From: Bacteroidota bacterium
Lineage (GTDB): Bacteria; Bacteroidota; Bacteroidia; JAKFFM01
Length of the DNA: 64,000 nt
Assembly (NCBI GenBank): GCA_036675075.1
Contig: JAKFFM010000014.1
Coordinates: 39,102 to 103,101, forward strand
Reading direction: 5' to 3'
The notes beneath the pieces were generated by a model. That model saw only the letters and a program-made list of their open reading frames with translations. It did not search any database and was not told where the DNA came from. Position numbers and translations under genes: made by a program. Positions 1 through 64,000 of this stretch are shown here, piece by piece (positions within the stretch are counted from its first letter, which is position 1; each line of letters opens with the position of its first letter).

Positions 1-437
1 AAGCCAAGCGCTCTGCCATCATCAGGCGAATAGATCCTTGTAATTCCATATGCATGAAGCTCTTCAATTTCTGAAGGAAGGATCACTCCACCTCCTCCAC
101 CGAAGATGCGGATATGTGAACAGCCTCTTTCTCTGAACAGGTCATACATGTATTTGAAGTACTCCATGTGACCACCCTGGTACGATGTGATCGCAACAGC
201 ATTTGCATCTTCCTGGATCGCGCAATCAACGATCTCCTGCACACTTCGGTCATGCCCCAGATGAATCACCTCTGCTCCGCTCGACTGAATGATCCTGCGC
301 ATGATATTGATTGCAGCATCATGGCCGTCAAACAACGACGCAGCCGTAACGATACGTATCTTGTTTTTAGGAATGTATATTGTTTTTGTGGTATCCTGGA
401 TGGTTACCTGAGGATCATTTGCTGCTACAGTTGTCAT
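1..437 (-). CDS. Methylmalonyl-CoA mutase-like cobalamin(B12)-binding domain protein (partial; the C-terminus runs off the left edge of the window)
   Basis: Reverse-strand translation from the ATG at 437 reads [10 protein letters not shown]...[21 protein letters not shown]...[39 protein letters not shown]. The DGHD motif and Rossmann-like B12-binding layout are typical of the MCM C-terminal domain. The plus-strand ORF 168..593 on the opposite strand is judged spurious. Confidence 0.7.
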
Positions 438-495
438 AGGTCTTTACAATTCGGCAATACCAGCAAATTTAAGGTCTTTGACCGGTTAATCAAAA

Positions 496-1572
496 TCAGC
501 GGACCCCATACTCCAGCTTCAGGGAATCAAGAAATGAACGAAGGTTCCCGTTATGGTCATCATTCAATTCCTTTTCGAAAGACTTCAATTTAGAATCATA
601 CCTCACATAGCTGAGAAAGAATGCATTACCTGCTGAGTATGCTTTCTTCGCATAAGAATTGAACCTACGGTTATTGAAAGGATGATGCCTGATCTCCCGG
701 ACAAACTTCATGATCAGGGCCTGCTTGTTCTCTTTGGTCTTCTCTTCAGGGAGATTTAGTCTGTAGAGAGAATCGAGCTTTTTTGAATATTTCAGCGCTG
801 CGGTGGAGAAGGCTTTATGATCCGACCGTTCATCAAGGTATTCTTTCAGTTCCTTTGAATTTTTTCCATAGTGATGATCAAGAAACATGACAGCACCTTG
901 CTCACCGATAAAGCTTGCCAGGTTCTCATTGAAGGTGACATCACTTTTTACATAGATCGTTCCATGAGTAAGCTCATGAATGATAAGCTCTGCAAGCATG
1001 CCATCATTATTCCTTAGCATCTGAGACAAAACAGGATCCTTGAAGTATCCAAGCGTTGACCATCCACTCACCTTTCCAAGATCCGTATCATAGCCCTTTG
1101 CCTTTAGTTGTGCGCGTTCGATGATCCCCCGGTTCAGATTAAAAAACCCCTTGTAACCAACTTTTCCAACAACAGGAAATTTCCATTGATAGGATTTCAT
1201 TTCATAAGGTTCAGCAGCAGTCAGCACCCAGAGCAATGCCTTGCCCTTCTGGTCAAAAAATGTTGTATAGTTTTCGCTTTCATTGATACCTAGAGAATCG
1301 AATGCAAATTCGCGGATCTCCTGGATGAGCAGTAGTTTCCTTTTAACAGAATCAGGTGTGACAGGATCATTGATCACATCCGACACCGGTACAGCGCCAA
1401 GCACAATTTTCAGCTGGCCTTTACCCTGTGAAATTCCATAGACAAGTAATTGATTAAAGACAAGGGCAAGAATGAACAGCATGATCAGCATCCATTCAAG
1501 AACATAAAGAATAAAACGCTTTTTGTTATTCAAGTTTTTACTTTTGGCTGACGTGTTTTTTATTCTATCCAA
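496..1572 (-). CDS. Putative zinc aminopeptidase (HExxH metalloprotease, predicted-aminopeptidase family) with an N-terminal signal-anchor
   Basis: IIHELTHG HExxH motif. N-terminus has a positively charged stretch followed by a hydrophobic segment (KKRFILYVLEWMLIMLFILALVF). The first 50 nt overlap the divergent DUF218 gene, so the true start may be the internal Met near 1491. Confidence 0.55.
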   Translation of the reverse strand: MDRIKNTSAKSKNLNNKKRFILYVLEWMLIMLFILALVFNQLLVYGISQGKGQLKIVLGAVPVSDVINDPVTPDSVKRKLLLIQEIREFAFDSLGINESENYTTFFDQKGKALLWVLTAAEPYEMKSYQWKFPVVGKVGYKGFFNLNRGIIERAQLKAKGYDTDLGKVSGWSTLGYFKDPVLSQMLRNNDGMLAELIIHELTHGTIYVKSDVTFNENLASFIGEQGAVMFLDHHYGKNSKELKEYLDERSDHKAFSTAALKYSKKLDSLYRLNLPEEKTKENKQALIMKFVREIRHHPFNNRRFNSYAKKAYSAGNAFFLSYVRYDSKLKSFEKELNDDHNGNLRSFLDSLKLEYGVR

Positions 1573-2317
1573 AATTTTAGCCTTTCTGATTACCCCGCTG
1601 ATCTGGATCCTCGGGCTGTTAATTTATTCATTTATTCAGAAGGATGAGCGAAGACGCAGGAAGATCATTCTTATTTCCATTCTTCTGATATACATCTTTT
1701 CAAATCCGTTCATTTTTAATGAATGCATGCGCAGGTGGGAAGTGCCCCCCATAAAAGAAACGGAACTTGACACGAAGTATGATGCGGTGATCGTTCCTGG
1801 CGGATTATCCTTTTATGATAACGAAGTTGACAGAGTGCAGTTCGGACGGGGGAATGACAGGCTGATGCAGGCGATCCATCTTTATAAAAAAGGGCGTGCT
1901 TCAAAAATATTTTTCACCGGAGGGTCAGGCAGCATAACGTTCCCAGAAATGAAGGAAGCCCCGAACATCCGGAGTTTCCTCATTGAACTGGGCATTCCTG
2001 ATGAAGACATTCTCATTGAAAGTGATTCAAAGAATACAAGGGAGAATGCACTCTTTTCAAAACCAATTCTTGAAGAGAATTTTCCAGGTGGCAAATTTGT
2101 ACTTTCAACTTCCGCCTTTCATATGAGAAGAGCAATGGGATGCTTTGAAAAAGTCGGGATCAGCGCCGACGCATATAGCACCGACAGGTATTCCGGACCT
2201 TCACGCTATGAGCCCGACTTCCTGTTCATGCCCTCTCATGACATCTTCTTTAACTGGAATAACCTGATCCATGAGGTTGTAGGATACCTCATTTATAAAC
2301 TCGCAGGTTATATCTGA
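1523..2317 (+). CDS. DUF218/YdcF-SanA family membrane-associated protein
   Basis: N-terminal TM segment, then a YdcF-like core (VIVPGG...LYKKGRASKIFFTGGSGS...). Family assignment is from these motifs. Confidence 0.6.
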   Translation: MLFKFLLLADVFFILSKILAFLITPLIWILGLLIYSFIQKDERRRRKIILISILLIYIFSNPFIFNECMRRWEVPPIKETELDTKYDAVIVPGGLSFYDNEVDRVQFGRGNDRLMQAIHLYKKGRASKIFFTGGSGSITFPEMKEAPNIRSFLIELGIPDEDILIESDSKNTRENALFSKPILEENFPGGKFVLSTSAFHMRRAMGCFEKVGISADAYSTDRYSGPSRYEPDFLFMPSHDIFFNWNNLIHEVVGYLIYKLAGYI

Positions 2318-4924
2318 TCAGAGGTTTTCCAACTGCTCTTTCAATGCCTTGATCTTCGCTTCAGCATCAGCCTGCTTCTTCTTTTCATTCTCAACAACCT
2401 CTGGCTTTGCATTCGAAACGAACTTTTCATTCGCAAGCTTTGATTGCACTGATTTCAGAAAGCCCATATTGTATTCGAGCTCTTTCTGGATCCGTTCTTT
2501 CTCTGCATCAGTATCAATGGATTCTCCATAAGGAATGAAAAATTCAGAAGTTCCAACCATGAAGGTGATCGCACCCTTCGGCTTTTCCTGCAAGGTACTT
2601 ATCATGGAAAGGTTTCCGAGTCGCCTGATGATCGGATCAAAAAGAATTCCACGGTCTGAAGAGATCGTCTGCAGCTCAATCTGATCACGCATAGGAATGT
2701 TCTTCTGCTTGCGGATGTTCCTGATCGATGTCACAATTTCTGAAGCCGTGGTGAATGCCTTATTGAGATCCGTTTTCACATCTCCTCCTTTGGGCCAGGA
2801 AGACACAATGATGTCATCCCCTTCTTTCCGCTCCCTGGATAAATGCCAGATCTCTTCAGAAATAAATGGCATGAAAGGATGCAGCACCTTCAACAGATTT
2901 TCAAAGAACCCAAGAGCCTGTTCGAGCGTCTTCTTATCAACCGGCTTTTGAAAATCAGGCTTGATCATTTCGAGATACCATGCACAGTAATCATCCCACA
3001 CAAGCTTGTATGTTGACATCAATGCATCCGACATCCTATACTTTGCATAATGGTCATCGATCTCCTTCAGTGATTCATTGAATCTTGAAGAAAACCATTC
3101 ACCCGCAATCTTATTTGTTTCCGGTTGAGCCTGGTCTGTTACTTCCCATCCTTTGATCAGACGGAATGCATTCCAGATCTTGTTTGCAAAGTTTCTTCCC
3201 TGCTCACAAAGACCTTCATCAAAAAGAAGATCGTTACCTGCAGGAGAGGATAACAGCATTCCTACTCTGACACCATCAGCACCGTACTGCGCAATAAGAT
3301 CAAGCGGATCAGGGGAATTACCAAGGGATTTAGACATCTTTCTTCCCTGCTTGTCTCTAACGATACCCGTGAGGTAAACATTGGAGAATGGCTTTTGTCC
3401 GCGATATTCATATCCTGCAATGATCATTCTTGCCACCCAGAAGAAAAGGATCTCGGGAGCTGTTATCAGGTCGTTTGTAGGATAATAGTAATTGATGTCT
3501 TTATTGTCTGGATCCTTGAATCCATCGAATACAGAGATCGGCCATAACCAGGAAGAGAACCATGTATCAAGCACATCATCATCCTGGCGAAGTGATGTGA
3601 ATTTTATTCCTTTTTCACGAAGCAGATTTTCAGCTTCATCCTGAGTTTTAGCGACAACATATTCGCCTTTCTCCGTGTACCAGGCAGGAATACGCTGTCC
3701 CCACCATAGCTGACGCGAAATGCACCAGTCGTGAACATTCTCCATCCAGTGCCTGTAAGTATTGATGAACTTTTCAGGGATAAAGCGGATGTTTCCATTG
3801 AGTACATTTTCAAGAGCTGGCTGGGAGACCTTGTCCATCTTCAGAAACCACTGCATCGATAGTCTTGGTTCAATGACAGCATCAGTACGTTCCGAGTAGC
3901 CGACTTTATTTTTGATGTCTTCTGCTTTAACCAGCTGACCCATGGCATCAAGATCTTTTGCGATCTGCTTTCTTACAACGAACCTGTCCTGGCCAACATA
4001 ATGTTCAGCCACAGGAGCAAGCTTACCTTCCGGTGTAAGCACATCGATCACCTCGAGGTTGTGCTTTATTGCCAGGTTATAATCGTTGATATCGTGGGCA
4101 GGTGTAACCTTCAAAGCACCTGTTCCGAACTCCATGGTGATGTATTCATCGAAAATGATCGGAACTGAACGGTTGATGATCGGGATGATGGCTCTTTTAC
4201 CTTTCAGATGGCGGTATCTTTCATCATCAGGGTGAACACAGACAGCAGTATCAGCAAGGATGGTTTCAGGCCTGGTTGTTGCAATAGTGATCCATTCGTC
4301 CTGGCTGTCCTCTATTTTATATTTTACATAATAAAGCTTTGAATTAACCTCTTTATGGATAACTTCTTCATCGCTGACAGCCGTAAGTCCCTGAGGATCC
4401 CAGTTGACCATACGAACACCACGGTAGATCTGGCCTTTTCTGAACAGGTCGATAAAAACATCGATCACTGCGTCGCTCAGGTCAGGGTCCATTGTGAAGC
4501 GGGTACGCTCCCAGTCGCATGAAGCCCCCAGCTTTTTAAGCTGTTCCAGGATGATACCGCCATATTTTTCCTTCCACTCCCAGGCATATTTGAGAAATTC
4601 TTCCCTTGTAAGCTGTTCCTTAGAAATACCTTTCTGCTTCAGCAAGGCAACCACTTTAGCTTCCGTTGCAATTGAAGCATGGTCTGTTCCAGGGACCCAG
4701 CAGGCGTTTTTGCCCATCATCCGAGCACGACGGATCAGCACATCCTGGATCGTGTTATTCAGCATATGGCCCATGTGAAGGACACCTGTGACATTCGGAG
4801 GAGGGATTACGATCGTATAAGGCTCACGTTCATCCGGTTCAGAATGAAAATAATTCTTTTCAAGCCAGAATGAATACCATTTATCTTCAACAGCAGCAGG
4901 GTCGTAAACCTTAGGAATTTCCAT
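2318..4924 (-). CDS. valS: Valine--tRNA ligase
   Basis: 868 aa. Class-I HIGH motif (PNVTGVLHMGHMLNNTIQD) and KMSKS motif (KMSKSLGN). C-terminal coiled-coil typical of ValRS. Confidence 0.97.
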   Translation of the reverse strand: MEIPKVYDPAAVEDKWYSFWLEKNYFHSEPDEREPYTIVIPPPNVTGVLHMGHMLNNTIQDVLIRRARMMGKNACWVPGTDHASIATEAKVVALLKQKGISKEQLTREEFLKYAWEWKEKYGGIILEQLKKLGASCDWERTRFTMDPDLSDAVIDVFIDLFRKGQIYRGVRMVNWDPQGLTAVSDEEVIHKEVNSKLYYVKYKIEDSQDEWITIATTRPETILADTAVCVHPDDERYRHLKGKRAIIPIINRSVPIIFDEYITMEFGTGALKVTPAHDINDYNLAIKHNLEVIDVLTPEGKLAPVAEHYVGQDRFVVRKQIAKDLDAMGQLVKAEDIKNKVGYSERTDAVIEPRLSMQWFLKMDKVSQPALENVLNGNIRFIPEKFINTYRHWMENVHDWCISRQLWWGQRIPAWYTEKGEYVVAKTQDEAENLLREKGIKFTSLRQDDDVLDTWFSSWLWPISVFDGFKDPDNKDINYYYPTNDLITAPEILFFWVARMIIAGYEYRGQKPFSNVYLTGIVRDKQGRKMSKSLGNSPDPLDLIAQYGADGVRVGMLLSSPAGNDLLFDEGLCEQGRNFANKIWNAFRLIKGWEVTDQAQPETNKIAGEWFSSRFNESLKEIDDHYAKYRMSDALMSTYKLVWDDYCAWYLEMIKPDFQKPVDKKTLEQALGFFENLLKVLHPFMPFISEEIWHLSRERKEGDDIIVSSWPKGGDVKTDLNKAFTTASEIVTSIRNIRKQKNIPMRDQIELQTISSDRGILFDPIIRRLGNLSMISTLQEKPKGAITFMVGTSEFFIPYGESIDTDAEKERIQKELEYNMGFLKSVQSKLANEKFVSNAKPEVVENEKKKQADAEAKIKALKEQLENL

Positions 4925-5078
4925 AAACTATGCGGTATTTAAAGGCGGCAAAGGTACTAAAACAATAATTTCGCAGAAACCCGTTTTACATGGAATTTAT
5001 GGCATGGTTTCTGTAATCGGCGCCTAAAAAATAAAACGCTAATATTTAATAACTTTGCACAGCTCAAACGTTAAAAAT

Positions 5079-5531
5079 ATGATGAGGACACTACTATTTT
5101 CTTTCTTGTTTTCAGTGATCGCATTTCCGGCATTCAGCCAGGATGGCAAGCCAGCAGCAACAGCACAGATCACCTTTGAAAAAATGATCCATGATTATGG
5201 AACCATCAGCCAGGGTGCAGATGGAAACGTTGAATTCACCTTTAAAAACACAGGAAAACAGCCATTGATCATCTCAAATGCGCGGGCATCCTGTGGGTGT
5301 ACAACTCCTATCTGGCCAAAGGAACCGATCAAGCCAGGAGCATCAGGAACCATTAAAGTTGGTTATGATACCAAGCGGGTTGGTGCATTTACAAAAACCA
5401 TTACGATCACAACCAACTCACAGACACCGGAAACCGTTCTAACCATCAAGGGCCTTGTTAATGCAGCACCTGTTGAAGAAACATTCCCTGGTAAGAAAGT
5501 TGAAGGAGCAGTACCACTGGAAAGACAATAA
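5079..5531 (+). CDS. DUF1573 domain lipoprotein/secreted protein (paralog 1)
   Basis: The ORF track begins at a TTG (5055). The ATG at 5079 gives a clean signal peptide, MMRTLLFSFLFSVIAFPAFSQ. Conserved core ...KNTGKQPLIISNARASCGCTTPIWPKEPIKPG... matches the DUF1573 pattern and the next gene. Confidence 0.75.
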   Translation: MMRTLLFSFLFSVIAFPAFSQDGKPAATAQITFEKMIHDYGTISQGADGNVEFTFKNTGKQPLIISNARASCGCTTPIWPKEPIKPGASGTIKVGYDTKRVGAFTKTITITTNSQTPETVLTIKGLVNAAPVEETFPGKKVEGAVPLERQ

Positions 5532-5577
5532 AATTTTAACATAACCGATAATTATTAATCAATAACACAATTACAAC

Positions 5578-6000
5578 ATGAAAAAGATCCTTGCATCACT
5601 AGGTTTATTTATGATGGTGGCAGTTGGAGCAAATGCTCAGGAAAAGCCTGCAAACCCGAACGCACCTGAAATGAAGTTTGACAAAGAAGTATTTGAGTTC
5701 GGAACGATCAAGCAAGGTGCTACCGTTGAGCATGAGTTCAAATTCAAGAATACTGGGAAAGAGCCGTTGATCATTACACAGGCACAGGGTTCATGTGGAT
5801 GTACTGTTCCTACATGGCCAAAAGAACCGATCAAGAAAGGTGAAACAGGAATTATCAAGATCGCATTTAACTCTGCTGGTAAAATGGGTGCACAGGATAA
5901 AACAGTGACCATCACTTCCAATGCAAAGAATAATCCGGTGGTTCTTCACATCAAAGGAACCATTGAAAAGCCAGCTGAAACAGCTGCTCCTGCCAAGTAA
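5578..6000 (+). CDS. DUF1573 domain secreted protein (paralog 2)
   Basis: Signal peptide. Core KNTGKEPLIITQAQGSCGCTVPTWPKEPIKKG is nearly identical to the upstream paralog. Followed by an intrinsic terminator. Confidence 0.75.
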   Translation: MKKILASLGLFMMVAVGANAQEKPANPNAPEMKFDKEVFEFGTIKQGATVEHEFKFKNTGKEPLIITQAQGSCGCTVPTWPKEPIKKGETGIIKIAFNSAGKMGAQDKTVTITSNAKNNPVVLHIKGTIEKPAETAAPAK

Positions 6001-6024
6001 GGCAAAGGAATAATTCTTAACTTT

Positions 6025-6056
6025 GTCCCGGTCTAAAAAAGGCCGGGACTTTTTAT
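6025..6056 (+). terminator. Rho-independent terminator after the DUF1573 pair
   Basis: GTCCCGG (6025-6031), loop, CCGGGAC (6043-6049), followed by TTTTTATTTT. Confidence 0.6.
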
Positions 6057-6065
6057 TTTATAACC

Positions 6066-7289
6066 ATGCCAGCAATCTCAGAAAAAGGACACAACATGCC
6101 GTCCTCACCGATCAGGAAACTAGTTCCATATGCGGAAAAAGCCAGGAGAGAAGGAAAGACGATCTATCACCTGAATATCGGGCAACCTGATATTGAAACT
6201 CCGGAAATTATGCTTGAAGCGATCCGGAACTTCAAACCACAAATTATAGAATACAGCCATAGTGCAGGAATGGAAAGCTACAGACGAAAGCTGACCACCT
6301 ACTATAAGAAATACAACATTGATCTTGACTTTAATGAGATCATGATCACAACAGGGGGATCAGAGGCAATCGAGATTGCGATCATGACCTGTCTAAACCC
6401 AGGTGACGAGATCATTGTTCCTGAGCCTTTCTATGCCAACTACAACGGTTTCTCAACACAGGCCGACGTTAAGATCAAACCAGTAAGATCACATATTGAA
6501 AATGGTTTCGCTTTACCTCCCATCTCTGAGTTTGAAAAGGTGATCACACCGAAAACCAAAGCGATCATGATCTGTAATCCGGGAAATCCAACAGGATACC
6601 TGTATTCAAAAGAAGAGCTGGAGGCATTAAAGGAGATCGTTCTGAAACATGACCTCTACCTTTTCTCAGATGAAGTTTACAGGGAATTCTGCTATGATGG
6701 AAAAAGCTACGTTTCTGTAATGCATCTGAAAGGGATCGAAAACAATGTGGTCATGCTTGATTCAATCTCCAAGCGTTACAGCGCATGTGGAGCACGAATC
6801 GGTGCCCTTATTTCAAAAAACAAGGAAGTGATGGCAGCTGCGCTTAAGTTCGCTCAGGCACGATTAAGTCCGCCTACCTTCGGACAGGTGGCCGCTGAAG
6901 CAGCACTCGACACACCAGATTCATATTTCACTTCAGTGATCACTGAATATACAAGACGCCGCGATTACCTTATTGAAGCGTTGAATAAAATTGAAGGAGT
7001 GTTCTGTCCAAAACCGAGCGGCGCATTTTATTGCATTGCACGACTACCGATCGACAATGCCGATAAATTCTGTCAGTGGCTTCTTGAAGATTTCAGCTAT
7101 GAAAACAAAACGCTGATGCTCGCACCGGCTACCGGCTTCTATTCTGATCCATCAATCGGAGTTGATGAAGTGCGTCTTGCTTATGTTCTCAACCTTGAAT
7201 CATTGAAAAACGCAATGATATGCCTTGAGAAAGCGCTTGAAGTGTATCCTGGAAGAAAGGTCATAAAAAAAGCAGAAGCAGCACTCTGA
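6066..7289 (+). CDS. Pyridoxal-phosphate-dependent aminotransferase, class I/II (aspartate/alanine aminotransferase-like)
   Basis: 407 aa. PLP-lysine motif SISKRYSACGARIGAL. Typical fold-type I length and layout. Confidence 0.85.
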   Translation: MPAISEKGHNMPSSPIRKLVPYAEKARREGKTIYHLNIGQPDIETPEIMLEAIRNFKPQIIEYSHSAGMESYRRKLTTYYKKYNIDLDFNEIMITTGGSEAIEIAIMTCLNPGDEIIVPEPFYANYNGFSTQADVKIKPVRSHIENGFALPPISEFEKVITPKTKAIMICNPGNPTGYLYSKEELEALKEIVLKHDLYLFSDEVYREFCYDGKSYVSVMHLKGIENNVVMLDSISKRYSACGARIGALISKNKEVMAAALKFAQARLSPPTFGQVAAEAALDTPDSYFTSVITEYTRRRDYLIEALNKIEGVFCPKPSGAFYCIARLPIDNADKFCQWLLEDFSYENKTLMLAPATGFYSDPSIGVDEVRLAYVLNLESLKNAMICLEKALEVYPGRKVIKKAEAAL

Positions 7290-7291
7290 TC

Positions 7292-8467
7292 CTATTCCGC
7301 GTAAAGCAGGTATTTCTTACGCTTTTCTTTAAACTCTGACAGAGCAGGCTCCCATGATAGTCTGATCTCAGCTTCAGACTGGCCTTCCCTGATCTGTTTT
7401 TCAAGTTGATCAGTACCCGCAAGGTTTTTAAAGTAGGAGTTAAAGAATGTTTCTTTCTTCTCGCTCTCTTTGTACATTCTGATCACCCATGAAAGATCAA
7501 GCTTCTTTTCTTTCAGAATGTGTTCAGACAGATAAGTAAGGTCATAGCCATTACATAACTGTCCTTCATAAGGCGGTGTTTTTGAAGCTCCTTTAATGCT
7601 TCGGGGCGTAAATTCATAATCACCAACTTTATGTCCGGGATACCCAATGACTGTAAAGGGTTCATCAGTACCTCTACCCACGCTTACAATCGTTCCTTCG
7701 AAAAAGCACACAGAAGGATAGAGATAGATCGATCGCATGGTTGGAAGATTTGGAGAAGGCTTCACTGGCAGATCATATGTTGAACTGTGCGAGTAATTTT
7801 TACAAAGCACATAGCTGAGATTGCATTTTAAACCACCTTTCAGCCATCCCTGATCATTAGCCATGAGCGCATATTCTGCGATCGTGAGTCCATAAACAAC
7901 AGGCACAGGATCAAGGCCAACAAACGATTTGCAGTTATCATCACGCATAGGACCATCTACATAAAACCCATTTGGATTTGGACGATCCAGGATCAGGTAT
8001 GGCTTTTTAAGTTCAGCGCATGCTTCCATTACAAGCCGCATAGTGCTCACATAAGTATAGAATCTGACACCAACATCCTGCATGTCATACACCACGATAT
8101 CCACATCAGCAAGATCTGCTGGTTTGGGCTTTTGATGAGCGCCGTATAGCGAAATGATAGGAATGCCTGTCTTTTTATCTTTTCCGCTTTTAATTTTTGC
8201 ACCGGCATCTTCTGTACCTCTGAAACCATGTTCAGGGCTCATGATCTTTTTAATATTCACCTTAAGGCTCAGCAATGTATCCAGGAGGTGCGTATTGTTG
8301 ATCCTTGAAGTATGATTGGCAACAAGGGCGACACGCTTCCCCTGAAGCAATGGTAAATATTGATCAAGCTGGTATACTCCAGGCAGGATCTCCTGTGCAC
8401 GAAGAACAGAAACTGAAAAAATCAGAGCAACACAAACAAGTAAAAACCTACGAAAGCGAAATGGCAT
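7292..8467 (-). CDS. DUF1343 family protein (NamZ-like exo-beta-N-acetylmuramidase family)
   Basis: Signal peptide. N-terminal KRVALVANHTSR motif and overall length fit the DUF1343/YzbB family. Confidence 0.65.
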   Translation of the reverse strand: MPFRFRRFLLVCVALIFSVSVLRAQEILPGVYQLDQYLPLLQGKRVALVANHTSRINNTHLLDTLLSLKVNIKKIMSPEHGFRGTEDAGAKIKSGKDKKTGIPIISLYGAHQKPKPADLADVDIVVYDMQDVGVRFYTYVSTMRLVMEACAELKKPYLILDRPNPNGFYVDGPMRDDNCKSFVGLDPVPVVYGLTIAEYALMANDQGWLKGGLKCNLSYVLCKNYSHSSTYDLPVKPSPNLPTMRSIYLYPSVCFFEGTIVSVGRGTDEPFTVIGYPGHKVGDYEFTPRSIKGASKTPPYEGQLCNGYDLTYLSEHILKEKKLDLSWVIRMYKESEKKETFFNSYFKNLAGTDQLEKQIREGQSEAEIRLSWEPALSEFKEKRKKYLLYAE

Positions 8468-8522
8468 ACTATTTAAATACTAATTTTACCGAAGCCGTAA
8501 ATCTAAGGCTAATTCTGCAACG

Positions 8523-9746
8523 TTGAATTTCGAATGGTTCATAGCTAAGCATGTTATCGGCAGAAAGCTGAAAGGCAACCGTCTTTCCGGCCTTATCATA
8601 AATATTGCCATACTTGCCATCGCGCTGAGTCTTGCAGTGATGATCATCTCTGTTTCAGTGCTCCAGGGCTTTCAGACAGAGATCAAAGATAAAGTTGCGG
8701 GATTCGCATCGCACATCCAGATCAGCAACTACCAGCAGAATAATTCTTATGAATGGACACCGATAAAAAAGGATCAGCCATTCCTATCGACATTAAAGAG
8801 TGATCCTGCAATAAGGCATGTCCAGGTTTTCGCACAGAAAGCAGGGATCCTCAAAACTGAAGAGGATATGGAAGGCGTGATCCTCAAAGGGATCGGAACA
8901 GATTTCGACTGGACATTCTTTAATGATAAAGTGATCGATGGAAAATTCTTCCGTGTAAGAGAAGGAGAAAAATCTGATTCCATCGTGATCTCCAAAAAGC
9001 TTGCGAACAGGCTGGGATTAAAATTGAATGATGCGGCGAGTCTGTACTTTATTCAGCAGCCACCAAGAGTCCGTAAATTCTATATCTCAGGCATTTATGA
9101 AAGCGGACTTGAAGATTTTGACAACAAATTTCTCTTTGCGGATATTGGGCATATTCAAAAGCTCAATGACTGGGATTCCACGCTGGTGGGAGGATTTGAA
9201 ATTTTCCTCAACGATTTTTCGGCACTTGACAAGGAAGGTGAAAGGATCTATGAGATGGTCGGATATGATCTGAATGCACGGACTGTCACGGACCTTTATC
9301 CACAGATCTTTGACTGGCTTAACCTTACGGACATGAACGTTCAGGTCATTCTTATCCTGATGATCATTGTGGCAGTGATCAATATGAGTACGGCACTTCT
9401 GATCCTTATCCTCGAAAGAACAAATTTTATCGGAACACTTAAAGCACTTGGGGCTTCCAACTGGTCCATACGCAAGATCTTCCTGTATCATGCATCAGTG
9501 CTCATCAGCCGAGGATTGTTATGGGGGAATCTTGTGGGAATAGGTACCTGCTACCTTCAGCTCAAAACCGGCATGTTTGAACTTGACCAGGAAAGCTACT
9601 ATATGCAATATGTGCCCGTGCAGCTTGATGTAAGCACGATCCTCCTGCTCAATATCGGAACTCTCGTGATCTGCGTGCTGATCATGCTCCTGCCTTCCTT
9701 TCTTGTAACGAGGATCAGTCCAGTAAAAGCGATACGATTCGCCTGA
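8523..9746 (+). CDS. ABC transporter permease, FtsX/LolC-LolE family
   Basis: 407 aa. N-terminal TM, large periplasmic MacB-like domain, three C-terminal TMs (FtsX-like). Apparent TTG start at 8523 with no upstream in-frame ATG. Confidence 0.8.
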   Translation: MNFEWFIAKHVIGRKLKGNRLSGLIINIAILAIALSLAVMIISVSVLQGFQTEIKDKVAGFASHIQISNYQQNNSYEWTPIKKDQPFLSTLKSDPAIRHVQVFAQKAGILKTEEDMEGVILKGIGTDFDWTFFNDKVIDGKFFRVREGEKSDSIVISKKLANRLGLKLNDAASLYFIQQPPRVRKFYISGIYESGLEDFDNKFLFADIGHIQKLNDWDSTLVGGFEIFLNDFSALDKEGERIYEMVGYDLNARTVTDLYPQIFDWLNLTDMNVQVILILMIIVAVINMSTALLILILERTNFIGTLKALGASNWSIRKIFLYHASVLISRGLLWGNLVGIGTCYLQLKTGMFELDQESYYMQYVPVQLDVSTILLLNIGTLVICVLIMLLPSFLVTRISPVKAIRFA

Positions 9747-9765
9747 CAAGGTCGTTTCATTTTTA

Positions 9766-9773
9766 TACCTTTG
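9766..9773 (+). promoter_or_regulatory. Putative Bacteroidota sigma-A -7 box (TACCTTTG) 8 nt upstream of the cystathionine beta-synthase start
   Basis: Matches the TAnnTTTG consensus. The -33 TTG element is not evident. Confidence 0.3.
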
Positions 9774-9781
9774 CCGCCATC

Positions 9782-11137
9782 ATGTATTACAAAAACATTC
9801 TTGAAACGATTGGTAACACGCCTCTTGTTAAGCTTAACAAGGTTACCAAAGATGTAAAAGGCCTCGTACTGGCTAAAGTGGAAACTTTCAATCCGGGAAA
9901 CTCGATCAAAGACCGTATGGCTCTGAAGATGATCGAGGATGCAGAAAAATCCGGAAAGCTAAAGCCGGGCGGAACCATCATAGAAGGGACATCAGGAAAC
10001 ACCGGGATGGGCCTTGCCATCGCAGCCATTATCAAAGGCTATAAGTGCATCTTCACGACTACAGATAAGCAGTCAAAAGAAAAAGTCGATGCACTGAGAG
10101 CATTCGGAGCAGAAGTAATTGTATGCCCGACCAACGTTGATCCAGAAGATCCACGTTCATATTATTCAGTATCCTCAAGGCTTGAAAAAGAAACACCCAA
10201 TGCCTTCAAGCCAAATCAATACGACAATCCAAGCAACTCGCTGGCGCATTATGAGCAGACGGGGCCGGAGATCTGGGAACAGACTGAAGGCAAGATCACT
10301 CATCTTGTTGTTGGTGTAGGAACAGGCGGTACAATCTGCGGTACAGGAAAGTATCTGAAAGAGAAAAATCCAAACATCAAAATATTGGGTATCGATACCT
10401 ACGGATCTGTATTCAAGAAGTACAAGGAAACCGGCATCTTTGATAAAAGTGAGATCTATCCTTACATCACTGAAGGGATCGGAGAAGACTTTTTACCTGA
10501 GAATGTTGATTTCAGTGTCATCGATCATTTTGAAAAAGTGACCGATAAAGATGCTGCGATCATGACAAGAGAGATCGTAAAGAAAGAAGGCATCTTTGTG
10601 GGTAACTCAGCAGGAGCAGCCATAGCAGGACTTCTTCAGATGAAAGACCAGTTTAAAGAAGATGATGTGATCGTTGTGATCTTTCACGATCATGGTACAC
10701 GTTACCTTGGAAAGATGTTCAATGATGACTGGATGAGAGATCGCGGTTTCCTTGAAAAGCCAAAGCAGACAGCAAGAACGATCATTGAATCAAGAAAAGA
10801 TTTTTCGCTGACATCCGTCGATGCAAACCAGACAGTAGAAGAAGCATTGATGAAGATCACCCGTTCAGATATATCACAACTACCTGTGCTTAAGAATGGT
10901 GAAATGGTCGGATCTTTAAGTGAAAGTTCACTGTTCTCCAAGATCGTAGAAAATCCTTCGGTGAAAACAGCCACTGTGGAAACCATCATGGACAAGCCTT
11001 TCCCATATGTAAATGAAGACACTTCAGTAGAAGAGATCTCCGGAAAGTTTACAAAAGAGATGGGTGCTGTGGCGATCAAAAACAACGGACAGCTCGAGAT
11101 CATCACCAAACATGATATTATAAAAGCGATCATCTGA
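9782..11137 (+). CDS. Cystathionine beta-synthase (PLP-dependent CysK-like domain with a C-terminal CBS pair)
   Basis: PLP-lysine motif GNSIKDRMA, glycine loop GTSGNTG, and two CBS domains at the C-terminus. Confidence 0.85.
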   Translation: MYYKNILETIGNTPLVKLNKVTKDVKGLVLAKVETFNPGNSIKDRMALKMIEDAEKSGKLKPGGTIIEGTSGNTGMGLAIAAIIKGYKCIFTTTDKQSKEKVDALRAFGAEVIVCPTNVDPEDPRSYYSVSSRLEKETPNAFKPNQYDNPSNSLAHYEQTGPEIWEQTEGKITHLVVGVGTGGTICGTGKYLKEKNPNIKILGIDTYGSVFKKYKETGIFDKSEIYPYITEGIGEDFLPENVDFSVIDHFEKVTDKDAAIMTREIVKKEGIFVGNSAGAAIAGLLQMKDQFKEDDVIVVIFHDHGTRYLGKMFNDDWMRDRGFLEKPKQTARTIIESRKDFSLTSVDANQTVEEALMKITRSDISQLPVLKNGEMVGSLSESSLFSKIVENPSVKTATVETIMDKPFPYVNEDTSVEEISGKFTKEMGAVAIKNNGQLEIITKHDIIKAII

Positions 11138-11141
11138 TCCA

Positions 11142-11933
11142 ATGATTGAACTCCTGGATCAGACAGGTTTTACGGTCAGGCTTCACAAAAGGCCTGACCG
11201 TATTGTTTCAGTCGTACCCTCACAAACGGAACTGCTCTCGGCACTTGGACTTGATGACAGGATTGCAGGAATAACAAAGTTCTGCATCCATCCCGATCAT
11301 ATCTTCAGGAACAAGCTTCGTGTCGGAGGAACCAAGACATTGAACATTCAGAAGATCCTCGAACTGAAGCCAGATCTGGTTATTGCGAACAGAGAAGAAA
11401 ATCTTCGCGATCAGATCGAAGCTCTCCGAGAAAAGCTTCCAGTCTATGTAAGTGACATCAATGACCTCGATGCATCATTGCAGATGATCAGCCATGTCGG
11501 AGAGATCACAGGTACATCAGAGAGAGCCAATGAAATGATCAGTACCATCGCCTTTCGTTTCGGGAAGCTGAATGAAGCTATAAAAGATCAGAAGAAAATT
11601 CGTTGCATGTACCTTATCTGGAAAAGCCCGTGGATGGCTGCAGGGCAAGGTACATTCATAAACGACCTGCTTATGAGATCAGGTTTTGAGAATGTAGTTC
11701 AGGATTCACGTTATCCAGAGTTAACCGATGAGCAGATCGCAGCACTCAATCCCGATGTCGTGTTTCTTTCCTCAGAGCCCTTTCCATTTAAGGAAGCACA
11801 TAAAAATGAGCTGCTGAAACAAACAGGCTTATTTAAAGCAGAGCTTGTCGATGGAGAGGTCTTTTCATGGTACGGCAGCAGATTGTTAATAGCACCGGAA
11901 TATCTCGCTGCATTACGGCATTCGCTCGTTTAG
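11142..11933 (+). CDS. Helical-backbone (TroA/BtuF-like) periplasmic-binding-protein family protein with no obvious signal peptide
   Basis: Resembles cluster-A-II substrate-binding proteins (BtuF/FhuD-like): ...RIVSVVPSQTELLSALGL.DRIAG..., ELKPDLVIANRE. Confidence 0.5.
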   Translation: MIELLDQTGFTVRLHKRPDRIVSVVPSQTELLSALGLDDRIAGITKFCIHPDHIFRNKLRVGGTKTLNIQKILELKPDLVIANREENLRDQIEALREKLPVYVSDINDLDASLQMISHVGEITGTSERANEMISTIAFRFGKLNEAIKDQKKIRCMYLIWKSPWMAAGQGTFINDLLMRSGFENVVQDSRYPELTDEQIAALNPDVVFLSSEPFPFKEAHKNELLKQTGLFKAELVDGEVFSWYGSRLLIAPEYLAALRHSLV

Positions 11934-11970
11934 TTATATTATTAGATTTGTAGGTCTTACAAATCCGTAA

Positions 11971-14262
11971 ATGCAGGCCTGGCTACGATCGAGCGTACTT
12001 CTCATGTTCCTGCTGCTGGTACACACCTTCGCTTTCGCGCAGAAAGTTGGTGTTGTTCTTAGCGGTGGCGGCGCATCTGGCTTCGCGCATATCGGTGTAT
12101 TAAAGGCGCTTGAACAAAACAAAATCCCCATCGATTATATCGCAGGAACATCGATGGGAGGACTCGTAGCAGCTTTTTATTCAGCAGGCTATACACCTCA
12201 GCAGATCGAGCTGCTTGTACTCTCTGATGAGTTCAAAAAAGCGACTGAAGGATATCCGGAAGATCAATTCGTTTTCTATTTTAAAAAAGCCTCCACTGAC
12301 GCATCCTGGTTCACGTTCAAACTGTCGCCAGATACATCACTGCAGTCATCATTGCCAACCAACCTGATATCTCCAGTGCCAATTGATTTTCTCCTGATGG
12401 AGAAGCTCGCAGGTGCTGAAGGTGCGTCTCATAAAAACTTTGACAGTCTGTTCATCCCATTCCGATGTGTAGCAGCAGACATCATATCAAAGGAGCAGCT
12501 GATTTTCCGTAATGGCAACCTTCCAATTGCAGTGCGTGCTTCAATGGCATATCCTTTCTTTCTTAAGCCAGTCACTATAGGAAACAAGATGCTTTATGAC
12601 GGAGGACTCTATAATAATTTTCCGGTAGATGTCATGGACAATGAATTTCATCCGGACATCATCATAGGAAGCAATGTGTCATCGAGCATACCACCTCCCA
12701 GTGAAGACAACCTCATTTCACAAGTCAAGAACATCTTAGTAAACAGACATGAAAACCTTAATGTCAAGGCAAAGCTGATTGTAATCAATCCTGCAACAGA
12801 AGACCTTGGAACTTTTGATTTTTCGGATCCTATGGTCGTTATCGACGAAGGATATCAAGCGGCGATAGCGTTAACTGATTCTATCAAAGGCCAGATCAAC
12901 GGACGTGAATCAGAAGACCTTGCTCAAAAAAGATTAAAGTTCAACAGCACAAAGCCACCAGTTGTATTTGACAGCTTAACTGTGCTTGGATTAAAAAAGC
13001 ACCAGGCACATTATGTAGAAAAGCTTGTAAAAAGCAGATCATCCGTTTTCACTATCGAACAGCTAAAGCCAGAATATTTCAGACTGGCTTCAGATGAGAA
13101 GATCAGGTATGTGTATCCTGTTGCTGAATTCAAACCTAAAACTGGCTTTCATAATCTGTACCTCAAAGTGAAGAAAGAGCGGGACATCAGCATGAACTTC
13201 GGAGGCAACTTTTCATCAAAGCCGATCAACCATGCCTTTGTATCACTTAAGTATGATTACCTGCGACGTTCAGGTATCAGCATAACTGCAAACACCTATT
13301 TCGGCAAACTGTACAGTTCATCCCAGGGTCGCATCCGCATTGACTTTCCGAGCCGGTACCTGTTTTACATTGAGCCAGAGATCACGTTGAACCGCTGGGA
13401 TTATTTTAAAAGCTACGCCACGTTTTTTGAAGAAGTGCTGCCCAGCTACCTGATACAGGGAGAGAAATATGTGCAGATGAACATCGGCTTTCCTGCAGGC
13501 AACAAAACGAAAGTAATCACAGGTGCCACTGCCGCCAACCTGGAGAATTCATATTACCAGGTGAAAGTTTTTTCACTGAATGACACCGCAGATGTTACAC
13601 GATTTCAGACCTTCTCCCCTTTCCTGCTGTTTGAAAGGAATACTCTGAACAGAAAGCAGTATGCAAGTGCGGGAACAGGAATGACCTTTTCAATCAGGTA
13701 TGTTCAGGGAAATGAATCACACACAGCAGGTTCAACATCTGTGATCAAGGATCCTGTGTTTACATTTCATAAATGGGTACAGGGAAAGTTCACTTACGAA
13801 ACCTATTTTAAGCGCAGAGGATTCCTTCGCTTGGGACTTTATACAGAGCTTGTTTATTCAAGCCAGACATTCTTCAACAACTACACAGCGACACTTCTCT
13901 TTCTCCCGAGATTTCAGCCAACACCAGAGAGCAGAACGTTGTTTATAGAGAAGTACACCAATCCTGTTTACGCAGGGATAGGAAGCCGTAATGTGATGAT
14001 GCTTCCGAAAGGCTTTGAGCTAAGACTGGAAGGTTACCTGTTTGAACCATATAAAGAATTGATCAGGACACCCAACCAGCTCACGGAATATTCACAGGAG
14101 GCTTTCCTTGAACCATTTTTTGTCGCTTCATCGGCATTGGTGTATCAATCTTTTCTGGGGCCGGCCAGCTTAAGCTTTAATTACTACGGTGGAAAGGATA
14201 AACCATATAGCTTTCTTTTCAACTTCGGATACCTGATATTCAACAAACGAGCGTTAGACTAA
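11971..14262 (+). CDS. Patatin-like phospholipase fused to a C-terminal Omp85/surface-antigen beta-barrel (PlpD-like, type Vd autotransporter architecture)
   Basis: Signal peptide. Patatin motifs GGGASGFAHIGV (oxyanion hole), GTSMGG (GxSxG nucleophile) and DGG (catalytic Asp, LYDGGLYNNFP). About 450 aa of C-terminal beta-rich domain ending in an aromatic residue. Confidence 0.8.
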   Translation: MQAWLRSSVLLMFLLLVHTFAFAQKVGVVLSGGGASGFAHIGVLKALEQNKIPIDYIAGTSMGGLVAAFYSAGYTPQQIELLVLSDEFKKATEGYPEDQFVFYFKKASTDASWFTFKLSPDTSLQSSLPTNLISPVPIDFLLMEKLAGAEGASHKNFDSLFIPFRCVAADIISKEQLIFRNGNLPIAVRASMAYPFFLKPVTIGNKMLYDGGLYNNFPVDVMDNEFHPDIIIGSNVSSSIPPPSEDNLISQVKNILVNRHENLNVKAKLIVINPATEDLGTFDFSDPMVVIDEGYQAAIALTDSIKGQINGRESEDLAQKRLKFNSTKPPVVFDSLTVLGLKKHQAHYVEKLVKSRSSVFTIEQLKPEYFRLASDEKIRYVYPVAEFKPKTGFHNLYLKVKKERDISMNFGGNFSSKPINHAFVSLKYDYLRRSGISITANTYFGKLYSSSQGRIRIDFPSRYLFYIEPEITLNRWDYFKSYATFFEEVLPSYLIQGEKYVQMNIGFPAGNKTKVITGATAANLENSYYQVKVFSLNDTADVTRFQTFSPFLLFERNTLNRKQYASAGTGMTFSIRYVQGNESHTAGSTSVIKDPVFTFHKWVQGKFTYETYFKRRGFLRLGLYTELVYSSQTFFNNYTATLLFLPRFQPTPESRTLFIEKYTNPVYAGIGSRNVMMLPKGFELRLEGYLFEPYKELIRTPNQLTEYSQEAFLEPFFVASSALVYQSFLGPASLSFNYYGGKDKPYSFLFNFGYLIFNKRALD

Positions 14263-14870
14263 TGAAGATCATTTGCATAGGACGAAATTACGCGCAGCAT
14301 GCAGCTGAGCTAAAAAATGAAGTACCCTCAGAACCGGTTGTATTTCTAAAGCCTGACACAGCACTCTTAAAAGACAGAGACTTTTATATTCCAACATTTT
14401 CAAAAGATATACATCATGAGCTTGAACTTGTGATCAGGATCTCAAAGAATGGAAAATTCATTGAAGAGAAGTTTGCATCAAAGTATTACCAGGAGATCGG
14501 ATTGGGAATCGATTTTACTGCACGGGATGTCCAGGAAGAATGCAAGAAGAAAGGACTTCCCTGGGAGAAAGCAAAAGCCTTTGACAACTCTGCACCACTT
14601 GGTTCATTTATTCCTGTTGATGAGCTGAAAGACCGAAACAACATCAGGTTCACACTTCTGAAGAATGGACAAGTTCAGCAGGAAGGAGATAGCAGCCTGA
14701 TGCTTTTTCCATTTGAGAAGATCATCTCGTATGTATCACGCTATTTTACACTGAAAACCGGGGATCTGATCTTTACCGGAACTCCGGCAGGCGTATCTGC
14801 TGTAAACCAGGGAGATGTCCTGGAAGGGCTGCTAGAAGGGAAAAAATTACTCGAAATTAAAATCCGCTAA
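14262..14870 (+). CDS. Fumarylacetoacetate hydrolase (FAH) family protein
   Basis: MKIICIGRNYAQHAAEL ... LKTGDLIFTGTPAGV is a typical FAH/HpcE-like core. Start overlaps the previous stop (TAATG). Confidence 0.85.
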   Translation: MKIICIGRNYAQHAAELKNEVPSEPVVFLKPDTALLKDRDFYIPTFSKDIHHELELVIRISKNGKFIEEKFASKYYQEIGLGIDFTARDVQEECKKKGLPWEKAKAFDNSAPLGSFIPVDELKDRNNIRFTLLKNGQVQQEGDSSLMLFPFEKIISYVSRYFTLKTGDLIFTGTPAGVSAVNQGDVLEGLLEGKKLLEIKIR

Positions 14871-14887
14871 TTCTGCAAAAAACAGTC

Positions 14888-14918
14888 TTGACATTCCTGA
14901 TCTGGTGATTTAAATTTG
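14888..14918 (+). promoter_or_regulatory. Putative Bacteroidota sigma-A promoter (TTG, 20 nt spacer, TAAATTTG) for the small ORF at 14962
   Basis: TTG at 14888-14890. TAAATTTG at 14911-14918 matches the TAnnTTTG -7 consensus with appropriate spacing. Confidence 0.4.
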
Positions 14919-14961
14919 AAAGAGTCATGTTCTTTTAAGCTTATCACTAAATCAATATATC

Positions 14962-15156
14962 ATGAAAACAACTGAAAAAAGACAGGGAAGTTCAATGAAA
15001 AGTTTCGACTACTATGATTCAGAATTGAGAGTAAGAAAAGGAGTTAAAGAAAAACGAAAAGACAAGACACTCAGTAATATAAAGTCCTTCTTTCATGGAA
15101 GCAACCTTCAGGAAAGCCTTAAAATGGTTGAAGATATTGACACATTTGAAGATTAA
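14962..15156 (+). CDS. Small hypothetical protein (64 aa, highly charged)
   Basis: ATG-initiated ORF flanked by a consensus-like promoter and a strong terminator. No recognisable domain. Confidence 0.3.
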   Translation: MKTTEKRQGSSMKSFDYYDSELRVRKGVKEKRKDKTLSNIKSFFHGSNLQESLKMVEDIDTFED

Positions 15157-15172
15157 GCTTCATCCTTAAAAA

Positions 15173-15212
15173 GAAAGCCCCTTCTGACGTACAGAAGGGG
15201 CTTTCTTATTTT
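15173..15212. terminator. Bidirectional intrinsic terminator between convergent genes
   Basis: Perfect 14-bp stem GAAAGCCCCTTCTG (15173-15186) / CAGAAGGGGCTTTC (15192-15205), 5-nt loop, flanked by an A-run upstream and TTATTTT downstream. Confidence 0.8.
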
Positions 15213-15223
15213 AGTAGTTCAAG

Positions 15224-15910
15224 TCAGACATCGATCAGATAATCCTCAATAAATTCACGTACACAACCATCGCCGCCTTTACGGTCAAGTATCACATCCG
15301 CGATCGCTTTCACCTTCGCTACAGCATCCGAAGGGCATGCAGTAAAACCGCATTTCTTCATCACTTCAAGGTCATTCACATCGTCGCCGATATACGCAAC
15401 CTCTTCCCAGCCAAGAGACATCCTTTTGAGCCATGAATCAAGAATACCCAGCTTTGGATCAAGTCCGACATACGTATTTTGAACTCCCAGAAGCTTTGCT
15501 CTCGAGTTAACCAGCATGTCGTTGATCCCTGAACTTAAAAAAGCAACCTGGAATCCGGATTTCGTAAGCTTTTTAAGCGCCATACCATCGCGTGTATGAA
15601 AACGCTTGAACTCATCACCAGACTGCGTGTAGAACATACCACCTTCAGTAAGCACACCATCAACATCCAGAACCAGCAAGCGAACCTCTGGCTTCTTCAC
15701 TGCAATATCTTTTGACGTAAGACGATCAAGTGAGATACCGAAATAAGCAGCAGCAGCACGGGCGAAACTTAACGATGGTTCACGTTTTCCGGTAAGCACA
15801 TCATTGATCTCTGTCTGAGTAATAACCTGGGATGAATGAAAGTCCTTTCCTGCATCGCCTTTCAGCAACGCATCAACATTTTTCAGAAATATGCTGTGAT
15901 CAGATGACAT
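15224..15910 (-). CDS. kdsC: HAD-IIIA KdsC-family phosphatase (3-deoxy-D-manno-octulosonate-8-phosphate phosphatase-like) with an unusual ~75-aa N-terminal extension
   Basis: Core LLVLDVDGVLTEGGMFY...DG.ALKKL...AFLSS...EVAYIGDDVNDLEVM...CPSDA. Confidence 0.7.
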   Translation of the reverse strand: MSSDHSIFLKNVDALLKGDAGKDFHSSQVITQTEINDVLTGKREPSLSFARAAAAYFGISLDRLTSKDIAVKKPEVRLLVLDVDGVLTEGGMFYTQSGDEFKRFHTRDGMALKKLTKSGFQVAFLSSGINDMLVNSRAKLLGVQNTYVGLDPKLGILDSWLKRMSLGWEEVAYIGDDVNDLEVMKKCGFTACPSDAVAKVKAIADVILDRKGGDGCVREFIEDYLIDV

Positions 15911-16898
15911 TACGTCCTATGGCTTTACCAATTGGCTGAAGTGTGTTATACAGTGTGGTGAACTGGTCGAAGTCAAGCTGCTGTGAAGCATCAGATTTTG
16001 CCACCTTTGGGTTCGGATGGGTTTCGATCAACAGACCATCGACCCCCATAGCCATGGAAGCCCGGGCAAGATCAGCAACACCGTATGCATAGCCAATGGC
16101 GTGACTTGGATCGACAATGATTGGAAGATTGGTATGTTCTTTCAGGTAGGCAACACCGCAAAGATCAAGGGTGAAACGAGTCTTTGTTTCAAACGTACGG
16201 ATACCTCTTTCACAAAGCATCACATTTGGATTTCCGCCTGAAAGTACAAACTCCGCAGCCTGAACGAATTCCTGCAGGGTTGATCCGAATCCACGCTTAA
16301 GCAGCACGGGCTTACCAGACCTTGCACATCCTTTCAGAATTCCATGATCGTACATTGCTTTTGCGCCGATCTGAAGAATATCAGCATATTCGATCACTTC
16401 GTTCACATGCGTACTGTCGCGGATCTCCGTGATGATCTTTAAATCATACTTAGACCGCATTTTATCAAGCAGCTTTAATCCTTCAAGACCGAGTCCCTGG
16501 AACGTGTATGGTGATGTACGAGGCTTGAAAGCACCGGCACGCAGGATCTTTACACCAAGCTTTACACAAAGCTGAGCAGCCTGTTCGATCTGCTCTTCCG
16601 ATTCAACAGAACATGGTCCGGTAATCACTACCGTGTTGTTAGTTCCACCACCAATAGTCGCGGCCCCTATAGTAACTTTTCTTACCTCCTGCTTATACTT
16701 TCGGTTGGCAAGCTGCATATCATTATCGAATACCCAGCTGTTTTCCGCAAGCTCTTTATACTTTTCCGGTATCTCGCGCAAAGCGGATGGAGTGATCAAT
16801 ACCAGTGAATTATCCTCTTCGATCACAAAAGCCTGCAGGTCTTTAGCGAGCTCCTCTGCCCTGTTTTTATCTATTCCTGCTTTTAGCCTGATTATCAT
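15900..16898 (-). CDS. 3-deoxy-7-phosphoheptulonate (DAHP) synthase, type Ibeta with N-terminal regulatory domain
   Basis: GPCSVESEEQ and RAGAFKPRTSPYTFQGLG are the DAHPS-Ibeta signature, as opposed to the KDO8PS FDKANRSS signature. Also LLKRG, ERGIRTFE, DPSH. The ~75-aa N-terminal extension is as in Thermotoga-type AroG. Confidence 0.8.
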   Translation of the reverse strand: MIIRLKAGIDKNRAEELAKDLQAFVIEEDNSLVLITPSALREIPEKYKELAENSWVFDNDMQLANRKYKQEVRKVTIGAATIGGGTNNTVVITGPCSVESEEQIEQAAQLCVKLGVKILRAGAFKPRTSPYTFQGLGLEGLKLLDKMRSKYDLKIITEIRDSTHVNEVIEYADILQIGAKAMYDHGILKGCARSGKPVLLKRGFGSTLQEFVQAAEFVLSGGNPNVMLCERGIRTFETKTRFTLDLCGVAYLKEHTNLPIIVDPSHAIGYAYGVADLARASMAMGVDGLLIETHPNPKVAKSDASQQLDFDQFTTLYNTLQPIGKAIGRNVI

Positions 16899-17896
16899 GC
16901 TTCTCCTTTGATTAGATTATTAAATGAAAGCGCCCCTTTGAGCTTGCCTGCATCATTGATCACAGGCACGAACATCACGGGAAACTTTTTCTGTTTTATT
17001 TCTTTCAGCATCTCTGCTATGGTACAATTTTCATTGAGACAAAAAGGCTGTGGATTTAAAAGATCAGAAACCTCAAGAGTTTCAAGAGATTCAATCTTTT
17101 TAATCATTCCTCTTCTTAAATCTGCATTGCTGATCAATCCTTCAAGCTTATCATCTTCATTCACCATCAGCGTAAAGCCAAGTCTGAATTTTTCGATGGA
17201 TTCCAGCACTTCTTTTAATGGTGATTTCTTTGATATCATTGGTAATTCATCCGGGTGCAGCATGAATTCACTGATCTTTATTTCTGAATGAACAGAATCA
17301 TTGCGAAGGCGATGCAATGCGGATCCGATGAAATCTGCGTTGACAAGGAACGAACCTGAAACAACGAGGTTGATTCCCATATTTCTTAGCACGAATGAAA
17401 GCTCATCATTTATTCCACCGTCAACATGAAATGATTTTCCAGGAAACCGGTTTCTGAATGAACGGATATTCTTGTAATTCGCACTTTTAAAGCCATCACC
17501 TGTCCGGCCTGGTGTTTCCGAAGTGAATAAAAGGAAATCAAAATCACCTTTCTCTTCCAACATCTGAATGCTGGTTGTTGGCTTTATCGCGAAACCTGTT
17601 TTTGTGGCTTTCAAAGAAGGCCATCTGAATCCCTGCGGGAGTTCTTCCAATTGAAAAGCAACCATTTCAGTCGCGTCTTCCTCAATCAGGGGGATGTACT
17701 TTTCAGGTGATTGTGTGATGATATGAAGATCAATCGGCGTCTTGCAGATTGCACGTATCCTGGATATATCGGAAAATACAGCCGGATCATCATTGCAGTC
17801 GATGTGAATATAATCGACATGAAGGCTGTCAAGTTCTTTTACAAGGTCTTCGAGTTTTTTAGTCTTGTTCGAATAAACCGAAGCAGAGATTTTCAT
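16895..17896 (-). CDS. Ribulose-phosphate 3-epimerase-like (Rpe fold) domain fused to a C-terminal CBS-domain pair
   Basis: Rpe metal-binding and barrel motifs are recognisable (HIDCNDD, DLHIITQSPEKYI, TPGRTGDGF, FHVDGGIN). About 110 C-terminal residues form a CBS pair. Confidence 0.6.
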   Translation of the reverse strand: MKISASVYSNKTKKLEDLVKELDSLHVDYIHIDCNDDPAVFSDISRIRAICKTPIDLHIITQSPEKYIPLIEEDATEMVAFQLEELPQGFRWPSLKATKTGFAIKPTTSIQMLEEKGDFDFLLFTSETPGRTGDGFKSANYKNIRSFRNRFPGKSFHVDGGINDELSFVLRNMGINLVVSGSFLVNADFIGSALHRLRNDSVHSEIKISEFMLHPDELPMISKKSPLKEVLESIEKFRLGFTLMVNEDDKLEGLISNADLRRGMIKKIESLETLEVSDLLNPQPFCLNENCTIAEMLKEIKQKKFPVMFVPVINDAGKLKGALSFNNLIKGEA

Positions 17897-19362
17897 TACC
17901 TGCTATAGTTAGGAGCTTCCCTTGTGATCTGAACATCGTGCGGATGGCTTTCTCTGACACCTGCCGGAGTGACTCTGATGAATTTCGCTTTCTGAAGAGC
18001 TTTCACATCCTTTGCACCCACGTATCCCATACCTGCACGAAGCCCGCCGATCATCTGGTACATCACTTCAGACAGTGTTCCTTTGTATGGTACACGGCCT
18101 GAGATACCTTCAGGGACAAGCTTTTTGATATCATCTTCAACATCCTGGAAATAACGATCCTTTGATCCATGCTGCATCGCCTCGATCGAACCCATTCCAC
18201 GATATGATTTGAATTTTCTTCCTTCAAAGATGATTGTTTCACCCGGAGATTCTTCAACACCAGCGAACAGTGATCCCGCCATGATCGTTCCAGCACCAGC
18301 TGCAAGAGCCTTTACGATATCACCTGTGAAACGGATCCCGCCATCAGCGATGATCGGCACACCAGTTCCTTTAAGGCCCTGCGCTACATTCAGCACGGCA
18401 AACAGCTGAGGCACACCAACACCTGCGATCACACGCGTGGTGCAGATAGATCCTGGCCCAATACCTACTTTCACCGCATCAGCACCCGCTTCAACAAGCG
18501 CTTTACCAGCTTCTGCAGTCGCGATGTTACCGACAATGACCTGAAGGTCTTTGTACTTTTTCTTTACTGCTTTGAGCGTGCTGATCACACCCTTTGAATG
18601 ACCATGGGCAGTATCAATGGTGATTGCGTCTACGCTGGCATTGAAAAGAGCTTCCACGCGGTCCATCACATCAGCGGTAACACCCACAGCAGCTGCCACT
18701 CTAAGGCGGCCAAGGTGATCCTTGCAAGCATTCGGGCGAACTTTAATCTTTATGATATCCTTGTAAGTGATCAGACCTACCAGCTTATTGTTTTTCCCCA
18801 CAACAGGAAGCTTTTCGATCTTGTATTCCTGGAGTATTTCCTCGGCTTTCTTAAGATCAGTGCCTTGTTTTGTTGTGATGATATTTTCTTTTGTCATGAC
18901 TTCCCACACAGGTCTGCCATGGTTTTTTTCAAAACGCAGATCGCGGTTTGTTACAATCCCGACAAGCTCATGTTTCGCGTTGATCACAGGGATTCCACCG
19001 ATCTTGAATTCTTTCATCAGGGCCAGTGCATCGAACACAGAAGCATTTTCAAGAAGAGTGACAGGATCCATGATCATTCCACTCTCAGATCGCTTCACTT
19101 TTCGAACGTGGTCGGCCTGAGCCTGTATGCTCATGTTCTTATGAAGAACACCGATACCACCCTCCTGCGCGATCGCGATAGCAAGTTGATATTCAGTTAC
19201 AGTGTCCATTGCGGCAGACACGATAGGTGCTTTGATACGAATCTCTCTTGTGAAATTGCTTGAAATATCCACATCGCGTGGAAGAACTTCAGAGTAAGCC
19301 GGTACGAGGAGAACATCGTCGTAGGTGAGCCCTTCACCTACAAATTTGGTGGAATTTAACAT
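17896..19362 (-). CDS. guaB: IMP dehydrogenase
   Basis: 488 aa. Catalytic Cys loop [14 protein letters not shown] subdomain insertion. C-terminal flap. Confidence 0.97.
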
Positions 19363-19391
19363 AGTATTCCTTCCTTACGAAATTCATGCAA

Positions 19392-19433
19392 AGGTACGAT
19401 TTAAATACCTTACGGCAAAACTGTAATCGTACC
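19392..19433. repeat. Perfect 10-bp inverted repeat (AGGTACGATT / AATCGTACCT, 22-nt loop) spanning the stop codon of the upstream T9SS gene, 30 nt upstream of guaB
   Basis: Seen directly in the sequence. The minus-strand transcript would form a stem-loop here. No strong U-tract follows. Confidence 0.5.
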
Positions 19434-21461
19434 TCCTTTATGGAAAGGTTCTGAGTCACCCGCACGCATGAATAGGTAATATGGATAAACTCCTGTCTGA
19501 ACGATATCTCCTTTGAAATAGCCGTCCCACCCGGTTTCGGGATCATTTGTTTCAAACACCTTCTGACCTCTGCGGTCATAAATCACCAGGTTGTATTCCG
19601 TGACAGCTACAAATACATTCTCTGGTTTGAACACATCATTATGCCCGTCGCCATTCGGAGTGAACGCATTCGGGATATACAGCCTCGGCAGCTGTGTTAC
19701 ACAGACAACATCTGACTTACTTACACCTTTGAGACCATGAGGATTTCCTTCACCTTCAACAGCCTGCAGGTAATAACAGAAGTTTCCATTCATCTCGGAA
19801 AAGTCATAAACATCATCCAGGAATGATAATGAAGTATCGCTTAAAGTTGCAACAGGGCTTACTTCGAAAGATCCATTGACAGCCCGGTATAATTCATATG
19901 TCAAACCATTTCCTTCATAATCAGCGTAGCTGTTCCACTTCAGATGATTCTTGAGATCAGGATTCGCTTTCACCAGCAATTTCAGGCTCGTTCCAATGTT
20001 CGAACTTAATAGCGGATTGCCGCATGTATCAACTGCTACCAGGTAATATTTATAAACATACTTTGCAGTTTCCAGGCTGTCATCGACATAAATAAGTTCG
20101 GTGGTATTGCCAGGATGAATGGTATCTGCGAGTACATAAACCCCATCCTCCGTTGCACGCATCACATTGAAATACCTGACATCCCCCGCAGGATCAACAT
20201 ACCATTCCACCTCGACTTCTGATGCAGATATGACACTGGTCTGCTTCAGATAATTAAAATCAGGAGGCTTTGGTGTATTGATGTAAACACAGGTTTTGTT
20301 CGAAAGAGACGACCTTGTATTATCACCGGAATATGCCCGGATCACATAGCAGTATGTTTCGCCATGAGTTACGCCTGTATGTGTATATGTCGTATCATTA
20401 GAACTGATATCCGCAATGTGGGTGAATACACTGTCAGATGTTGCATAGATCGAATACTTTGTACCGGATGGCCAGTGTCGATATAATGTCCATGTTAATT
20501 CAACACCACCTGCACACGGGTTCACAACAGCAGAAAGATGGATCGACTTCTGGTAATATCGCCAGGGAGTTGTATTATAACAGCTGTCGAACGTTGCAAT
20601 AGAATACGCCTGCGACGATGCGGAGGGATCATTTACAGGATTTGCATCACGGTAAAATGTATTGTTTTGCCCGAAAACCGTATCGATATTATTTGCTGAA
20701 ACACCACCGATGTTTTTATAGATGATGTATCCTCTTACATCCCTGGATAAATTTGGCTGCCATCCCATGATCGCTTCATTTGTCAGGGTATCAACTGATA
20801 CCGAATCAAAAGAAAGCAAAGCGGGATATGTCTGGTCACGGAGCACCTTTCCAACCACATTCGAAAATGAGCTGCAGCCGGTTGAATCTCTCAGCTCGAT
20901 TTTGAAATACAGCGAATCACTGACACAAAGACTGAATACCTCCACCTCCGCACTGGTGGAAGACACCGTATCGATCATCATCCAGGGCTCCGAAGGCTTT
21001 CTTTGATAGATGTAATAGACCGGGTAAGAACTAAAAGGAGAAGGTGATTTGATTGCGTTCCAGAGAAGTGTGGCACCAAGGGGACCGTTCAACACATTGA
21101 GACGAAGTGTTTGAAGTGTATCCGAATTAGGACTGAACTGCTGACTTCCATCATTCGTTTCAACAACTACATAATATTTATAACCGGCCGTATTCGCATT
21201 CACACCATTATCGAGGTACCATGTTGTGGCAATCGAAGAAACAGTGCCAATCAAAGTAAATGAAGAAGATGCCGCAGGTGAACGGTATATCTTATAGGAT
21301 ACGAACTGTGAAACAGGTATAGCCGGAACAACCCATGAAAGCTGAACAGATCCGCTTGTACTGATTGTAATGCACGTAGGCGTTACAGGTGGTACTGAAG
21401 CAGAAAAGGCTTCCAGGTTCAGAATGAGCAGTAAGGCTGATACCAGGATTCTGAACATCAA
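19410..21461 (-). CDS. T9SS-secreted protein with a type-B C-terminal sorting domain (gliding-motility-associated CTD) and N-terminal Fn3/Ig-like repeats
   Basis: Signal peptide. C-terminus ...YIPNAFTPNGDGHNDVFKP...YDRRGQKVFETND...WDG...GVYPYYL is the CHU_C/type-B T9SS CTD signature. Repetitive beta-rich body. Confidence 0.8.
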   Translation of the reverse strand: MMFRILVSALLLILNLEAFSASVPPVTPTCITISTSGSVQLSWVVPAIPVSQFVSYKIYRSPAASSSFTLIGTVSSIATTWYLDNGVNANTAGYKYYVVVETNDGSQQFSPNSDTLQTLRLNVLNGPLGATLLWNAIKSPSPFSSYPVYYIYQRKPSEPWMMIDTVSSTSAEVEVFSLCVSDSLYFKIELRDSTGCSSFSNVVGKVLRDQTYPALLSFDSVSVDTLTNEAIMGWQPNLSRDVRGYIIYKNIGGVSANNIDTVFGQNNTFYRDANPVNDPSASSQAYSIATFDSCYNTTPWRYYQKSIHLSAVVNPCAGGVELTWTLYRHWPSGTKYSIYATSDSVFTHIADISSNDTTYTHTGVTHGETYCYVIRAYSGDNTRSSLSNKTCVYINTPKPPDFNYLKQTSVISASEVEVEWYVDPAGDVRYFNVMRATEDGVYVLADTIHPGNTTELIYVDDSLETAKYVYKYYLVAVDTCGNPLLSSNIGTSLKLLVKANPDLKNHLKWNSYADYEGNGLTYELYRAVNGSFEVSPVATLSDTSLSFLDDVYDFSEMNGNFCYYLQAVEGEGNPHGLKGVSKSDVVCVTQLPRLYIPNAFTPNGDGHNDVFKPENVFVAVTEYNLVIYDRRGQKVFETNDPETGWDGYFKGDIVQTGVYPYYLFMRAGDSEPFHKGGTITVLP

Positions 21462-21491
21462 TTGGCTTTATGTAAAAATAAGCAATTAAGC

Positions 21492-22769
21492 TCAGTCAGG
21501 GTTAACAGAACCCACAACAAGCTGGTACATGTCCGACGGATCAAGGTATTGATTCGCCAGCTTCTGAATATCTGCTGTAGTAACACGATTGATCGACTCA
21601 ATGAATCGCTGGTAATATTCCTTATCAAGCCCGTATTCAACAAGAGTTTTAAATTTATCAGAAATCGCAAAGGGGCCATCCATGCTTCTCAGAAAGACCC
21701 CCAGCATGTAATTCCTGACAAGCTCCAGCTCATCCTGACCAACGGGCTGCTCCCTTAAACGAATGATCTCTTTATATATTTCATCAATGGCAGCTTTTGT
21801 GACATCTGATCCTACTTCAGTGGTAATGAAAAACATTCCCGTCTGATGCAGTGATGCGATACTTGAACCGATACCGTATGTATAACCTTTATCCTCCCGG
21901 ATATTCGCCATGAGCCTTGACCCGAAATATCCTCCAAGAAGTGTGTTCACGACAAGCATCTGAAAGTAGTCGGAGTGGCGCCTGTTAAACAGTGGCATAC
22001 CGATCCTGATCGCACTTTGAACAGCATCCCTTTTTTCAATGAACTGCTTTTTCTGAGCTGAAGGAGTAAGCACCTGCAGCACGTCAGGTTCCGGAGTCCT
22101 GGAATTTGCTGGTTTCAGGTATGCTTCTATTAATTTCTTGTCCTCTGGAATGATCTTTCCGCTTACAAGAATTACAGCACGAGAAAGGTCATATCGTTCA
22201 GAATAGAATTGAATAACATCTTCTCTCCTTAAATTATCGTAATCCGTTTCTGTAATGTAGTGGCCATAAGGAGTTGCGCCACCGAAGATCATCTCAGAGA
22301 ATTTCAGTCTCGCAATGAAATCAACCTTTTCACTGTTGACGAGGTAACGCTGCTTGTTGTTCTTCAGAAACAGGTCAAACTCTTTTTGCGGATAAGTCGG
22401 ATTAGCCAGCATGTCCTGGAGAACCGGAAGGCATGATTCAAGGTGCTTCGAAAGACAGTAAAGGATGACCGAGGCAGTATCCTTGTTGTTGTCTGTTTCA
22501 AGAAAGGCACCCAAATAATCGAGTTTATCCGCGATCTGTTCTGCACTGTACTTCGCGGATCCTTCTTTTATATTCTGATTTGCAACAAATGAAGAAAGAG
22601 GTACTTTCTCGAATCGGTTTCCTGCAAAGAAAAGGCATTCTATCCTCAGGACATTCTGAGTGCCTGCGTTGATGTAGATGATCTCAGGAGAATTTGAAGG
22701 TCCTTTTTCCGGCTCTGGAAGCCTTATTGATCGGATATCCTGGAATGCCGGAGCTTCTGTTCTGTTCAT
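21492..22769 (-). CDS. M16-family (pitrilysin-like) peptidase subunit, apparently non-catalytic
   Basis: M16 domain layout with no HxxEH zinc motif. 4-nt overlap with the upstream M16 gene suggests translational coupling. Confidence 0.75.
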   Translation of the reverse strand: MNRTEAPAFQDIRSIRLPEPEKGPSNSPEIIYINAGTQNVLRIECLFFAGNRFEKVPLSSFVANQNIKEGSAKYSAEQIADKLDYLGAFLETDNNKDTASVILYCLSKHLESCLPVLQDMLANPTYPQKEFDLFLKNNKQRYLVNSEKVDFIARLKFSEMIFGGATPYGHYITETDYDNLRREDVIQFYSERYDLSRAVILVSGKIIPEDKKLIEAYLKPANSRTPEPDVLQVLTPSAQKKQFIEKRDAVQSAIRIGMPLFNRRHSDYFQMLVVNTLLGGYFGSRLMANIREDKGYTYGIGSSIASLHQTGMFFITTEVGSDVTKAAIDEIYKEIIRLREQPVGQDELELVRNYMLGVFLRSMDGPFAISDKFKTLVEYGLDKEYYQRFIESINRVTTADIQKLANQYLDPSDMYQLVVGSVNPD

Positions 22770-24007
22770 TTTTTCAAGGCTTTATAGTATAAGACAGAAG
22801 AATTATTCTCAACGAAAAGACTGGTAGATACCTCACGGATGTCTTCTGCAGTCACCTTTGCATAACGCTCCACTTCCATATTGATCAGGGATGCATCACC
22901 GAGCAGTTCAAAATATGCCAGGTTCATGGCTTTGTTCAGCACATTTGTTTCACCAAACACGTGTACAGACTCCACCTTATTCTTCACCTTTTGCAATTCA
23001 TCTTCAGCAACCAGTTCAGTAGTTAGTTTTTTCAGTTCCTCATCTATCGCCGCTTCAGCAACATCAAAGGTCACACCTGCAGCCAGCTTTCCCGAAACCA
23101 CAAGCAAACCTGCATCAATATCTCCTGAAACATAAGCGTTCACCTCGCTGAAGAGCTTCTTCCCTTTAACAAGGTTATTGTAAAACCTTGAAGATCTTCC
23201 ATTACTGAGGATATCCGAAATGAGATCCGTAGTGTGGAATTGCGGATCATTTCTCGCCACCATATGAAACACTTTATAGATCGAATCAACAGGAACATTT
23301 CTTTCAACTGTCAAGGTACGTTTCTCCTCCTGCCTAGGCTCCTCTTGGATCGCGCGTGTTCCTATCCTGCGTTTTTCAATATCTCCAAACCATTTTTCCG
23401 ACAGCTGCTTTACAGTATCAAGATCTGTATTGCCTGCCACCACCATGATCGCATTGTTTGGAGCATAATGACTATAAAAGAAAGCCTTTACATCATCCAT
23501 GGTTGCATTTTCGATGTGCTTAATGTCCTTGCCGATTGTCGGCCATTGGTAAGGATGCACTCTGTACGCCAGTGGCCTTAGCAGAAGCCATACATCTCCA
23601 TAAGGCTGATTGAGGTACCTCTGGCGGAATTCTTCGATAACTACACTGCGCTGCACTTCCAGGCTCTTATCAGAGAACCCGAGCTGAAGCATACGATCCG
23701 ACTCAAGCCAGAAGCCTGTTTCGAGGTTTTCCGCAGGTAGAGTTATATAGTAATTGGTGATGTCGTTGTTTGTAAACGCGTTGTTTTCACCACCGACCCT
23801 TTGTAAAGGCTCATCAAAGCTTGGTATATTTAAAGAGCCCCCGAACATGAGATGTTCGAAAAGATGCGCAAATCCTGTCTTTTCAAAATCTTCATCGCGG
23901 GCACCCACATCATACAGGATGTTGACACAAACAAGAGGTGTCGATCTGTCTTCATGGAAGATCACCTTCAGTCCGTTGTCTAATGTAAACTTGTTAAATC
24001 CGATCAT
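22766..24007 (-). CDS. M16-family zinc peptidase, catalytic subunit
   Basis: Inverted zinc-binding motif HLFEHLMF (HxxEH) near the N-terminus. M16 N- and C-domains. Confidence 0.85.
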   Translation of the reverse strand: MIGFNKFTLDNGLKVIFHEDRSTPLVCVNILYDVGARDEDFEKTGFAHLFEHLMFGGSLNIPSFDEPLQRVGGENNAFTNNDITNYYITLPAENLETGFWLESDRMLQLGFSDKSLEVQRSVVIEEFRQRYLNQPYGDVWLLLRPLAYRVHPYQWPTIGKDIKHIENATMDDVKAFFYSHYAPNNAIMVVAGNTDLDTVKQLSEKWFGDIEKRRIGTRAIQEEPRQEEKRTLTVERNVPVDSIYKVFHMVARNDPQFHTTDLISDILSNGRSSRFYNNLVKGKKLFSEVNAYVSGDIDAGLLVVSGKLAAGVTFDVAEAAIDEELKKLTTELVAEDELQKVKNKVESVHVFGETNVLNKAMNLAYFELLGDASLINMEVERYAKVTAEDIREVSTSLFVENNSSVLYYKALKK

Positions 24008-24990
24008 TAAAAGCTTATTTTTTTAAAACCTTCCTGTACCTCCAGGAATTCAGTTATAATTTCATTCAGTATTTCACCAGCAGGCTGGATATTCCTGATC
24101 ATTCCAGAAACCTGTCCAATTTCAAGCTCACCTTCATCCAGATCACCTTCGAACATGCCTTTTTTTGCTCTTGCTCTTCCTAATACTGAGGCAAGCTCTT
24201 CTTTAGTGGCACCGCGTTCTTCCGCCTGTTTAACCTGTTCGTAAAAAGCATTCTTTATTAATCTGACAGGAGTGAGCTGCTTTAAGGTTACCGTTGTATC
24301 ACCTTCATTGGACTCGATCACTTTCTTTTTAAAAGACATATGTGCGGATGATTCCAGGGATGCGACAAACCTGCTGCCAATCTGAACACCTTCAGCGCCG
24401 AGACAAAAAGCGGCAGCCATGGCAGCACCGGAACCAATGCCACCGGCTGCTATCAGGGGCAATGACGTCACTTTTCTTACCATAGGGATCAGACACATGG
24501 TGGTCGTTTCTTCCCTGCCATTGTGACCACCGGCCTCAAAACCCTCTGCAACCACAGCATCCACACCTGCTTCTTCACACTTCATGGCAAATTTGCTGTT
24601 TGAAACAACATGAACAACAGTGACCCCTTCACTTTTTAACGGCTGGGTCCAGGTTTTGGGATTTCCTGCAGAAGTGATAACGATGTTCACCTTCTCACGA
24701 AGTACAACCTCCATAAGTTCTTTAATATCAGGATATAACAGAGGAACATTGATTCCAAAAGGTTGTGATGTTGACTGTTTACATTTTTTGATATGCGCTT
24801 CAAGAATATCAGGGTACATAGAACCTGCACCGATAATTCCGAGTCCCCCTGCATTACTTACAGCAGCAGCGAGTTCCCATCCACTGCACCAGATCATCCC
24901 TGCCTGAACAACCGGATATTTTATCTTAAAAAGTTCTGTAATTCTATTCATTCTGAAACATAATCCTGAGGTAGGCAAAATTAGAAACAT
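24007..24990 (-). CDS. Nitronate monooxygenase / FabK-like enoyl-ACP reductase family (NMO, FMN-dependent TIM barrel)
   Basis: VVQAGMIWCSGWELAAAVSNAGGLGIIGAG ... VIAAGGIGSGAAMAAAFCLGAEGVQIGSRF. Confidence 0.8.
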   Translation of the reverse strand: MFLILPTSGLCFRMNRITELFKIKYPVVQAGMIWCSGWELAAAVSNAGGLGIIGAGSMYPDILEAHIKKCKQSTSQPFGINVPLLYPDIKELMEVVLREKVNIVITSAGNPKTWTQPLKSEGVTVVHVVSNSKFAMKCEEAGVDAVVAEGFEAGGHNGREETTTMCLIPMVRKVTSLPLIAAGGIGSGAAMAAAFCLGAEGVQIGSRFVASLESSAHMSFKKKVIESNEGDTTVTLKQLTPVRLIKNAFYEQVKQAEERGATKEELASVLGRARAKKGMFEGDLDEGELEIGQVSGMIRNIQPAGEILNEIITEFLEVQEGFKKISF

Positions 24991-25050
24991 AATCTGTTTC
25001 AGATATATATGTGTATTTATGCATTTAAAATCGTCGTATTGATTTTTTTC

Positions 25051-25058
25051 TAACTTTG
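25051..25058 (+). promoter_or_regulatory. Putative -7 box TAACTTTG 10 nt upstream of the ATG at 25069
   Basis: Matches TAnnTTTG. Identical octamers with the same spacing occur upstream of the starts at 5079 and 54458, and a fourth copy lies at 6018-6025 just before the DUF1573 terminator. Confidence 0.4.
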
Positions 25059-25068
25059 CGACAATTGT

Positions 25069-26016
25069 ATGCTGAGAAAACTAACCATAGTTATTCTTTT
25101 GGCATTGCTACCTTTTGCTTCAAAAGCCCAGTATAAATGGGATTTTGGCCTGGGAATCGGGGGTGCAAACTACCTCGGTGAAATGGGCGGAAAAGCTGGC
25201 ACCAGAAGAAACTTTGTTGCGGATATGAAGATTGCTGCCACCAGGCCAGCTATTGCACCCTATGTCAGGATGAAGATGGGACAAAACCTAAGCCTGAGAG
25301 GTGGATTAGCGTGGGTTAGAATATCCGGTGCAGACAGCTTATCTCTAAACCGCGGCCGTGTCGGACGTAACCTGAGCTTCCGTAATGATATCTATGAGGT
25401 ATCAGTACTTGCCGAATACAACTTCTACAGTCAGAATGACATTGCAAGATTCAACCGTAAGCGTGTTGATATAAGATCATACGCTTTTGGTGGTGCTGCT
25501 GGTTTCTACCATAACCCCGTAACTCAATACAATGGTTCATGGGTTCCTTTAAGACCACTTCATACCGAAGGCCAGACAATGGTCAACGGAAGGAAAGAAT
25601 ATTCAAAGTTCTCATTTGGTGTTCCGGTGGGTGTTGGTGTTTACTGGATCTATAACAGGGTTTACAAGCTGGGAGTAGAAGTTAACTGGAGACTTACGTT
25701 TACAGATTACCTTGATGATGTCAGCACGACCTATGTGCCTACTGAATACTTCACTGATCCAACAGCACTTGCTTTACAGAACAGACGTGGAGAAACAACT
25801 TCTCCAAATGCAGCGGGAGAAAAGAATTATGGCTACGATTATGGAAACAAGGTAGAACAGAAGCGGGGAGATCCTACACACAAAGACAACTACCTTACTA
25901 CATCGCTTACTTTCAGCTATTCGATAAGAGGAAAGAATTCCTTCTATAAATCGAAATACAACTATATCACCGGTAAACGCAAGATGCGTAAGCGTAGGGT
26001 AAGAGCGAAGTTCTAA
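25069..26016 (+). CDS. Predicted outer-membrane beta-barrel protein with a highly basic C-terminal tail
   Basis: Signal peptide. Alternating amphipathic beta-strands rich in aromatics (YKWDFGLGIGGANYLGE...). C-terminus KRKMRKRRVRAKF. Confidence 0.45.
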   Translation: MLRKLTIVILLALLPFASKAQYKWDFGLGIGGANYLGEMGGKAGTRRNFVADMKIAATRPAIAPYVRMKMGQNLSLRGGLAWVRISGADSLSLNRGRVGRNLSFRNDIYEVSVLAEYNFYSQNDIARFNRKRVDIRSYAFGGAAGFYHNPVTQYNGSWVPLRPLHTEGQTMVNGRKEYSKFSFGVPVGVGVYWIYNRVYKLGVEVNWRLTFTDYLDDVSTTYVPTEYFTDPTALALQNRRGETTSPNAAGEKNYGYDYGNKVEQKRGDPTHKDNYLTTSLTFSYSIRGKNSFYKSKYNYITGKRKMRKRRVRAKF

Positions 26017-26042
26017 CCATACACTGAAAAAAAAAGAGCTTG

Positions 26043-26078
26043 AATTTTCGAGCTCTTTTTTTTTTATACCTATCCGAT
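26043..26078. terminator. Bidirectional intrinsic terminator between the OMP gene (+) and DegT (-)
   Basis: A9-GAGCT-loop-AGCTC-T10: AAAGAGCT / AGCTCTTT stem, flanked by an A-run and a T-run. Confidence 0.7.
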
Positions 26079-26109
26079 CATTCCAGATCCATTGAATTTC
26101 CGGGATCTA

Positions 26110-27258
26110 TCACGACCTTGTATAGAATGCATACAACGCTTCTGCAATCCTCAGCTGATCTTCGAAAGTGAGTTCATGATACAGTGGCAGTCGCACCAGG
26201 CGATCGCCAAACTCAGTGGCATTAGGGAGGTGAGATTTCTGCTCGTTAGAAAAATATGGACTGAGGTGCAAAGGCAGGTAATGAAATGCAGCCCTGATTT
26301 TATGATTGTCCAGAAACCTGATAAGTGAAGTTCGTTCATCAAGTGAGCGGCATAAAATATAAAAGATATGACCACTGTTCGATGAGCCTCCGGGTAACTG
26401 AGGCAGCTGAATATACTGTTCATTCCCGAGAGGTTTCAGCAATTCATTATAAGTATTCCATTGGTTTACTCGTTTCTCCTGAATGCTCTGGATCTGTTCA
26501 AGCTGAGCGTACAGGAAGGCCGCGATAATGTCTGAAGGAAGAAAGGAAGAACCAATATCTACCCAGTTGTACTTATCAATTTCCCCTCTCGAAAATGCAG
26601 AGCGGTTTGTTCCTTTCTCCCGAATGATCTCAGCGCGATGGATGAAACGTTCATCATTTATCGCCAGCAAGCCACCTTCACCACAGATCACATTTTTTGT
26701 TTCGTGGAATGAGAACGCAGACATCGCCCCGAAACTACCAACGGGACGCCCCTTATAGGATGATTCAAGAGCAAGCGCAGCGTCTTCAATAACGAAAAGA
26801 TTATGTTCAGACGCTATAGACATGATGGAATCCATATCACAGGCAGCTCCAGCGTAATGAACAGGGACAATTGCTTTTGTGTTCCTAGTGACAAACTTTC
26901 GGACCGAATCAGGATCAATGTTCGGATGATCCCTGAGGCTGTCAGCGAATTTCACTTTCGCTCCCCGCAACAGAAATGCATTCGCTGTAGATACGAACGT
27001 AAACGAAGGCATGATCACTTCATCCCCCGGTTTGATGTCTGCAAGGATGGCACTCATCTCAAGAGCGTCGGTGCATGAAGTTGTCAGCAGAGCCCGCTTG
27101 AATCCATAACGCTTTTCAAAGAAATCATGGCATTGACGGGTGAAATGGCCATCCCCTGAGATCTTTCCATTTAATACCGCCTGTTTGATATATTCCATTT
27201 CATTTCCTGAAAGAAATGGCTTATTAAAAGGAATATATGCAGTGTTTTCTGGAGGCAT
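26110..27258 (-). CDS. DegT/DnrJ/EryC1/StrS-family PLP-dependent sugar aminotransferase
   Basis: LLTTSCTDALEMSAILADIKPGDEVIMPSFTFVSTANAF and the downstream PLP-lysine region. Last (3'-most) gene of the glycan locus. Confidence 0.9.
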   Translation of the reverse strand: MPPENTAYIPFNKPFLSGNEMEYIKQAVLNGKISGDGHFTRQCHDFFEKRYGFKRALLTTSCTDALEMSAILADIKPGDEVIMPSFTFVSTANAFLLRGAKVKFADSLRDHPNIDPDSVRKFVTRNTKAIVPVHYAGAACDMDSIMSIASEHNLFVIEDAALALESSYKGRPVGSFGAMSAFSFHETKNVICGEGGLLAINDERFIHRAEIIREKGTNRSAFSRGEIDKYNWVDIGSSFLPSDIIAAFLYAQLEQIQSIQEKRVNQWNTYNELLKPLGNEQYIQLPQLPGGSSNSGHIFYILCRSLDERTSLIRFLDNHKIRAAFHYLPLHLSPYFSNEQKSHLPNATEFGDRLVRLPLYHELTFEDQLRIAEALYAFYTRS

Positions 27259-27304
27259 TCAGTTCCGTTTTAAATAAATCAGCTTTAATAAACAGGAGAA
27301 TTCC

Positions 27305-28399
27305 TTACCTCCCTGATACCACCGGAGCCAATGCCGGCTTCCTGTCAGGATAATATTTGTCACGAAGTATCAGCATCGGTTTTTCAACTGTTTTATACAG
27401 GAGATAGCTCACCAAACAGGTGATCACAACCAGTATCAGCAATGTCAGGTAATGTGAAACACCATCGAATTTCAGCATATCCATAAATAATATTTTAACC
27501 TCCATATGAACCAGATACAAGGCGTATGAAAGCTTGCTTCCCCATAATACAAAACTATTCAGAGGCTTAAGGTATACGCTCTTCAGGCTGTTCACAGAAT
27601 TCTCGAAATATGGTAATGTGAGCATGATTAAAAAGCTCAAAATGGAGAACGAAAAGGTCCTGGTCCAAATGTAATTGTTGGTGGTATCAACAGGAGTTTT
27701 GATCATATAAATAACTGCGAAATAAACACCAAGCATGAGCACGCTTCCAAGGAATACCGGCAAGGAATTCATCTTATTAAAAAATGATGTGTATTGATAT
27801 TTAATATATGCCAGCAGAACACCAAACAACAGGGTATCCTGGCGCAGCGGAACATTCCCTACGATTCCGGCCCACTGAGTATCAGTGAAATAAACCCATG
27901 AAAATCGAAGAATATTAATTAATATAATAACAGCCGTGATGAATCCGAATATGTTCTTTGGCTTTTTTGAAATGAACTTAATAAAGAGGAACAAGCCAAC
28001 AGGCACACCTAGGTAAAACCACTCATCGATCACTAAGGTCCATGTTTCAGGATAGAAGTCAATGCCATAGAAATGGTTCTGCAGGAAAAAAACATAATAA
28101 AGAATATTCCAGCCAATGGAATGATCTATTGCAAACTTGAAGAAAAGACAGAAGTAATAAAGTGGAAGGATTCTGAACCACCTCCTCATCATAAACCTGT
28201 TCAACGAAGAACCTTCGATCTCAGGTGTCTGAAGAAGATCAGCAAACAATATTTGGCCAATCAGGAAGCCACTGATTACAAAGAGGAATTCAATTGCGAA
28301 ATAACCATAGTTAAATCCTCTAATAAAACCGTAATGAAAAGCGATTACAAGAATAATTGATAAGGTCCTGATAAGATCGATCCCGTAACTACGCTTCAT
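27305..28399 (-). CDS. Acyltransferase family 3 (OafA/YrhL-like integral membrane O-acyltransferase)
   Basis: 10-11 TM helices. N-terminal IDLIRTLSIILVIAFHYG motif. Confidence 0.8.
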   Translation of the reverse strand: MKRSYGIDLIRTLSIILVIAFHYGFIRGFNYGYFAIEFLFVISGFLIGQILFADLLQTPEIEGSSLNRFMMRRWFRILPLYYFCLFFKFAIDHSIGWNILYYVFFLQNHFYGIDFYPETWTLVIDEWFYLGVPVGLFLFIKFISKKPKNIFGFITAVIILINILRFSWVYFTDTQWAGIVGNVPLRQDTLLFGVLLAYIKYQYTSFFNKMNSLPVFLGSVLMLGVYFAVIYMIKTPVDTTNNYIWTRTFSFSILSFLIMLTLPYFENSVNSLKSVYLKPLNSFVLWGSKLSYALYLVHMEVKILFMDMLKFDGVSHYLTLLILVVITCLVSYLLYKTVEKPMLILRDKYYPDRKPALAPVVSGR

Positions 28400-28517
28400 T
28401 TTTCACTTCAAAATTTAATAATACTCAGTTTAATGACAACTGATTATATCCCTTGTGCTTCTTTCATAAATTTAAGTAAAATCCTAAAATCCTGAATGCT
28501 CTAGGCAAACGAAGATT

Positions 28518-29267
28518 TCATGACCACAGGAACTGACCTATTTTCCGCAATGGCTTCATCCAGATTGTATAAAATCTCGGCTTGAGACCATTGATCTCCC
28601 ATGCTAGGCGGTCTTCCCTGTTCGCCCGGATCCTGTTGGCAATGCTGCTGTTGCTCTTACCTCCCACCCTCATCTTGACAAGCACGCGTGGCAGGTATGC
28701 TACCCTGATCCTGAATTTATGAATGAACCTTAACATCAGCTCATAGTCTGCTGCTGATTTCAGCCTGGTATCGAAAGCACCATAATTGATATATGCGCTT
28801 CTCCTTACGAAGAACGCCGGATGAGGAGGCATCCAGCCATTTAAAAACATCCCGTGAGTGTAAGCGCCTGAGCGCCAGGTTCTGAATACAGTAAATTGCT
28901 CATCGTTCCTTACATATTCAAGATCACCATAAACTGCATCGGCTGCTGTTTCAGAAAACTTATCAGTAACGTCTGACAACACTTCATCATCTACATAAAA
29001 ATCATCTGAATTAAGAATCCCCACCACTTCACCAGTGGCAAGCTTTAATCCCTTGTTCAAGGCATCATACATGCCATTGTCTTTTTCACTGATGACTGTG
29101 GTAATACGGTCCCTGTACATATTTATGATCTCAAGTGTACCATCGGTTGACCCTCCATCGATGATGATGTATTCAAGATCCCTGTGATCCTGCATACATA
29201 CAGATTGTAAGGTTTTCCCGATCGTGGCGGAACTATTATAGCTTACCGTGATAATTGAGATCTTCAT
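28518..29267 (-). CDS. Glycosyltransferase family 2
   Basis: KISIITVSYNSSATIGKTLQSV ... EYIIIDGGSTDGT ... DDF (DxD). Confidence 0.85.
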   Translation of the reverse strand: MKISIITVSYNSSATIGKTLQSVCMQDHRDLEYIIIDGGSTDGTLEIINMYRDRITTVISEKDNGMYDALNKGLKLATGEVVGILNSDDFYVDDEVLSDVTDKFSETAADAVYGDLEYVRNDEQFTVFRTWRSGAYTHGMFLNGWMPPHPAFFVRRSAYINYGAFDTRLKSAADYELMLRFIHKFRIRVAYLPRVLVKMRVGGKSNSSIANRIRANREDRLAWEINGLKPRFYTIWMKPLRKIGQFLWS

Positions 29268-29815
29268 GACTCCCCTATCTTCCTGTCTTTAACGAATACC
29301 GCAGGATTCCCACGGTAGATCTTGTAAGGTTCGAGAACTCCTGATGCAGTGGAACCGAGAGCAAGCACCGCATGAGAATGAACGATTGTTCCAGGACCTG
29401 TCACTGACTTTGCACCAAGCCATGCACCATTTTCTATAATGATCGGCCTGACCATCAGATCAAATTCACTTTTTGAATAATCATGATTTCCTGTCAGCAA
29501 CAATGCACCCTGGGAGATACAAACGTGATCCCCAATGGTAACATCTGCAAGGTTATCGATCCACACATGCTCACCTATCCAGCAGTGATCGCCTACTTTT
29601 AGACGCCATGGAAACTTGACGGAAACATAAGGCTTGATGATCACACCCTTTCCGATCTGTGCTCCAAACATTCTCAAAAGGAAAGCCTTATAGCCTGAGC
29701 CAGGAATTGCTGAGTTTAAAAAGACAGCATTTACAAAGTGCCAAAGCACCCTCACCAGGATCGATCTACCTGGCTTATACCAATCATTATTGAACTTGTC
29801 CAGTCTTGTGATCAC
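29264..29815 (-). CDS. Left-handed beta-helix (hexapeptide) acetyltransferase, WcaF-like
   Basis: Hexapeptide repeats. N-terminal WHFVNAVFLNSAIPGSGYKAFLLRMFGAQIGKGV is typical of the colanic-acid WcaF acetyltransferase family. Confidence 0.8.
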   Translation of the reverse strand: MITRLDKFNNDWYKPGRSILVRVLWHFVNAVFLNSAIPGSGYKAFLLRMFGAQIGKGVIIKPYVSVKFPWRLKVGDHCWIGEHVWIDNLADVTIGDHVCISQGALLLTGNHDYSKSEFDLMVRPIIIENGAWLGAKSVTGPGTIVHSHAVLALGSTASGVLEPYKIYRGNPAVFVKDRKIGES

Positions 29816-29816
29816 G

Positions 29817-30941
29817 CTAACTGTAAAGGAATTTGTATGAATTTAACTCATTTTTTTCTTCCATATAGCGTTGGGCGAACGTGAAGGCACTCTTTGACAT
29901 TACATCATACGAAAGTCCGTCAAGCATCAGCATCTCCTCTATTATATACTTAAAATAATCTTCGCGACTCAATGAAATATCATATCCGATGTTCATTTCA
30001 GACAATGACCTCCATGGTGTTCTATCGCTGATGATCACAGGTGTTCCAGCGGCGAATGACTCGATGATAATATGTCCGAAATTTTCTCCAAGCGTAGTCA
30101 TGAAAAGGAAATGCGATGAAGACAAAACCTCCGGAATATCAGCAGGCTTAATGACCCCTTTGTAGATGATCTCGTGCTGCGGCATTTTATCTATCAACTC
30201 CTTGCATCGATCCCAGTATGCTTTATCATGGATTGTCCCATAGATACTGAAAACAACGGTCGATTCGATTTCACTTAACACTTCAAGTGCGTAAAGCAGA
30301 TTTTTCTCAGGGCTTATTCTTGCAACACTGACAAGCTTTAGCTTACCCTTTTCCTTACAGATATGTGCTATTGGCCGGTCATTCAGGTCAACAAGGTTAG
30401 CGGCAACATGTATCACCGCATTTCTGAAAATTTTTCGGATATCCTCTGCTTCATCTTTGTTTGTAGCATGCCATTCTACCTTCTGTGATCCGAACAGGTT
30501 GAACAATGATAGAAAGATCCTTTTTTTGGTTGCCTTAAGCGACAATGCCCCTGGAGCGAGCATACCTCTGGGAGCAATAACAATACGAGCATCATTCATC
30601 CAAAGCCTCGCGATTAAAAAAGGAAGAACAGTGAAGTATAAAGAGAACATGCTGTTGAGGTAAAGAACATCTGGCTTCCGTTCAAGAAGAAGCTTTTTCA
30701 ATGTGCCAAATGACAGCTTCGCAGCTGAAATGTAATGCAGATCTACGTTATCCTTCCTGATCCAGGTATCGGCAGCAATGCCTTCGTAGCCAGTAGTTTC
30801 ATGATAGTCGGTATTTCGTGTGATGACTGACACCCCGGCTTTTGAAGCAAGCTTCCTCACAAGGTTCACACAGGATCTTATGGGACCGCCTGCTTTAAAA
30901 CCTGGCTCATACCAATCTGCCATCACAAGCACTTTCATCAT
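29817..30941 (-). CDS. Glycosyltransferase family 4 (GT-B, Glycos_transf_1)
   Basis: C-terminal EX7E-type region TTLGENFGHIIIESFAAGTPVIISD. Confidence 0.8.
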   Translation of the reverse strand: MMKVLVMADWYEPGFKAGGPIRSCVNLVRKLASKAGVSVITRNTDYHETTGYEGIAADTWIRKDNVDLHYISAAKLSFGTLKKLLLERKPDVLYLNSMFSLYFTVLPFLIARLWMNDARIVIAPRGMLAPGALSLKATKKRIFLSLFNLFGSQKVEWHATNKDEAEDIRKIFRNAVIHVAANLVDLNDRPIAHICKEKGKLKLVSVARISPEKNLLYALEVLSEIESTVVFSIYGTIHDKAYWDRCKELIDKMPQHEIIYKGVIKPADIPEVLSSSHFLFMTTLGENFGHIIIESFAAGTPVIISDRTPWRSLSEMNIGYDISLSREDYFKYIIEEMLMLDGLSYDVMSKSAFTFAQRYMEEKNELNSYKFLYS

Positions 30942-32788
30942 TCTTCAATTGAATTTCGTTCAAGCCAGTCGCTTAAGACAACTAGATGCCAGATTCTTGT
31001 CCAGGGAATTTCCGGATCACCTCCGCGGAACTGCTCCCAAAGCCTGATCAGCTGCTCACTATAGACAAACCCATATTTTGACAGGTTCATGATCCTCGAT
31101 GCACAGAGCTCTGATAGTTCATCTTTCATCCATGATCTCCAGGGAAGAACAAAGCCCATTTTTTTCCTGTTCCATGTCTCTTCAGGGAGTAATGAACCCA
31201 TTGCATCAATCAGCAGCTTCTTTCCGGGAATGAGTGGCTTGTGTCGATCAGGCACACTCAATACAAACTCAACAAGTTCATGATCCAGAAAGGGTACACG
31301 GACTTCCAGGGCATGCGCCATGCTCATCTGGTCTGTATCTCTCAATAATACATTCTGCATGTAGTTATTGATCTCAAACTCGGAAATATAGGAAACCAGG
31401 TATCCGGGATCAAGCTTAAAGATCCTTTGCGAATGCTTTGAAGCGTGCGTCTCTTTTAACAATGACAAAGCAGCTTTCTCGGGAATAACCTGTCTGTTCA
31501 CTTTTAGAAATGCATTCAGGTCAGACCGTTCATCACGAAGAAACTGACTCATCTTTTCAGCAGTGACACCTGACCTTGTCATGGTGAGCAGTGATGCAAG
31601 CTGACCGCGCAGGATTGCAGGAACTTTTGAAATATAAGGAAGTAAAGGATGCGATGATCTTCTGAATACCGGATACCCTCCAAACAGCTCATCACCACCG
31701 AGTCCTGACAGAGCCATTGTGATACCACCTTTCTTCGTTGCTTTTGAAACAACAAAGCTGTTGGGACCGTCGCCACTTGGATGATCCATTGCTGAAAGTG
31801 CTGATGGCAGCTCATCCAGGAAGTCTGACGCTTTTAAATTTATCTGATGATGATCCGTTTTGAATTTAGAAGCGACAATGTTTGAATAAGCAGCTTCATT
31901 CATTTCCTTCTCATCAAAGGCGATCGAAAAGGTTTTCACCGGTGCTTCAGACACTTCGCTCATCAATGCGACAATGGCACTTGAGTCCACACCTCCCGAC
32001 AGGAAAGCTCCGAACGGTACATCAGCAATCATTCTCTTTTCCACCGCTTCGGATAGAAGTCTTTTAACTTCAGCGCACGTTTCTGTGTAACTTAACTTTT
32101 CAACCTCTTTTCTCCTTGTGGAAGTGCTCCAGTACACTGCCCGGGTTACATTTCCTTCTGAATCCATCACCATGCTTTCACCAGGCATAAGCATGTGAAC
32201 ATCTTTGATGATGGTTTCAGGAGCGAAAACAGTCTGGTAGATAAAGTAGTCCTTCAGCGCATTTTTGTTAAGCTTCCGTGCAACAAGGCCAGAATTAAGC
32301 AATGCCCGGATCTCTGATGCAAAAGCAACAAAGCCATTTCCCTTACAGTAATACAATGGCTTAATACCAAGGCGGTCACGCGAAACAACCAGCTCGCGTT
32401 TATCTTCATCCCAGATCGCAAACGCGAACATTCCATGAAGCTCATGAACACAGTCCTTACCCCACTTCCGGAAAGCAGCCAGGATGACCTCAGAATCCGT
32501 GTTTGAAGTATAAGGATAATCAGACAGTCTTGCTTTTAACTCACGATAATTATAGATCTCTCCATTGAACACCATGCATTGCTTCCTATCAAATGAAAAC
32601 ATAGGCTGGTGGCCTGAGGAAGTGATGTCAATGATCGAGAGTCTTCGCTGACCAAGAGAAATACCATCAGACACAAAGAGTCCTTCATCATCAGGACCAC
32701 GATGAGCAAGACAGGAATTCATTCCGGTCACTGCGCTTCGAAGCTCCGCAATGTCCTTCAACCCAATGACGCCACTAATTCCGCACAT
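30938..32788 (-). CDS. asnB: Asparagine synthetase B-type glutamine amidotransferase (WbpS-like amidotransferase of glycan loci)
   Basis: MCGISGVIG N-terminal nucleophile Cys2. PP-loop SGGVDSS in the synthetase domain. 616 aa. Confidence 0.9.
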   Translation of the reverse strand: MCGISGVIGLKDIAELRSAVTGMNSCLAHRGPDDEGLFVSDGISLGQRRLSIIDITSSGHQPMFSFDRKQCMVFNGEIYNYRELKARLSDYPYTSNTDSEVILAAFRKWGKDCVHELHGMFAFAIWDEDKRELVVSRDRLGIKPLYYCKGNGFVAFASEIRALLNSGLVARKLNKNALKDYFIYQTVFAPETIIKDVHMLMPGESMVMDSEGNVTRAVYWSTSTRRKEVEKLSYTETCAEVKRLLSEAVEKRMIADVPFGAFLSGGVDSSAIVALMSEVSEAPVKTFSIAFDEKEMNEAAYSNIVASKFKTDHHQINLKASDFLDELPSALSAMDHPSGDGPNSFVVSKATKKGGITMALSGLGGDELFGGYPVFRRSSHPLLPYISKVPAILRGQLASLLTMTRSGVTAEKMSQFLRDERSDLNAFLKVNRQVIPEKAALSLLKETHASKHSQRIFKLDPGYLVSYISEFEINNYMQNVLLRDTDQMSMAHALEVRVPFLDHELVEFVLSVPDRHKPLIPGKKLLIDAMGSLLPEETWNRKKMGFVLPWRSWMKDELSELCASRIMNLSKYGFVYSEQLIRLWEQFRGGDPEIPWTRIWHLVVLSDWLERNSIEE

Positions 32789-33839
32789 GATGAAAAGATT
32801 GTGTCAACTGTTTCACTTTGAATGCCCATGATTCCGGAGTAACCGATTGTGCCAGCTCATGGCTTCTATCACCCATCCTGAGAAGCTTATCATCCTCAAG
32901 ATTCATGGCATTGAGTAACGTTTGTTTTAAATGTTCCCTGTCACCCGCTTTGAATATAAATCCATTTTGTCCTTCCTTCACAAAGGCTGAAGCAGCTCCC
33001 ACTGCAGAGCTGCAGATCAATGGAAAACCGGCAGCAGCATATTCATGCACGACGACTCCCCAGGGCTCTGATGTACTTGGAAGAATGAATATTCCCGTAT
33101 CACGAAGGATATCCGCTTGCTGCTCAGGCTGAACAAACCCGAGATGTCGGATGGATTCATGCCTGATCTTTTCTTCAGGACCTGTACCAAGGCACCACAA
33201 CTCCCAATCTGATTGATGCTCAGTCTTCAACTCATAAAATACTTCACACAATTCCTTGACCCATTTATAGGGTACATACCTGCCTGAATAAACCAGGCGA
33301 TGCGGATAGCGCCTTGCTTTTAATTCTTTGTTATGATGGTAGATCGCTGAAAAATGATCTACATCCGCCGAATAAAATCCCTGGATGATCTGCGATGAAT
33401 GAAAGCCCATCTTCAACGCGTAATCTACCTGAGGCTCACCGGGAACCCAGCAATGATTGAAGATCCTTTTCAACGTGAATGGCGAAATCAGCGAAGCGAT
33501 GTGTTGCTTCAGACTGCCTTTCCAGTGATTATCAAAGCCCACCACGACAGGAATTCTTTTTGTGTATTTACCAGCTACCTTAAGATAATCCCGATCGATC
33601 CAGCCACTGCAATAAATGAAATCAGGATGGATCTTTTCAATCAGCTTCTCAAGTGATGATGCATCATAGTCGAAACGATCATAAACGGAAAGGCGTTGAT
33701 CGAAAGAAAACGTGAATGGTGCTTCATTGTTAACGGGCCATCTCACGACATGAACCTTGTATTCAGTATCTTCAGCAAGCTTGTTAACACAAGCCAGAAA
33801 GTATCCTGCAAGTTCGGTATAGAGGAAAAGGATGTTCAT
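32775..33839 (-). CDS. Glycosyltransferase family 4
   Basis: STSEPWGVVVHEYAAAGFPLICSSAVGA (E-X7-E motif region). Confidence 0.75.
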   Translation of the reverse strand: MNILFLYTELAGYFLACVNKLAEDTEYKVHVVRWPVNNEAPFTFSFDQRLSVYDRFDYDASSLEKLIEKIHPDFIYCSGWIDRDYLKVAGKYTKRIPVVVGFDNHWKGSLKQHIASLISPFTLKRIFNHCWVPGEPQVDYALKMGFHSSQIIQGFYSADVDHFSAIYHHNKELKARRYPHRLVYSGRYVPYKWVKELCEVFYELKTEHQSDWELWCLGTGPEEKIRHESIRHLGFVQPEQQADILRDTGIFILPSTSEPWGVVVHEYAAAGFPLICSSAVGAASAFVKEGQNGFIFKAGDREHLKQTLLNAMNLEDDKLLRMGDRSHELAQSVTPESWAFKVKQLTQSFHHVRN

Positions 33840-34909
33840 CTCTTGCCTCTTTTTAGTTTAAGAACAATAAAAAACAGTACCAATAAAGTGATGCAGGCAA
33901 TTCCAAATCCGAACCAGAAATAGTTGTGCGTGATCATCAATAACGTCAGGTATGGAAGTAACCTGAAGTTAAATTCTGGCTCTTCATGTATCGTGCTTTT
34001 CCAGAAGTTTATATCATAAGATTCTAGTGACTTTAAATCCTGGCCAGTAAGGGAAATGCACTCAAATGAAATGCGGTCATTCTTCATATTCACCTTAAGT
34101 ACAGCATCACGAGGCAGCTCCCGGATAGCAGTCTGGATATGTACGATCCCTGTACCTGGATCTTTGTCATAAAAGAATGAAACAGGAGCAGATGACATTG
34201 AACCTGACATCCAGTAAACTTCCGCCAGTTTAGAAACTTCTTTAAGTAATGGTAGAACAACACGTTCATAATTGTTGTTTCCAACCATTGTACGCGTGTT
34301 ACCAGCAAAGAGTCCATCATAGCGCTTATTCTGTTCTGCCCAGACAGGACGATGAGAAAAGACAAAAACATGTTTAACTCCGGATGTACTCACTTGCTCC
34401 AGGGCTTCACGCAGCATCCCAAGCTGCTCATCTTCGATGCTGCCATCATCAGATTCTGTATCAAGAAAAACAAAGAGAGAATTTTTAAAGATGAAGTGGC
34501 TGTATGTCTTTCCATACCATTTCACATACGCCCCTCTTCCCAGGTCATGATTTCCAACAACATTAAAGAGAGGAAAGCTGATCTTTTCAAAAAAGCTTTT
34601 GTCATAATTCTCTTTCACCTGCGGATTCAGCTCAGGAAACAGATCACCGAGGGAAACCATAAAAGATGGTTTAAAAGAATTCAGCGAGTCAATATTGCCC
34701 AGGATCGTTGAGGCCGGAAAACCGGATACGTTCGAAGATGCGCCATGGATATGTCCGGTCACTAAAAAAGTAAATCCGGCAGAATCGTATTCATTGACCG
34801 CTTTACCATTAAAGGGAGAAACCTGCGTATAGCCTGTCAGTGTAAACAGGACAAAATACATGCTGATCAATATGAACTGAAGCTTTACTCCTGCCTTACC
34901 TGACATCAA
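33836..34909 (-). CDS. Calcineurin-like metallophosphoesterase, exported (signal peptide) with a C-terminal TM anchor
   Basis: MPE motifs TGHIHG, SLGDLF and VVGNHD. C-terminal hydrophobic helix followed by KLKRGKR. Confidence 0.7.
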   Translation of the reverse strand: MMSGKAGVKLQFILISMYFVLFTLTGYTQVSPFNGKAVNEYDSAGFTFLVTGHIHGASSNVSGFPASTILGNIDSLNSFKPSFMVSLGDLFPELNPQVKENYDKSFFEKISFPLFNVVGNHDLGRGAYVKWYGKTYSHFIFKNSLFVFLDTESDDGSIEDEQLGMLREALEQVSTSGVKHVFVFSHRPVWAEQNKRYDGLFAGNTRTMVGNNNYERVVLPLLKEVSKLAEVYWMSGSMSSAPVSFFYDKDPGTGIVHIQTAIRELPRDAVLKVNMKNDRISFECISLTGQDLKSLESYDINFWKSTIHEEPEFNFRLLPYLTLLMITHNYFWFGFGIACITLLVLFFIVLKLKRGKR

Positions 34910-37436
34910 CCTGCTTTTTTACTTTCTGTTCAAAATCTTTAATGATCTTCCCATTGATCATCGCCTCTGCTCCTTCTTCAATGATGTATGGATTTTCAAT
35001 GTCTTCCGAATGAAAGCCGGTAACAGTAATTTTTGGAAGGCCGTACCCTTTATTGTTTTCAAAAGCAGTGATACCGACTCTTGCATTCTTTACAGTGAGG
35101 CCATTAATGGTACCAAAGCTCGAATTCTCAAATGCAACAGCAACCTCCGTGTTAGTAATTGTGCAATTTGTCACATAGAGCTGTGATCGCTGTTTCACAT
35201 TGATCGCCTTGCCTTTATTCTGATCAATGGTAAGATCAAATAATGATGCTGTACTTGCCACAAGATCAACCGCATTTTCATTGCATTTCTCAAAGCTGCA
35301 ACGAACGATTGTTGCATAGGAATTATTCAGATCAAAGGCATCATTAGGAAGTCCATTGAACAGGCTTTTTGAAACATTGAGCCTGCTGTCATAGGCTGTA
35401 ACAGCATCTTCGAACTTCGTACCGTCAAAAATACAGCTTACCACAGCCATAGAAGTTCCGTGCAAGTACAGAACACCAGCTTTCCCTGTGACATCTTTTT
35501 GGGAAGTTGTCTTAAACCTGATGTTCATAAAAACAGAAAGTTCTTTTTGATTTACGACAGATATCACTGAACCTGATTCCGTGTTGCAAACAATATCAGA
35601 TGTTGTTTCATGGCCACCGATGAAATAAAGTGGTGAATAGGATAACAATGAACCATTCTTTTCAAAGACCAGCTTTACTCCTTCATTCAACACAAGCTTT
35701 CTTCCTTTTGGAATTATTATTTTTTCATTGATGGTGTGAGTGCCAGGAATAAAATATAAACGATCATTCTCCTCCCTGATCATAGTAAACTTCTCATAGT
35801 TCCCTTTGGACATGGTCTCCAGACCTGCTTCAATCTCATCGGCATCCGCTTTCATGTATGAAAGTATCTCAGTCTCCTTAATTTCCTTCGAGCCTGGAAT
35901 GCGGTACAGAACATACATTGGTGTGTTGCCTTTCAATCTGGCCGAAGGAAGACTGAACGTATAATATTTAACTGCTTCATTCAGCTGCTTTGAAGGAAGA
36001 ATGATTGTAGAGTCCAGATATACTGATGAATCTCTTTTGACACCAATCAGCTCGTACGGCAGAGCTTCGAGGTTACCTACCCGGAATGTTGAAACTCCCG
36101 CGGTATCTCCCTGGTAATAGGCATTGACACCCTGAGGAGCATTAAGGATCTTACGGATCATAAACTGATTCCTGTAATACATCGTCTTCTCAAACTTCTT
36201 GTAGGGAAATGCCTTATTGAGTATAGCAAGGTTCTTTTTCAGTTCGTTCTGATGCGTCGCGAAAAAAGCATCAAGATATTCTGTCTGACTGATCCTTGTT
36301 AATGCCCTGATATATTCAGCATAGAAAGCAGGATCGCTGAATATGGTTACATGCAGGTCTTCCACCGCCTTTCCAGGTTCCAGTTTACGGAATCTGTATA
36401 AGCCGGAGATTGTGTTTGTTGGAAATACAGCAAAGCTTTCGTAAGCAACAGGTTCAAATTTCAGCGTGACAGGATTGAAGTAATATTTCACATCACTCCA
36501 GTCGAGGCTATGATATCCACCCAACAAGTCAATGATGCTGTGAAAGCGGGCAAGCTTAGGGATGTCGAACACCTGAGGCACAGTAAACCTGCCTTCTCTG
36601 AACCCATCCATCAGCGCAATGGCTTTAAGGAAATTATTCTTGTTTTCCGGATCAGAAATGAATTTGTTCTCCCGGTATGCTTCCAGCCTTGCAGACTGAA
36701 AAGAAGAGAACTCCTCCACAGGCTTTTCACGAAGCATCTCGTTATACCTGTTCACCCAATAGAGATCAGGATTAAATCTGACAAGAGGTCCTGCGAGACG
36801 CCCGTTATTTTCAAGGAGCTCTTTATCAAAGTTCTCCTCGATCGCATAGATCCCATTACTCTTCCCGTTTATATATACTTCAATGAAGCTGTAACGAAGT
36901 GCAATGATCCCTTCCTGTTTCATCAGGGCATGATAGATCCATTCATGAATATATCCTCTCGTTCCAGGATGCTGGATGGAAAAGAGCTTCATGCCTTTTA
37001 CGCTGCCCTTATCTTCAACCTTAACCCTGAATGACCATTGATCTCCCGAAATATGATCGGTCATGTGGCCTTTCAACCGGATCTTGCATTTTATCTCTTC
37101 TCCCTGGTACGTGATCGTTGCGGGAACGAAGCTACCTGGCTCATTAATGATAACGCCTCTTTTCAAAGCGATCTTTCTGTCTCTTGAGATCTTCTGGAAA
37201 TCCGGCGCTTTGATGTCCAGGTAAAGTTTTTCCGGATGGGCATTAAACGATGAGATGTAATTCGAGGATACCGTCTGGATAAAATCACCTGTACCTTCAA
37301 ATCCTTTCCTGGCAACGAACCTGCCTGTATAGATCCATCCTGCAATTAACAGCACGAGAAGTACGAGCAATGTAATAAGCATCCAGTTACGGCGCTTCCT
37401 GTTCTTTTTTGGCTGCTCTTTCTGATAGACTTTCAT
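34896..37436 (-). CDS. CotH-family atypical kinase with N-terminal signal-anchor and C-terminal right-handed beta-helix (pectin-lyase-like) region
   Basis: N-terminal TM (NWMLITLLVLLVLLIAGWIY). CotH core IRLKGHMTD...FRVK...SIQHPGTRGYIHEWIYHALM...YINGKSNGIYAIEE. The C-terminal ~350 aa are rich in N/T/G repeats, typical of parallel beta-helix. Confidence 0.7.
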   Translation of the reverse strand: MKVYQKEQPKKNRKRRNWMLITLLVLLVLLIAGWIYTGRFVARKGFEGTGDFIQTVSSNYISSFNAHPEKLYLDIKAPDFQKISRDRKIALKRGVIINEPGSFVPATITYQGEEIKCKIRLKGHMTDHISGDQWSFRVKVEDKGSVKGMKLFSIQHPGTRGYIHEWIYHALMKQEGIIALRYSFIEVYINGKSNGIYAIEENFDKELLENNGRLAGPLVRFNPDLYWVNRYNEMLREKPVEEFSSFQSARLEAYRENKFISDPENKNNFLKAIALMDGFREGRFTVPQVFDIPKLARFHSIIDLLGGYHSLDWSDVKYYFNPVTLKFEPVAYESFAVFPTNTISGLYRFRKLEPGKAVEDLHVTIFSDPAFYAEYIRALTRISQTEYLDAFFATHQNELKKNLAILNKAFPYKKFEKTMYYRNQFMIRKILNAPQGVNAYYQGDTAGVSTFRVGNLEALPYELIGVKRDSSVYLDSTIILPSKQLNEAVKYYTFSLPSARLKGNTPMYVLYRIPGSKEIKETEILSYMKADADEIEAGLETMSKGNYEKFTMIREENDRLYFIPGTHTINEKIIIPKGRKLVLNEGVKLVFEKNGSLLSYSPLYFIGGHETTSDIVCNTESGSVISVVNQKELSVFMNIRFKTTSQKDVTGKAGVLYLHGTSMAVVSCIFDGTKFEDAVTAYDSRLNVSKSLFNGLPNDAFDLNNSYATIVRCSFEKCNENAVDLVASTASLFDLTIDQNKGKAINVKQRSQLYVTNCTITNTEVAVAFENSSFGTINGLTVKNARVGITAFENNKGYGLPKITVTGFHSEDIENPYIIEEGAEAMINGKIIKDFEQKVKKQVDVR

Positions 37437-38741
37437 TTACCGGGCGACTTGCACTGCTTCCTGGTCTTTGTGAAACTCAGGGTTTGTGATAACAGTTAAG
37501 ATAATAAGAAAGATGATTGTAAGCGGGTTCAATGACCCTACCATCCATGATTCAAAAAAAGCACTGAAGGTCACAGCAAACATAATTGGAAACGACAACG
37601 GTGTCAGTTTAGCTGCCCTTATAAATGTCAGGAGATAAGACCTCATAAAGATGATCAGTCCAATCAGTCCTGTATCCATCCAGAATGTAAGGAATGAATT
37701 ATGCACTCCGCCCTGATGTCCCAGCTTTGTAAGGAGCATATAATGTTTCCTCATGTAATATTCATTATAACCAAAGCCTCTTCCTACAAAAAAGTTTGTC
37801 TGGATATGATCCCATGCAAATTTCCAGGCGACAATCCTTCCGCTTCCTTCAGATAAAGTTTCAAGTCTGAAGAACTTCTGGAGTCCCAAAGCAATGATGA
37901 TCACCTCGAAATTCTCACCCACCAACTCCGTGATGATGACAATCACGAAAAAGATGAGGAATCCCAACATCGGCGACATGAAATAAAATCTCTTTAACAA
38001 CAGGAACAAAAGAACTGCAATCATTGAGTTACGGGAGCCACAAAGAATCAGGGAGGCAATAAGGACGATATTAAAAAGCTGCCATGCCCGCTTGGAGAAG
38101 ATCGCTCCTCTCAGATGCGCAAGTGTGTGGGCAAGCGTAAATATCAAAAAGGTAAACAGTCCCAATCCGTTCGGGTTACCTAAAGGACCATTGTATCTTC
38201 CCTTTACATAAACCATTTCACGATCGACAAACATCAATACAAATCCAACGCAGAGGAATGTGAAAACAAGCATGAGAAAATCCACAAGGAACCTGTCTTT
38301 TTCCTCCCTGTAAACCCGCTGAATGTAGTTGGGGACTGATATGAACAGGAGTATGTATGATAATGTTTTCTGAATGCTTATCGGCAAGGTCACAGAAAAT
38401 GAAAGACAAAAAACCGCGAACAAAAAGAACGGCAGGAATGTTTTAAAGATCGTATTATAAGGAACGAACTTCTTACTGTCTAAAAAGAAGAACAGCGAGA
38501 ACATGACGATGTACATGTTCTTGAGAGACTTAGCAAAGAGCAGCTCAGGATCCAGCCTGTCGGAAAGGATCAGAATAAACAGGAATCCAAAGAGGATCTC
38601 CTTGTTGTACTCTTTCCTTTTTAGAAGCAGAAGGCTTGCACCGACAACAACAAATGCCAGAACATTCGAGATAATCCCGGCCAGAAGCCAGACGATCAGC
38701 ATAAAATAAAACTGCATGTTTCTTTTATAGTGATCTTTCAT
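37437..38741 (-). CDS. O-antigen ligase/polymerase family (Wzy_C) integral membrane protein
   Basis: ~11 TMs with a large periplasmic loop near the C-terminal third (…NSFLTFWMDTGLIGL…), typical of WaaL/Wzy_C proteins. Confidence 0.65.
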   Translation of the reverse strand: MKDHYKRNMQFYFMLIVWLLAGIISNVLAFVVVGASLLLLKRKEYNKEILFGFLFILILSDRLDPELLFAKSLKNMYIVMFSLFFFLDSKKFVPYNTIFKTFLPFFLFAVFCLSFSVTLPISIQKTLSYILLFISVPNYIQRVYREEKDRFLVDFLMLVFTFLCVGFVLMFVDREMVYVKGRYNGPLGNPNGLGLFTFLIFTLAHTLAHLRGAIFSKRAWQLFNIVLIASLILCGSRNSMIAVLLFLLLKRFYFMSPMLGFLIFFVIVIITELVGENFEVIIIALGLQKFFRLETLSEGSGRIVAWKFAWDHIQTNFFVGRGFGYNEYYMRKHYMLLTKLGHQGGVHNSFLTFWMDTGLIGLIIFMRSYLLTFIRAAKLTPLSFPIMFAVTFSAFFESWMVGSLNPLTIIFLIILTVITNPEFHKDQEAVQVAR

Positions 38742-38743
38742 AT

Positions 38744-40423
38744 CTATAGCTTGAATTTTTTCTGACTATACTTTTCAAGCTGCCGTGAAACAACTTCAGA
38801 ACGACGTTGCGCAAAGGTTCTGAGGATATTCACTTCCCTTTTCCAGGAATCAACTGACGACAATGTTCTCCAGCGATCAAGGTGGTGCGGCATTTCATCT
38901 TCCAGCTGATGCTCGAACCTGTTGATCAGTGCGATCACCCGTTCAGGCTTAAACGTTGACTTAAGGTGAAACCTGAATCGTTCCGTAAAGAAATCTCTGT
39001 ATGCATCATTTTCAAACAGTCCCCGCATAAGCACTCCCATATCAGACGTGTAAAGCGCCTTCTGAAACATATCGGTTTCAATTGAATTAGGCCCTGTGTA
39101 ACCGAAACCATAATCCGTATCAAACAGTATCCACTTCCATTTCCCTGATGTGCTTCCTGAGTCAGGCCGCCAGAACCTGCAGTTGTTCGCTGGCCAGTCT
39201 GAATTCGCAAAGTATATGTTCGCAATTACAAAATCAGTCAGGTTCTCAAGATCGATCTGCTCATTCACTTTCCTGAAAACACTGGTATCAGAGCAACCTT
39301 TGACACGTACCTCCGACAAAAGCTGGCTGAATGAATTCAATGAAGCTTCATTACCATCTTTCAATGTGACTGGCATTTCCAGGATCGTTACACTGTCTTT
39401 AGGCACAGAATATTTCAGTGCGAGGTACTCATTATCAACATGGTCTCTCAGGTTATGTATCCCCCAGTATTCACCATTGATATATACAATCACCGGCTGA
39501 TATCGCTGGATCTCCAGATCAAACCCCGTCATGAGAGTCTGCATGAGTTCATCACGGAACATGGTCTTGGTCCAGTCATTCCCACCGTTTCGCAATACAA
39601 ATGAATGAGTCAGGCGGGCAGAATCATTAAAAAAGCTGAACTGACGGGGCACACCCAGGTCAATGGTCAGAGATTTCTGAGCAAAGGCGCGTGTTGCATT
39701 CCCACGGATCCTTAAACCGATATGAGAAGTCAATATGCTTTTACCATTTGCGATGTATTCAACCTGTCCAGGGCGTTCAGAATCAGCTCCACGGTTGGTA
39801 TAATTTGCCGGATAATCCCACCACTTTGAATCCAGTGGCAACATGTGCCTGATGTAATACCTCTTATCCTCATAGCGCTCACCGAGCACATAAATGCCTG
39901 TCTGCTGGCTGAAAAGATCATTCTCATTTACTGTGATGGACACTATTGGAAGTTCTGACCTGTATGCACTTTGAAGGAATAATCTTGATACAGGATTAGC
40001 AAGCTTTGCATTTGCCGTCAGGTTGGAAGCTCTGAATAAAGTGGCGATACGTTCAGAATCTTCAAGAGGAGGAAACCACCGTGGAGACGTTGGAATGTAG
40101 CTCAGCTTGCCAGGTGCAACAGGTCTTTTAAAGTATAGAGGCGTTGTATAAAAATTGCTTTCAAGACCAGGAGTGCTTCCATCAATAGTATAAACAGTGC
40201 CTGGAGTATAGTTTTCAACTTTCACCCTCACAGGGAAAACATGATAACCTGATTCCGGAGATATGATCAGCTCTTTGTTAAGGCTTGCGGTGACGACAGG
40301 AGGCAGAGGATCGCCCTTGTACACAATGGAAAACAAAAAGAAAGATCCTATAATGAGAACACCAAGGACGAGAACAGCACGGGCGCTTAAGATATGTCTC
40401 CTAACAGGCTTGATGTGCTTCAT
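38744..40423 (-). CDS. CotH-family atypical kinase, membrane-anchored (second copy)
   Basis: N-terminal TM (AVLVLGVLIIGSFFLFSIVY). CotH core ...GLRIRGNATR...IDLG...VLRNGGNDWT...YINGEYWGIHNLRD... Confidence 0.7.
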   Translation of the reverse strand: MKHIKPVRRHILSARAVLVLGVLIIGSFFLFSIVYKGDPLPPVVTASLNKELIISPESGYHVFPVRVKVENYTPGTVYTIDGSTPGLESNFYTTPLYFKRPVAPGKLSYIPTSPRWFPPLEDSERIATLFRASNLTANAKLANPVSRLFLQSAYRSELPIVSITVNENDLFSQQTGIYVLGERYEDKRYYIRHMLPLDSKWWDYPANYTNRGADSERPGQVEYIANGKSILTSHIGLRIRGNATRAFAQKSLTIDLGVPRQFSFFNDSARLTHSFVLRNGGNDWTKTMFRDELMQTLMTGFDLEIQRYQPVIVYINGEYWGIHNLRDHVDNEYLALKYSVPKDSVTILEMPVTLKDGNEASLNSFSQLLSEVRVKGCSDTSVFRKVNEQIDLENLTDFVIANIYFANSDWPANNCRFWRPDSGSTSGKWKWILFDTDYGFGYTGPNSIETDMFQKALYTSDMGVLMRGLFENDAYRDFFTERFRFHLKSTFKPERVIALINRFEHQLEDEMPHHLDRWRTLSSVDSWKREVNILRTFAQRRSEVVSRQLEKYSQKKFKL

Positions 40424-41094
40424 CAGAACATGGTCTTCTCTATGCCTTCGATGTATTTCGAGTTTTTGGTAAGAAGAAAATGAATCTCCTTACCTATATT
40501 TTTGGCCTGCAGTTCATGATCATTATCGTACTTAAGCTCGATCACTGTGTTTCCACGATCCAGCTTTACCTTATTCAGAAAGAGATTATTGAACTTATTC
40601 ATCTTATAAAAGATCTGGTCATAATCTATGGTGATCCTGAACCTGTGATCAGCGGAAATGAAATATCGTCTCTTATAAGTATTCAGCAACGTTGCGTTCA
40701 GTGTTCTGCCAAGCACATCGATATAAGGTTTTGTTGGATCACCCACACACAGATCCAGTGAGTTTGTTGAAAATCCTGGTCCAATAGTAAAAGGCTTAAG
40801 CTTATAATGATGCTTATAACCCATATGACCTTTCTTAACCTTTATTTCCAGAACTGGATCCTCAACATAGCGGAACGTTTCACCATACCAGCGTATCCTG
40901 TATTTCCACCTGTTTGCCCGGCCTTCAATGTTATCGTAATAATTCTCAAAGCCAGGGGAGTCGAAATAGATGTTGTTGATCTGCCTTTCGTGGAATGCTT
41001 CGTTGAATAGAGCGGGATGGCCTTTTAACAGCTGAATGATGTCAGCATGAAAAGCTTCGGTCCTGTATTTCCTTTCAAAGCGCAGTGATTCCAA
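40423..41094 (-). CDS. VTC-domain (polyphosphate-polymerase-like, CYTH-related triphosphate-tunnel) protein
   Basis: Begins FERKYRT... (ExKY tunnel start). Its size, ~220 aa, is typical of bacterial stand-alone VTC (PF09359) proteins. 1-nt overlap with the CotH gene. Assignment rests on motif recall. Confidence 0.55.
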   Translation of the reverse strand: MESLRFERKYRTEAFHADIIQLLKGHPALFNEAFHERQINNIYFDSPGFENYYDNIEGRANRWKYRIRWYGETFRYVEDPVLEIKVKKGHMGYKHHYKLKPFTIGPGFSTNSLDLCVGDPTKPYIDVLGRTLNATLLNTYKRRYFISADHRFRITIDYDQIFYKMNKFNNLFLNKVKLDRGNTVIELKYDNDHELQAKNIGKEIHFLLTKNSKYIEGIEKTMF

Positions 41095-41098
41095 ATGA

Positions 41099-41809
41099 TC
41101 AGAAATCTCTTGAATTATCTAAAAATGAAACTGTAACCGTAGGGTCTAATGTCTGAAGCGCGACTCTTGCAGCTTCGATCTTCTTGTAATCAGTGATATC
41201 AACCAGGAGATTCAGCTCGGATCCTGTTGTTGCATGATCCATCCTTTTAAGTTTGATGCCTTCACAATGAGGTGTTAAAGCTTCAATATATTTCTCAGCT
41301 TCTACCGGTGCTCCTGTTGAGGATATCGTCACATAGATCAGCTGACCAGATTCAACACTTTCTTTTCTTGAAAGTGTGAATATAACAGCGAGAAATCCTG
41401 TAAATGCAATGATCGTAAGTATGGTAAGACCTGCACCGCAACCCAGACCGATCGCGATAGTAAGAAACAAATAAGTCAGCTCCTCAGGCTCTTTGATCGC
41501 AGCGCGGAACCTCACAATGGAAAGAGCTCCCACAAGTCCGAGGGAAAGTGCCAGTGATGACTTGACCACTGAAATGATGAACATGGTGGTGATTGCCAGA
41601 AGGACAAAGTTCTTGGCAAATGCTGTACGGTTCGAAACCGAATGTCCGTACCTCACATATACCTTGGAAAGGATATAGGATAATAAAACACAAACCAGGA
41701 AGCTGAAAATAAATACAGGCAATGATTTAAAAGAAAACCCTGCGAGATTTTCAGCGAGAAATGCTTTTAACTCGTTCATTCGATCAATTAGATTTGCAAA
41801 AATAGTCAA
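41099..41809 (-). CDS. DUF4956-like small membrane protein (4 TM) that usually accompanies VTC-domain proteins
   Basis: Four hydrophobic helices followed by a soluble C-terminal ~80-aa domain. Assignment is by genomic context (CotH/VTC/DUF4956 co-occurrence) plus topology. Confidence 0.45.
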   Translation of the reverse strand: MTIFANLIDRMNELKAFLAENLAGFSFKSLPVFIFSFLVCVLLSYILSKVYVRYGHSVSNRTAFAKNFVLLAITTMFIISVVKSSLALSLGLVGALSIVRFRAAIKEPEELTYLFLTIAIGLGCGAGLTILTIIAFTGFLAVIFTLSRKESVESGQLIYVTISSTGAPVEAEKYIEALTPHCEGIKLKRMDHATTGSELNLLVDITDYKKIEAARVALQTLDPTVTVSFLDNSRDF

Positions 41810-41830
41810 TTTTATAGGACTGGACGACAG

Positions 41831-42997
41831 TTACACGGTCCTTCGGGAGTTAAGGTAGGTCCCGACATCCGATATGAACTTTTTGATGATAACCTCCCAT
41901 CTGAATTTTGAATAGGCTTTATCGATCGAAGATGATTTCTTTTTCGCGAGTACCTCATCAGAACACTGGATGGCTTCTTTCAGGGACAAAAGCAGCTGTT
42001 CAGAGTTACCAGGATCAATAAGCCATCCATTCGATTCAGAAACCATGTCACTCACCGCACCGGTGTCCGTCGCAATGATAGCGATCCCTTTTGCCATGGC
42101 TTCAAGCAAAACAGTAGGCATGCCTTCGCTCCAGCTCGGACAAACCAATACATCAGCTTCGGAAAATTTTCGTTCAAGTGTCGTGTTATCAACCGCGCCA
42201 TGATAGAATACAGAAGAATGTCTGATCTTCACCTTATCAGGAAGCTTTCCTATAAAGTCGAATTGAAAATCAAGACCGGACAGCTTCGGCAATACTACAT
42301 TGAGTTCCTCGATTCCCTTTAATCGTTCATAGCGTCCAACAAAAAGCAGCTTTCTCTTTGATGAGCTTTTATCCTGTTTATTTTCACTGAACCATTTCTC
42401 CTCAATCCCGTTTGGAAGCATGATCATCTTTGACTGTGGAATATTCAATGATCTGTAGATCTCCTGGATCTTACCACCATAGGAAAGCACGATATCAGCA
42501 TGGTGAATGTTGTATTTCACAGGTCCGCGGAAAAGCAACTGTTCAAGCTTCCCTTTGATGCTGAAAGTTTTTTGAAACATGTTAAGCCCGTGAAAATGAA
42601 CGGCCACCGGTGGACATTTAAATCCTTTCGCCTTTTCTTCAAGAAGCTTCCAGGCTGAAAACCCCTGAGCGATGATCAGGTCAGCTGAAGAAAATTTTGT
42701 CTTTAACGCTTCAAACAAGCGTTCAGAATAGGAATAGGAATTTCTTATATAATGTCCGGGAAGCTTACCAGGAGCAGGAAACCTGAAGATCTCCTCTTCA
42801 AAACGTGAACCTCCATCAACATCAAGCAGCTCTTTTGTCTTTCCCTGTTCAGGTAATGGATCATTATGTAAAACACAATGACATAAAAGCACATCGTGGT
42901 TGTTTTTCAGAAGGTGCTTTACAAGGAAAAACGAATGATTCTGCATACCGCCGATCACGTATGGATAGATCCCGTCGGTGAGAACAATGATCTTCAC
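41831..42997 (-). CDS. Glycosyltransferase family 4
   Basis: MKIIVLTDGIYPYVIGGMQNH N-terminus. C-terminal SWSEGMPTVLLEAMAKGIAIIATDTGA. Confidence 0.8.
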   Translation of the reverse strand: MKIIVLTDGIYPYVIGGMQNHSFFLVKHLLKNNHDVLLCHCVLHNDPLPEQGKTKELLDVDGGSRFEEEIFRFPAPGKLPGHYIRNSYSYSERLFEALKTKFSSADLIIAQGFSAWKLLEEKAKGFKCPPVAVHFHGLNMFQKTFSIKGKLEQLLFRGPVKYNIHHADIVLSYGGKIQEIYRSLNIPQSKMIMLPNGIEEKWFSENKQDKSSSKRKLLFVGRYERLKGIEELNVVLPKLSGLDFQFDFIGKLPDKVKIRHSSVFYHGAVDNTTLERKFSEADVLVCPSWSEGMPTVLLEAMAKGIAIIATDTGAVSDMVSESNGWLIDPGNSEQLLLSLKEAIQCSDEVLAKKKSSSIDKAYSKFRWEVIIKKFISDVGTYLNSRRTV

Positions 42998-43848
42998 TTT
43001 TCCTGGTTGTAGGTGAGTGTCAGGCCTTCCTTAAGACTCACTGAAGGTTTCCAGCCAATCAGCTTTTCAGAAAGTGCTATTGATGCAACGGTGTCAGAGA
43101 TCTCATTGTATCTAACCTGGTTATCAGAATGAACAGGGAGTACTTTACCACTTATCTCGAAAAGTGTGTCGATGACTTGCTGAACTGAATATGACTTACC
43201 TGTACCTGCATTCATGATTGAGAACTTCTGCACTTCCATGCTTTTGATCAGGCATTCAATGAGGTCATCAATAAAGATGTAATCTCTTTTGGGGAGCAGA
43301 TCTTTGACTTTAACTTCTGTTCCTTTTTTAATCTGACCGATAATAAACGGGATCAGAAATCCTGATGGCTGGCCTGGTCCGTAAATATTAAAAGGACGGA
43401 TCACACAACCGGGCACCTGAAAGTTCCTGCTGTAAAATTCACACACTTCTTCACCAAGCTTTTTACTCAGTGCATATGGGTTGTTGGGATCAGGTAGAGC
43501 ATCTTCGCTGATCGGATTCTTCACTTTTGAACCATACACGTATGCGCTCACATAAGTATATGAAGCTTTCGTCATCCTGCAAAACTCAAGCATATTCGAA
43601 GTTCCAAGAACATTCGTACGAATGAATGCTGCAGGCTTTTCCCAGCTTAAAGGGACAAATGTGTTTGCAGCACAATGAAATACATGATCAATCTTTTTAT
43701 CCAGGAAAGTTGTGAAAGGCTCATCCCCTGAAACATCACTCATTGCTGAGGAATGGCCATAAACGGTATAGCCTTGCTTCTCGAGGCTGCTCTTAAGTTT
43801 ACTGCCAACAAAGCCGGTTACCCCGGTTACCAGAATGTTCTTTTTCAT
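42994..43848 (-). CDS. NAD-dependent epimerase/dehydratase (short extended-SDR)
   Basis: ILVTGVTGFVGSKL Rossmann motif. YALSK catalytic YxxxK. Confidence 0.8.
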   Translation of the reverse strand: MKKNILVTGVTGFVGSKLKSSLEKQGYTVYGHSSAMSDVSGDEPFTTFLDKKIDHVFHCAANTFVPLSWEKPAAFIRTNVLGTSNMLEFCRMTKASYTYVSAYVYGSKVKNPISEDALPDPNNPYALSKKLGEEVCEFYSRNFQVPGCVIRPFNIYGPGQPSGFLIPFIIGQIKKGTEVKVKDLLPKRDYIFIDDLIECLIKSMEVQKFSIMNAGTGKSYSVQQVIDTLFEISGKVLPVHSDNQVRYNEISDTVASIALSEKLIGWKPSVSLKEGLTLTYNQEK

Positions 43849-44555
43849 TCCGGAAGAAAGATGTTTTTCTTTTTCTCAAACTCTTCGATCGCCTGCATGT
43901 AATCATCCGGGCGACCTATGTCCAGCCAGTATCCGGAGAATGGTACGACCGAAACCTTCTCCCCTTTCTTTAGCATGTCAAGCATCAGCGTATCAAATCC
44001 GTACGCTTCATTATGCGGAATGTAATCCAGCACTTTTTTATTCAGCATGTAAACGCCCATGCTTACCTGGAATGTTGATTTCGGCTTCTCCTTAAATCCT
44101 GTAAGAAATCCATCTTCTGTTTCAAGGACACCGTAGAGGTTAACCTGTTCACGTACATGCGATGAAATCGTAAAGATGTTCCCGCTTTTAATATGATTGT
44201 CATGGAACCCGGCATAGTCGATCTCAGAAAGAATATCTCCATTCATCACAAGGAAATTATCAGGAAGGTCATTGATCAGGCTTAATGGCCCCATGGTACT
44301 CAAAGGTTTTTCCTCCAATGAATAATCAATGGTGATGTTCCATTTTGAACCATCTCCGAAAAACGCCTTAATTATTTCAGCCTGATGATTTACGGTTAAG
44401 GTAATGTGGTTAAAGCCAGCATGAACTAATTGCCGGATGATCACCTCCAGGATCGGGTATTCACCCACCGGCATGAGCGGCTTTGGCAAGACAACGGTAT
44501 AAGGCCTTAATCTCGTCCCTTTACCTCCTGCAAGTATGACTGCTCTTTTAGACAT
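43845..44555 (-). CDS. Sugar-1-phosphate nucleotidyltransferase (NTP_transferase; glucose-1-phosphate cytidylyltransferase-like)
   Basis: AVILAGGKGTRLRPYTVVLPKPLMPVG signature at the N-terminus. Confidence 0.8.
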   Translation of the reverse strand: MSKRAVILAGGKGTRLRPYTVVLPKPLMPVGEYPILEVIIRQLVHAGFNHITLTVNHQAEIIKAFFGDGSKWNITIDYSLEEKPLSTMGPLSLINDLPDNFLVMNGDILSEIDYAGFHDNHIKSGNIFTISSHVREQVNLYGVLETEDGFLTGFKEKPKSTFQVSMGVYMLNKKVLDYIPHNEAYGFDTLMLDMLKKGEKVSVVPFSGYWLDIGRPDDYMQAIEEFEKKKNIFLPE

Positions 44556-45540
44556 TATAGATATTGGTTTTATACTTCTTCAGGTTATCACGTTCAGTAA
44601 ACCATTCCACTGTTTTTTCCAGCCCCTGACGAAGCGTATATTCAGGTTTGAATCCTGTGAGGGAATGGATCAGTGTATTGTCACACCACAACCTGAAAAC
44701 TTCACTTTTACCCGGCCTGATCCGTTTTTCATCGACAACGAATTCAACATCGCTATTCATTACATCACGAATCAGCTCAAAAGTATCCTTGACAGAGATC
44801 TCGTAGTTCGATCCAATGTTGACCACCTGTCCGACGGCATCATCGCATTTAGCGAGTTCGATAAAGCCACGGCATGTGTCAGTTACAAAATTGAAATCAC
44901 GGGTCGGCGTGATATCACCAACCTCGATCGTTTTCTTTCCTGCAGCGATCTGACTGATGATCGTTGGTATGATGGCTCTGGCAGACTGTCGCGGGCCATA
45001 AGTATTGAATGGCCTCACAGTAATTACAGGCAGATTGAATGCATTGAAGAAGCTCATCGCCATTGCATCAGCACCGATCTTGCTCGCACTGTAAGGCGAT
45101 TGAGGTTGCAGAGGATGCTTCTCATCAATAGGAACATACATTGCGGTACCGTACACTTCACTTGTGGAGGTATGCAAAACTCTCTGGCAGCCATTTTCCC
45201 TGGCAGCCTGGCAGATGTTCAAGGTGCCTTTTACGTTTGTATCAACATAACTGTCCGGAGCTACATAGGAATAAGGAATTGCAATCAACGCAGCAAGGTG
45301 AAACACAACATCAATATCCTTCAGCAGTGTTTTGCAGAAATGAGGATCCCTGATATCACCAGTCACCACTTCAACATTCATCAATGTATCGATATCTTCA
45401 AGCCAACCCCACGAATTGAATGAATTATAAACTGCCAGCGCTCTCACCTTGCAGCCTTGCGCAACAAGGAGCTCGACCAGATGAGATCCTATGAAGCCAT
45501 CTGCTCCAGTGACAAGGACTTTTTTATTTTTTAATTCCAC
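44548..45540 (-). CDS. NAD-dependent sugar-nucleotide 4,6-dehydratase/epimerase (extended SDR)
   Basis: VLVTGADGFIGSHLVELL. YSASK catalytic YxxxK. 330 aa. Confidence 0.8.
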   Translation of the reverse strand: MELKNKKVLVTGADGFIGSHLVELLVAQGCKVRALAVYNSFNSWGWLEDIDTLMNVEVVTGDIRDPHFCKTLLKDIDVVFHLAALIAIPYSYVAPDSYVDTNVKGTLNICQAARENGCQRVLHTSTSEVYGTAMYVPIDEKHPLQPQSPYSASKIGADAMAMSFFNAFNLPVITVRPFNTYGPRQSARAIIPTIISQIAAGKKTIEVGDITPTRDFNFVTDTCRGFIELAKCDDAVGQVVNIGSNYEISVKDTFELIRDVMNSDVEFVVDEKRIRPGKSEVFRLWCDNTLIHSLTGFKPEYTLRQGLEKTVEWFTERDNLKKYKTNIYNV

Positions 45541-46729
45541 GGTTGATGGTATTACTTATTATTTCAGTAAAAATAGAGGTTTGCCGGGCTTTACCAAACT
45601 CACCTTTCATCTTTTCATATGCGTTCGCTGTGAGCTTTTCGCGAAGTGACGGGTCTGACAGGAGCTTTCGTAATGAAGATGTCAGAGATCCACTCTCATT
45701 ATCAGGATCAATGAATAAGGCTTCATGATCTTTTCTAAAAAGATCTTTCACAGATGGTGAAGATGGTGCAATGACAGGGATACCGGCCTCCGCATATTCA
45801 AACAACTTTAACGGACTGCCATACCAGTTCGTGCCGGGCATTACACCAACAGCAATCTGTTTTTTATATTCGGTCAACTCCTCTTCGTTCACAAAGCCAG
45901 GCATGATGATCCGAGAACTATATGGATGATTCATTGCAAGCTGATGAATCCGTTCCCATTCGCCTCCGTACCCTAAAAGCAACAGGTTGATGCCTGGGAA
46001 TTCTGAACCAATTGTTTCGAATGACTTAAGCAGAAGCTCTACTTTATGCCAGACAAGAAAAGATCCGATGAACCCGACGTATTTCCTTCTTTCGTTTTCA
46101 TAGGGCAAGGATATGCCTTTCCATACGATGCAGGGCATGATGGAAATGTCGCACTTCACATTGTAGCTTGATTGTACATATTTCCTCACAGGATCAGAAT
46201 AACAGATCAGGTGATCAGCATGCTCCACGGAGAAAGCTTCCGCTTTTCCGATCCTTTTCAGATACATGGATCCTGCAGGATGCATTTCAATGTATTGATG
46301 TTCAAGAGGAGAATCATAGATCAAAACCAGGGACTTCTTTGACCTTGCTTTAAGCCTTGCACCAATGGAAGAACCATAGGTCAGGAATTCTATGATGATG
46401 TCAGCATCTGCGACTATCCGTTCAGCTTCCCGGTAAATCAGTTCCTGCGCTTTGTAGTACCTGTGATCAGCCAGTGTATTGTACAGGTATGGAGCGAATT
46501 TCCTGAAGGCTTTCTTGAGCTTCGATGTCATTGAATTCCCTGTCGAGCTTTTATGAGTCGTTAACAGTCCTGCACCATCGGAAAAAGGTAAAAGAGTGAC
46601 CTGGAAACCCTGTTCAGTCAATGCATCTGAAAGCAGCAGAAGGTATTTAGCAACGGCAGAGTTTTCATTTCGGAATGAAAAGCCTGGTACGCCAATTATA
46701 AACAAAGCCTTTTTACTTTTTTCAATCAT
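45524..46729 (-). CDS. Glycosyltransferase family 4
   Basis: C-terminal GSPLKLFEYAEAGIPVIAPSS motif region. Confidence 0.75.
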   Translation of the reverse strand: MIEKSKKALFIIGVPGFSFRNENSAVAKYLLLLSDALTEQGFQVTLLPFSDGAGLLTTHKSSTGNSMTSKLKKAFRKFAPYLYNTLADHRYYKAQELIYREAERIVADADIIIEFLTYGSSIGARLKARSKKSLVLIYDSPLEHQYIEMHPAGSMYLKRIGKAEAFSVEHADHLICYSDPVRKYVQSSYNVKCDISIMPCIVWKGISLPYENERRKYVGFIGSFLVWHKVELLLKSFETIGSEFPGINLLLLGYGGEWERIHQLAMNHPYSSRIIMPGFVNEEELTEYKKQIAVGVMPGTNWYGSPLKLFEYAEAGIPVIAPSSPSVKDLFRKDHEALFIDPDNESGSLTSSLRKLLSDPSLREKLTANAYEKMKGEFGKARQTSIFTEIISNTINRGIKK

Positions 46730-47921
46730 GACCTACTCTGTCTGCTATATACATTTTCAAACGCTCCGCCTGCACCTTCCTGTGAAACTGTGAATGACCA
46801 GAAACAGAATACCGGCCTGTCGCATGATAATCAATCCTGTCGAAGCTTTCACCAAATCCGTTATCGCGGATCAGGCGGTAGAGCTCATAATGTTCACTTA
46901 CTGTTCCCGAATAAATGATGGGTTTATGAGCCCCAATGTATTCGAACACTTTTCCTGTTAAATAGCCATTGGCCGCTCCATTGAAATTCGAGAACTGCAA
47001 TACAAAGGCTGAATAATTCTGCAAGGTCATCGAAGCCTGGTATGACAGCCCTTTTATTATTTCCAGCTCCTGAATACCAGCCTCTTTAGAAGCATTGTTG
47101 AGATAGGCTATATCTGAATCATTCAGCACAGCGAAAATGAGTCGGAATTTTTTATCGAGTCCATGCTTTTTAAAGTATTTCAGGAAAGGCACCACATCTC
47201 TTTCACCATTATACAGAGATCCTGTGTAAGAGATCACTGGCAGTTCTGATGGTTTCAGTGTATCCAGAAAATTCACATCATCTTTAAAATCGTAATCCTC
47301 AAAACCATTGTAAACTACTTCTCCTTTCAGTCCTGTGAGCTTTTCAATTTGTGCCTGAAGAACCGCAGAGACGGTAACAAATCCATCCGCCTGACTGACG
47401 ATGTTCTTTTCGATCTTTTCAAAAAACATTCTGAAAATTCCGAAGTCATAATATTCAAGGCCTGAATAAAGATCCCGGTAATCGATGATCCATTTTATCT
47501 GAGGGTACTGCTTTTTGATGGATGCACCTATATGCAGGCAATCAAGAGGCCCATAGCTTGTGAGAATGTAATCATACGAGCTGAGGTCAATGTCTTGCAG
47601 CTTCGCCATTGCTTCACGGTAAAAAGTGGAAGGAGCAGCACCAATAAAATACTTCAGTTTGAATACATCGTGAAGAATAAACTGCCTGATCCTGGCCAGT
47701 CCTTTAGGCTGTCGTTCACCGTAGTTCGGATCTGGTTTCTTTTCGCCTGTGTATATGATCTGAGCATTTCCGAGAGGCAGGTCAAGATTATCAATCCATC
47801 GCGGAGCAAGAACATCCAGCCGGCTAGTCCCTTCATTCAGGTACCTCGAAAATGAACCAGTACGATGAGAAGCAATGGAATTCACAGGTGGAAAGAAATA
47901 AGTGATGAGGAGGCCTTTCAT
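46722..47921 (-). CDS. Glycosyltransferase, GT4-like (WbuB-type N-terminus)
   Basis: MKGLLITYFFPPVNSIASHRTG resembles the ITxxFPP N-terminal motif of GT4 enzymes. GT-B length. Confidence 0.6.
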   Translation of the reverse strand: MKGLLITYFFPPVNSIASHRTGSFSRYLNEGTSRLDVLAPRWIDNLDLPLGNAQIIYTGEKKPDPNYGERQPKGLARIRQFILHDVFKLKYFIGAAPSTFYREAMAKLQDIDLSSYDYILTSYGPLDCLHIGASIKKQYPQIKWIIDYRDLYSGLEYYDFGIFRMFFEKIEKNIVSQADGFVTVSAVLQAQIEKLTGLKGEVVYNGFEDYDFKDDVNFLDTLKPSELPVISYTGSLYNGERDVVPFLKYFKKHGLDKKFRLIFAVLNDSDIAYLNNASKEAGIQELEIIKGLSYQASMTLQNYSAFVLQFSNFNGAANGYLTGKVFEYIGAHKPIIYSGTVSEHYELYRLIRDNGFGESFDRIDYHATGRYSVSGHSQFHRKVQAERLKMYIADRVGHD

Positions 47922-48997
47922 ATCGCTTCTTTGATTCTGACCTGCTTTCTGTCATTCAGGCTATATGGAAATTTATCTTTTAGCTTATTGATGGGCTTCT
48001 CGAAGAAAGTCCAGGACATTGCAGCGCAGGCAATAGTCACCAGGATCTTCACAAAAGCTTCGGTGTCAATTGTACCGATCATTTGAATATTTAACAGCTG
48101 CTTTACAAATGCTACCGGGAAAATGACAAGAAGATGGTAAACATACAATCCATAACTGATCTTTCCGAGATAAAGCACGACAGGGTGTTCAGCTAAAAAC
48201 TTTACAGCAGTATGTTTGAACCCTAATGCGAATCTGGCAACAAGCACTGAAGAAAACAGCAGGAAGAAGTAGAACTTGAATGTTCCATTCACTTCTCCAA
48301 CATAGAACTCATAAAAAACTAAAGAGCAGTAGGCAACAACCAAAGGGAGAAACAGCTTTCCTGCAAGTTCAAACAGGTTTCTTCTATATCTGTTCAGATA
48401 AGCCAGTATTCCTCCAGCTGAAAGGAAGCAGACACAGGCAAATGTTCGTGCTGAAAAGAAATCATAGCCGGAGATATACAGGATCAGATTTATCACGACA
48501 ACGATCGAAAATATGGAGATCAGAACCCCAAAAGTTTTTTTATTGGCAGCGAGGAGAATAATGAGTGGCCACACAAGGTAAAATTGCTCTTCAACGGCAA
48601 GACTCCAGAAATGAGCAACCGGTGAGGATGTGAAGTGCCCAAGGAAGGCATACCTGAAATTTGAGATATAGAGGAAGTCGTAAAATGATTCATTCCGATA
48701 GGAAGGGACGGCAAAAAATACAAAAAGCAAAACCAGGTAGTAGACCGGAAAGATCCGGAGAGACCTCCTGATATAAAAAATCCTTAGCTCATCCTTTAAA
48801 GCGGTACCCTTTTCTTTTCTGTCAAGCAGAATGCCCGTGATAAGAAATCCTGAAAGAATAAAAAACAAAGGCACTCCCTGAACGCCTAACAGTAATTTGT
48901 AGATGAGTTCATCTGAATATGTGAAATGCATATGCAGGATGATTACCTGAAATGCAGCATAAAACCTTAAAGCATCCAGTTGCTTAAAATACTGCAT
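47918..48997 (-). CDS. Acyltransferase family 3 (second copy)
   Basis: Polytopic membrane protein. LDALRFYAAFQVIILHM motif. Confidence 0.8.
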   Translation of the reverse strand: MQYFKQLDALRFYAAFQVIILHMHFTYSDELIYKLLLGVQGVPLFFILSGFLITGILLDRKEKGTALKDELRIFYIRRSLRIFPVYYLVLLFVFFAVPSYRNESFYDFLYISNFRYAFLGHFTSSPVAHFWSLAVEEQFYLVWPLIILLAANKKTFGVLISIFSIVVVINLILYISGYDFFSARTFACVCFLSAGGILAYLNRYRRNLFELAGKLFLPLVVAYCSLVFYEFYVGEVNGTFKFYFFLLFSSVLVARFALGFKHTAVKFLAEHPVVLYLGKISYGLYVYHLLVIFPVAFVKQLLNIQMIGTIDTEAFVKILVTIACAAMSWTFFEKPINKLKDKFPYSLNDRKQVRIKEAI

Positions 48998-50225
48998 GCG
49001 CGTTTGGGTTTAGTGATAATAACCTGTCGCAGAAACTGCTGTAATTATTCATTGCATTAAAGTTCTGAAGCCAGAATAACTTAACACCTGATCTGAAATC
49101 ATTCATTTCATGACGGCGACTATAAACGTCATTTATGACTGCTGCCAGTTCCCCGGTTTTAAATTCTGGCTTAAGAAGGAATCCGGTTTCATTATTAACG
49201 ATCTCAGAAACACCCCCTACATTGGTTGCAGCCACCGGAATTCCAAAGCTTATCGCTTCCTGAATTGAAACAGGCAGTCCTTCACTCAGACTTACATTCA
49301 CGAATAAATCAACAGAATGACTTTTGTAAAACGTGATCACATGTTCATTCTCTACCGTCCCTGGAAAATGACATTCAATATTTTCTGGCAGGGCTGATGC
49401 ATGCTGCTTAATTTGCTCAAGCTCAGGTCCTCCGCCAAAGTGCGTCCAGTTCACTTCGATTGAGACCTGCTTTAATGCCTCCACAATACGTTCGATGCGT
49501 TTGACAGGAATTACAAAAGAGCAGGAAACAAGTGTGAACTTTCCCTTTACGTCAAGATGATTCGTCCCCTGTTCAAGAACACCAAGGTAGCATGTCGAAA
49601 TTTTAGAGCGATGCTCCGGATACCTTCTCCTCAGGTAGTTCGTTCCATCTTCAGAAACCGGGTAAACCTCTGAAACCTGAGATAGTTGAAAATTCCTGAA
49701 AGGGATCATTGAGTCTTTCCATAGCTCTTCATACAGATCAAAACGATGTGCTCTTGAAACAAACTTATCAATGACATCATTCATTTTAAGCACAGATAAA
49801 ATGGTTGCCCAATCATCAAACCAGTATGAATAATATAAAGCCTCCGATTTGTTTGCTGAATTCAACCAGTGTTCAATATGAGATGCCCGGGAAATGTTCT
49901 GGAGCAAAGAACTTTTTAAAAATGCACTATTCCTTATGAATGTTACTTTACTCCTGCTCATTATAAATTCCGAGACAAGGATCCTGATGAACAGTAAAAA
50001 AGTTGAAAACACCGTGCTCCTGGAATATCTGTAAGAACTGAAAGGTAACTGAACCTCCACATTCTCCGGTAACTCGCGACTCTCCCCTTCTTCCTTGTAC
50101 GGTACAATAATGACTTTACTAAACCTTGATGAAAGGATCTTAATTTCTGTTTCAAGAAAAGCCTCTCCACTTCCAAAAGGAAATCTGCTGGTAAACAGGA
50201 ACAAGGTAGTTGTCTTATTTTCCAC
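48984..50225 (-). CDS. Glycosyltransferase family 4
   Basis: SLSEGLPVSIQEAISFGIPVAATNVGGVSEIV (EX7E). Confidence 0.75.
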   Translation of the reverse strand: MENKTTTLFLFTSRFPFGSGEAFLETEIKILSSRFSKVIIVPYKEEGESRELPENVEVQLPFSSYRYSRSTVFSTFLLFIRILVSEFIMSRSKVTFIRNSAFLKSSLLQNISRASHIEHWLNSANKSEALYYSYWFDDWATILSVLKMNDVIDKFVSRAHRFDLYEELWKDSMIPFRNFQLSQVSEVYPVSEDGTNYLRRRYPEHRSKISTCYLGVLEQGTNHLDVKGKFTLVSCSFVIPVKRIERIVEALKQVSIEVNWTHFGGGPELEQIKQHASALPENIECHFPGTVENEHVITFYKSHSVDLFVNVSLSEGLPVSIQEAISFGIPVAATNVGGVSEIVNNETGFLLKPEFKTGELAAVINDVYSRRHEMNDFRSGVKLFWLQNFNAMNNYSSFCDRLLSLNPNAHAVF

Positions 50226-51321
50226 GACCGAGGATTTGATTAATGGTCAGCTTTAAAAAATAAACAAGCTGTCTGGATGAGAAACCACCCGCACGCCAGA
50301 ATTGTAAAACAAACCGGAGTCCGAGGGGAGCGATATAATAGAACACCCGTTTCCATCTTTCACTTACGACCTGCCTCAACGCAGCAGGATCATAAACCAT
50401 TTTCTGATCATTGTTTCTGATGATCTCCATGAAGTGATGATAAAGCTGTAGAATAAGTTCAGGATCTTTTATCTGCATCAGGCTCTGAAGGTCGAAATGA
50501 AGCAACAGAACTTCTCGGGAAGGCTTTACTGACAGCTCATCCAGAAGAAACTGAAAGAACTCATACTTCCTTTCCCGGATAAGCTCAACCTTTGAATAGG
50601 TGATGTTCTGCCCTTCAATGCGATACTTCAATAATACCTTGTCAATATTGGCAAACCTGGTATACCTCATCATTTTATACCACAAAGCATAATCTTCAAG
50701 TTCGAGAAGTTTATGTCCGTATGAATCGTTATAATTAAATGGCACACCGAATGTCAATGCATGATCCTGAATGACAGAACTTCTGATCATCACTGATGGA
50801 TGAAGAAGGAGGTTTCCAAAAAGCAGGCTGGCTTTGATTGCTGCATCACCGGTGACCACAGGCGGAAATCCGGATTCATTACCGAAGATCTCATATCCTG
50901 TTCCGCAAACACCTACATCCTTATGAGAATCCATAAAGAGAACCTGCTCCTCAAACCTTTCAGGAAGTGAAATATCATCAGCATCCATTCGTGCGATGAA
51001 TTCTGTTTTGATCAATGAAAGCCCTTTATTCAGGGTTTTCACAAGCCCTATATTCTGCTCATTCTGATGATAAATGATGCGTTCATCACTGAACTTTCTT
51101 ACAACCTGATCTGTCTGGTCTGTGGATCCGTCATTAATTATCAGTAAATGAAAGTGGGGATACGTCTGTCCGAGGATGCTGACAATAGCTTCACTGAGGT
51201 ACTTCTCAGCATTATAAACAGGCATCAGGACTGTTATCCGGGGACTCGTCAATTCGCTCACACGCTTATCCATGATGCAGGAATAACATCCGATGAATTT
51301 CTGTGAGCGTCCGTGAACCAT
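50215..51321 (-). CDS. Glycosyltransferase family 2
   Basis: ITVLMPVYNAEKYLSEAIVSILGQTY...LLIINDGSTD. The annotated start overlaps the GT11 gene by 64 nt, so the true start is probably the internal Met (MDKRV...) near 51273. Confidence 0.85.
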   Translation of the reverse strand: MVHGRSQKFIGCYSCIMDKRVSELTSPRITVLMPVYNAEKYLSEAIVSILGQTYPHFHLLIINDGSTDQTDQVVRKFSDERIIYHQNEQNIGLVKTLNKGLSLIKTEFIARMDADDISLPERFEEQVLFMDSHKDVGVCGTGYEIFGNESGFPPVVTGDAAIKASLLFGNLLLHPSVMIRSSVIQDHALTFGVPFNYNDSYGHKLLELEDYALWYKMMRYTRFANIDKVLLKYRIEGQNITYSKVELIRERKYEFFQFLLDELSVKPSREVLLLHFDLQSLMQIKDPELILQLYHHFMEIIRNNDQKMVYDPAALRQVVSERWKRVFYYIAPLGLRFVLQFWRAGGFSSRQLVYFLKLTINQILGRGK

Positions 51322-52142
51322 CTTTCCGGTGCGATGACAATCTTGTTTTTATCATTCCCCAGCCATGCGGTCCACCAGCTGAATGAGCTGTTCGGAATGA
51401 TGAAATTCCTGCAGGATCTCATGAGATAAAACTGAGAAGCACACTTTACACCGGCATAATCATCTTCCACAAAATAAGTTGGGTGATCGAATTTCAGCTG
51501 CTTCTTACACCAGCTAATGTCATCTGAAAAAACATAAACGGAAATCTTATCCGTCAATGATTCCAGGCGTTTAATGGCTTTTGAATAATAGCTTTCATCA
51601 AGCACACCATGCACTGCATTTGAAACAGGATTAGTTACAAAGTCTGTTCTACGAACATGAAGGCACAGCGCACCAGGATCTTTCCTTATTTTCTCAACGA
51701 GCTGCATCACATGTGGTGGAAAGTTTCCAGACTGTCTGAATGCCAACCTGATGTCATCCGCATGATCGATGAAATACTTTTCACTCTGGAAATAACCTTC
51801 AATGTACTGGTTGCCTTTTAACCCTGTGAATACAGGATCAAAATGAAAATGCGGCTCATGGTAATACTTGTATTCATTACCTGAGATCTTGCGAAGGATC
51901 TTTTCACCCAGACCAGGATTTTTAAAAAATCTTCTGGTTAGCTTCTGATCAGCCACCGCATATTCCAGGTTGAAAACAGGAAGATCGAAATCTCTGAATA
52001 TATAATTCTCCCTGGGAGTTCTGTCAAGAAGAAATTCAAGATCAAGGAATAACGGAGCATTGTTTCGTAATGCCAGGGATCGTGCAGCCGCATATTCAAA
52101 CATCTGATTTCCCAGGCCACCCATAAGCTTCACAACAATCAT
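51258..52142 (-). CDS. Alpha-1,2-fucosyltransferase (GT11)
   Basis: N-terminal GGLGNQMFEYAAARSLA is the GT11 signature. Confidence 0.85.
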   Translation of the reverse strand: MIVVKLMGGLGNQMFEYAAARSLALRNNAPLFLDLEFLLDRTPRENYIFRDFDLPVFNLEYAVADQKLTRRFFKNPGLGEKILRKISGNEYKYYHEPHFHFDPVFTGLKGNQYIEGYFQSEKYFIDHADDIRLAFRQSGNFPPHVMQLVEKIRKDPGALCLHVRRTDFVTNPVSNAVHGVLDESYYSKAIKRLESLTDKISVYVFSDDISWCKKQLKFDHPTYFVEDDYAGVKCASQFYLMRSCRNFIIPNSSFSWWTAWLGNDKNKIVIAPERWFTDAHRNSSDVIPASWISV

Positions 52143-52196
52143 AGGGCAGGCAGGACTAAATCAATAAACTTAAAAATCTTAAACACAGATGATATA

Positions 52197-54341
52197 TTAT
52201 TCAACAAAAAGCTTCCCGGTCTTTCTCGCTCCGGCAACATCTACATGGTAAAGGTAAATGCCGGCAGCAAGCCCATTCAGGTTCACAGTTTCTGTTGTTG
52301 AACCATTCAGATCAATTCCCTGGACTTTTTCTCCAACCATATTAAAGAGGCTGAACGTTGCTTTTGAAGATCCCAGGTCACCGATGGTGAGTGAGATCTG
52401 ACCAGCTGCAGGATTTGGCCAGAGTGCAAATGAACTCAGTATTGATTCTTCTGTTGAGATGCAAATGTCATAGGCAATGGCTATAGTGTCCGATGCACTG
52501 CAGCCCGCTGAGTTGGTGACTGTAACAAAATAATTGCCTGCTGTATTAACAGCCAGTGAGCTAGCAGTTGAACCATCATTCCAGAGATAGGTATGACCTG
52601 TATCAGCGTAAAGAATTACCGTTTGAGCATTACAGGCTATTGAATCCGGGCCCAGGTAAACCGTAGGTGAAGCTGAGACGGAGATATAATCTTCAAGAAT
52701 GAGTGTGTCTGATGTATAGGAATTCGATGTGATCAAAGTGACATCATAGGATCCCGGAACTGCATAGTTCACAGTTGGAGTATTCGAAGAAGATGTATTC
52801 GGGCTTGCACCAGGCAATATCCACTGATATGAAACCGGTGATCCATCCTGTACCGCATTTAAGGTTACATTTCCGGCATCACAAAAAGTGCTGGCGCTGG
52901 TGAATACATCCGGATCAACAGCTGGCCACAATTTAGCGATATAACCATCATATCCATTACCGGATGTTACCGTGATGGTGTCAAAATCCATCGCAGGAGC
53001 TCCGGTGTATTCTCCGCCAACATAGATGTTCCCGGTAGGATCCACTGCGAGACCTCTTGCAATTGATGAAGTGGTACCTCCTCCATTCAACTTATACCAA
53101 CGCATGTTCCCAAGCGTATCATAGGCAGTGACAAATGAATGTGGATTGCCTCCAAGAGAAATGCTTGTTCCAGACATATCCACTGCTCCGCTTAACGATC
53201 CTGTTATGAGCACCCGATGTGCGGGAGTGATTTCAATGTCATCAACTGAGACGACCCCAGGATTACCAATCGTTTTAACCCATTTAAAATTTCCGTTGCG
53301 GTCATACTTTGCGAGAAAGATATCAATCCCGGCATTTGCTGACGCAGCATCATTTCCCCAGCCAATTGAGTTTATTGTTGTTGTACCAAAAGTGAGGTTA
53401 TTTGCGAATGTTCCAGTTACATAGATGTTATCGACCGAATCCGTTGCAAGTGCATAAGGCAGATCCTGGTAAGCACCCACAGCAGTTTTTGTCCATTTGA
53501 AGTTTCCATTCACATCCAGCTTCATCAGGAACACATCACCCCACGAAGGACTGTTACCTGGAAACGTTGTGCTACCTATGTAAAGATTTCCTTTATAATT
53601 TCCTGTAACAACCAGGTCTCCCTGACGATCAATACGAATTTCATTTCCTTCACCATTGTATTGAACATTGATTGTTTTAACCCATTGACAAGTCCCGGAA
53701 GAATTGAACTTAGCGATGAAAGGGACATTCTTACCTGAAGTACCGAATGTTACTCCGTCAAAATTTGAAGGACCACTAACATGCCCTGTAACGTATGAAT
53801 TACCTGCAGTATCTGCAATGATGCTGTATCCCCGTGAATTATTCACTCCTGTTGAACCAGCTCCTTTAGCCCATAAGCATGTTCCTGAACTGTCGTATTT
53901 GGCAACGAAAATATTCCTGTTCTGATTTGTACCCACACCAATGATCGTGATGTTCCCAAACGAGGCAGTATCACAAAAGTCACCGGTGACATAAACATTG
54001 GAATTTTTGTCAGTACACACCGCCCTGCCCCAGTCAGCAAACTTTCCACCATCACGCTTCGCCCACACCAGTTCTCCATTAGCCCGGTACTTGGCAAGGA
54101 AGGCATCTGTTTCAGTCGATGATTTCCATGGGGGTGTTTGCAGATTTGAACCCCACCCGAAAGTAGAAGTTGCTTTAACACGCCCTGTCGAGAGCACATT
54201 TCCCTGGGGATCGAGTGCTACATCCCAGCAATATTCATTACCTCCGGGACGAATAGTTTGCACCCAGTTCCATTGTTGGGAAAAGGCATCTGAAACAAAA
54301 AAAAGAAAAAGCAATAGCTGCCAGAAGTAGCGTTGTTTCAT
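52197..54341 (-). CDS. T9SS cargo protein with type-A C-terminal sorting domain, SBBP-like beta-propeller repeats and a PKD/Ig-like domain
   Basis: Signal peptide. Many repeats of ...GNxYVTG.F.G...FG... (SBBP-type). C-terminus ...LWPNPAAGQISLT...ATFSLFNMVGEKV...GIYLYHVDVAG.RKTGKLFVE is the type-A por-secretion CTD. Confidence 0.75.
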   Translation of the reverse strand: MKQRYFWQLLLFLFFVSDAFSQQWNWVQTIRPGGNEYCWDVALDPQGNVLSTGRVKATSTFGWGSNLQTPPWKSSTETDAFLAKYRANGELVWAKRDGGKFADWGRAVCTDKNSNVYVTGDFCDTASFGNITIIGVGTNQNRNIFVAKYDSSGTCLWAKGAGSTGVNNSRGYSIIADTAGNSYVTGHVSGPSNFDGVTFGTSGKNVPFIAKFNSSGTCQWVKTINVQYNGEGNEIRIDRQGDLVVTGNYKGNLYIGSTTFPGNSPSWGDVFLMKLDVNGNFKWTKTAVGAYQDLPYALATDSVDNIYVTGTFANNLTFGTTTINSIGWGNDAASANAGIDIFLAKYDRNGNFKWVKTIGNPGVVSVDDIEITPAHRVLITGSLSGAVDMSGTSISLGGNPHSFVTAYDTLGNMRWYKLNGGGTTSSIARGLAVDPTGNIYVGGEYTGAPAMDFDTITVTSGNGYDGYIAKLWPAVDPDVFTSASTFCDAGNVTLNAVQDGSPVSYQWILPGASPNTSSSNTPTVNYAVPGSYDVTLITSNSYTSDTLILEDYISVSASPTVYLGPDSIACNAQTVILYADTGHTYLWNDGSTASSLAVNTAGNYFVTVTNSAGCSASDTIAIAYDICISTEESILSSFALWPNPAAGQISLTIGDLGSSKATFSLFNMVGEKVQGIDLNGSTTETVNLNGLAAGIYLYHVDVAGARKTGKLFVE

Positions 54342-54439
54342 ACTTTAAATTGTAAAGACCAATATACGAAATTTGGCGAAAGTTCCAGTGCTGTAGCCAC
54401 TGCTGCGATACGGAATGATGCAATTATTCTAACTTTGCA

Positions 54440-54447
54440 ATCTGACT
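54440..54447 (+). promoter_or_regulatory. Putative -7 box TAACTTTG 10 nt upstream of the acyltransferase start (54458)
   Basis: Lies in the divergent intergenic region 54342..54457. Same octamer and spacing as at 5050 and 25051. Confidence 0.4.
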
Positions 54448-54457
54448 CAAGGGTACC

Positions 54458-55525
54458 ATGTCGCTTAAGTATATAAAAGGATTTGACGCATTGCGTGCTG
54501 TTTCGGTTATCCTTGTCATACTTACCCATATGGGGATCTTTAATTATTTACCAGACAACTCATTTGTGAGGGAACGACTCTGGTATTTATTCTCTGGTTC
54601 AACAGGAGTTAATATTTTCTTTGCGCTTAGTGGTTTTTTAATAACACGGATCCTGCTTTCTGAAAAAAAGCAACAGGGTACAATTTCATTTAAGAATTTC
54701 TATGCCAGGAGATTTCTCAGGCTAACTCCACCATTGCTGATCTTCTTAATCATTATCAGCTGGCTTATGTCAGAAGAGCTGATCAGGTCAAACATGAAAG
54801 GATTCATGATGTCCTTCCTTTACTTATACAATTTTGTCCCACTGCAATATCATGTTACAGAACTCGGGCATACATGGTCACTTGCCATGGAAGAACAATT
54901 TTACCTGCTTTGGCCTGCTGTAATTCTTTTTTTTCCACGCTCACGAGCCCTGGCCATATCCATATTCATGATTTGCCTGTGCATCTTTTCCCTTTACATC
55001 TACCCCCACATCAGCTTCGGTTACAATGGCACCAACATTAATATGCAAGACATGTTCATGACGAGCCGCTGGTTTTTTCCGGGTGTTGGTCCTATTATAA
55101 TTGGTGCCTTTGCAGGATATGTTTCATTCGAAAATAATGGTCTGGGACTCAATAAATTCAATGGCTCGTTTATTCAACTTTTTACAGGGATGGTTCTCTT
55201 TGCAACACCGCTATTTTTCTCCAGGGAGTTGATGGATCTGGTCTTTCTCTTTCAGGCTGCAGGTATATCCATGTTCCTGATCTGGATACTGCATCATCAG
55301 GACAACCAGTTCATTTCTTTCCTGGAATGGCCTCCGTTGCTCTATATAGGAAGGATTTCTTATGGATTATATGTGTACCAGGGTATCTTCTTAAGAACAG
55401 GTCCCGGAGGTGAGTTAACAATCCAGCAATTCCCACTCAACATCGTTATTACGATCCTGCTTGCGATACTATCGTACGAGATAATTGAGAAAAAAGCACT
55501 GAAACTGAAATCAAGGTTTACCTGA
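54458..55525 (+). CDS. Acyltransferase family 3 (third copy; the only plus-strand gene in the locus)
   Basis: FDALRAVSVILVILTHMG motif. ~10 TMs. Confidence 0.8.
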   Translation: MSLKYIKGFDALRAVSVILVILTHMGIFNYLPDNSFVRERLWYLFSGSTGVNIFFALSGFLITRILLSEKKQQGTISFKNFYARRFLRLTPPLLIFLIIISWLMSEELIRSNMKGFMMSFLYLYNFVPLQYHVTELGHTWSLAMEEQFYLLWPAVILFFPRSRALAISIFMICLCIFSLYIYPHISFGYNGTNINMQDMFMTSRWFFPGVGPIIIGAFAGYVSFENNGLGLNKFNGSFIQLFTGMVLFATPLFFSRELMDLVFLFQAAGISMFLIWILHHQDNQFISFLEWPPLLYIGRISYGLYVYQGIFLRTGPGGELTIQQFPLNIVITILLAILSYEIIEKKALKLKSRFT

Positions 55526-55535
55526 TTGCAGCAGA

Positions 55536-56411
55536 TCAGGCTGAACGATCCTTTTTAAAATTCCCTTTCTTCAGATCGTAGGTAATTAAAGGAGGATTAT
55601 CATATAATTTCCTGAGGTTTATATTCCAGCCAAAAATGGTGCGAAGGAAAGGTAATCTTGTCAGGACACTTTTGTGAAACTCTATTTCTTTTAATCTTTT
55701 CAGATCACTTTCTGCAACATCAATATTCCTGAAAATTGTTTCCAGCTCCTTGTTGTAAGCCGTTTTGTCAGAGCTGAGCTGGTCTTTTCGTATCCTGAAA
55801 CCTCCAAGAAGAACATTGGCCATAAACAGCTTCGCGTCTGCTTTCATGATAAACCTTGACCAGAGCTCAGAGTCTGAAGCAAGTCTGTAGGTGGTGTTTA
55901 TATATCCACCAGCGCGTTCCCAGACCGGCCTTTTCCAGAAAGTCGATTCCTGCTGGATGACCCATGTGTTTTTTTCTGCGAGGTAATCGTATCGACCCCA
56001 TGGCATCACAGGGCCAACCCTGATAAACCTGCCTTCCTCATCGAGCGTGGTTGGCTGTCCCATTAAAAATTCGACATCAGCAAACTGATTGAAAATATCA
56101 GCGACTATGAATAGTGATTTCGGATGATAAATATCGTCTGCGTTGATCCATGCCATAATCTCGCCGGAAGTAAGCTTCAAGCCTTTATCAAGCGCATGGT
56201 ACATCCCATTATCAGGTTCAGAGATGAACAGGTGAAGCTCCTTCTCATACTTCCTGATGATCTCCACTGTTCCATCCGTGCTGCCTCCATCGATGATGAT
56301 GTATTCCAGGTTTGGGTATCCCTGGCTCAACACAGACCTAATGGTAGTTTCAATAAACTTCGCCTGATTGAATACAGGTGTAACGATCGATATCTTTGGA
56401 TAGTTCATCAT
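55536..56411 (-). CDS. Glycosyltransferase family 2 (tandem paralog A)
   Basis: MMNYPKISIVTPVFNQAKFIETTIRSVLSQGYPNLEYIIIDGGSTDGT. Confidence 0.85.
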   Translation of the reverse strand: MMNYPKISIVTPVFNQAKFIETTIRSVLSQGYPNLEYIIIDGGSTDGTVEIIRKYEKELHLFISEPDNGMYHALDKGLKLTSGEIMAWINADDIYHPKSLFIVADIFNQFADVEFLMGQPTTLDEEGRFIRVGPVMPWGRYDYLAEKNTWVIQQESTFWKRPVWERAGGYINTTYRLASDSELWSRFIMKADAKLFMANVLLGGFRIRKDQLSSDKTAYNKELETIFRNIDVAESDLKRLKEIEFHKSVLTRLPFLRTIFGWNINLRKLYDNPPLITYDLKKGNFKKDRSA

Positions 56412-56417
56412 GATTGC

Positions 56418-57212
56418 CTACTGTTTGTCCATCCATTCAGTCATGAAGAGCTTCCTCCATCCATAAATCTTCATTGCCTTTTTCCTGCGTTGCAGATAAC
56501 CAACAACATTAAATGACAACTTGCTGATGCCTAAGGTTCGCCGATAATGTTCACGCAGCTCCATCATTTCCTTACGATAAGAATCTGCAAAATGTGTTTT
56601 CTGGTTCTTGTGCCTTCTGTGACGGCCAAGCACTTTATTCACATACACAGGTTTGCATTGCATGCAGCATCTCAGGAAAAAGTCGTAATCCATGGCGAAA
56701 TGCAGCGATTCGTCCAGGTATCCGACACGTTCATGCAGTTTGTTTCTCCAGAAAATTCCTTCCTGGTTAACAAGCTGGGAACCAAATAGCATAGCTGTAA
56801 AGTCCATGAGCTTTCGGTCTGAAATTCCAATGAGCTTATCATCCGCATCAATCATATCAATTGGAGAGAAGATCATTTTTACCGAACTGTCACTGAATGC
56901 TTCAGCAATGGTATGCAGTGCTCCATCAGCGAGCATGTCGTCAGAGTTCAGCCATCCGACGATCTCACCACTTGCCTTTTTCAGGCCCTGGTTTATTGCA
57001 TCACTCTGACCATGATCTTTTTTACTTTCCCAGAACGTAATACCAGATTCGTATTTTTTAATGATGTCAACAGATCCATCCGTTGAACCACCATCCATAA
57101 TGATGTATTCAAGGTTAGGATAATTCTGTTTCAATATGGAATTGATTGTACGCTCGAGGAACTCTCCCTGGTTATAGCTGGCTGTAACGATGGTGATCTT
57201 TGGATAGTTCAT
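56418..57212 (-). CDS. Glycosyltransferase family 2 (tandem paralog B)
   Basis: MNYPKITIVTASYNQGEFLERTINSILKQNYPNLEYIIMDGGSTDGS. About 55% identical to paralog A over the N-terminal 60 aa. Confidence 0.85.
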   Translation of the reverse strand: MNYPKITIVTASYNQGEFLERTINSILKQNYPNLEYIIMDGGSTDGSVDIIKKYESGITFWESKKDHGQSDAINQGLKKASGEIVGWLNSDDMLADGALHTIAEAFSDSSVKMIFSPIDMIDADDKLIGISDRKLMDFTAMLFGSQLVNQEGIFWRNKLHERVGYLDESLHFAMDYDFFLRCCMQCKPVYVNKVLGRHRRHKNQKTHFADSYRKEMMELREHYRRTLGISKLSFNVVGYLQRRKKAMKIYGWRKLFMTEWMDKQ

Positions 57213-57992
57213 TCAGATGGTAATGTATTTAGACCAGAATTCTGGTTCATAGCGTTGCCAGGCATGGCATCCGAAAGGTAATAAACCTTTGTAATGGTAT
57301 GAAGGGTTTGTTTCAAGAGAAAATTTTAATGCCTCGTCCACCGGAGCAGCTTTATACCATGCAAATCTCTCAGTGACCACCAGGCCAAAAAAATGATCTT
57401 CATTTTCAATGAATGTATTGAACAGGAAAAAAGTATTGTTGCTTATAGTCAGATCACGAATGAGTTCCATTCTGCTTCTAAGTCCTTTTATATATTCTGC
57501 TGTCAATTCTTTTTTGGGCTTCAAATAAGAAAAGCTGAATAAGGCACGAAGCTGTGAACTGATCCTTCTCAATGAGAAGCCACCGTTTCCTACGCCTATC
57601 GCTTCCGCACCTGGCTTTGCATGATCCCATCCTTCAAACCAGGGTGCACCGATATAATCATACCCCTTTTTACACCATTGTTCCAATTCATCCCTGAATA
57701 CCCAGGCATCAAGCTGGTAAATGAGCATGTGAGAGAACGAGAAGAACTTCAGATAGAACTTTGGATGAAGCAGCAGCTTGTTGTATCCTTCAATGCTTGA
57801 AAAATAATGATCACTGAATGTGATGGTCTTGAAATTTAAACCTGAAAACTCAGATGGCAAGGTCAGGCTTTCAGGCTTTACAATAACTATCGGGTGCTTA
57901 TGGAGTACATGAAATGCCTGCTTTAATGATGCTGCCTCTGATGCAGTTAACATCTTCTGGTAAACAGGTATGACAATGCAGGGCCTGATCAT
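57213..57992 (-). CDS. Hypothetical protein of the glycan locus (possible DUF5672-like / glycosyltransferase-like fold)
   Basis: 259 aa with no TM. IVIPVYQKMLTASEAASL N-terminus resembles an uncharacterised family common in Bacteroidota polysaccharide loci. No catalytic motif recognised. Confidence 0.35.
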   Translation of the reverse strand: MIRPCIVIPVYQKMLTASEAASLKQAFHVLHKHPIVIVKPESLTLPSEFSGLNFKTITFSDHYFSSIEGYNKLLLHPKFYLKFFSFSHMLIYQLDAWVFRDELEQWCKKGYDYIGAPWFEGWDHAKPGAEAIGVGNGGFSLRRISSQLRALFSFSYLKPKKELTAEYIKGLRSRMELIRDLTISNNTFFLFNTFIENEDHFFGLVVTERFAWYKAAPVDEALKFSLETNPSYHYKGLLPFGCHAWQRYEPEFWSKYITI

Positions 57993-57994
57993 CT

Positions 57995-58825
57995 TCAGTA
58001 TCTGAAAACTCCTAACTTTCTTAATACACGAAAAATGAATTTGCCCGCTGTCTCAAATTTCCAGTCATGCAGCACTTTATATTTCTTTTCCAGAAGGTGC
58101 TTTTCCTTAAATAACATCAATGGATCAGGAAAGAACTGATCATAAAACTTTGTATGCTTCCTGTAGATGAGCTGCCTTAAATAAATTTGTTTAGACTCGT
58201 CGATCTGTCGAACCATTGACCCTGACCTGATCCGGTAATAAAAGCAAGTCTCCGGTATTTTGTAAACATTCCCTCCATCTTTCAACAGACCGATCCAGAA
58301 ACTCCAGTCTTCCCATCCATAGATCATTTCCGGGTCGTAGCCCTCCGTTTTCAAATAATCAGACCTTCTGTATAATGCCGTGCAGAAGATCTGGTTTTCA
58401 TAAGCAAAACGCTTCAGGTCGAATTCAGGAAGCTCCCAGATACCAGACATTTCTCCAAACAATTCAGCCTGGCAGTATACAATCTTTGTATCCGGCTGGC
58501 TTATCAGGACTGGCACGGCTTTTTCGAGGTAGTCCTCTGAAATAAGATCATCAGAATCCAGAGGCAGGATGAACTCACCCGATGAATTATTTATTCCAGC
58601 ATTTCTTGCTGCAGATAGCCCTGAGTTTTTTTGAAAGACACATTTAAATCGTGTGTCTCTTTCAATGAATTGATGAGCTACAATTTCCGTGTCATCAGTG
58701 CTTCCATCATTCACGATCACACATTCCCATAACGAATAACGCTGCTTTAAAACAGATTCGAGCGTTTCTGCTAAAAAGCTCCCCTGGTTATAACATGGGA
58801 CGATAACTGACACCAAACCATTCAT
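57995..58825 (-). CDS. Glycosyltransferase family 2
   Basis: VSVIVPCYNQGSFLAETLESVLKQRYSLWECVIVNDGSTDDT ... DSDD. Confidence 0.85.
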   Translation of the reverse strand: MNGLVSVIVPCYNQGSFLAETLESVLKQRYSLWECVIVNDGSTDDTEIVAHQFIERDTRFKCVFQKNSGLSAARNAGINNSSGEFILPLDSDDLISEDYLEKAVPVLISQPDTKIVYCQAELFGEMSGIWELPEFDLKRFAYENQIFCTALYRRSDYLKTEGYDPEMIYGWEDWSFWIGLLKDGGNVYKIPETCFYYRIRSGSMVRQIDESKQIYLRQLIYRKHTKFYDQFFPDPLMLFKEKHLLEKKYKVLHDWKFETAGKFIFRVLRKLGVFRY

Positions 58826-59775
58826 GACATCAGAAAAGTTTTGTATTCGGTTATGGTTACAGCGACAAACATTGATTTCCTTGGAATTTCAAACCTGTGG
58901 GAACGGTTTGTTCTATTGTTTGAAATTACTGCAAATCCAGCATGTACCCCAAGTTCATCCAGAATGCGAATTGTATCTGCATTAAAATGCTTTCCATTTA
59001 CACCATGAGGATATGCAAAAGACCGGATCTTTCTGTTCACGATTAAAGCCACCTCATCGATTGAATCTTTTATCTCCCTCAATTGTCCAGCATAATCAAG
59101 TGTCGAAAGAACCGGATGTGTTTTCGTATGTGCACCTATTGAAACAAAGTTTGATAAAGTGAACTTTCTGAGCTCTGATTCATCCATGAAAAGAGCTGAT
59201 ACTTTCTCTTTGACACCTTCAAAAGACAGACAGGCAGAGATCACTTTAAGCTGTGTAATTTGCAGTGCATTTTCATATGCGGAAGCAAGCTGCACGATCC
59301 TTTCATTTTGAATGGCAAGATCATCCAATGTCAATTCAAGCAGGGATGCAAGTTTATTAGCATATCCGTTTTCCACAGAAATCCGGATAAGATCCCACCA
59401 GGGATAAGCCTCCTTTTTAATAAATCCTGAAGTGATAAAGAAAACCGCGGGAACCTTATATTTTTCCAGTATGGGCAGCGCGTTGATCAGGTTGTCCTTG
59501 TATCCATCATCAAACGTGATCAGAACTGCATTTTCGGGAAATTTATCCTTCTCAAGGCAACGAATAAACTCCTCTTCAGAAAGTGCTTTTTTATGTTCAG
59601 CGACAAAACGAATCTGCTCTTCAAATTGATCAGGAGAAACGATCAGGTTAAAAACATCTCCCTGAAGATCAGCTACGCGATGGTAACATAGCACTTTGGG
59701 AGTGTTTACAGGCCCTGAAGTAAATAAGCTTCTGATTTTTCTGAACAAGGCTTTCATTTCCGCGCGGCGCAACAA
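58822..59775 (-). CDS. Polysaccharide deacetylase (CE4 / NodB-homology domain)
   Basis: LITFDDGYKDNL (motif 1, DD metal/acid) and HTKTHP (His motif). Confidence 0.8.
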   Translation of the reverse strand: MLRRAEMKALFRKIRSLFTSGPVNTPKVLCYHRVADLQGDVFNLIVSPDQFEEQIRFVAEHKKALSEEEFIRCLEKDKFPENAVLITFDDGYKDNLINALPILEKYKVPAVFFITSGFIKKEAYPWWDLIRISVENGYANKLASLLELTLDDLAIQNERIVQLASAYENALQITQLKVISACLSFEGVKEKVSALFMDESELRKFTLSNFVSIGAHTKTHPVLSTLDYAGQLREIKDSIDEVALIVNRKIRSFAYPHGVNGKHFNADTIRILDELGVHAGFAVISNNRTNRSHRFEIPRKSMFVAVTITEYKTFLMS

Positions 59776-60407
59776 ACAGAAACCAGGAAGTTCTTATCAT
59801 AATGATCAAGTTCCTGTTGAGTGATGTCAGATTTTGACATTCCCTGGAGAAAGCAAATGGATGTAATGAGGTTTCCATAAGAGCTGATCTCTGCCGAAGC
59901 AAATCCAGCATCTTTCGCAAGACGTTCAAGACTGTAAGGAGTAAATCTCCAGCAATCGTGCGGCTCCTCGTGATACTTCATAACAAATGGAACCGTAACA
60001 AGAAGATAACCTCCAGGCTTTAAAGCATCATAACAGTTCTTCAGCGCAGTATTCACATCAAAAATGTGCTGTAACACCTGTGTAAGAATGATGCAATCGT
60101 AATGAGAACTTTTAAGAGGAGAACCTCCAGACAAAGACAGATCACCGATGATGTTCGCATCCTTATTCTCCTTATTTATATCCAGAATATCAGATGATGT
60201 CACCTGTTTCCCGAAGCTCTTTGTGTAGATATTATTGAGCAACTCAAGGCAATTTCCCCTGATATGCTGTTCATTCCCCCGAAGGAACTTATCAATGTAA
60301 TAACGATCAACAGGAACTCCTCTGTCAAACCCCCAGTTTGAACTGACAGGTTTAAATGAACGAAGCGTTCCCCAATTCACCTTGTTTTTACTTTTCTTCC
60401 AGAACAT
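59754..60407 (-). CDS. Class I SAM-dependent methyltransferase
   Basis: LKPGGYLLVTVPF motif, small (217 aa) Methyltransf_11/23-like. Confidence 0.75.
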   Translation of the reverse strand: MFWKKSKNKVNWGTLRSFKPVSSNWGFDRGVPVDRYYIDKFLRGNEQHIRGNCLELLNNIYTKSFGKQVTSSDILDINKENKDANIIGDLSLSGGSPLKSSHYDCIILTQVLQHIFDVNTALKNCYDALKPGGYLLVTVPFVMKYHEEPHDCWRFTPYSLERLAKDAGFASAEISSYGNLITSICFLQGMSKSDITQQELDHYDKNFLVSVCCAARK

Positions 60408-60410
60408 ATA

Positions 60411-61706
60411 TTATGGTTTCCAGCGCATTCGCGATTGATGAACTTTTTCTTTCAGTTTACTATTATTCTCAGCCAGGGTATGTTGAATCTCTTCCCTGCG
60501 TGAGAGAAAGGAACGGACAATCTCAGGGAACTGATCAGTCACGGCACTTTCAAGATCGACTTTGAGATCCTGCAGGCCAAACAATTCCGTGAGGCCGTTA
60601 AATTTCTGTGTATAATGTGCGCCTTTATATAAGGGCAGAACAGGTATTCCAAGGGAAGCGGAATAGATGTAAAAATGATACGAAATGCCAAAGCAGATCT
60701 TCATTTTAGACACAAATCCTTTGATCTGTATTGCATCATAATGGCCCTTCACTTTAAAGATCCTGTCACGATTCCTGCAAAGTGAGATTACCTTTTCTAC
60801 ATCAGTACGTTCATCACTAATGCCATAATGAAACGGGATACATAGAACAGAGAGACCTGATTGTTCAATTGCTTCATCAATTATCTCAGCAATCTTCCTG
60901 TAAACTTCAGGATTCTTGAGATCCAGGTAATCGCGAAACTGAAACCCAATGTATTCTTCGGATCCTGACAATCCTTCCTGCCTGAATAGTCTGTCAATTT
61001 CACCTGGAGGAGGACAGGCTAAAGTCAAGGCATCATCACCGGTGGTTTCAACAGGAGTGGTTACACCGATCTTCCGGATGTATTGCTCTGAGATCCTTTC
61101 ACGGGTTGTTATGTCGGTAGCGGCATTCAGCGCTTGAATAAGTAATTGCCTGTCAAGGTCTGTTTTGATAGGTTCAACACTTTGACCTGAGAGGTAAAGT
61201 TTTTTTCCAGCCTTTCCTGCAAGCAGGAAGTTGAAGCACTTTTCATAGAAATACACCTTCCACAACTCATTGAGGTTCGCGCCGCCAACATCGATAATGA
61301 TATCTGATTCGCGAATTGTTCTCACCGCAACACGTACAAATTCCGGAAGGTCAGTTTGACTTTCAATGTCATTGATGTTGTTTACCAGGTTCATTCCTCT
61401 TGCAATGATCCTCTTGTTTTTGATGGTCCATTCATCCGCAAACAATTCACGTAACCAGTCAAGTCTTCCTTTAGAATAAGGAATAAAGTATTTGTTAATA
61501 GACTTGACCATCGGATATTTCACAACATCCTTAAGGTAGCTGCAAGTATCCGGCTCTTCAACGAACACCTTAATTTCAGAACCTGGAAAGAACTTCTCCA
61601 CATCATGAATCACATTAACAAGCATGGCATCATCACCAATGTTGTTAGATCCAACTCCTCCAATAACAAGTACTTTCATCCTTTCATTCATGAATTGTCC
61701 AGTCAT
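60411..61706 (-). CDS. Polysaccharide pyruvyl transferase (CsaB/WcaK family)
   Basis: MKVLVIGGVGSNNIGDDAMLVNV N-terminal signature of PS_pyruv_trans. Confidence 0.8.
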   Translation of the reverse strand: MTGQFMNERMKVLVIGGVGSNNIGDDAMLVNVIHDVEKFFPGSEIKVFVEEPDTCSYLKDVVKYPMVKSINKYFIPYSKGRLDWLRELFADEWTIKNKRIIARGMNLVNNINDIESQTDLPEFVRVAVRTIRESDIIIDVGGANLNELWKVYFYEKCFNFLLAGKAGKKLYLSGQSVEPIKTDLDRQLLIQALNAATDITTRERISEQYIRKIGVTTPVETTGDDALTLACPPPGEIDRLFRQEGLSGSEEYIGFQFRDYLDLKNPEVYRKIAEIIDEAIEQSGLSVLCIPFHYGISDERTDVEKVISLCRNRDRIFKVKGHYDAIQIKGFVSKMKICFGISYHFYIYSASLGIPVLPLYKGAHYTQKFNGLTELFGLQDLKVDLESAVTDQFPEIVRSFLSRREEIQHTLAENNSKLKEKVHQSRMRWKP

Positions 61707-63303
61707 ATGAATATTCCCCGTCGTTCAGAATGCCTTCACAAATTGTATCAAGACCTTTAAACTTTCCCGGGAGGAGGTCACTGCATGAATTAATATTAAG
61801 TGACTTTACAGCCCAGCCGTTCAGTGATAATGGTTCAAATGGAATTGCTTCCTTAAAGAACCTGAAATACATGTATCGTCGTGCGGCTTCTTTATCTGGT
61901 GTAAAGCTTAACTCCCTCTTACCAAGCTTTTCGACATATTCAAAATATTCGTCTTCGGTCTGCGGATCTATGGTAAATCCTTTATTGGAATAATGACCAT
62001 TTGCGCCGGAAGTAAGTACAGGAATATCCTCCAAAGCCATCTCAATAGCCACTGTTGAAATGTGAATCAGCCCAACATCGATCATTGGATACAGGTCAAA
62101 AGGCTTCACATTTTCATCTGGCTTGCAGAAGTAAATATTTGATGGAAGTTGTTCTGGAATGATCGATGACACCCTGTACTTTTCAGGTGTATTTGTTTCC
62201 CTGGCGTTTTCAGCAGGATGAGCCTTAATTATCAGCGAGTATGAACCATGGTTGGAAAAGTATTGAATGTTCTTTGTGATCCATTCGAACATGTCCCTGA
62301 ACACGGTTTTTTCCTTAAACATAAATCCATCCCAGGCGATGTTTGTAAACAGACAGAAAACCACATGGCCTTTCGCTTTTTCATTCCTGATGAAATCAAA
62401 GACATCAGAGCTGCTTCGCTCATCAGAAAAGAGCTTGATCGAATCATTTCTATTGTCTTTTCTTCCAGGAATGTATTTATCCAGGATTTCGTTTTCCTTC
62501 ACCCCAAGATGAACATCTTTATATTTAGGCCACAGTGCCAGGGGAAATGGTGCTGCAGGCTCATTCCTGTAAACTCTCAGGGTATTCGCTCTGTAACTGC
62601 CACCATATACATCAACTGGAATATTCAATTTCCTGCAGAGGTAAAAAACCGGTGACCATGAAATATAGATGCCATGGGAAGTAAACACTTTATCTGGTCT
62701 GGACTTCAGGAGAAGCTGATAAGTTCCTTCTGTAATCAGCAGGCAGGAATAAACATATTCACGGAACTTAGCGACGAACAACTCATTTTCAAATTCAGGC
62801 TGTGGCATTAAAAAATGCCGCACTGTCGAATTCAACGCATACAATCCAACATTGATGTCACGATATTCAAGTGACTTAAGATTTTCTAAAGGCAGGTGTT
62901 CCGCCTTGTACTTTAAATCAGCTTTAATTTCATTCGTCAGGTATTCACTGAGCAGGAGCACATCGAATCCACAATCGCTGTAAAACGCGATCGATTTTTC
63001 AAGATTATCAGCAAAAAAGCTACCGGCTACCTGATTATCCATATCATTCGCTGCAAGAGGAATGTCGCATTGAAAAATAGAAACCTTCCCTCCTCTTAAC
63101 TGCAATGCCCTGGCAATGATCGATTCCCTCCAGGCGTAAAGACCAAGAGGTTCAAACGTATAGACAAGGATCTTTGAATAAGCATTGACTTTATGATCAA
63201 CCGGGTGATTACGAGCTAATATCTTTTGAAGACCTTCCAATACAGGAGCCTCATTTATAGTCGAAGGCGAGACCTTCCTGAACAGCCTTTTAATTATGCT
63301 CAT
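61684..63303 (-). CDS. Large hypothetical protein of the glycan locus (possibly capsule-polysaccharide-biosynthesis KpsC/KpsS-like; unverified)
   Basis: 539 aa, soluble. Lies between the Wzt ABC ATPase and the pyruvyl transferase. No motif confidently recognised. Confidence 0.3.
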   Translation of the reverse strand: MSIIKRLFRKVSPSTINEAPVLEGLQKILARNHPVDHKVNAYSKILVYTFEPLGLYAWRESIIARALQLRGGKVSIFQCDIPLAANDMDNQVAGSFFADNLEKSIAFYSDCGFDVLLLSEYLTNEIKADLKYKAEHLPLENLKSLEYRDINVGLYALNSTVRHFLMPQPEFENELFVAKFREYVYSCLLITEGTYQLLLKSRPDKVFTSHGIYISWSPVFYLCRKLNIPVDVYGGSYRANTLRVYRNEPAAPFPLALWPKYKDVHLGVKENEILDKYIPGRKDNRNDSIKLFSDERSSSDVFDFIRNEKAKGHVVFCLFTNIAWDGFMFKEKTVFRDMFEWITKNIQYFSNHGSYSLIIKAHPAENARETNTPEKYRVSSIIPEQLPSNIYFCKPDENVKPFDLYPMIDVGLIHISTVAIEMALEDIPVLTSGANGHYSNKGFTIDPQTEDEYFEYVEKLGKRELSFTPDKEAARRYMYFRFFKEAIPFEPLSLNGWAVKSLNINSCSDLLPGKFKGLDTICEGILNDGEYSYDWTIHE

Positions 63304-64000
63304 AATTCACTGTTGAATTCATTGAAAAATAGCCTGCAAACCTGGTAGGGTTGAATCCAAGCTCATCCATTCCACGGTTTGAATAAACAGTGACAGGACT
63401 TATATAGTCATCCAGGATATCATAGAATTTAACGCCTTCCTTATCACCAAGCCAGAAATACGTTGGGAAAGTCCCGGGCCTGACAAGTGGATCCGTGATC
63501 TGGAGTCTTATTTTAAATTCAGCCCCTTCCTTTAAAAATGAATCTGGTACTGGATGACGGACAGAAGATACGAGGTTACCCGAAAGTCCTGATTTCAGAC
63601 CAAAGGCGATGTATGCATTCTCAGGAACCTTCTTGCAGATGATATCCGCCTCGATGGTAAATGAATGATTGTATTCGTGCCTGTAATTTTCATTTCCGAA
63701 ATCGTCCAGGATACGGATCTTTTTAAATCTCAGTTCGCCGGATCCTCTTCTGCTTGTTTCATTGTCGATCCCTGTACTTTCATCAAATTCGATCGAGTTG
63801 AGGCCATTGATATAATAGTCGACGGCCTTTTCAGCTGTGCCCTGGAAAACATTCTGGCCGTTAGAGAGCACAATCCCTTTCGTGCATAATGATGATACAG
63901 CCTGCATATTATGGCTGACAAAAAGAACGGTCCTTCCAGTCTCACTGACATCCTTCATCTTTCCAAGGCATTTTTTCTGGAATTCTGAATCACCTACTGC
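63290..64000 (-). CDS. Wzt/TagH-like polysaccharide ABC-transporter ATP-binding protein (partial: the N-terminus lies beyond the window) with a ~165-aa C-terminal extension
   Basis: Reading frame is open to the window edge. The upstream in-frame translation gives ...AVGDSEFQKKCLGKM... (D-loop region), then TGRTVLFVSHNM (H-loop). About 200 aa follow the H-loop, whereas ~35 aa is normal for ABC ATPases, consistent with a Wzt C-terminal glycan-binding domain. Confidence 0.8.
   Translation of the reverse strand, partial: AVGDSEFQKKCLGKMKDVSETGRTVLFVSHNMQAVSSLCTKGIVLSNGQNVFQGTAEKAVDYYINGLNSIEFDESTGIDNETSRRGSGELRFKKIRILDDFGNENYRHEYNHSFTIEADIICKKVPENAYIAFGLKSGLSGNLVSSVRHPVPDSFLKEGAEFKIRLQITDPLVRPGTFPTYFWLGDKEGVKFYDILDDYISPVTVYSNRGMDELGFNPTRFAGYFSMNSTVNYEHN

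Follow-up and report, generated by a model that had tools for sequence, protein, structure and literature searches.

Three overlapping genes in a Bacteroidota genome most likely direct the synthesis of a 3-deoxy sugar acid that resembles Kdo and is destined for glycans of the cell surface. They lie in a window of 64,000 nucleotides, the whole stretch of DNA that was analyzed, and code for a fusion of an Rpe-like barrel with a CBS pair, a DAHPS-Iβ-like synthase, and a KdsC/YrbI phosphatase. Judged from sequence comparisons, the genes probably constitute a self-contained operon that is an analog of the Kdo pathway and produces a 3-deoxy-ulosonic acid, presumably with seven carbons, rather than an entry to the shikimate pathway. 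The three genes are a widely conserved unit with which nothing else is co-conserved. No published description of this cassette was found in the literature.

Organization of the gene string

The ORF list of the window contains three consecutive, overlapping ORFs on the minus strand, exactly where an earlier sequence-only reading had placed them. Gene 1 (16895-17896, 333 residues) encodes the Rpe-like barrel and a C-terminal CBS pair, as defined by the ORF, profile matches, and an AlphaFold model. Gene 2 (15900-16898, 332 residues) encodes a predicted 3-deoxy-ulosonate-phosphate synthase, assigned as a Lys-variant, DAHPS-Iβ-like protein by profiles, a clade signature, monophyly, and a structure model. 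Gene 3 (15224-15910, 228 residues) encodes, according to profiles, a HAD-IIIA phosphatase of the KdsC/YrbI family with an N-terminal HTH-like extension. The junction between genes 1 and 2 is ATGA, and genes 2 and 3 overlap by 11 nt. The motifs previously quoted are all present: HIDCNDD (residues 31-37), TPGRTGDGF (128-136), and HVDGGIN (157-163) in gene 1, and KPRTSPYTFQG (125-135) in gene 2.

A bidirectional intrinsic terminator (15171-15207) closes both the string and a convergent small ORF. Its perfect 16-bp stem and 5-nt loop are flanked by an A-run on one side and a T-run on the other, so the strong terminator described earlier is real. At the opposite end lies guaB, encoding IMP dehydrogenase (17896-19362, minus strand; ORF and profile matches). 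The guaB stop codon overlaps the start codon of gene 1 (TAATG), and guaB is therefore probably co-transcribed with the string in this genome. No IMPDH gene is located upstream of the module at any other locus, where the sole IMPDH matches are CBS cross-matches inside the fusion gene. guaB does not belong to the conserved module. The sequence TACCTTTG, 27 nt upstream of guaB (19389-19396, minus strand), is a putative -7 promoter motif of the Bacteroidota type, identified by a regular-expression match only; the same expression has no match within the 350 nt that precede gene 1.

An Rpe-like barrel fused to a KdsD-type CBS pair

The Rpe-like (β/α)8 domain comprises residues 1-200 (17297-17896, minus strand), as assigned by alignment (A1), phmmer comparison with Rpe structures, and Foldseek. 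The CBS pair comprises residues 205-333 (16898-17284, minus strand). Gene 1 matches Pfam Ribul_P_3_epim with 73 bits, as well as CBS, and its AlphaFold model (pLDDT 86) displays an Rpe fold and an API-type CBS pair. The barrel aligns with Rpe structures in Foldseek with TM scores of 0.70-0.78 and 18-25% identity. The protein remains below the Rpe cut-offs, with 66.6 versus 212.6 bits for TIGR01163 and 76.6 versus 165 bits for NF004076.

The His/Asp/His/Asp metal and acid-base residues of Rpe are kept as H31, D33, H58, and D159, which are invariant in alignment A1. Three active-site methionines cushion the enediolate in Rpe structures. The first two of these positions are Asn35 and Ile60 across the family, and at the third position the window has Thr and most relatives have Met. 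In addition, Cys34 is invariant across the Bacteroidota/Campylobacter group.

The CBS pair is closest to those of KpsF/KdsD arabinose-5-phosphate isomerases. Its best NCBIfam match is TIGR00393 kpsF (49 bits), followed by KdsD and GutQ, and its best solved matches, 3fna, 4o9k, and 3k2v, are all API CBS pairs. A SIS catalytic domain has no match in gene 1; the kpsF match is confined to CBS residues 207-323 and reaches 49 bits versus a cut-off of 203.7. The sequence-only reading, which had proposed an Rpe fold with a metal site joined to a KdsD-like CBS pair, is correct on both points. Hundreds of full-length homologs of ~334 residues carry the two domains together, which rules out the fusion as a sequencing artifact.

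A DAHPS-like synthase with an altered PEP site

The structure model of the synthase (pLDDT 90) superimposes over its full length on Thermotoga maritima DAHPS (1rzm), with a TM score of 0.86 over 343 columns. The N-terminal domain (residues 1-65; 16704-16898, minus strand) is modeled with a β-α-β-β-α-β order of secondary structure, like ferredoxin or ACT domains. In T. maritima DAHPS, the N-terminal domain is a Tyr-binding regulator. At the sequence level, the corresponding domain of the synthase matched no solved domain.

The synthase exceeds the DAHPS cut-offs (366.7 versus 335 bits for NF006421 and 322.9 versus 267.75 for TIGR01361), scores 231 bits with Pfam DAHP_synth_1, and lies far below the KDO8PS cut-offs (128.9 versus 314 for TIGR01362 and 131.9 versus 242 for NF003543). 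Its barrel shares 47-53% identity with DAHPS and 26-31% with KDO8PS; identity to canonical DAHPS representatives is ~50% on average and 56% at maximum. The synthase has the metal ligands C96, H266, E292, and D303 and the K125-P-R-T-S motif, all of which the clade conserves, with KPRTS in place of the KANRS motif of KDO8PS. The region following DPSH is as long as in solved DAHPS structures and does not contain the extended β7-α7 loop of KDO8PS. Relative to solved DAHPS, the barrel has no indels except two residues near its N-terminal edge. The DAHPS-Iβ signature and the extra N-terminal domain noted earlier are thus borne out by the motif and by the modeled fold.

A distinctive signature, QIGAKAMYDHGIL (16335-16373, minus strand), replaces the canonical QIGARNxQN[FY] and is conserved in 51 module synthases and in all 120 of 120 further relatives. 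Each of the five reference structures of DAHPS uses the Arg of the G-A/S-R motif for PEP binding (PMC6362186). This position is Lys in 15 of 15 clade members, Lys180 in the window (codon 16359-16361), and in the 120 further relatives, versus Arg in 136 of 136 canonical representatives. The clade is monophyletic and separate (bootstrap 167/200).

Public databases annotate the module synthases as DAHP synthase, even as 'bifunctional DAHPS/chorismate mutase'. If the synthase has the role proposed below, many Bacteroidota MAG reconstructions may, through such pipeline names, wrongly credit shikimate entry.

A KdsC/YrbI phosphatase with a helix-turn-helix-like extension

The phosphatase core, delineated by motif and profile matches, comprises residues 76-228 (15227-15685, minus strand) and includes the HAD motifs LDVDGVLT and GDDVNDL. 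It scores above the YrbI subfamily cut-off (TIGR01670, 138.4 versus 106.95 bits) and below both equivalog cut-offs, those of KdsC (NF007019, 130 versus 208) and KDN9P phosphatase (NF058599, 137.2 versus 180).

The N-terminal extension, residues 1-75 (15686-15910, minus strand), resembles a degenerate XRE/Cro-type helix-turn-helix. It matches Pfam HTH_3 with 22.0 bits in the window, against a cut-off of 23, and HTH_3 is above the Pfam threshold, at 24-40 bits, in the phosphatase extensions of four of six other lineages. An in-frame extension of 67-79 residues is found in about two-thirds of loci. The KdsC-family HAD phosphatase with a ~75-residue extension was correctly recognized at the outset, and the extension can now be described as a degenerate HTH. 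An HTH-KdsC fusion is an unusual enzyme-regulator architecture that is worth testing.

Conservation and genomic context

The synthase gene directly follows the fusion gene in 68 of 68 related loci, mostly with a spacing of -1 to +6 nt, and the phosphatase gene comes next in 55 of 57. Any other neighbor occurs in no more than 9 of 57 loci. A natural synthase-KdsC fusion exists (P0131), and Marinoscillum has a synthase and a phosphatase without an adjacent Rpe-CBS gene. Firm grouping with bona fide AroG and scattered neighbors, the outcome that the sequence-only reading had set against its own proposal, is not what was found: the synthase belongs to a separate Lys clade with conserved synteny.

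No aro genes are linked to the module in the ~100 loci examined. In the window and in ~60 Bacteroidota loci, the module has no linked gene for a cytidylyltransferase, a glycosyltransferase, or an RraA-like protein. A homology search of limited sensitivity traced no ortholog of the Campylobacter cytidylyltransferase to module-bearing Bacteroidota genomes. CMP activation in Bacteroidota is unsupported, because no cytidylyltransferase match was tied to such genomes. Polysaccharide clusters lie within 4-8 kb of the module in the window and in Paracrocinitomix mangrovi.

The cassettes of C. coli, C. lari, and C. jejuni are composed of Rpe-CBS, synthase, a cytidylyltransferase-phosphatase fusion, and an RraA-like gene, and adjoin Capsule_synth (KpsC/KpsS-family) genes. 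Their products share 64% (synthase), 39% (Rpe-CBS), and 53-54% (phosphatase core, compared with the HAD half of the fusion) identity with those of the window. CTP_transf_3-KdsC-like fusions are found in relatives' cassettes, and the loci L092, L093, and L097 are glycan clusters with PseF/KdsB-like cytidylyltransferases. The cytidylyltransferase of the Campylobacter cassette represents a small separate family, closest to PseF and not to KdsB. An RraA-like gene accompanies non-Bacteroidota cassettes. The Campylobacter cassette is located within the serotype-variable part of the capsule locus, and poly-Kdo serves as the anchor of the capsule. In the collection, just 1-4 Campylobacter contigs carry cassette genes, which makes the cassette accessory in this genus. 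The housekeeping DAHPS of C. jejuni is encoded by a gene of its own, Cj0716.

Proposed pathway and alternatives

With the gene anatomy, clade signature, co-conservation, fusions, and glycan-locus location directly observed, we infer the catalytic steps, substrates, product, regulation, and downstream fate in Bacteroidota as follows. The Rpe-like/CBS enzyme would prepare a sugar phosphate, most plausibly by α-proton epimerization at the intact His/Asp/His/Asp metal site. The Lys-variant synthase would condense it with PEP to a 3-deoxy-2-ulosonate phosphate, and the KdsC-family phosphatase would remove the phosphate to give the free sugar acid. The retained KPRT motif and the lack of loop-length changes in the barrel that distinguish KDO8PS from DAHPS point to a tetrose 4-phosphate as the most likely aldose and a 7-carbon 3-deoxy-heptulosonic acid (DAH or an epimer) as the product. 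The acid would serve as a CMP-activated building block of surface polysaccharide, because capsule or glycan loci of other phyla combine these enzymes with a cytidylyltransferase. The KdsD-type CBS pair and, in most Bacteroidota, the phosphatase-fused HTH probably confer feedback and transcriptional control. Co-conservation, the synthase-KdsC fusion, and the cytidylyltransferase-joined capsule cassettes lend support to the KDO-like pathway of KdsD-KdsA-KdsC logic that had been one of two initial proposals.

Several observations count against this pathway. The synthase passes the NCBIfam DAHPS cut-offs and has a T. maritima-like N-terminal domain, Bacteroidota loci are devoid of a cytidylyltransferase, and Marinoscillum lacks an adjacent Rpe-CBS gene. 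A ketose-phosphate epimerase upstream of an aldose-using synthase makes sense only with a changed substrate. One such substrate, tentative and rather unlikely, is erythrose 4-phosphate. E4P equals Ru5P minus the C1 hydroxymethyl group, so that Rpe chemistry on it would yield D-threose-4-P. The Rpe-like domain would then be an erythrose-4-phosphate 2-epimerase, and the synthase would combine D-threose-4-P with PEP to form 3-deoxy-D-lyxo-heptulosonate 7-phosphate, a 7-carbon 'nor-Kdo'.

The same genes could instead be a non-orthologous route to Kdo itself, replacing or supplementing KdsD/KdsA/KdsC. The Rpe-like/CBS protein would supply arabinose-5-phosphate, by Ru5P isomerization or ribose-5-P 2-epimerization, for a KDO8P synthase of DAHPS ancestry and a genuine KDO8P phosphatase. 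The mirrored gene order, the KdsD/KpsF-like CBS pair, and a phosphatase whose scores on KdsC models come close to its best on any model are consistent with this route, as is the position of the Campylobacter cassette beside Capsule_synth genes in a locus for a poly-Kdo-anchored capsule. KpsC and KpsS are Kdo transferases, and Pyrococcus DAHPS accepts A5P. However, the KDO8PS scores, the KPRTS motif, the absent β7-α7 loop, and the lower barrel identity to KDO8PS all argue against it. Moreover, Campylobacter already has canonical Kdo genes, its cassette is in the serotype-variable part of the locus, and the cassette cytidylyltransferase is PseF-like rather than KdsB-like. A Kdo route is improbable on this balance. 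Regulated shikimate entry, the other initial proposal, is no more credible and is disfavored. It would make the synthase a working DAHP synthase with N-terminal feedback, the Rpe-like/CBS protein a tuner of pentose-phosphate/E4P supply, and the KdsC-like protein an LPS phosphatase that shares the operon. The DAHPS HMM scores, intact metal ligands and KPRT, T. maritima architecture, and public annotation agree with it, but aro genes are absent from all of the ~100 loci and the PEP-binding Arg is replaced clade-wide. The tightly coupled phosphatase, fused to the synthase in P0131, would hydrolyze DAHP, and orthologs of 64% identity reside in Campylobacter capsule loci with a cytidylyltransferase, Cj0716 being the DAHPS with the housekeeping role.

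In Bacteroidota, the free sugar acid might also be an end product or signal, such as an osmolyte, chelator precursor, or regulatory metabolite, with the HTH-phosphatase as a one-component regulator. The module stands alone in ~60 loci, the search detected no orthologous cytidylyltransferase, and about two-thirds of loci have an HTH on the phosphatase instead of the cytidylyltransferase domain. Yet that search has limited sensitivity, the orthologs in other groups clearly serve CMP-activated glycan synthesis, and polysaccharide clusters are near the module in the window and P. mangrovi; a role outside glycans is very unlikely.

If the favored pathway, a Kdo analog for surface glycans, is true, the DAHPS/KDO8PS superfamily gains a third functional clade, recognizable by the Lys replacing the PEP-binding Arg. 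An Rpe-type-based ulosonic-acid pathway would give bacterial glycobiology a new monosaccharide, among others in capsules of certain C. jejuni, C. coli, and C. lari types. In these species, capsule sugars determine serotype and serve as vaccine targets. If 'nor-Kdo' is the product, dephosphorylation and CMP activation would turn it into a bacterial surface sugar that has so far gone unrecognized, occurring in some capsules of Campylobacter and in many Bacteroidota from the environment. The pathway would also represent the kind of route that has been lacking for Dha-like heptulosaric acids; the biosynthesis of these acids and their activated form were stated to be unknown (PMC3355719). The proposal is directly testable in a cultured host with a complete genome, P. 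mangrovi (CP091819.1), and in Campylobacter strains.

Comparison with known systems

A PEP-dependent synthase coupled to a phosphatase, as in ulosonate pathways, is found genomically in the 55 of 57 loci and in the P0131 fusion. A CMP-sugar synthetase in a glycan locus is seen in Campylobacter, L092, L093, and L097, and not in the window or other Bacteroidota loci. The cassette shares with Kdo biosynthesis (KdsD/KpsF-KdsA-KdsC-KdsB/KpsU) its four-step logic, with CMP activation in relatives and, in the window, also the gene order. The CBS pair is KdsD-type, and the synthase belongs to the same DAHPS-Iβ/KDO8PS superfamily. However, the first enzyme has an Rpe barrel in place of the SIS domain, the synthase groups with DAHPS by its KPRT motif, its loop lengths, and its low scores on KDO8PS models (129-132 bits, with cut-offs of 242-314), and the phosphatase does not reach the cut-off of the KdsC equivalog. 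Relatives have a cytidylyltransferase from a small family of its own, and non-Bacteroidota cassettes add the RraA-like gene.

KDN and sialic-acid pathways likewise employ a YrbI-family phosphatase on a PEP-derived ulosonate phosphate, for example the B. thetaiotaomicron KDN-9-P phosphatase (3e81), and CMP-sialate synthetases with a C-terminal KdsC-like domain (3ewi) resemble the CTP_transf_3-KdsC-like fusion of Campylobacter. Their synthases, however, are of the NeuB family and act on substrates derived from hexoses; the cassette synthase is DAHPS-like, and the cassette phosphatase is below the KDN-9-P model cut-off (137 versus 180).

Gene 1 has the fold of Rpe and AlsE, their His-x-Asp...His...Asp-Gly-Gly metal/acid-base constellation, and their phosphate-binding glycine loops. 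It differs from them in its low Rpe score, the Met to Asn and Ile replacements, the fused CBS pair, and the constant partnership with a Lys-variant synthase. Its β2-α2 loop is also ~6 residues shorter than that of Rpe in the alignment. The synthase resembles T. maritima AroG (1rzm; NF006421) in its modeled two-domain architecture and retains the Cys/His/Glu/Asp ligands, KPRTSPY.FQG, Lys201, and Arg231 of type Iβ DAHPS. Where these enzymes have the PEP-binding Arg and, following it, a conserved Asn, its clade has Lys and Asp (K-A/S-M-Y/F-D). The clade is linked not to aro genes but to Rpe-CBS and usually a KdsC-like phosphatase, and it is found in capsule loci.

Organization of the gene string

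Four minus-strand ORFs with overlapping ends run in the order guaB, encoding IMPDH (17896–19362), the Rpe-like/CBS fusion gene (gene 1, 16895–17896), the DAHPS-like synthase gene (gene 2, 15900–16898), and the KdsC-like phosphatase gene (gene 3, 15224–15910). The junctions consist of TAATG between guaB and gene 1, ATGA between gene 1 and the synthase gene, and an 11-nt overlap between the synthase and phosphatase genes. The string ends at a hairpin terminator (15171–15207) with a perfect 16-bp stem, an A-run, and a T-run, which serves the convergent side as well. The sequence-only reading had described three overlapping minus-strand genes, a set of protein motifs, and a bidirectional terminator, all of which were found. 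Only one Bacteroidota-type −7 motif, TACCTTTG, was found; it is a candidate promoter and is situated 27 nt upstream of guaB. Given the overlapping ends and the position of this motif, the module is probably co-transcribed with guaB in this genome.

The actual convergent neighbor of the module is a 64-aa lysine-rich ORF (14962–15156, plus strand), located between an FAA-hydrolase gene and the shared hairpin. It matches no family and is preceded by a sigma-70-like promoter match (14888–14916). A cystathionine-beta-synthase-like protein of 451 aa, composed of PALP and a CBS pair, is encoded at 9782–11137 (plus strand). Together with guaB and gene 1, it is one of three CBS-pair proteins within 10 kb.

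Conservation of the trio

Beyond the window, 99 further loci were collected, and linkage was counted in Bacteroidota-type loci. The synthase gene is immediately downstream of the fusion gene in all 68 loci with room for it, usually at a spacing of −1 to +6 nt, and a KdsC-like core comes next in 55 of 57 loci. The synteny of the trio is thus conserved. In all-against-all clustering of 810 neighboring ORFs, every other gene was present in at most 9 of the 57 loci, and the exceptional loci L047, L089, L065, and L033, when inspected, offered no alternative partner. In Marinoscillum, the synthase and phosphatase occur without an adjacent Rpe-CBS gene.

Two candidate partners were rejected. No IMPDH gene lies upstream of the module at any other locus, where IMPDH matches are solely CBS cross-matches within the fusion gene. 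The glycan cluster at 26–64 kb is not co-conserved. No cytidylyltransferase, kds, or aro genes are present within the window.

The synthase defines a separate clade

Gene 2 scores above the DAHPS-Ibeta model cut-offs (366.7 versus 335 and 322.9 versus 267.75 bits) and under those of KDO8PS models (about 130 bits versus 242–314). Across 51 module synthases, the sequence QIGAK-A/S-M-Y-D-H-G-I-L occupies the site where solved DAHPS have QIGAR-N-x-Q-N-F/Y, placing a lysine (Lys180 in the window) at the position of an arginine. Each of the five reference DAHPS structures, of types Ialpha, Ibeta, and II, has this arginine as a PEP-binding residue, and it has been called completely conserved (PMC6362186). 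When 1.84 billion representatives were searched exhaustively, the lysine form occurred only in the group with the highest scores, and all canonical representatives carried arginine. With a divergent clade member as query, all 120 retrieved proteins contained K-[AST]-M-[YF]-D and KPRT. In a neighbor-joining tree of 151 barrels, the Lys-variant group forms a single clade with a bootstrap of 167/200, and the discriminating positions are Lys (15/15) versus Arg (136/136) and Asp (93%) versus Asn (96%). The sequence-only reading had weighed DAHPS-Ibeta against KDO8PS for this enzyme. The tree places it apart from canonical DAHPS, and it fails the KDO8PS models. DPSH-x-x-G-R-R was dropped as a second diagnostic motif because it varies among canonical DAHPS.

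The Lys-variant clade retains the four metal ligands, KPRT, Lys201, and Arg231, and its barrel aligns with solved DAHPS without insertions or deletions, except for two residues close to the N-terminal edge. The AlphaFold model of the synthase (pLDDT 90) superimposes over its full length on T. maritima DAHPS with a TM score of 0.86, including the N-terminal beta-alpha-beta-beta-alpha-beta domain. The model fits KDO8PS structures less well, at 26–31% identity. A sequence-profile search of the N-terminal domain against solved regulatory domains returned spurious coiled-coil matches only; its predicted tie to them is structural only.

P0141 (339 aa) is a degenerate Lys-variant member, possibly a pseudoenzyme: the metal-binding Cys is missing (GPGVIDS), KRRT stands in place of KPRT, and DPGH in place of DPSH. 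P0132 (423 aa) and P0137 (465 aa) are canonical DAHPS with a partial tandem barrel duplication and two GARNMQNF motifs; the duplication is either genuine or arose in assembly. The Lys-variant protein P0287 (332 aa) is labeled by NCBI as a bifunctional 3-deoxy-7-phosphoheptulonate synthase/chorismate mutase and contains no chorismate mutase domain. This label exemplifies the misannotation of the clade, which is at present annotated as DAHP synthase.

The Rpe-like/CBS protein and the phosphatase

The gene 1 product contains Pfam Ribul_P_3_epim (73 bits) and CBS domains, and falls far under the Rpe equivalog model (66.6 bits, cut-off 212.6). The best profile matches of its CBS pair are KpsF/KdsD/GutQ. 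For all three module proteins, the profile picture agrees with searches against solved structures. The fusion is genuine rather than a product of sequencing error, because both domains occur together in hundreds of homologs of ~334 aa. Among 16 diverse members, H31, D33, H58, and D159 are invariant and align to the metal and acid-base residues of Rpe. Cys34 is also invariant, and two of the Rpe methionine positions are occupied by Asn35 and Ile60. More distant partners of Lys-variant synthases, at loci L093 and L097, retain H-x-D, H, and D-G-G, but not the Cys and Asn. The gene 1 model (pLDDT 86) matches Rpe barrels at TM 0.70–0.78 and 18–25% identity, and its CBS pair is nearest to those of arabinose-5-phosphate isomerases (4o9k, 3k2v, and 3fna). 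A structure search with this model found no solved protein combining an Rpe barrel and a CBS pair.

The gene 3 product passes the YrbI subfamily model (138 versus 107 bits) and is below both the KdsC and KDN-9-P phosphatase equivalog models. The spacing ahead of the KdsC core is bimodal, at about 20–95 nt or about 210–280 nt. The long form encodes a 67–79-aa extension in frame with the core, which matches Pfam HTH_3 above threshold (24–40 bits) in four of six lineages. The window's extension is a degenerate copy (22.0 bits versus a threshold of 23). The bimodal spacing and HTH_3 scores indicate that most Bacteroidota versions are HTH-KdsC fusions, the others being plain KdsC-like proteins of ~160 aa. 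In Bacteroidota, the HTH stands where a cytidylyltransferase domain is found on the phosphatase elsewhere.

Glycan loci and the cytidylyltransferase

Outside Bacteroidota, cytidylyltransferase genes accompany the module in several loci. Locus L092 has the order Rpe-CBS, synthase, and PseF/KdsB-like cytidylyltransferase. L093 has, in this order, cytidylyltransferase, RraA-like, Rpe-CBS, and synthase genes, surrounded by UDP-glucose dehydrogenase and methyl-, acetyl-, and sulfotransferase genes. In L097, Rpe-CBS and synthase genes are followed by a cytidylyltransferase-KdsC-like gene, which is truncated, and an RraA-like gene, all within a glycosyltransferase cluster. In P0131 (521 aa), the synthase and KdsC are themselves fused. 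Two genes downstream of P0131, in a high-GC organism, L090 encodes a phosphonoacetaldehyde hydrolase (PhnX, 343 bits; 2885–3715).

In Campylobacter coli, C. lari, and C. jejuni, a cassette of Rpe-CBS, synthase, CTP_transf_3-HAD fusion, and RraA-like genes adjoins Capsule_synth genes. The latter have the sizes of KpsC (675 aa) and KpsS (392–394 aa) in C. coli and C. lari; one, of 394 aa, was called in C. jejuni. Identity to the window proteins is 64% for the synthase, 39% for Rpe-CBS, and 53–54% for the phosphatase core, with the same signatures. The C. jejuni DAHPS, Cj0716, is separate from the cassette. Cassette proteins were found on only 1–4 Campylobacter contigs in the collection searched, so the cassette is accessory. 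Capsule-specific genes of C. jejuni lie between kpsC and kpsF, and a poly-Kdo linker carries the capsule (PMC10919079); the text of that paper contains no match to "heptulos", "DAHP", or "ribulose".

The Campylobacter capsule loci hold further genes. In L100 (C. jejuni GCA_053314255.1), a second cassette (3223–7811) diverges from the Rpe-CBS cassette and comprises CTP_transf_3 (252 aa), HMGL-like (522 aa), HAD, class II aldolase, and methyltransferase genes. It may represent another CMP-activated acid pathway within the same capsule locus. L095 (768–5997 and 13265–16522) and L096 (7265–11798) carry genes for DUF8374 proteins, an AMP-binding enzyme paired with a small protein of 79 aa, a cytochrome P450, and a phosphopantetheinyl transferase (ACPS), as well as a Glyphos_transf gene. 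This content suggests that the capsule is acylated or resembles teichoic acid.

In Bacteroidota loci, the module has no linked gene for a cytidylyltransferase, an RraA-like protein, or a glycosyltransferase. A search with the Campylobacter cytidylyltransferase domain retrieved 106 proteins, a small family. By contig-length matching, none of them was traced to a module-bearing Bacteroidota genome, so that no unlinked ortholog was found; the only match was P0462/P0383, on one 1.39-Mb contig.

Glycan genes are present in the window, where about 38 kb (26110–63958) of near-continuous minus-strand glycan-assembly genes include many GT1/GT2/GT4/GT11, three Acyl_transf_3, asparagine synthase, DegT aminotransferase, pyruvyl transferase, polysaccharide deacetylase, and Wzt_C. 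Within this region, 34896–41809 (minus strand) encodes two CotH-kinase-like proteins of 846 and 559 aa, one of which has a beta-helix, together with a Wzy-like polymerase and proteins with VTC and DUF4956 domains, an unusual combination for a polysaccharide locus. In Paracrocinitomix mangrovi (L098), Wzz/Poly_export/GT4/AsnB genes lie about 4 kb from the module.

The probable pathway served by the module

The context outside Bacteroidota decides what kind of pathway the module serves. The sequence-only reading offered a KDO-like pathway built from DAHPS-type parts or, alternatively, a regulated entry into the shikimate pathway. The phosphatase is obligatorily coupled to the synthase and sometimes fused to it, the same phosphatase is fused to a cytidylyltransferase elsewhere, and the module resides in capsule and glycan loci. 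These features count against shikimate entry, which is unlikely. A Kdo/NulO-type ulosonic-acid pathway is the best explanation of the comparative genomics, which favors the first of the two proposals.

For this ulosonic-acid pathway, the fact that KPRT and the DAHPS loop lengths are kept favors a tetrose-phosphate substrate, and hence a 7-carbon product, over Kdo. The Rpe-like domain might epimerize E4P at C2 to D-threose-4-P, yielding 3-deoxy-D-lyxo-heptulosonate with Kdo-like stereochemistry. The step is chemically natural because E4P equals Ru5P minus C1, but we regard this particular route as rather improbable. For Dha, a related plant and algal sugar, the biosynthetic route has been stated to be unknown (PMC3355719). 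P. mangrovi (CP091819.1) and the Campylobacter strains provide cultured hosts for testing. No paper describing the cassette turned up in the full-text literature searched. Compared with known systems, the cassette is a variant of a known pathway type, with a newly delimited enzyme clade.

What the first reader, a model, noticed from the sequence alone, without database searches (positions are those of the whole stretch)
26110..64000. Glycan locus of 38 kb or more, single-strand, with ABC-transporter (Wzt) hallmarks and a Wzy_C protein
From the GT11 gene (52142) down to the WcaF-like acetyltransferase (29264), about 22 genes overlap or abut with almost no intergenic space. The longest gaps are 54 bp and 21 bp. 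This implies one very long polycistron, probably extending to DegT at 26110. The locus encodes about 14 glycosyltransferases (8 GT4, 5 GT2, 1 GT11 fucosyltransferase). It also encodes O-acylation, N-acetylation, deacetylation, methylation, pyruvylation and amidation functions. A Wzt-like ATPase is at the window edge. In established O-antigen systems, a Wzt-like ATPase together with a methyltransferase indicates an ABC-dependent pathway with a terminal cap. A single Wzy_C protein would then be the ligase rather than a polymerase. The locus is truncated at 64000, so the Wzm permease and initiating transferase should lie beyond the window.
Basis: partly seen in the sequence, partly recalled or inferred. 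Interest (0 to 1): 0.55.

Follow-up and report, generated by a model that had tools for sequence, protein, structure and literature searches.

The report
Two glycan systems in one locus
This long run of cell-surface sugar genes in an uncultured Bacteroidota bacterium is two adjoining systems: an ordinary ABC-transporter glycan pathway that probably ends its chains with a pseudaminic-acid-type sugar, and a widely conserved, uncharacterised module that combines a Wzy/ligase-type membrane enzyme with two periplasm-facing CotH kinases and a polyphosphate-polymerase-like protein.

Summary
Window 26110-64000 is a dense, almost entirely minus-strand glycan region. From GT11 to the WcaF-like gene the genes overlap or abut.

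A contig identical over 5,359 nt (L001) extends the locus by 9.3 kb.
- Wzt is full length (ABC ATPase plus Wzt_C).
- A Wzm permease exists 8.3 kb upstream of wzt.
- A pseudaminic-acid cassette (PseB, PseG-PseH, PseI) lies between them.

The gene after wzt is a KpsC-like GT-B enzyme. In three other Bacteroidota loci its homologue sits beside a nonulosonate cassette and a pyruvyltransferase. It is the likeliest capping enzyme.

The locus is not one pathway. The Wzy_C gene belongs to a module: GT4, DUF4956, VTC, CotH, Wzy_C, CotH/beta-helix, metallophosphoesterase, GT4, AsnB, GT4 ... DegT. Its core is kept in the same order in all 12 other loci examined. None of them has Wzm/Wzt within 10 kb. A conserved Bacteroidota promoter motif precedes the module.

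"Wzy_C is the ligase of the ABC pathway" and "one polycistron" are therefore not supported. The module's function is unknown. My best guess is phosphorylation of a glycan on the periplasmic side.

Verdict: ordinary ABC block, noteworthy conserved module.

The parts
63290..64000 (-). 3' part of wzt: the end of the ABC ATPase domain plus the Wzt_C carbohydrate-binding module. The full gene encodes 437 aa and continues beyond the window.
   Evidence: Pfam Wzt_C 36.4 bits against a cutoff of 30.4. The frame is open to base 64000 and shows the ATPase H-loop region. L001 8701-10014 carries ABC_tran plus Wzt_C. L001 is 100% identical to window 58642-64000.
61684..63303 (-). 539-aa GT-B glycosyltransferase related to KpsC/KpsS (Capsule_synth family). 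Candidate CMP-ulosonic-acid (pseudaminic acid) transferase and chain-capping enzyme. It overlaps wzt by 14 nt.
   Evidence: The window protein itself has no Pfam hit. Of 69 homologues, several carry PF05159. Invariant D325 and H362-P363-x-E365. The profile hits KpsC 8fuw/6mgc at E about 4e-4. AlphaFold model pLDDT 91.8. Best TM-score is to KpsC 8fux, 0.54-0.56. In 3 of 3 foreign loci the homologue is flanked by a nonulosonate cassette and a PS_pyruv_trans gene.
60411..61706 (-). Polysaccharide pyruvyl transferase (431 aa)
   Evidence: Pfam PS_pyruv_trans E 7e-31. Weak CsaB/WcaK similarity. A PS_pyruv_trans gene follows the 539-aa homologue in 3 of 3 foreign loci.
59754..60407 (-). SAM-dependent methyltransferase (217 aa)
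   Evidence: Pfam Methyltransf_23/11/12.
58822..59775 (-). Polysaccharide deacetylase (CE4)
   Evidence: Pfam Polysacc_deac_1 E 1.4e-22.
55536..58825 (-). GT2, DUF5672, GT2, GT2: the probable cytoplasmic polymerising transferases of the ABC-dependent block.
   Evidence: Pfam Glycos_transf_2 three times (E 1e-25 to 1e-34) and DUF5672 (E 3e-48). Gaps are 0-6 nt.
54458..55525 (+). Acyl_transf_3 O-acyltransferase on the opposite strand. It breaks the single-strand run.
   Evidence: Pfam E 1.5e-29. Eight predicted TM segments.
52197..54341 (-). T9SS-sorted surface protein (SBBP beta-propeller repeats, PKD, Por_Secre_tail). Not a glycan-synthesis gene; possibly a glycoprotein.
   Evidence: Pfam. 116-nt gap upstream and 54-nt gap downstream. 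Eight D(S/T)(A/I/L/V/M/T) sequons against 3.4 expected. A homologue lies next to the 539-aa GT homologue in L090.
45524..52142 (-). Transferase block: GT11, GT2, GT4, Acyl_transf_3, a weak GT-B-like protein (399 aa), GT4. It is probably lineage-variable.
   Evidence: Pfam. Overlaps of 4-64 nt. Of these six genes only GT4_401 (45524-46729) found a counterpart in foreign module loci, in L087.
42994..45540 (-). Sugar-nucleotide genes: a LegB-type NDP-HexNAc 4,6-dehydratase, a PtmE-like sugar-1-P nucleotidyltransferase and an SDR reductase/epimerase.
   Evidence: NCBIfam LegB 515.6 bits against a cutoff of 475. The NTP_transferase and the epimerase are below equivalog cutoffs. Pfam.
41831..42997 (-). 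GT4 (388 aa). First gene of the conserved module neighbourhood.
   Evidence: Pfam. Orthologues at 31-46% identity in eight of the foreign module loci: immediately upstream of DUF4956 in most, about 8 kb upstream of the module in L086 and L088.
41797..41804 (-). TATTTTTG, a match to the Bacteroidota -7 promoter motif TAnnTTTG. Its last base lies 18 nt upstream of the DUF4956 ATG (41779).
   Evidence: It is the only exact intergenic match on this strand in 26-64 kb. The motif lies 24-34 nt upstream of the DUF4956 ATG in 7 of 9 distinct foreign loci. The consensus itself is from my own knowledge of Bacteroidetes promoters.
41099..41779 (-). DUF4956 membrane protein: about 4 TM segments plus a soluble C-terminal domain of about 90 aa.
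   Evidence: Pfam DUF4956 E 7e-17. Hydropathy. 54-61% identical orthologues in three loci and 31-33% in L086. In S. intermedius SIR_1592 the equivalent protein is described as an MgtC-like TM region plus an ACT domain (PMC12345266).
40423..41094 (-). VTC-domain protein (223 aa, soluble): a triphosphate-tunnel enzyme like a polyphosphate polymerase.
   Evidence: Pfam VTC E 1.5e-25 over the full length. No TM segment. Conserved R[FY]ERK[FY], RIRWYG, ELKY and TKxSKY. Weak hits to yeast Vtc2/Vtc4 structures.
38744..40423 (-). CotH-family kinase (559 aa) with an N-terminal signal anchor and a CHB_HEX_C/Fn3_assoc-type domain. The bulk of the protein is predicted to be periplasmic.
   Evidence: Pfam CotH 183 bits. 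TM at aa 17-35 after a strongly basic N-terminus. More than 680 homologues. Invariant D409...N414...D435/D437. The model matches B. cereus CotH 5jd9/5jda at TM 0.73-0.75, E 6e-13.
37437..38741 (-). Wzy_C-family membrane protein (434 aa, 8 or more TM segments). Could be a polymerase, ligase or oligosaccharyltransferase; not resolved.
   Evidence: Pfam Wzy_C 52.2 bits against a cutoff of 31.7. Hydropathy. 43-50% identical orthologues at the same position in all 12 foreign module loci.
34896..37436 (-). Long CotH paralogue (846 aa): N-terminal signal anchor, CotH domain, C-terminal right-handed beta-helix.
   Evidence: Pfam CotH 37 bits and Beta_helix 41.6 bits. TM at aa 19-37. Orthologues at 34-42% identity in all foreign loci. 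It keeps the 'DW' catalytic-loop Asp but differs at the Asn and second-Asp positions.
33836..34909 (-). Membrane-anchored periplasmic metallophosphoesterase (357 aa): signal peptide plus a C-terminal TM anchor.
   Evidence: Pfam Metallophos 22.4 bits against a cutoff of 21.5. Conserved GH[FI][HY]G, LGD, VGNHD, FxFxHR and GSM. The signal peptide is present in four of the five aligned orthologues (the L087 ORF call starts too late to show it) and the C-terminal TM anchor in all five. The family has 139 clusters at 50% identity with E 1e-30 or better.
28518..33839 (-). GT4 (354 aa), AsnB-like amidotransferase (616 aa), GT4 (374 aa), WcaF-family acetyltransferase, GT2.
   Evidence: Pfam and NCBIfam. 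GT4_354 is 47-53% and AsnB 49-53% identical to the genes at the same relative position elsewhere. GT4_374 is 41-44% identical in L086, L092 and L118.
26110..28399 (-). Acyl_transf_3 plus a WecE-like NDP-4-amino-4,6-dideoxyhexose aminotransferase (DegT). This is the end of the locus.
   Evidence: NCBIfam dTDP-4-amino-4,6-dideoxygalactose transaminase 546 bits against a cutoff of 375. It is the orthologue of the module DegT in L085, L087 and L088 (50-60% identity). There is a 118-nt gap before Acyl_transf_3.
26030..26080 (.). Bidirectional intrinsic terminator between DegT (-) and the DUF6089 outer-membrane protein gene (+). It marks the left boundary of the locus.
   Evidence: A hairpin flanked by an A-tract and a U-tract, dG -12.6 kcal/mol, z -3.24; 0 of 200 shuffles fold as well.

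Best explanation
The region is a composite surface-glycan super-locus of at least 47 kb. It runs from 26110 to at least 9.3 kb beyond base 64000 and is made of separable units lying head to tail on the minus strand.

**Unit A (beyond 64000 down to 55536): an ABC-transporter-dependent pathway**
- Gene order: wzm, a pseudaminic-acid cassette (PseB, methyltransferase, aldo-keto reductase, SDR, CMP-transferase, PseG-PseH fusion, PseI, formyltransferase-like, PIG-L deacetylase), wzt with a C-terminal carbohydrate-binding module, a KpsC-like GT-B enzyme, a pyruvyltransferase, a methyltransferase, a deacetylase, and three GT2 plus DUF5672.
- Inferred mechanism: the chain is built on a lipid carrier in the cytoplasm. 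It is terminated by a CMP-activated pseudaminic-acid derivative added by the KpsC-like enzyme, perhaps further pyruvylated or methylated. Wzm/Wzt then exports it after the Wzt module recognises the capped end. This parallels Klebsiella O12 and Raoultella WbbB, where the cap is beta-Kdo.

**Unit C (41831 down to 26110): a module conserved across environmental Bacteroidota, probably with its own promoter**
- Gene order: GT4, DUF4956, VTC, CotH, Wzy_C, CotH/beta-helix, metallophosphoesterase, GT4, AsnB-like, GT4, WcaF, GT2, acyltransferase, DegT.
- Inferred mechanism: the GT4 enzymes assemble a glycan in the cytoplasm. It contains an acylated 4-amino-4,6-dideoxyhexose and possibly an amidated uronic acid. 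After export, Wzy_C polymerises or ligates it at the periplasmic face.
- The two membrane-anchored, periplasm-facing CotH kinases then phosphorylate it. One of them is fused to a polysaccharide-binding beta-helix. The periplasmic metallophosphoesterase trims phosphate.
- The periplasm has no ATP. I therefore propose that the cytoplasmic VTC-type enzyme together with the DUF4956 membrane protein supplies the phosphoryl donor across the membrane. The donor would be polyphosphate, as in the yeast VTC complex.

**Unit B (52142 down to 42994)**
- It supplies transferases and an NDP-HexNAc 4,6-dehydratase pathway, most likely for the unit C glycan.

**Shown:** domain identities, folds, predicted topology, gene order and its conservation.
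**Inferred:** the cap, the substrate of the kinases, the polyphosphate donor and the final acceptor.
For: **Extension and transporter**
- establish the extension, the full-length Wzt and the Wzm permease.

**Pse cassette**
- PseB scores 531 bits (cutoff 408), PseG-PseH 175 (cutoff 154) and PseI 478 (cutoff 340).

**KpsC-like GT**
- Searches give the family, motifs and fold.
- In 3 of 3 foreign loci it lies beside a nonulosonate cassette and a pyruvyltransferase.

**Separability of the module**
- Five loci reached through protein look-ups and seven metagenome loci keep CotH, Wzy_C, CotH-long, MPE and GT4 in the same order. DUF4956 precedes CotH in all, and VTC in all but L086.
- Orthologues are 34-61% identical.
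- None has Wzt, Wzm, the 539-aa GT, PseB or PseI within 10 kb.
- None of the three loci containing the 539-aa homologue has the CotH module.

**Promoter**
- A conserved promoter motif lies in front of DUF4956.

**Topology**
- Both CotH proteins have signal anchors. The MPE has a signal peptide and a C-terminal anchor. VTC is soluble. DUF4956 has about 4 TM segments.

**Kinase fold**
- The CotH model matches B. cereus CotH at TM 0.73-0.75.
- The catalytic-loop pattern D409-x4-N414...D435/D437 is invariant.

**Triad elsewhere**
- DUF4956-VTC-CotH recurs in 16 of 69 more distant CotH loci.
- It lies next to Gram-positive pel operons, where mutants in the DUF4956 and CotH genes lower Pel-dependent aggregation (PMC7112168; PMC12345266).
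Against: - In this genome the units are adjacent and on the same strand. Wzm/Wzt is the only exporter seen in 73 kb. No Wzx-like flippase or initiating transferase lies in the window.
- Ten of the eleven module loci scanned for multi-TM ORFs (the window plus ten foreign) have no flippase-like gene within 10 kb. The module must therefore use an exporter encoded elsewhere, and here that could be Wzm/Wzt.
- No cap chemistry has been shown.
- The window's 539-aa protein does not itself reach any Pfam threshold.
- PseC was not seen in the 9.3-kb extension.
- The polyphosphate-donor idea has no direct support. L086 keeps the module but lacks a recognisable VTC gene.
- My mapping of CotH catalytic residues onto B. 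subtilis D228/D251 rests on motif spacing, not on a residue-level structural alignment.
- CotH-long differs from CotH at two of the three catalytic positions.
- Promoter and terminator calls are motif-based only.
Confidence: 0.6

Rival explanations
1. The whole stretch is one ABC-transporter-dependent O-antigen pathway, transcribed essentially as one operon. Its chains are capped (methyl or similar), exported by Wzm/Wzt, and attached to lipid A-core by the single Wzy_C protein acting as the WaaL ligase.
For: - Wzm and Wzt with a CBM are present.
- All genes but one are on one strand, with tiny gaps.
- No Wzx, Wzz or second exporter was found in 73 kb.
- No strong internal terminators were found.
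- A ligase is needed by any O-antigen pathway.
Against: - The Wzy_C gene is embedded in a module that occurs in the same order in 12 other loci without Wzm/Wzt within 10 kb.
- A conserved promoter motif precedes that module.
- A plus-strand gene and a T9SS cargo gene interrupt the run.
- The KpsC-like GT with its Pse cassette occurs elsewhere with a Wzx-type flippase and without the module.
Confidence: 0.15
2. The CotH proteins are protein kinases, not glycan kinases. They regulate or scaffold the assembly machinery (Wzy_C, transferases) by phosphorylating periplasmic or membrane proteins, as was suggested for the pel-linked CotH of streptococci. VTC/DUF4956 would have a signalling or phosphate-homeostasis role.
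For: - The only characterised CotH enzymes are Ser/Thr protein kinases (PMC7821199).
- The Pel papers propose regulation by protein phosphorylation (PMC7112168).
- DUF4956 is described as carrying a ligand-binding ACT-like domain (PMC12345266).
Against: - Both CotH proteins carry carbohydrate-associated domains: CHB_HEX_C/Fn3_assoc and a right-handed beta-helix.
- Both are predicted to face the periplasm.
- A dedicated periplasmic phosphoesterase is co-conserved.
- No obvious Ser-rich substrate protein is encoded in the module.
Confidence: 0.15
3. The conserved module builds a phylum-typical, non-variable glycan used for protein attachment. One option is an anchor for T9SS cargo, analogous to the P. 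gingivalis A-LPS linking saccharide. The other is that Wzy_C is the still-undiscovered oligosaccharyltransferase or outer-glycan ligase of the Bacteroidota general O-glycosylation system.
For: - The module is conserved rather than variable.
- It contains DegT, an AsnB-like amidotransferase, an acetyltransferase and several GT4. This toolkit resembles the Wbp/Vim pathway for 2-N-seryl-3-N-acetylglucuronamide (PMC13086638).
- Por_Secre_tail proteins lie within 10 kb in the window, L085, L086 and L087.
- The OTase and ligase of Bacteroidota O-glycosylation are unknown (PMC12871550).
- PglL-type O-OTases are Wzy_C proteins (my own knowledge).
Against: - The DegT is WecE-like (4-amino-4,6-dideoxyhexose), not WbpE-like.
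- No WbpA/WbpB-type genes were seen.
- T9SS cargo genes are very common in these genomes, so adjacency may be chance.
- The best CotH hits are all environmental MAGs. I found no sign that the module is universal in the phylum, as a general glycosylation enzyme should be.
- No sequence comparison with the P. gingivalis genes was possible.
Confidence: 0.08

Closest known systems
Klebsiella pneumoniae O12 / Raoultella terrigena O-antigen system (WbbB plus Wzm/Wzt-CBM)
   Same: - An ABC-2 permease, and an ATPase with a C-terminal carbohydrate-binding module that admits only terminated chains (PMC11231755).
- The terminator there is a CMP-ulosonic-acid (beta-Kdo) transferase of the KpsC/KpsS-related GT99 type. 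Here a KpsC-like GT-B gene with an invariant HP motif overlaps the end of wzt.
   Different: - The donor here is most likely a pseudaminic-acid derivative, not Kdo.
- The GT is a separate 539-aa protein, not a domain of a multi-GT polymerase with a coiled-coil ruler.
- wzm and wzt are 8.3 kb apart, with the sugar cassette between them.
- The host is a Bacteroidota, not an enterobacterium.
- No cap chemistry has been shown.
E. coli O9a WbdD system (kinase-methyltransferase cap)
   Same: - CBM-gated ABC export.
- A methyltransferase lies in the locus, and kinase-fold proteins lie nearby (PMC3482155, listed).
   Different: - WbdD is a cytoplasmic bifunctional enzyme with a coiled-coil.
- Here the kinase-fold proteins are CotH-type, are predicted to be periplasmic, and belong to a separable module.
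Gram-positive pel accessory cassette cotH / polyphosphate polymerase / DUF4956 (/DUF4832), e.g. S. intermedius SIR_1592-1594
   Same: - The same three families, in the same adjacency: DUF4956, VTC, CotH.
- A cytoplasmic VTC enzyme, a 4-TM DUF4956 protein and an extracytoplasmic CotH.
- Attachment to an exopolysaccharide locus (PMC7112168; PMC12345266).
   Different: - No pel genes and no DUF4832 here.
- The Bacteroidota version adds Wzy_C, a second CotH fused to a beta-helix, a periplasmic metallophosphoesterase, GT4s and an AsnB-like enzyme.
- The 2025 paper reports not finding the triad outside pel loci. Here it is outside them, and so it is in 16 of 69 distant CotH loci.
Yeast VTC complex with luminal polyphosphatases Ppn1/Ppn2
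   Same: - A VTC-type triphosphate-tunnel catalytic domain on the cytoplasmic side.
- A membrane partner.
- A metallophosphoesterase on the far side of the membrane.
- In yeast, synthesis is coupled to translocation (PMC9911596, abstract). The Ppn1/Ppn2 fold is from my own knowledge.
   Different: - The bacterial VTC protein is a stand-alone 223-aa domain without SPX or its own TM helices.
- DUF4956 has no shown relationship to Vtc1-type TM domains.
- No polyphosphate synthesis or export has been shown for any bacterial VTC protein.
Tannerella forsythia protein O-glycan locus with its CMP-Pse cassette and Pse transferase Tanf_01245
   Same: - A Bacteroidota host.
- A nonulosonate transferase gene placed directly after the CMP-Pse genes.
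- An HP motif typical of CMP-sugar GT-B enzymes.
- Methylation and amidation functions in the glycan (PMC5420450).
   Different: - Tanf_01245 is a 445-aa TagB-like enzyme, a different family from the KpsC-like protein here.
- The T. forsythia pathway uses a Wzx flippase, not Wzm/Wzt.

Membership tests
ABC-transporter-dependent (Wzm/Wzt) glycan pathway with CBM-gated export | Wzt ATPase carrying a C-terminal Wzt_C carbohydrate-binding module | tested here: met
   Wzt_C 36.4 bits (cutoff 30.4) on the window part. The 437-aa product on the identical contig has ABC_tran plus Wzt_C.
ABC-transporter-dependent (Wzm/Wzt) glycan pathway with CBM-gated export | ABC-2 type permease (Wzm) encoded with it | tested here: met
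   A 283-aa ABC2_membrane product at the start of L001, 8.3 kb upstream of wzt. Its nearest relatives are named LPS transport permeases.
ABC-transporter-dependent (Wzm/Wzt) glycan pathway with CBM-gated export | Dedicated chain-terminating enzyme that installs the epitope read by the CBM | tested here: inconclusive
   Candidates exist: the KpsC-like GT next to wzt with a Pse cassette, a pyruvyltransferase and a methyltransferase. Neither the terminal residue nor CBM binding can be tested here.
ABC-transporter-dependent (Wzm/Wzt) glycan pathway with CBM-gated export | Polyprenol-phosphate initiating transferase (WecA/WbaP type) | tested here: not met
   No Glycos_transf_4 or Bac_transf domain in any ORF of 100 aa or more in the window, or in the called genes of L001. 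It may lie further upstream or elsewhere in the genome.
KpsC/KpsS-type ulosonic-acid glycosyltransferases (Pfam Capsule_synth; CAZy GT99/GT107 relatives) | Significant match to the family model | tested here: inconclusive
   The window protein has no Pfam hit even at E 0.1. Several homologues carry PF05159. The family profile hits KpsC structures at E about 4e-4 over 54 residues.
KpsC/KpsS-type ulosonic-acid glycosyltransferases (Pfam Capsule_synth; CAZy GT99/GT107 relatives) | GT-B-derived fold closest to KpsC, and a conserved HP motif for CMP binding | tested here: met
   Model pLDDT 91.8. Best TM-score is to KpsC 8fux, 0.54-0.56. H362-P363 and D325 are invariant in 42 sequences.
KpsC/KpsS-type ulosonic-acid glycosyltransferases (Pfam Capsule_synth; CAZy GT99/GT107 relatives) | Use of a CMP-activated 2-keto-3-deoxy sugar acid as donor | not testable with these tools
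   Indirect only. There is a nonulosonate cassette beside the gene in the window and in 3 of 3 foreign loci.
CotH atypical kinases | CotH domain and kinase fold | tested here: met
   CotH (559 aa): 183 bits against a cutoff of 23.8. CotH-long: 37 bits. The model matches B. cereus CotH 5jd9/5jda at E 6e-13, TM 0.73-0.75.
CotH atypical kinases | Catalytic Asp, metal-binding Asn and Asp (B. subtilis D228, D251) | tested here: inconclusive
   D409-x4-N414 and D435/D437 are invariant in 22 sequences, with kinase-like spacing. The mapping to D228/D251 (PMC7821199) rests on spacing only. CotH-long keeps only the first Asp.
CotH atypical kinases | Protein (spore-coat) substrates | not testable with these tools
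   No spore genes here. The accessory domains are carbohydrate-associated.
VTC-type polyphosphate polymerase (triphosphate tunnel metalloenzyme) | VTC catalytic domain with conserved tunnel residues | tested here: met
   Pfam VTC E 1.5e-25, covering profile positions 18-233 of 235. ERK, RIRWYG, ELKY and KxSKY are conserved in 4 orthologues. Assignment of these to tunnel residues is from memory of the Vtc4 structure.
VTC-type polyphosphate polymerase (triphosphate tunnel metalloenzyme) | Polyphosphate synthesis coupled to membrane translocation | not testable with these tools
   Only the adjacency of VTC with the DUF4956 membrane protein is seen, in 10 of 11 non-redundant foreign module loci and in 15 of 69 distant CotH loci.
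Wzy_C family (O-antigen ligase WaaL / polymerase Wzy / O-oligosaccharyltransferase) | Wzy_C domain in a polytopic membrane protein with a large periplasmic loop | tested here: met
   52.2 bits against a cutoff of 31.7. 8 or more TM segments and a loop of about 90 aa containing GSGR...GRGFG...HN.
Wzy_C family (O-antigen ligase WaaL / polymerase Wzy / O-oligosaccharyltransferase) | Assignment to ligase rather than polymerase or OTase | not testable with these tools
   No NCBIfam or PDB sequence match. Context argues for a role tied to the CotH module rather than to Wzm/Wzt.
pel-associated cotH/PPP/DUF4956 accessory cassette | Contiguity with pelDEADAFG and presence of DUF4832 | tested here: not met
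   No Pel-type or DUF4832 domains in the window or in the foreign module loci. Only the three-gene core is shared.

The most novel reading that the evidence does not exclude
The conserved module is a machine for phosphorylating (or polyphosphorylating) a glycan outside the cytoplasm. A cytoplasmic VTC-type polymerase makes polyphosphate from ATP and threads it through DUF4956 to the periplasm. There, membrane-anchored CotH kinases use it as the phosphoryl donor on a Wzy_C-handled polysaccharide, and a dedicated metallophosphoesterase edits the product. This would explain how an extracytoplasmic kinase can work where there is no ATP. The same logic would apply to the pel-linked triad of Gram-positive bacteria.
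Probability: 0.2. Interest if true: 0.85.

Novelty: new variant of a known kind. Interest (0 to 1): 0.5.

Why it matters
**The ABC-transporter block**
- It is a further example of a known strategy: capped chains read by a Wzt module.
- It would extend that strategy to Bacteroidota and to a nonulosonic-acid cap added by a KpsC-like enzyme.

**The conserved module**
- Hundreds of environmental Bacteroidota keep a fixed arrangement of a Wzy/ligase-type enzyme, two periplasm-facing CotH kinases, a periplasmic phosphoesterase and a polyphosphate-polymerase-like protein with a membrane partner.
- I found no published description of this arrangement.
- The three-gene core (DUF4956, VTC, CotH) has so far been discussed only as an unexplained accessory of Gram-positive pel operons.
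- Seeing it in a quite different glycan context gives a testable general idea: extracytoplasmic phosphorylation of polysaccharides, with a phosphoryl donor supplied across the membrane.

**A caution for annotation**
- A lone Wzy_C gene next to wzm/wzt should not be called the ligase by default.

Tried and rejected
**Extending the sequence further**
- The one genome-contig scan, seeded with the PseB-like protein, found only relatives at 74% identity or less. The best were Saprospiraceae and Aureispira. The source genome is not among the representatives.
- A homologue search with the partial Wzm did not return the exact protein, so the remaining 6.5 kb of the Logan contig could not be fetched.
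- An exact 30-mer from the wzm/pseB junction had no match in metagenome contigs.
- The IMPDH look-up found nothing, and the cluster look-up gave no names.
- The organism is therefore only placed as Bacteroidota, tentatively near Saprospiraceae.

**Scans that gave nothing useful**
- Sigma-70 promoter and terminator scans gave no more sites than shuffled sequence. They are not suited to Bacteroidota.
- PDB sequence searches with CotH (single sequence), Wzy_C and the phosphoesterase found nothing. The CotH family profile matched only a beta-hexosaminidase accessory domain.
- NCBIfam had no model for any of the six module proteins tested.
- Rfam found nothing in the window.

**Ideas considered and set aside**
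- Wzt as a stand-alone CBM protein. The ORF list suggested a 222-aa ORF, but the frame is open to the window edge.
- The 539-aa protein as a WbdD-like ruler or terminator. It has no coiled-coil or kinase domain; it is a GT-B enzyme.
- The PS_pyruv_trans genes that follow the 539-aa homologues elsewhere as close orthologues of the window gene. They belong to the same Pfam family but are not close in sequence.
- The tRNA-Met call at 19087-19174 as real. It lies inside the IMPDH ORF.

Full report

Largely, yes. The ORF list and four Pfam scans show that 26110-64000 is filled with glycan genes on the minus strand.

From GT11 (51258-52142) to the WcaF-family acetyltransferase (29264-29815) there are 20 genes. 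They overlap by 1-64 nt or are separated by at most 4 nt, with one 21-nt gap. The 54-nt gap lies just upstream of GT11.

Confirmed domains:
- 5 GT2 and 1 GT11
- three minus-strand Acyl_transf_3 genes
- Polysacc_deac_1, a methyltransferase and PS_pyruv_trans
- an AsnB-like amidotransferase
- a WcaF-family acetyltransferase (226 bits, cutoff 192)
- DegT and one Wzy_C

- Only 5 solid GT4 plus one weak GT4, not 8.
- One Acyl_transf_3 gene (54458-55525) is on the plus strand.
- A T9SS-sorted SBBP/PKD surface protein gene (52197-54341) sits inside the run.
- A 539-aa protein with no Pfam hit (61684-63303) turns out to be a further glycosyltransferase.

The left end of the locus is a bidirectional terminator at 26030-26080 (dG -12.6 kcal/mol, z -3.2). 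Everything to the left of it is housekeeping.

**2. Beyond the window**

The ORF at the edge is open to base 64000 and starts within an ABC ATPase domain.

A look-up of the neighbouring 539-aa protein returned Logan contig L001. It is 100% identical to window 58642-64000 over 5,359 nt and adds 9.3 kb.

On L001, Wzt is 437 aa with ABC_tran plus Wzt_C. A 283-aa ABC2_membrane protein (Wzm) lies 8.3 kb upstream of it.

Between the two lie nine genes. NCBIfam scores above the curated cutoffs for:
- PseB: 531 bits against 408
- a PseG-PseH fusion: 175 against 154
- PseI: 478 against 340

The cassette also holds a CMP-transferase, an aldo-keto reductase, an SDR, a methyltransferase, a formyltransferase-like protein and a PIG-L deacetylase. 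This is a pseudaminic-acid pathway with extra tailoring genes. PseC was not seen.

The predicted initiating transferase was not found in the 73 kb available.

**3. The gene after wzt**

The 539-aa protein overlaps wzt by 14 nt.
- It has 69 homologues, and several of them carry Pfam Capsule_synth, the KpsC/KpsS family.
- D325 and H362-P363-x-E365 are invariant in 42 sequences.
- The family profile hits KpsC crystal structures at E about 4e-4.
- A confident model (pLDDT 91.8) is GT-B. Its best TM-score is to KpsC, 0.54-0.56.

In three other Bacteroidota loci (L089, L090, L091) the homologue lies next to a nonulosonate cassette and is directly followed by a PS_pyruv_trans gene. Two of those loci have a Wzx-type flippase instead of Wzm/Wzt.

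The enzyme is thus best read as a CMP-nonulosonate transferase. In Klebsiella O12 and Raoultella, a related beta-Kdo transferase terminates the chain, and the Wzt module reads that cap (PMC11231755; PMC9587256, listed). The analogous role is the most economical reading here, but it is inferred.

**4. The Wzy_C gene belongs to something else**

Window 41831-26110 contains, in order: GT4, DUF4956, VTC, CotH, Wzy_C, CotH plus beta-helix, a metallophosphoesterase, GT4, an AsnB-like enzyme, GT4, WcaF, GT2, an acyltransferase and DegT.

The CotH protein has more than 680 homologues. The closest are about 575-590 aa and come from Bacteroidota MAGs.

Gene neighbourhoods came from two sources:
- five homologues at 34-43% identity
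- seven further metagenome loci with full flanks

All twelve (eleven non-redundant) keep DUF4956, CotH, Wzy_C, CotH-long, a protein of about 350 aa and GT4 in the same order. VTC is present in all but L086. Two loci have one or two extra genes between Wzy_C and CotH-long (L086, L088). In most loci an epimerase, DegT, AsnB and a further GT4 follow.

Orthologues are 34-61% identical. The window DegT at 26110 is the module's DegT (50-60% identity).

None of these loci has Wzt, Wzm, the 539-aa GT, PseB or PseI within 10 kb. None of the three loci with the 539-aa homologue has the module.

A TAnnTTTG motif lies 18-25 nt upstream of the DUF4956 ATG in the window (41797-41804). This motif is the Bacteroidota -7 promoter box, from my own knowledge. 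It recurs at the same place in 7 of 9 distinct foreign loci. On this strand it occurs only 8 times in 38 kb.

The module is therefore a separable unit that probably has its own promoter.

**5. What the module proteins look like**

| Protein | Predicted location and features |
|---|---|
| CotH (559 aa) | basic N-terminus, then a single TM helix; bulk periplasmic |
| CotH-long (846 aa) | same arrangement; bulk periplasmic |
| Phosphoesterase (357 aa) | signal peptide in four of five aligned orthologues, C-terminal TM anchor with a KR tail in all five |
| VTC (223 aa) | soluble, cytoplasmic |
| DUF4956 | about four TM segments plus a soluble C-terminal domain |

- The CotH model matches B. cereus CotH kinase (E 6e-13, TM 0.73-0.75).
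- A kinase-like D409-x4-N414...D435/D437 pattern is invariant in CotH.
- CotH-long keeps the first Asp only. It ends in a right-handed beta-helix, a typical polysaccharide-binding or polysaccharide-modifying fold.
- The phosphoesterase keeps the GD, GNHD and H motifs. Its family has 139 clusters at 50% identity with E 1e-30 or better.
- VTC matches the Pfam model over its full length (E 1.5e-25), and the motifs I assign to the triphosphate tunnel are conserved.

**6. The middle block**

Window 52142-42994 encodes GT11, GT2, GT4 enzymes, an acyltransferase, a LegB-type NDP-HexNAc 4,6-dehydratase (515.6 bits, cutoff 475), a PtmE-like nucleotidyltransferase and an SDR.

Together with the WecE-like DegT (546 bits, cutoff 375), this points to an acylated 4-amino-4,6-dideoxy-hexose. 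In foreign loci the region upstream of the module also holds GTs and an acyltransferase, but different ones. I therefore regard this block as the lineage-specific part that feeds the module.

**7. How it most likely works**

- **Unit A.** Assembly is cytoplasmic, by the GT2 enzymes. The KpsC-like enzyme caps the chain with a tailored pseudaminic acid, perhaps with pyruvate or methyl added. Wzm/Wzt then exports the chain after the CBM recognises the cap.
- **Unit C.** The GT4 enzymes assemble the glycan. An exporter not encoded in the module moves it out. Only one of the eleven loci scanned for multi-TM ORFs has a flippase-like ORF. Wzy_C then handles the glycan at the periplasmic face, and the CotH enzymes phosphorylate it.

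The periplasm lacks ATP. A cytoplasmic VTC enzyme and a membrane protein are tightly co-conserved with the CotH proteins, in this module, in 16 of 69 more distant CotH loci and next to Gram-positive pel operons. I therefore propose that VTC/DUF4956 delivers the phosphoryl donor, polyphosphate, across the membrane. This parallels the yeast VTC complex with its luminal metallophosphatases (PMC9911596; the Ppn1/Ppn2 part is my own knowledge). This last step is a hypothesis, at a probability of about 0.2.

**8. Comparison with known systems**

- Unit A meets the defining sequence features of a CBM-gated Wzm/Wzt pathway. The cap and the initiating transferase remain open.
- The DUF4956-VTC-CotH triad is known only as a pel accessory of unknown function. 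In S. intermedius, mutants in the DUF4956 and CotH genes lower Pel-dependent aggregation, and the authors report not finding the triad outside pel loci (PMC12345266).
- The Bacteroidota module shares that core. It fails the pel membership test, since it has no pel genes and no DUF4832. It adds Wzy_C, CotH-long and the phosphoesterase.
- Two further readings remain low-probability leads. One is an anchor glycan for T9SS cargo, like the P. gingivalis A-LS linker (PMC13086638). The other is that Wzy_C is the missing Bacteroidota O-glycosylation transferase or ligase (PMC12871550).

**9. Variation between strains**

Three Logan contigs from three sequencing runs are collinear with the window and 98.8-99.9% identical over up to 18.8 kb, covering window 30436-50423. 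In this small sample there is no sign of a serotype-variable island in that part.

**10. Verdict**

The finding is a real, large glycan locus. The ABC-transporter reading of its right-hand part is sound and ordinary. The left-hand part is a distinct, conserved and undescribed module. "Single pathway, single operon, Wzy_C as its ligase" is not supported. Interest is moderate (0.5). It rests mainly on the module and on the testable idea of extracytoplasmic glycan phosphorylation.

Noticed in passing
window 52197-54341 (-): A T9SS-sorted SBBP/PKD protein sits inside the glycan locus. It has 8 Bacteroidota O-glycosylation sequons, D(S/T)(A/I/L/V/M/T), against 3.4 expected. A 28%-identical Por_Secre_tail protein lies directly beside the 539-aa GT homologue in L090 (6950-9898). 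It may be a glycoprotein substrate of the neighbouring pathway.
   Followed up: partly
L085 73-5001; L086 2220-8117: A recurring gene set lies next to the CotH module in two distant loci: a Por_Secre_tail protein, an AhpC/TSA thioredoxin-like protein of 450-460 aa, and three proteins of about 255-265 aa with no Pfam hit. L086 also has a sulfotransferase. The window has no such set.
   Followed up: no
window 15224-17896 (-): Three genes: a HAD phosphatase (KdsC-like), a DAHP_synth_1 protein (KdsA-like), and an unusual fusion. The fusion joins a ribulose-phosphate 3-epimerase domain to a CBS / KpsF-like C-terminal region, at the place where an arabinose-5-phosphate isomerase would be expected.
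   Followed up: no
window 43845-45540 (-) versus L001 433-8722: The locus mixes a Leg-type front end with a Pse-type cassette. The front end is a LegB-type dehydratase (above the curated cutoff) with a PtmE-like nucleotidyltransferase. The Pse cassette (PseB, PseG-H, PseI) lies near wzt. PseC was not seen in the Pse cassette.
   Followed up: partly
L101-L171 (e.g. L102 7116-8700, L111 6915-8400): In 16 of 69 more distant CotH loci (28-36% identity to the window CotH), DUF4956 and VTC genes lie on the same strand within a few kb upstream of CotH. These loci have no Wzy_C, CotH-long or phosphoesterase. The three-gene cassette is therefore much more widespread than the pel-linked cases in the literature.
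   Followed up: partly
L086 9302-9973: This otherwise complete module has a divergent DUF4956 (31-33% identity) and no recognisable VTC gene. That is a natural exception and bears on the polyphosphate-donor idea.
   Followed up: no
window 19087-19174 (-): ARAGORN calls an 88-nt tRNA-Met inside the IMPDH coding sequence. It is almost certainly a false positive.
   Followed up: no
window 37382-37436 and 41780-41809 (-): The mechanical ORF starts of CotH-long and DUF4956 are probably too far upstream. Independent gene calls on identical Logan contigs give 828 aa instead of 846 and 226 aa instead of 236. That leaves real gaps of 54 nt and 51 nt.
   Followed up: partly
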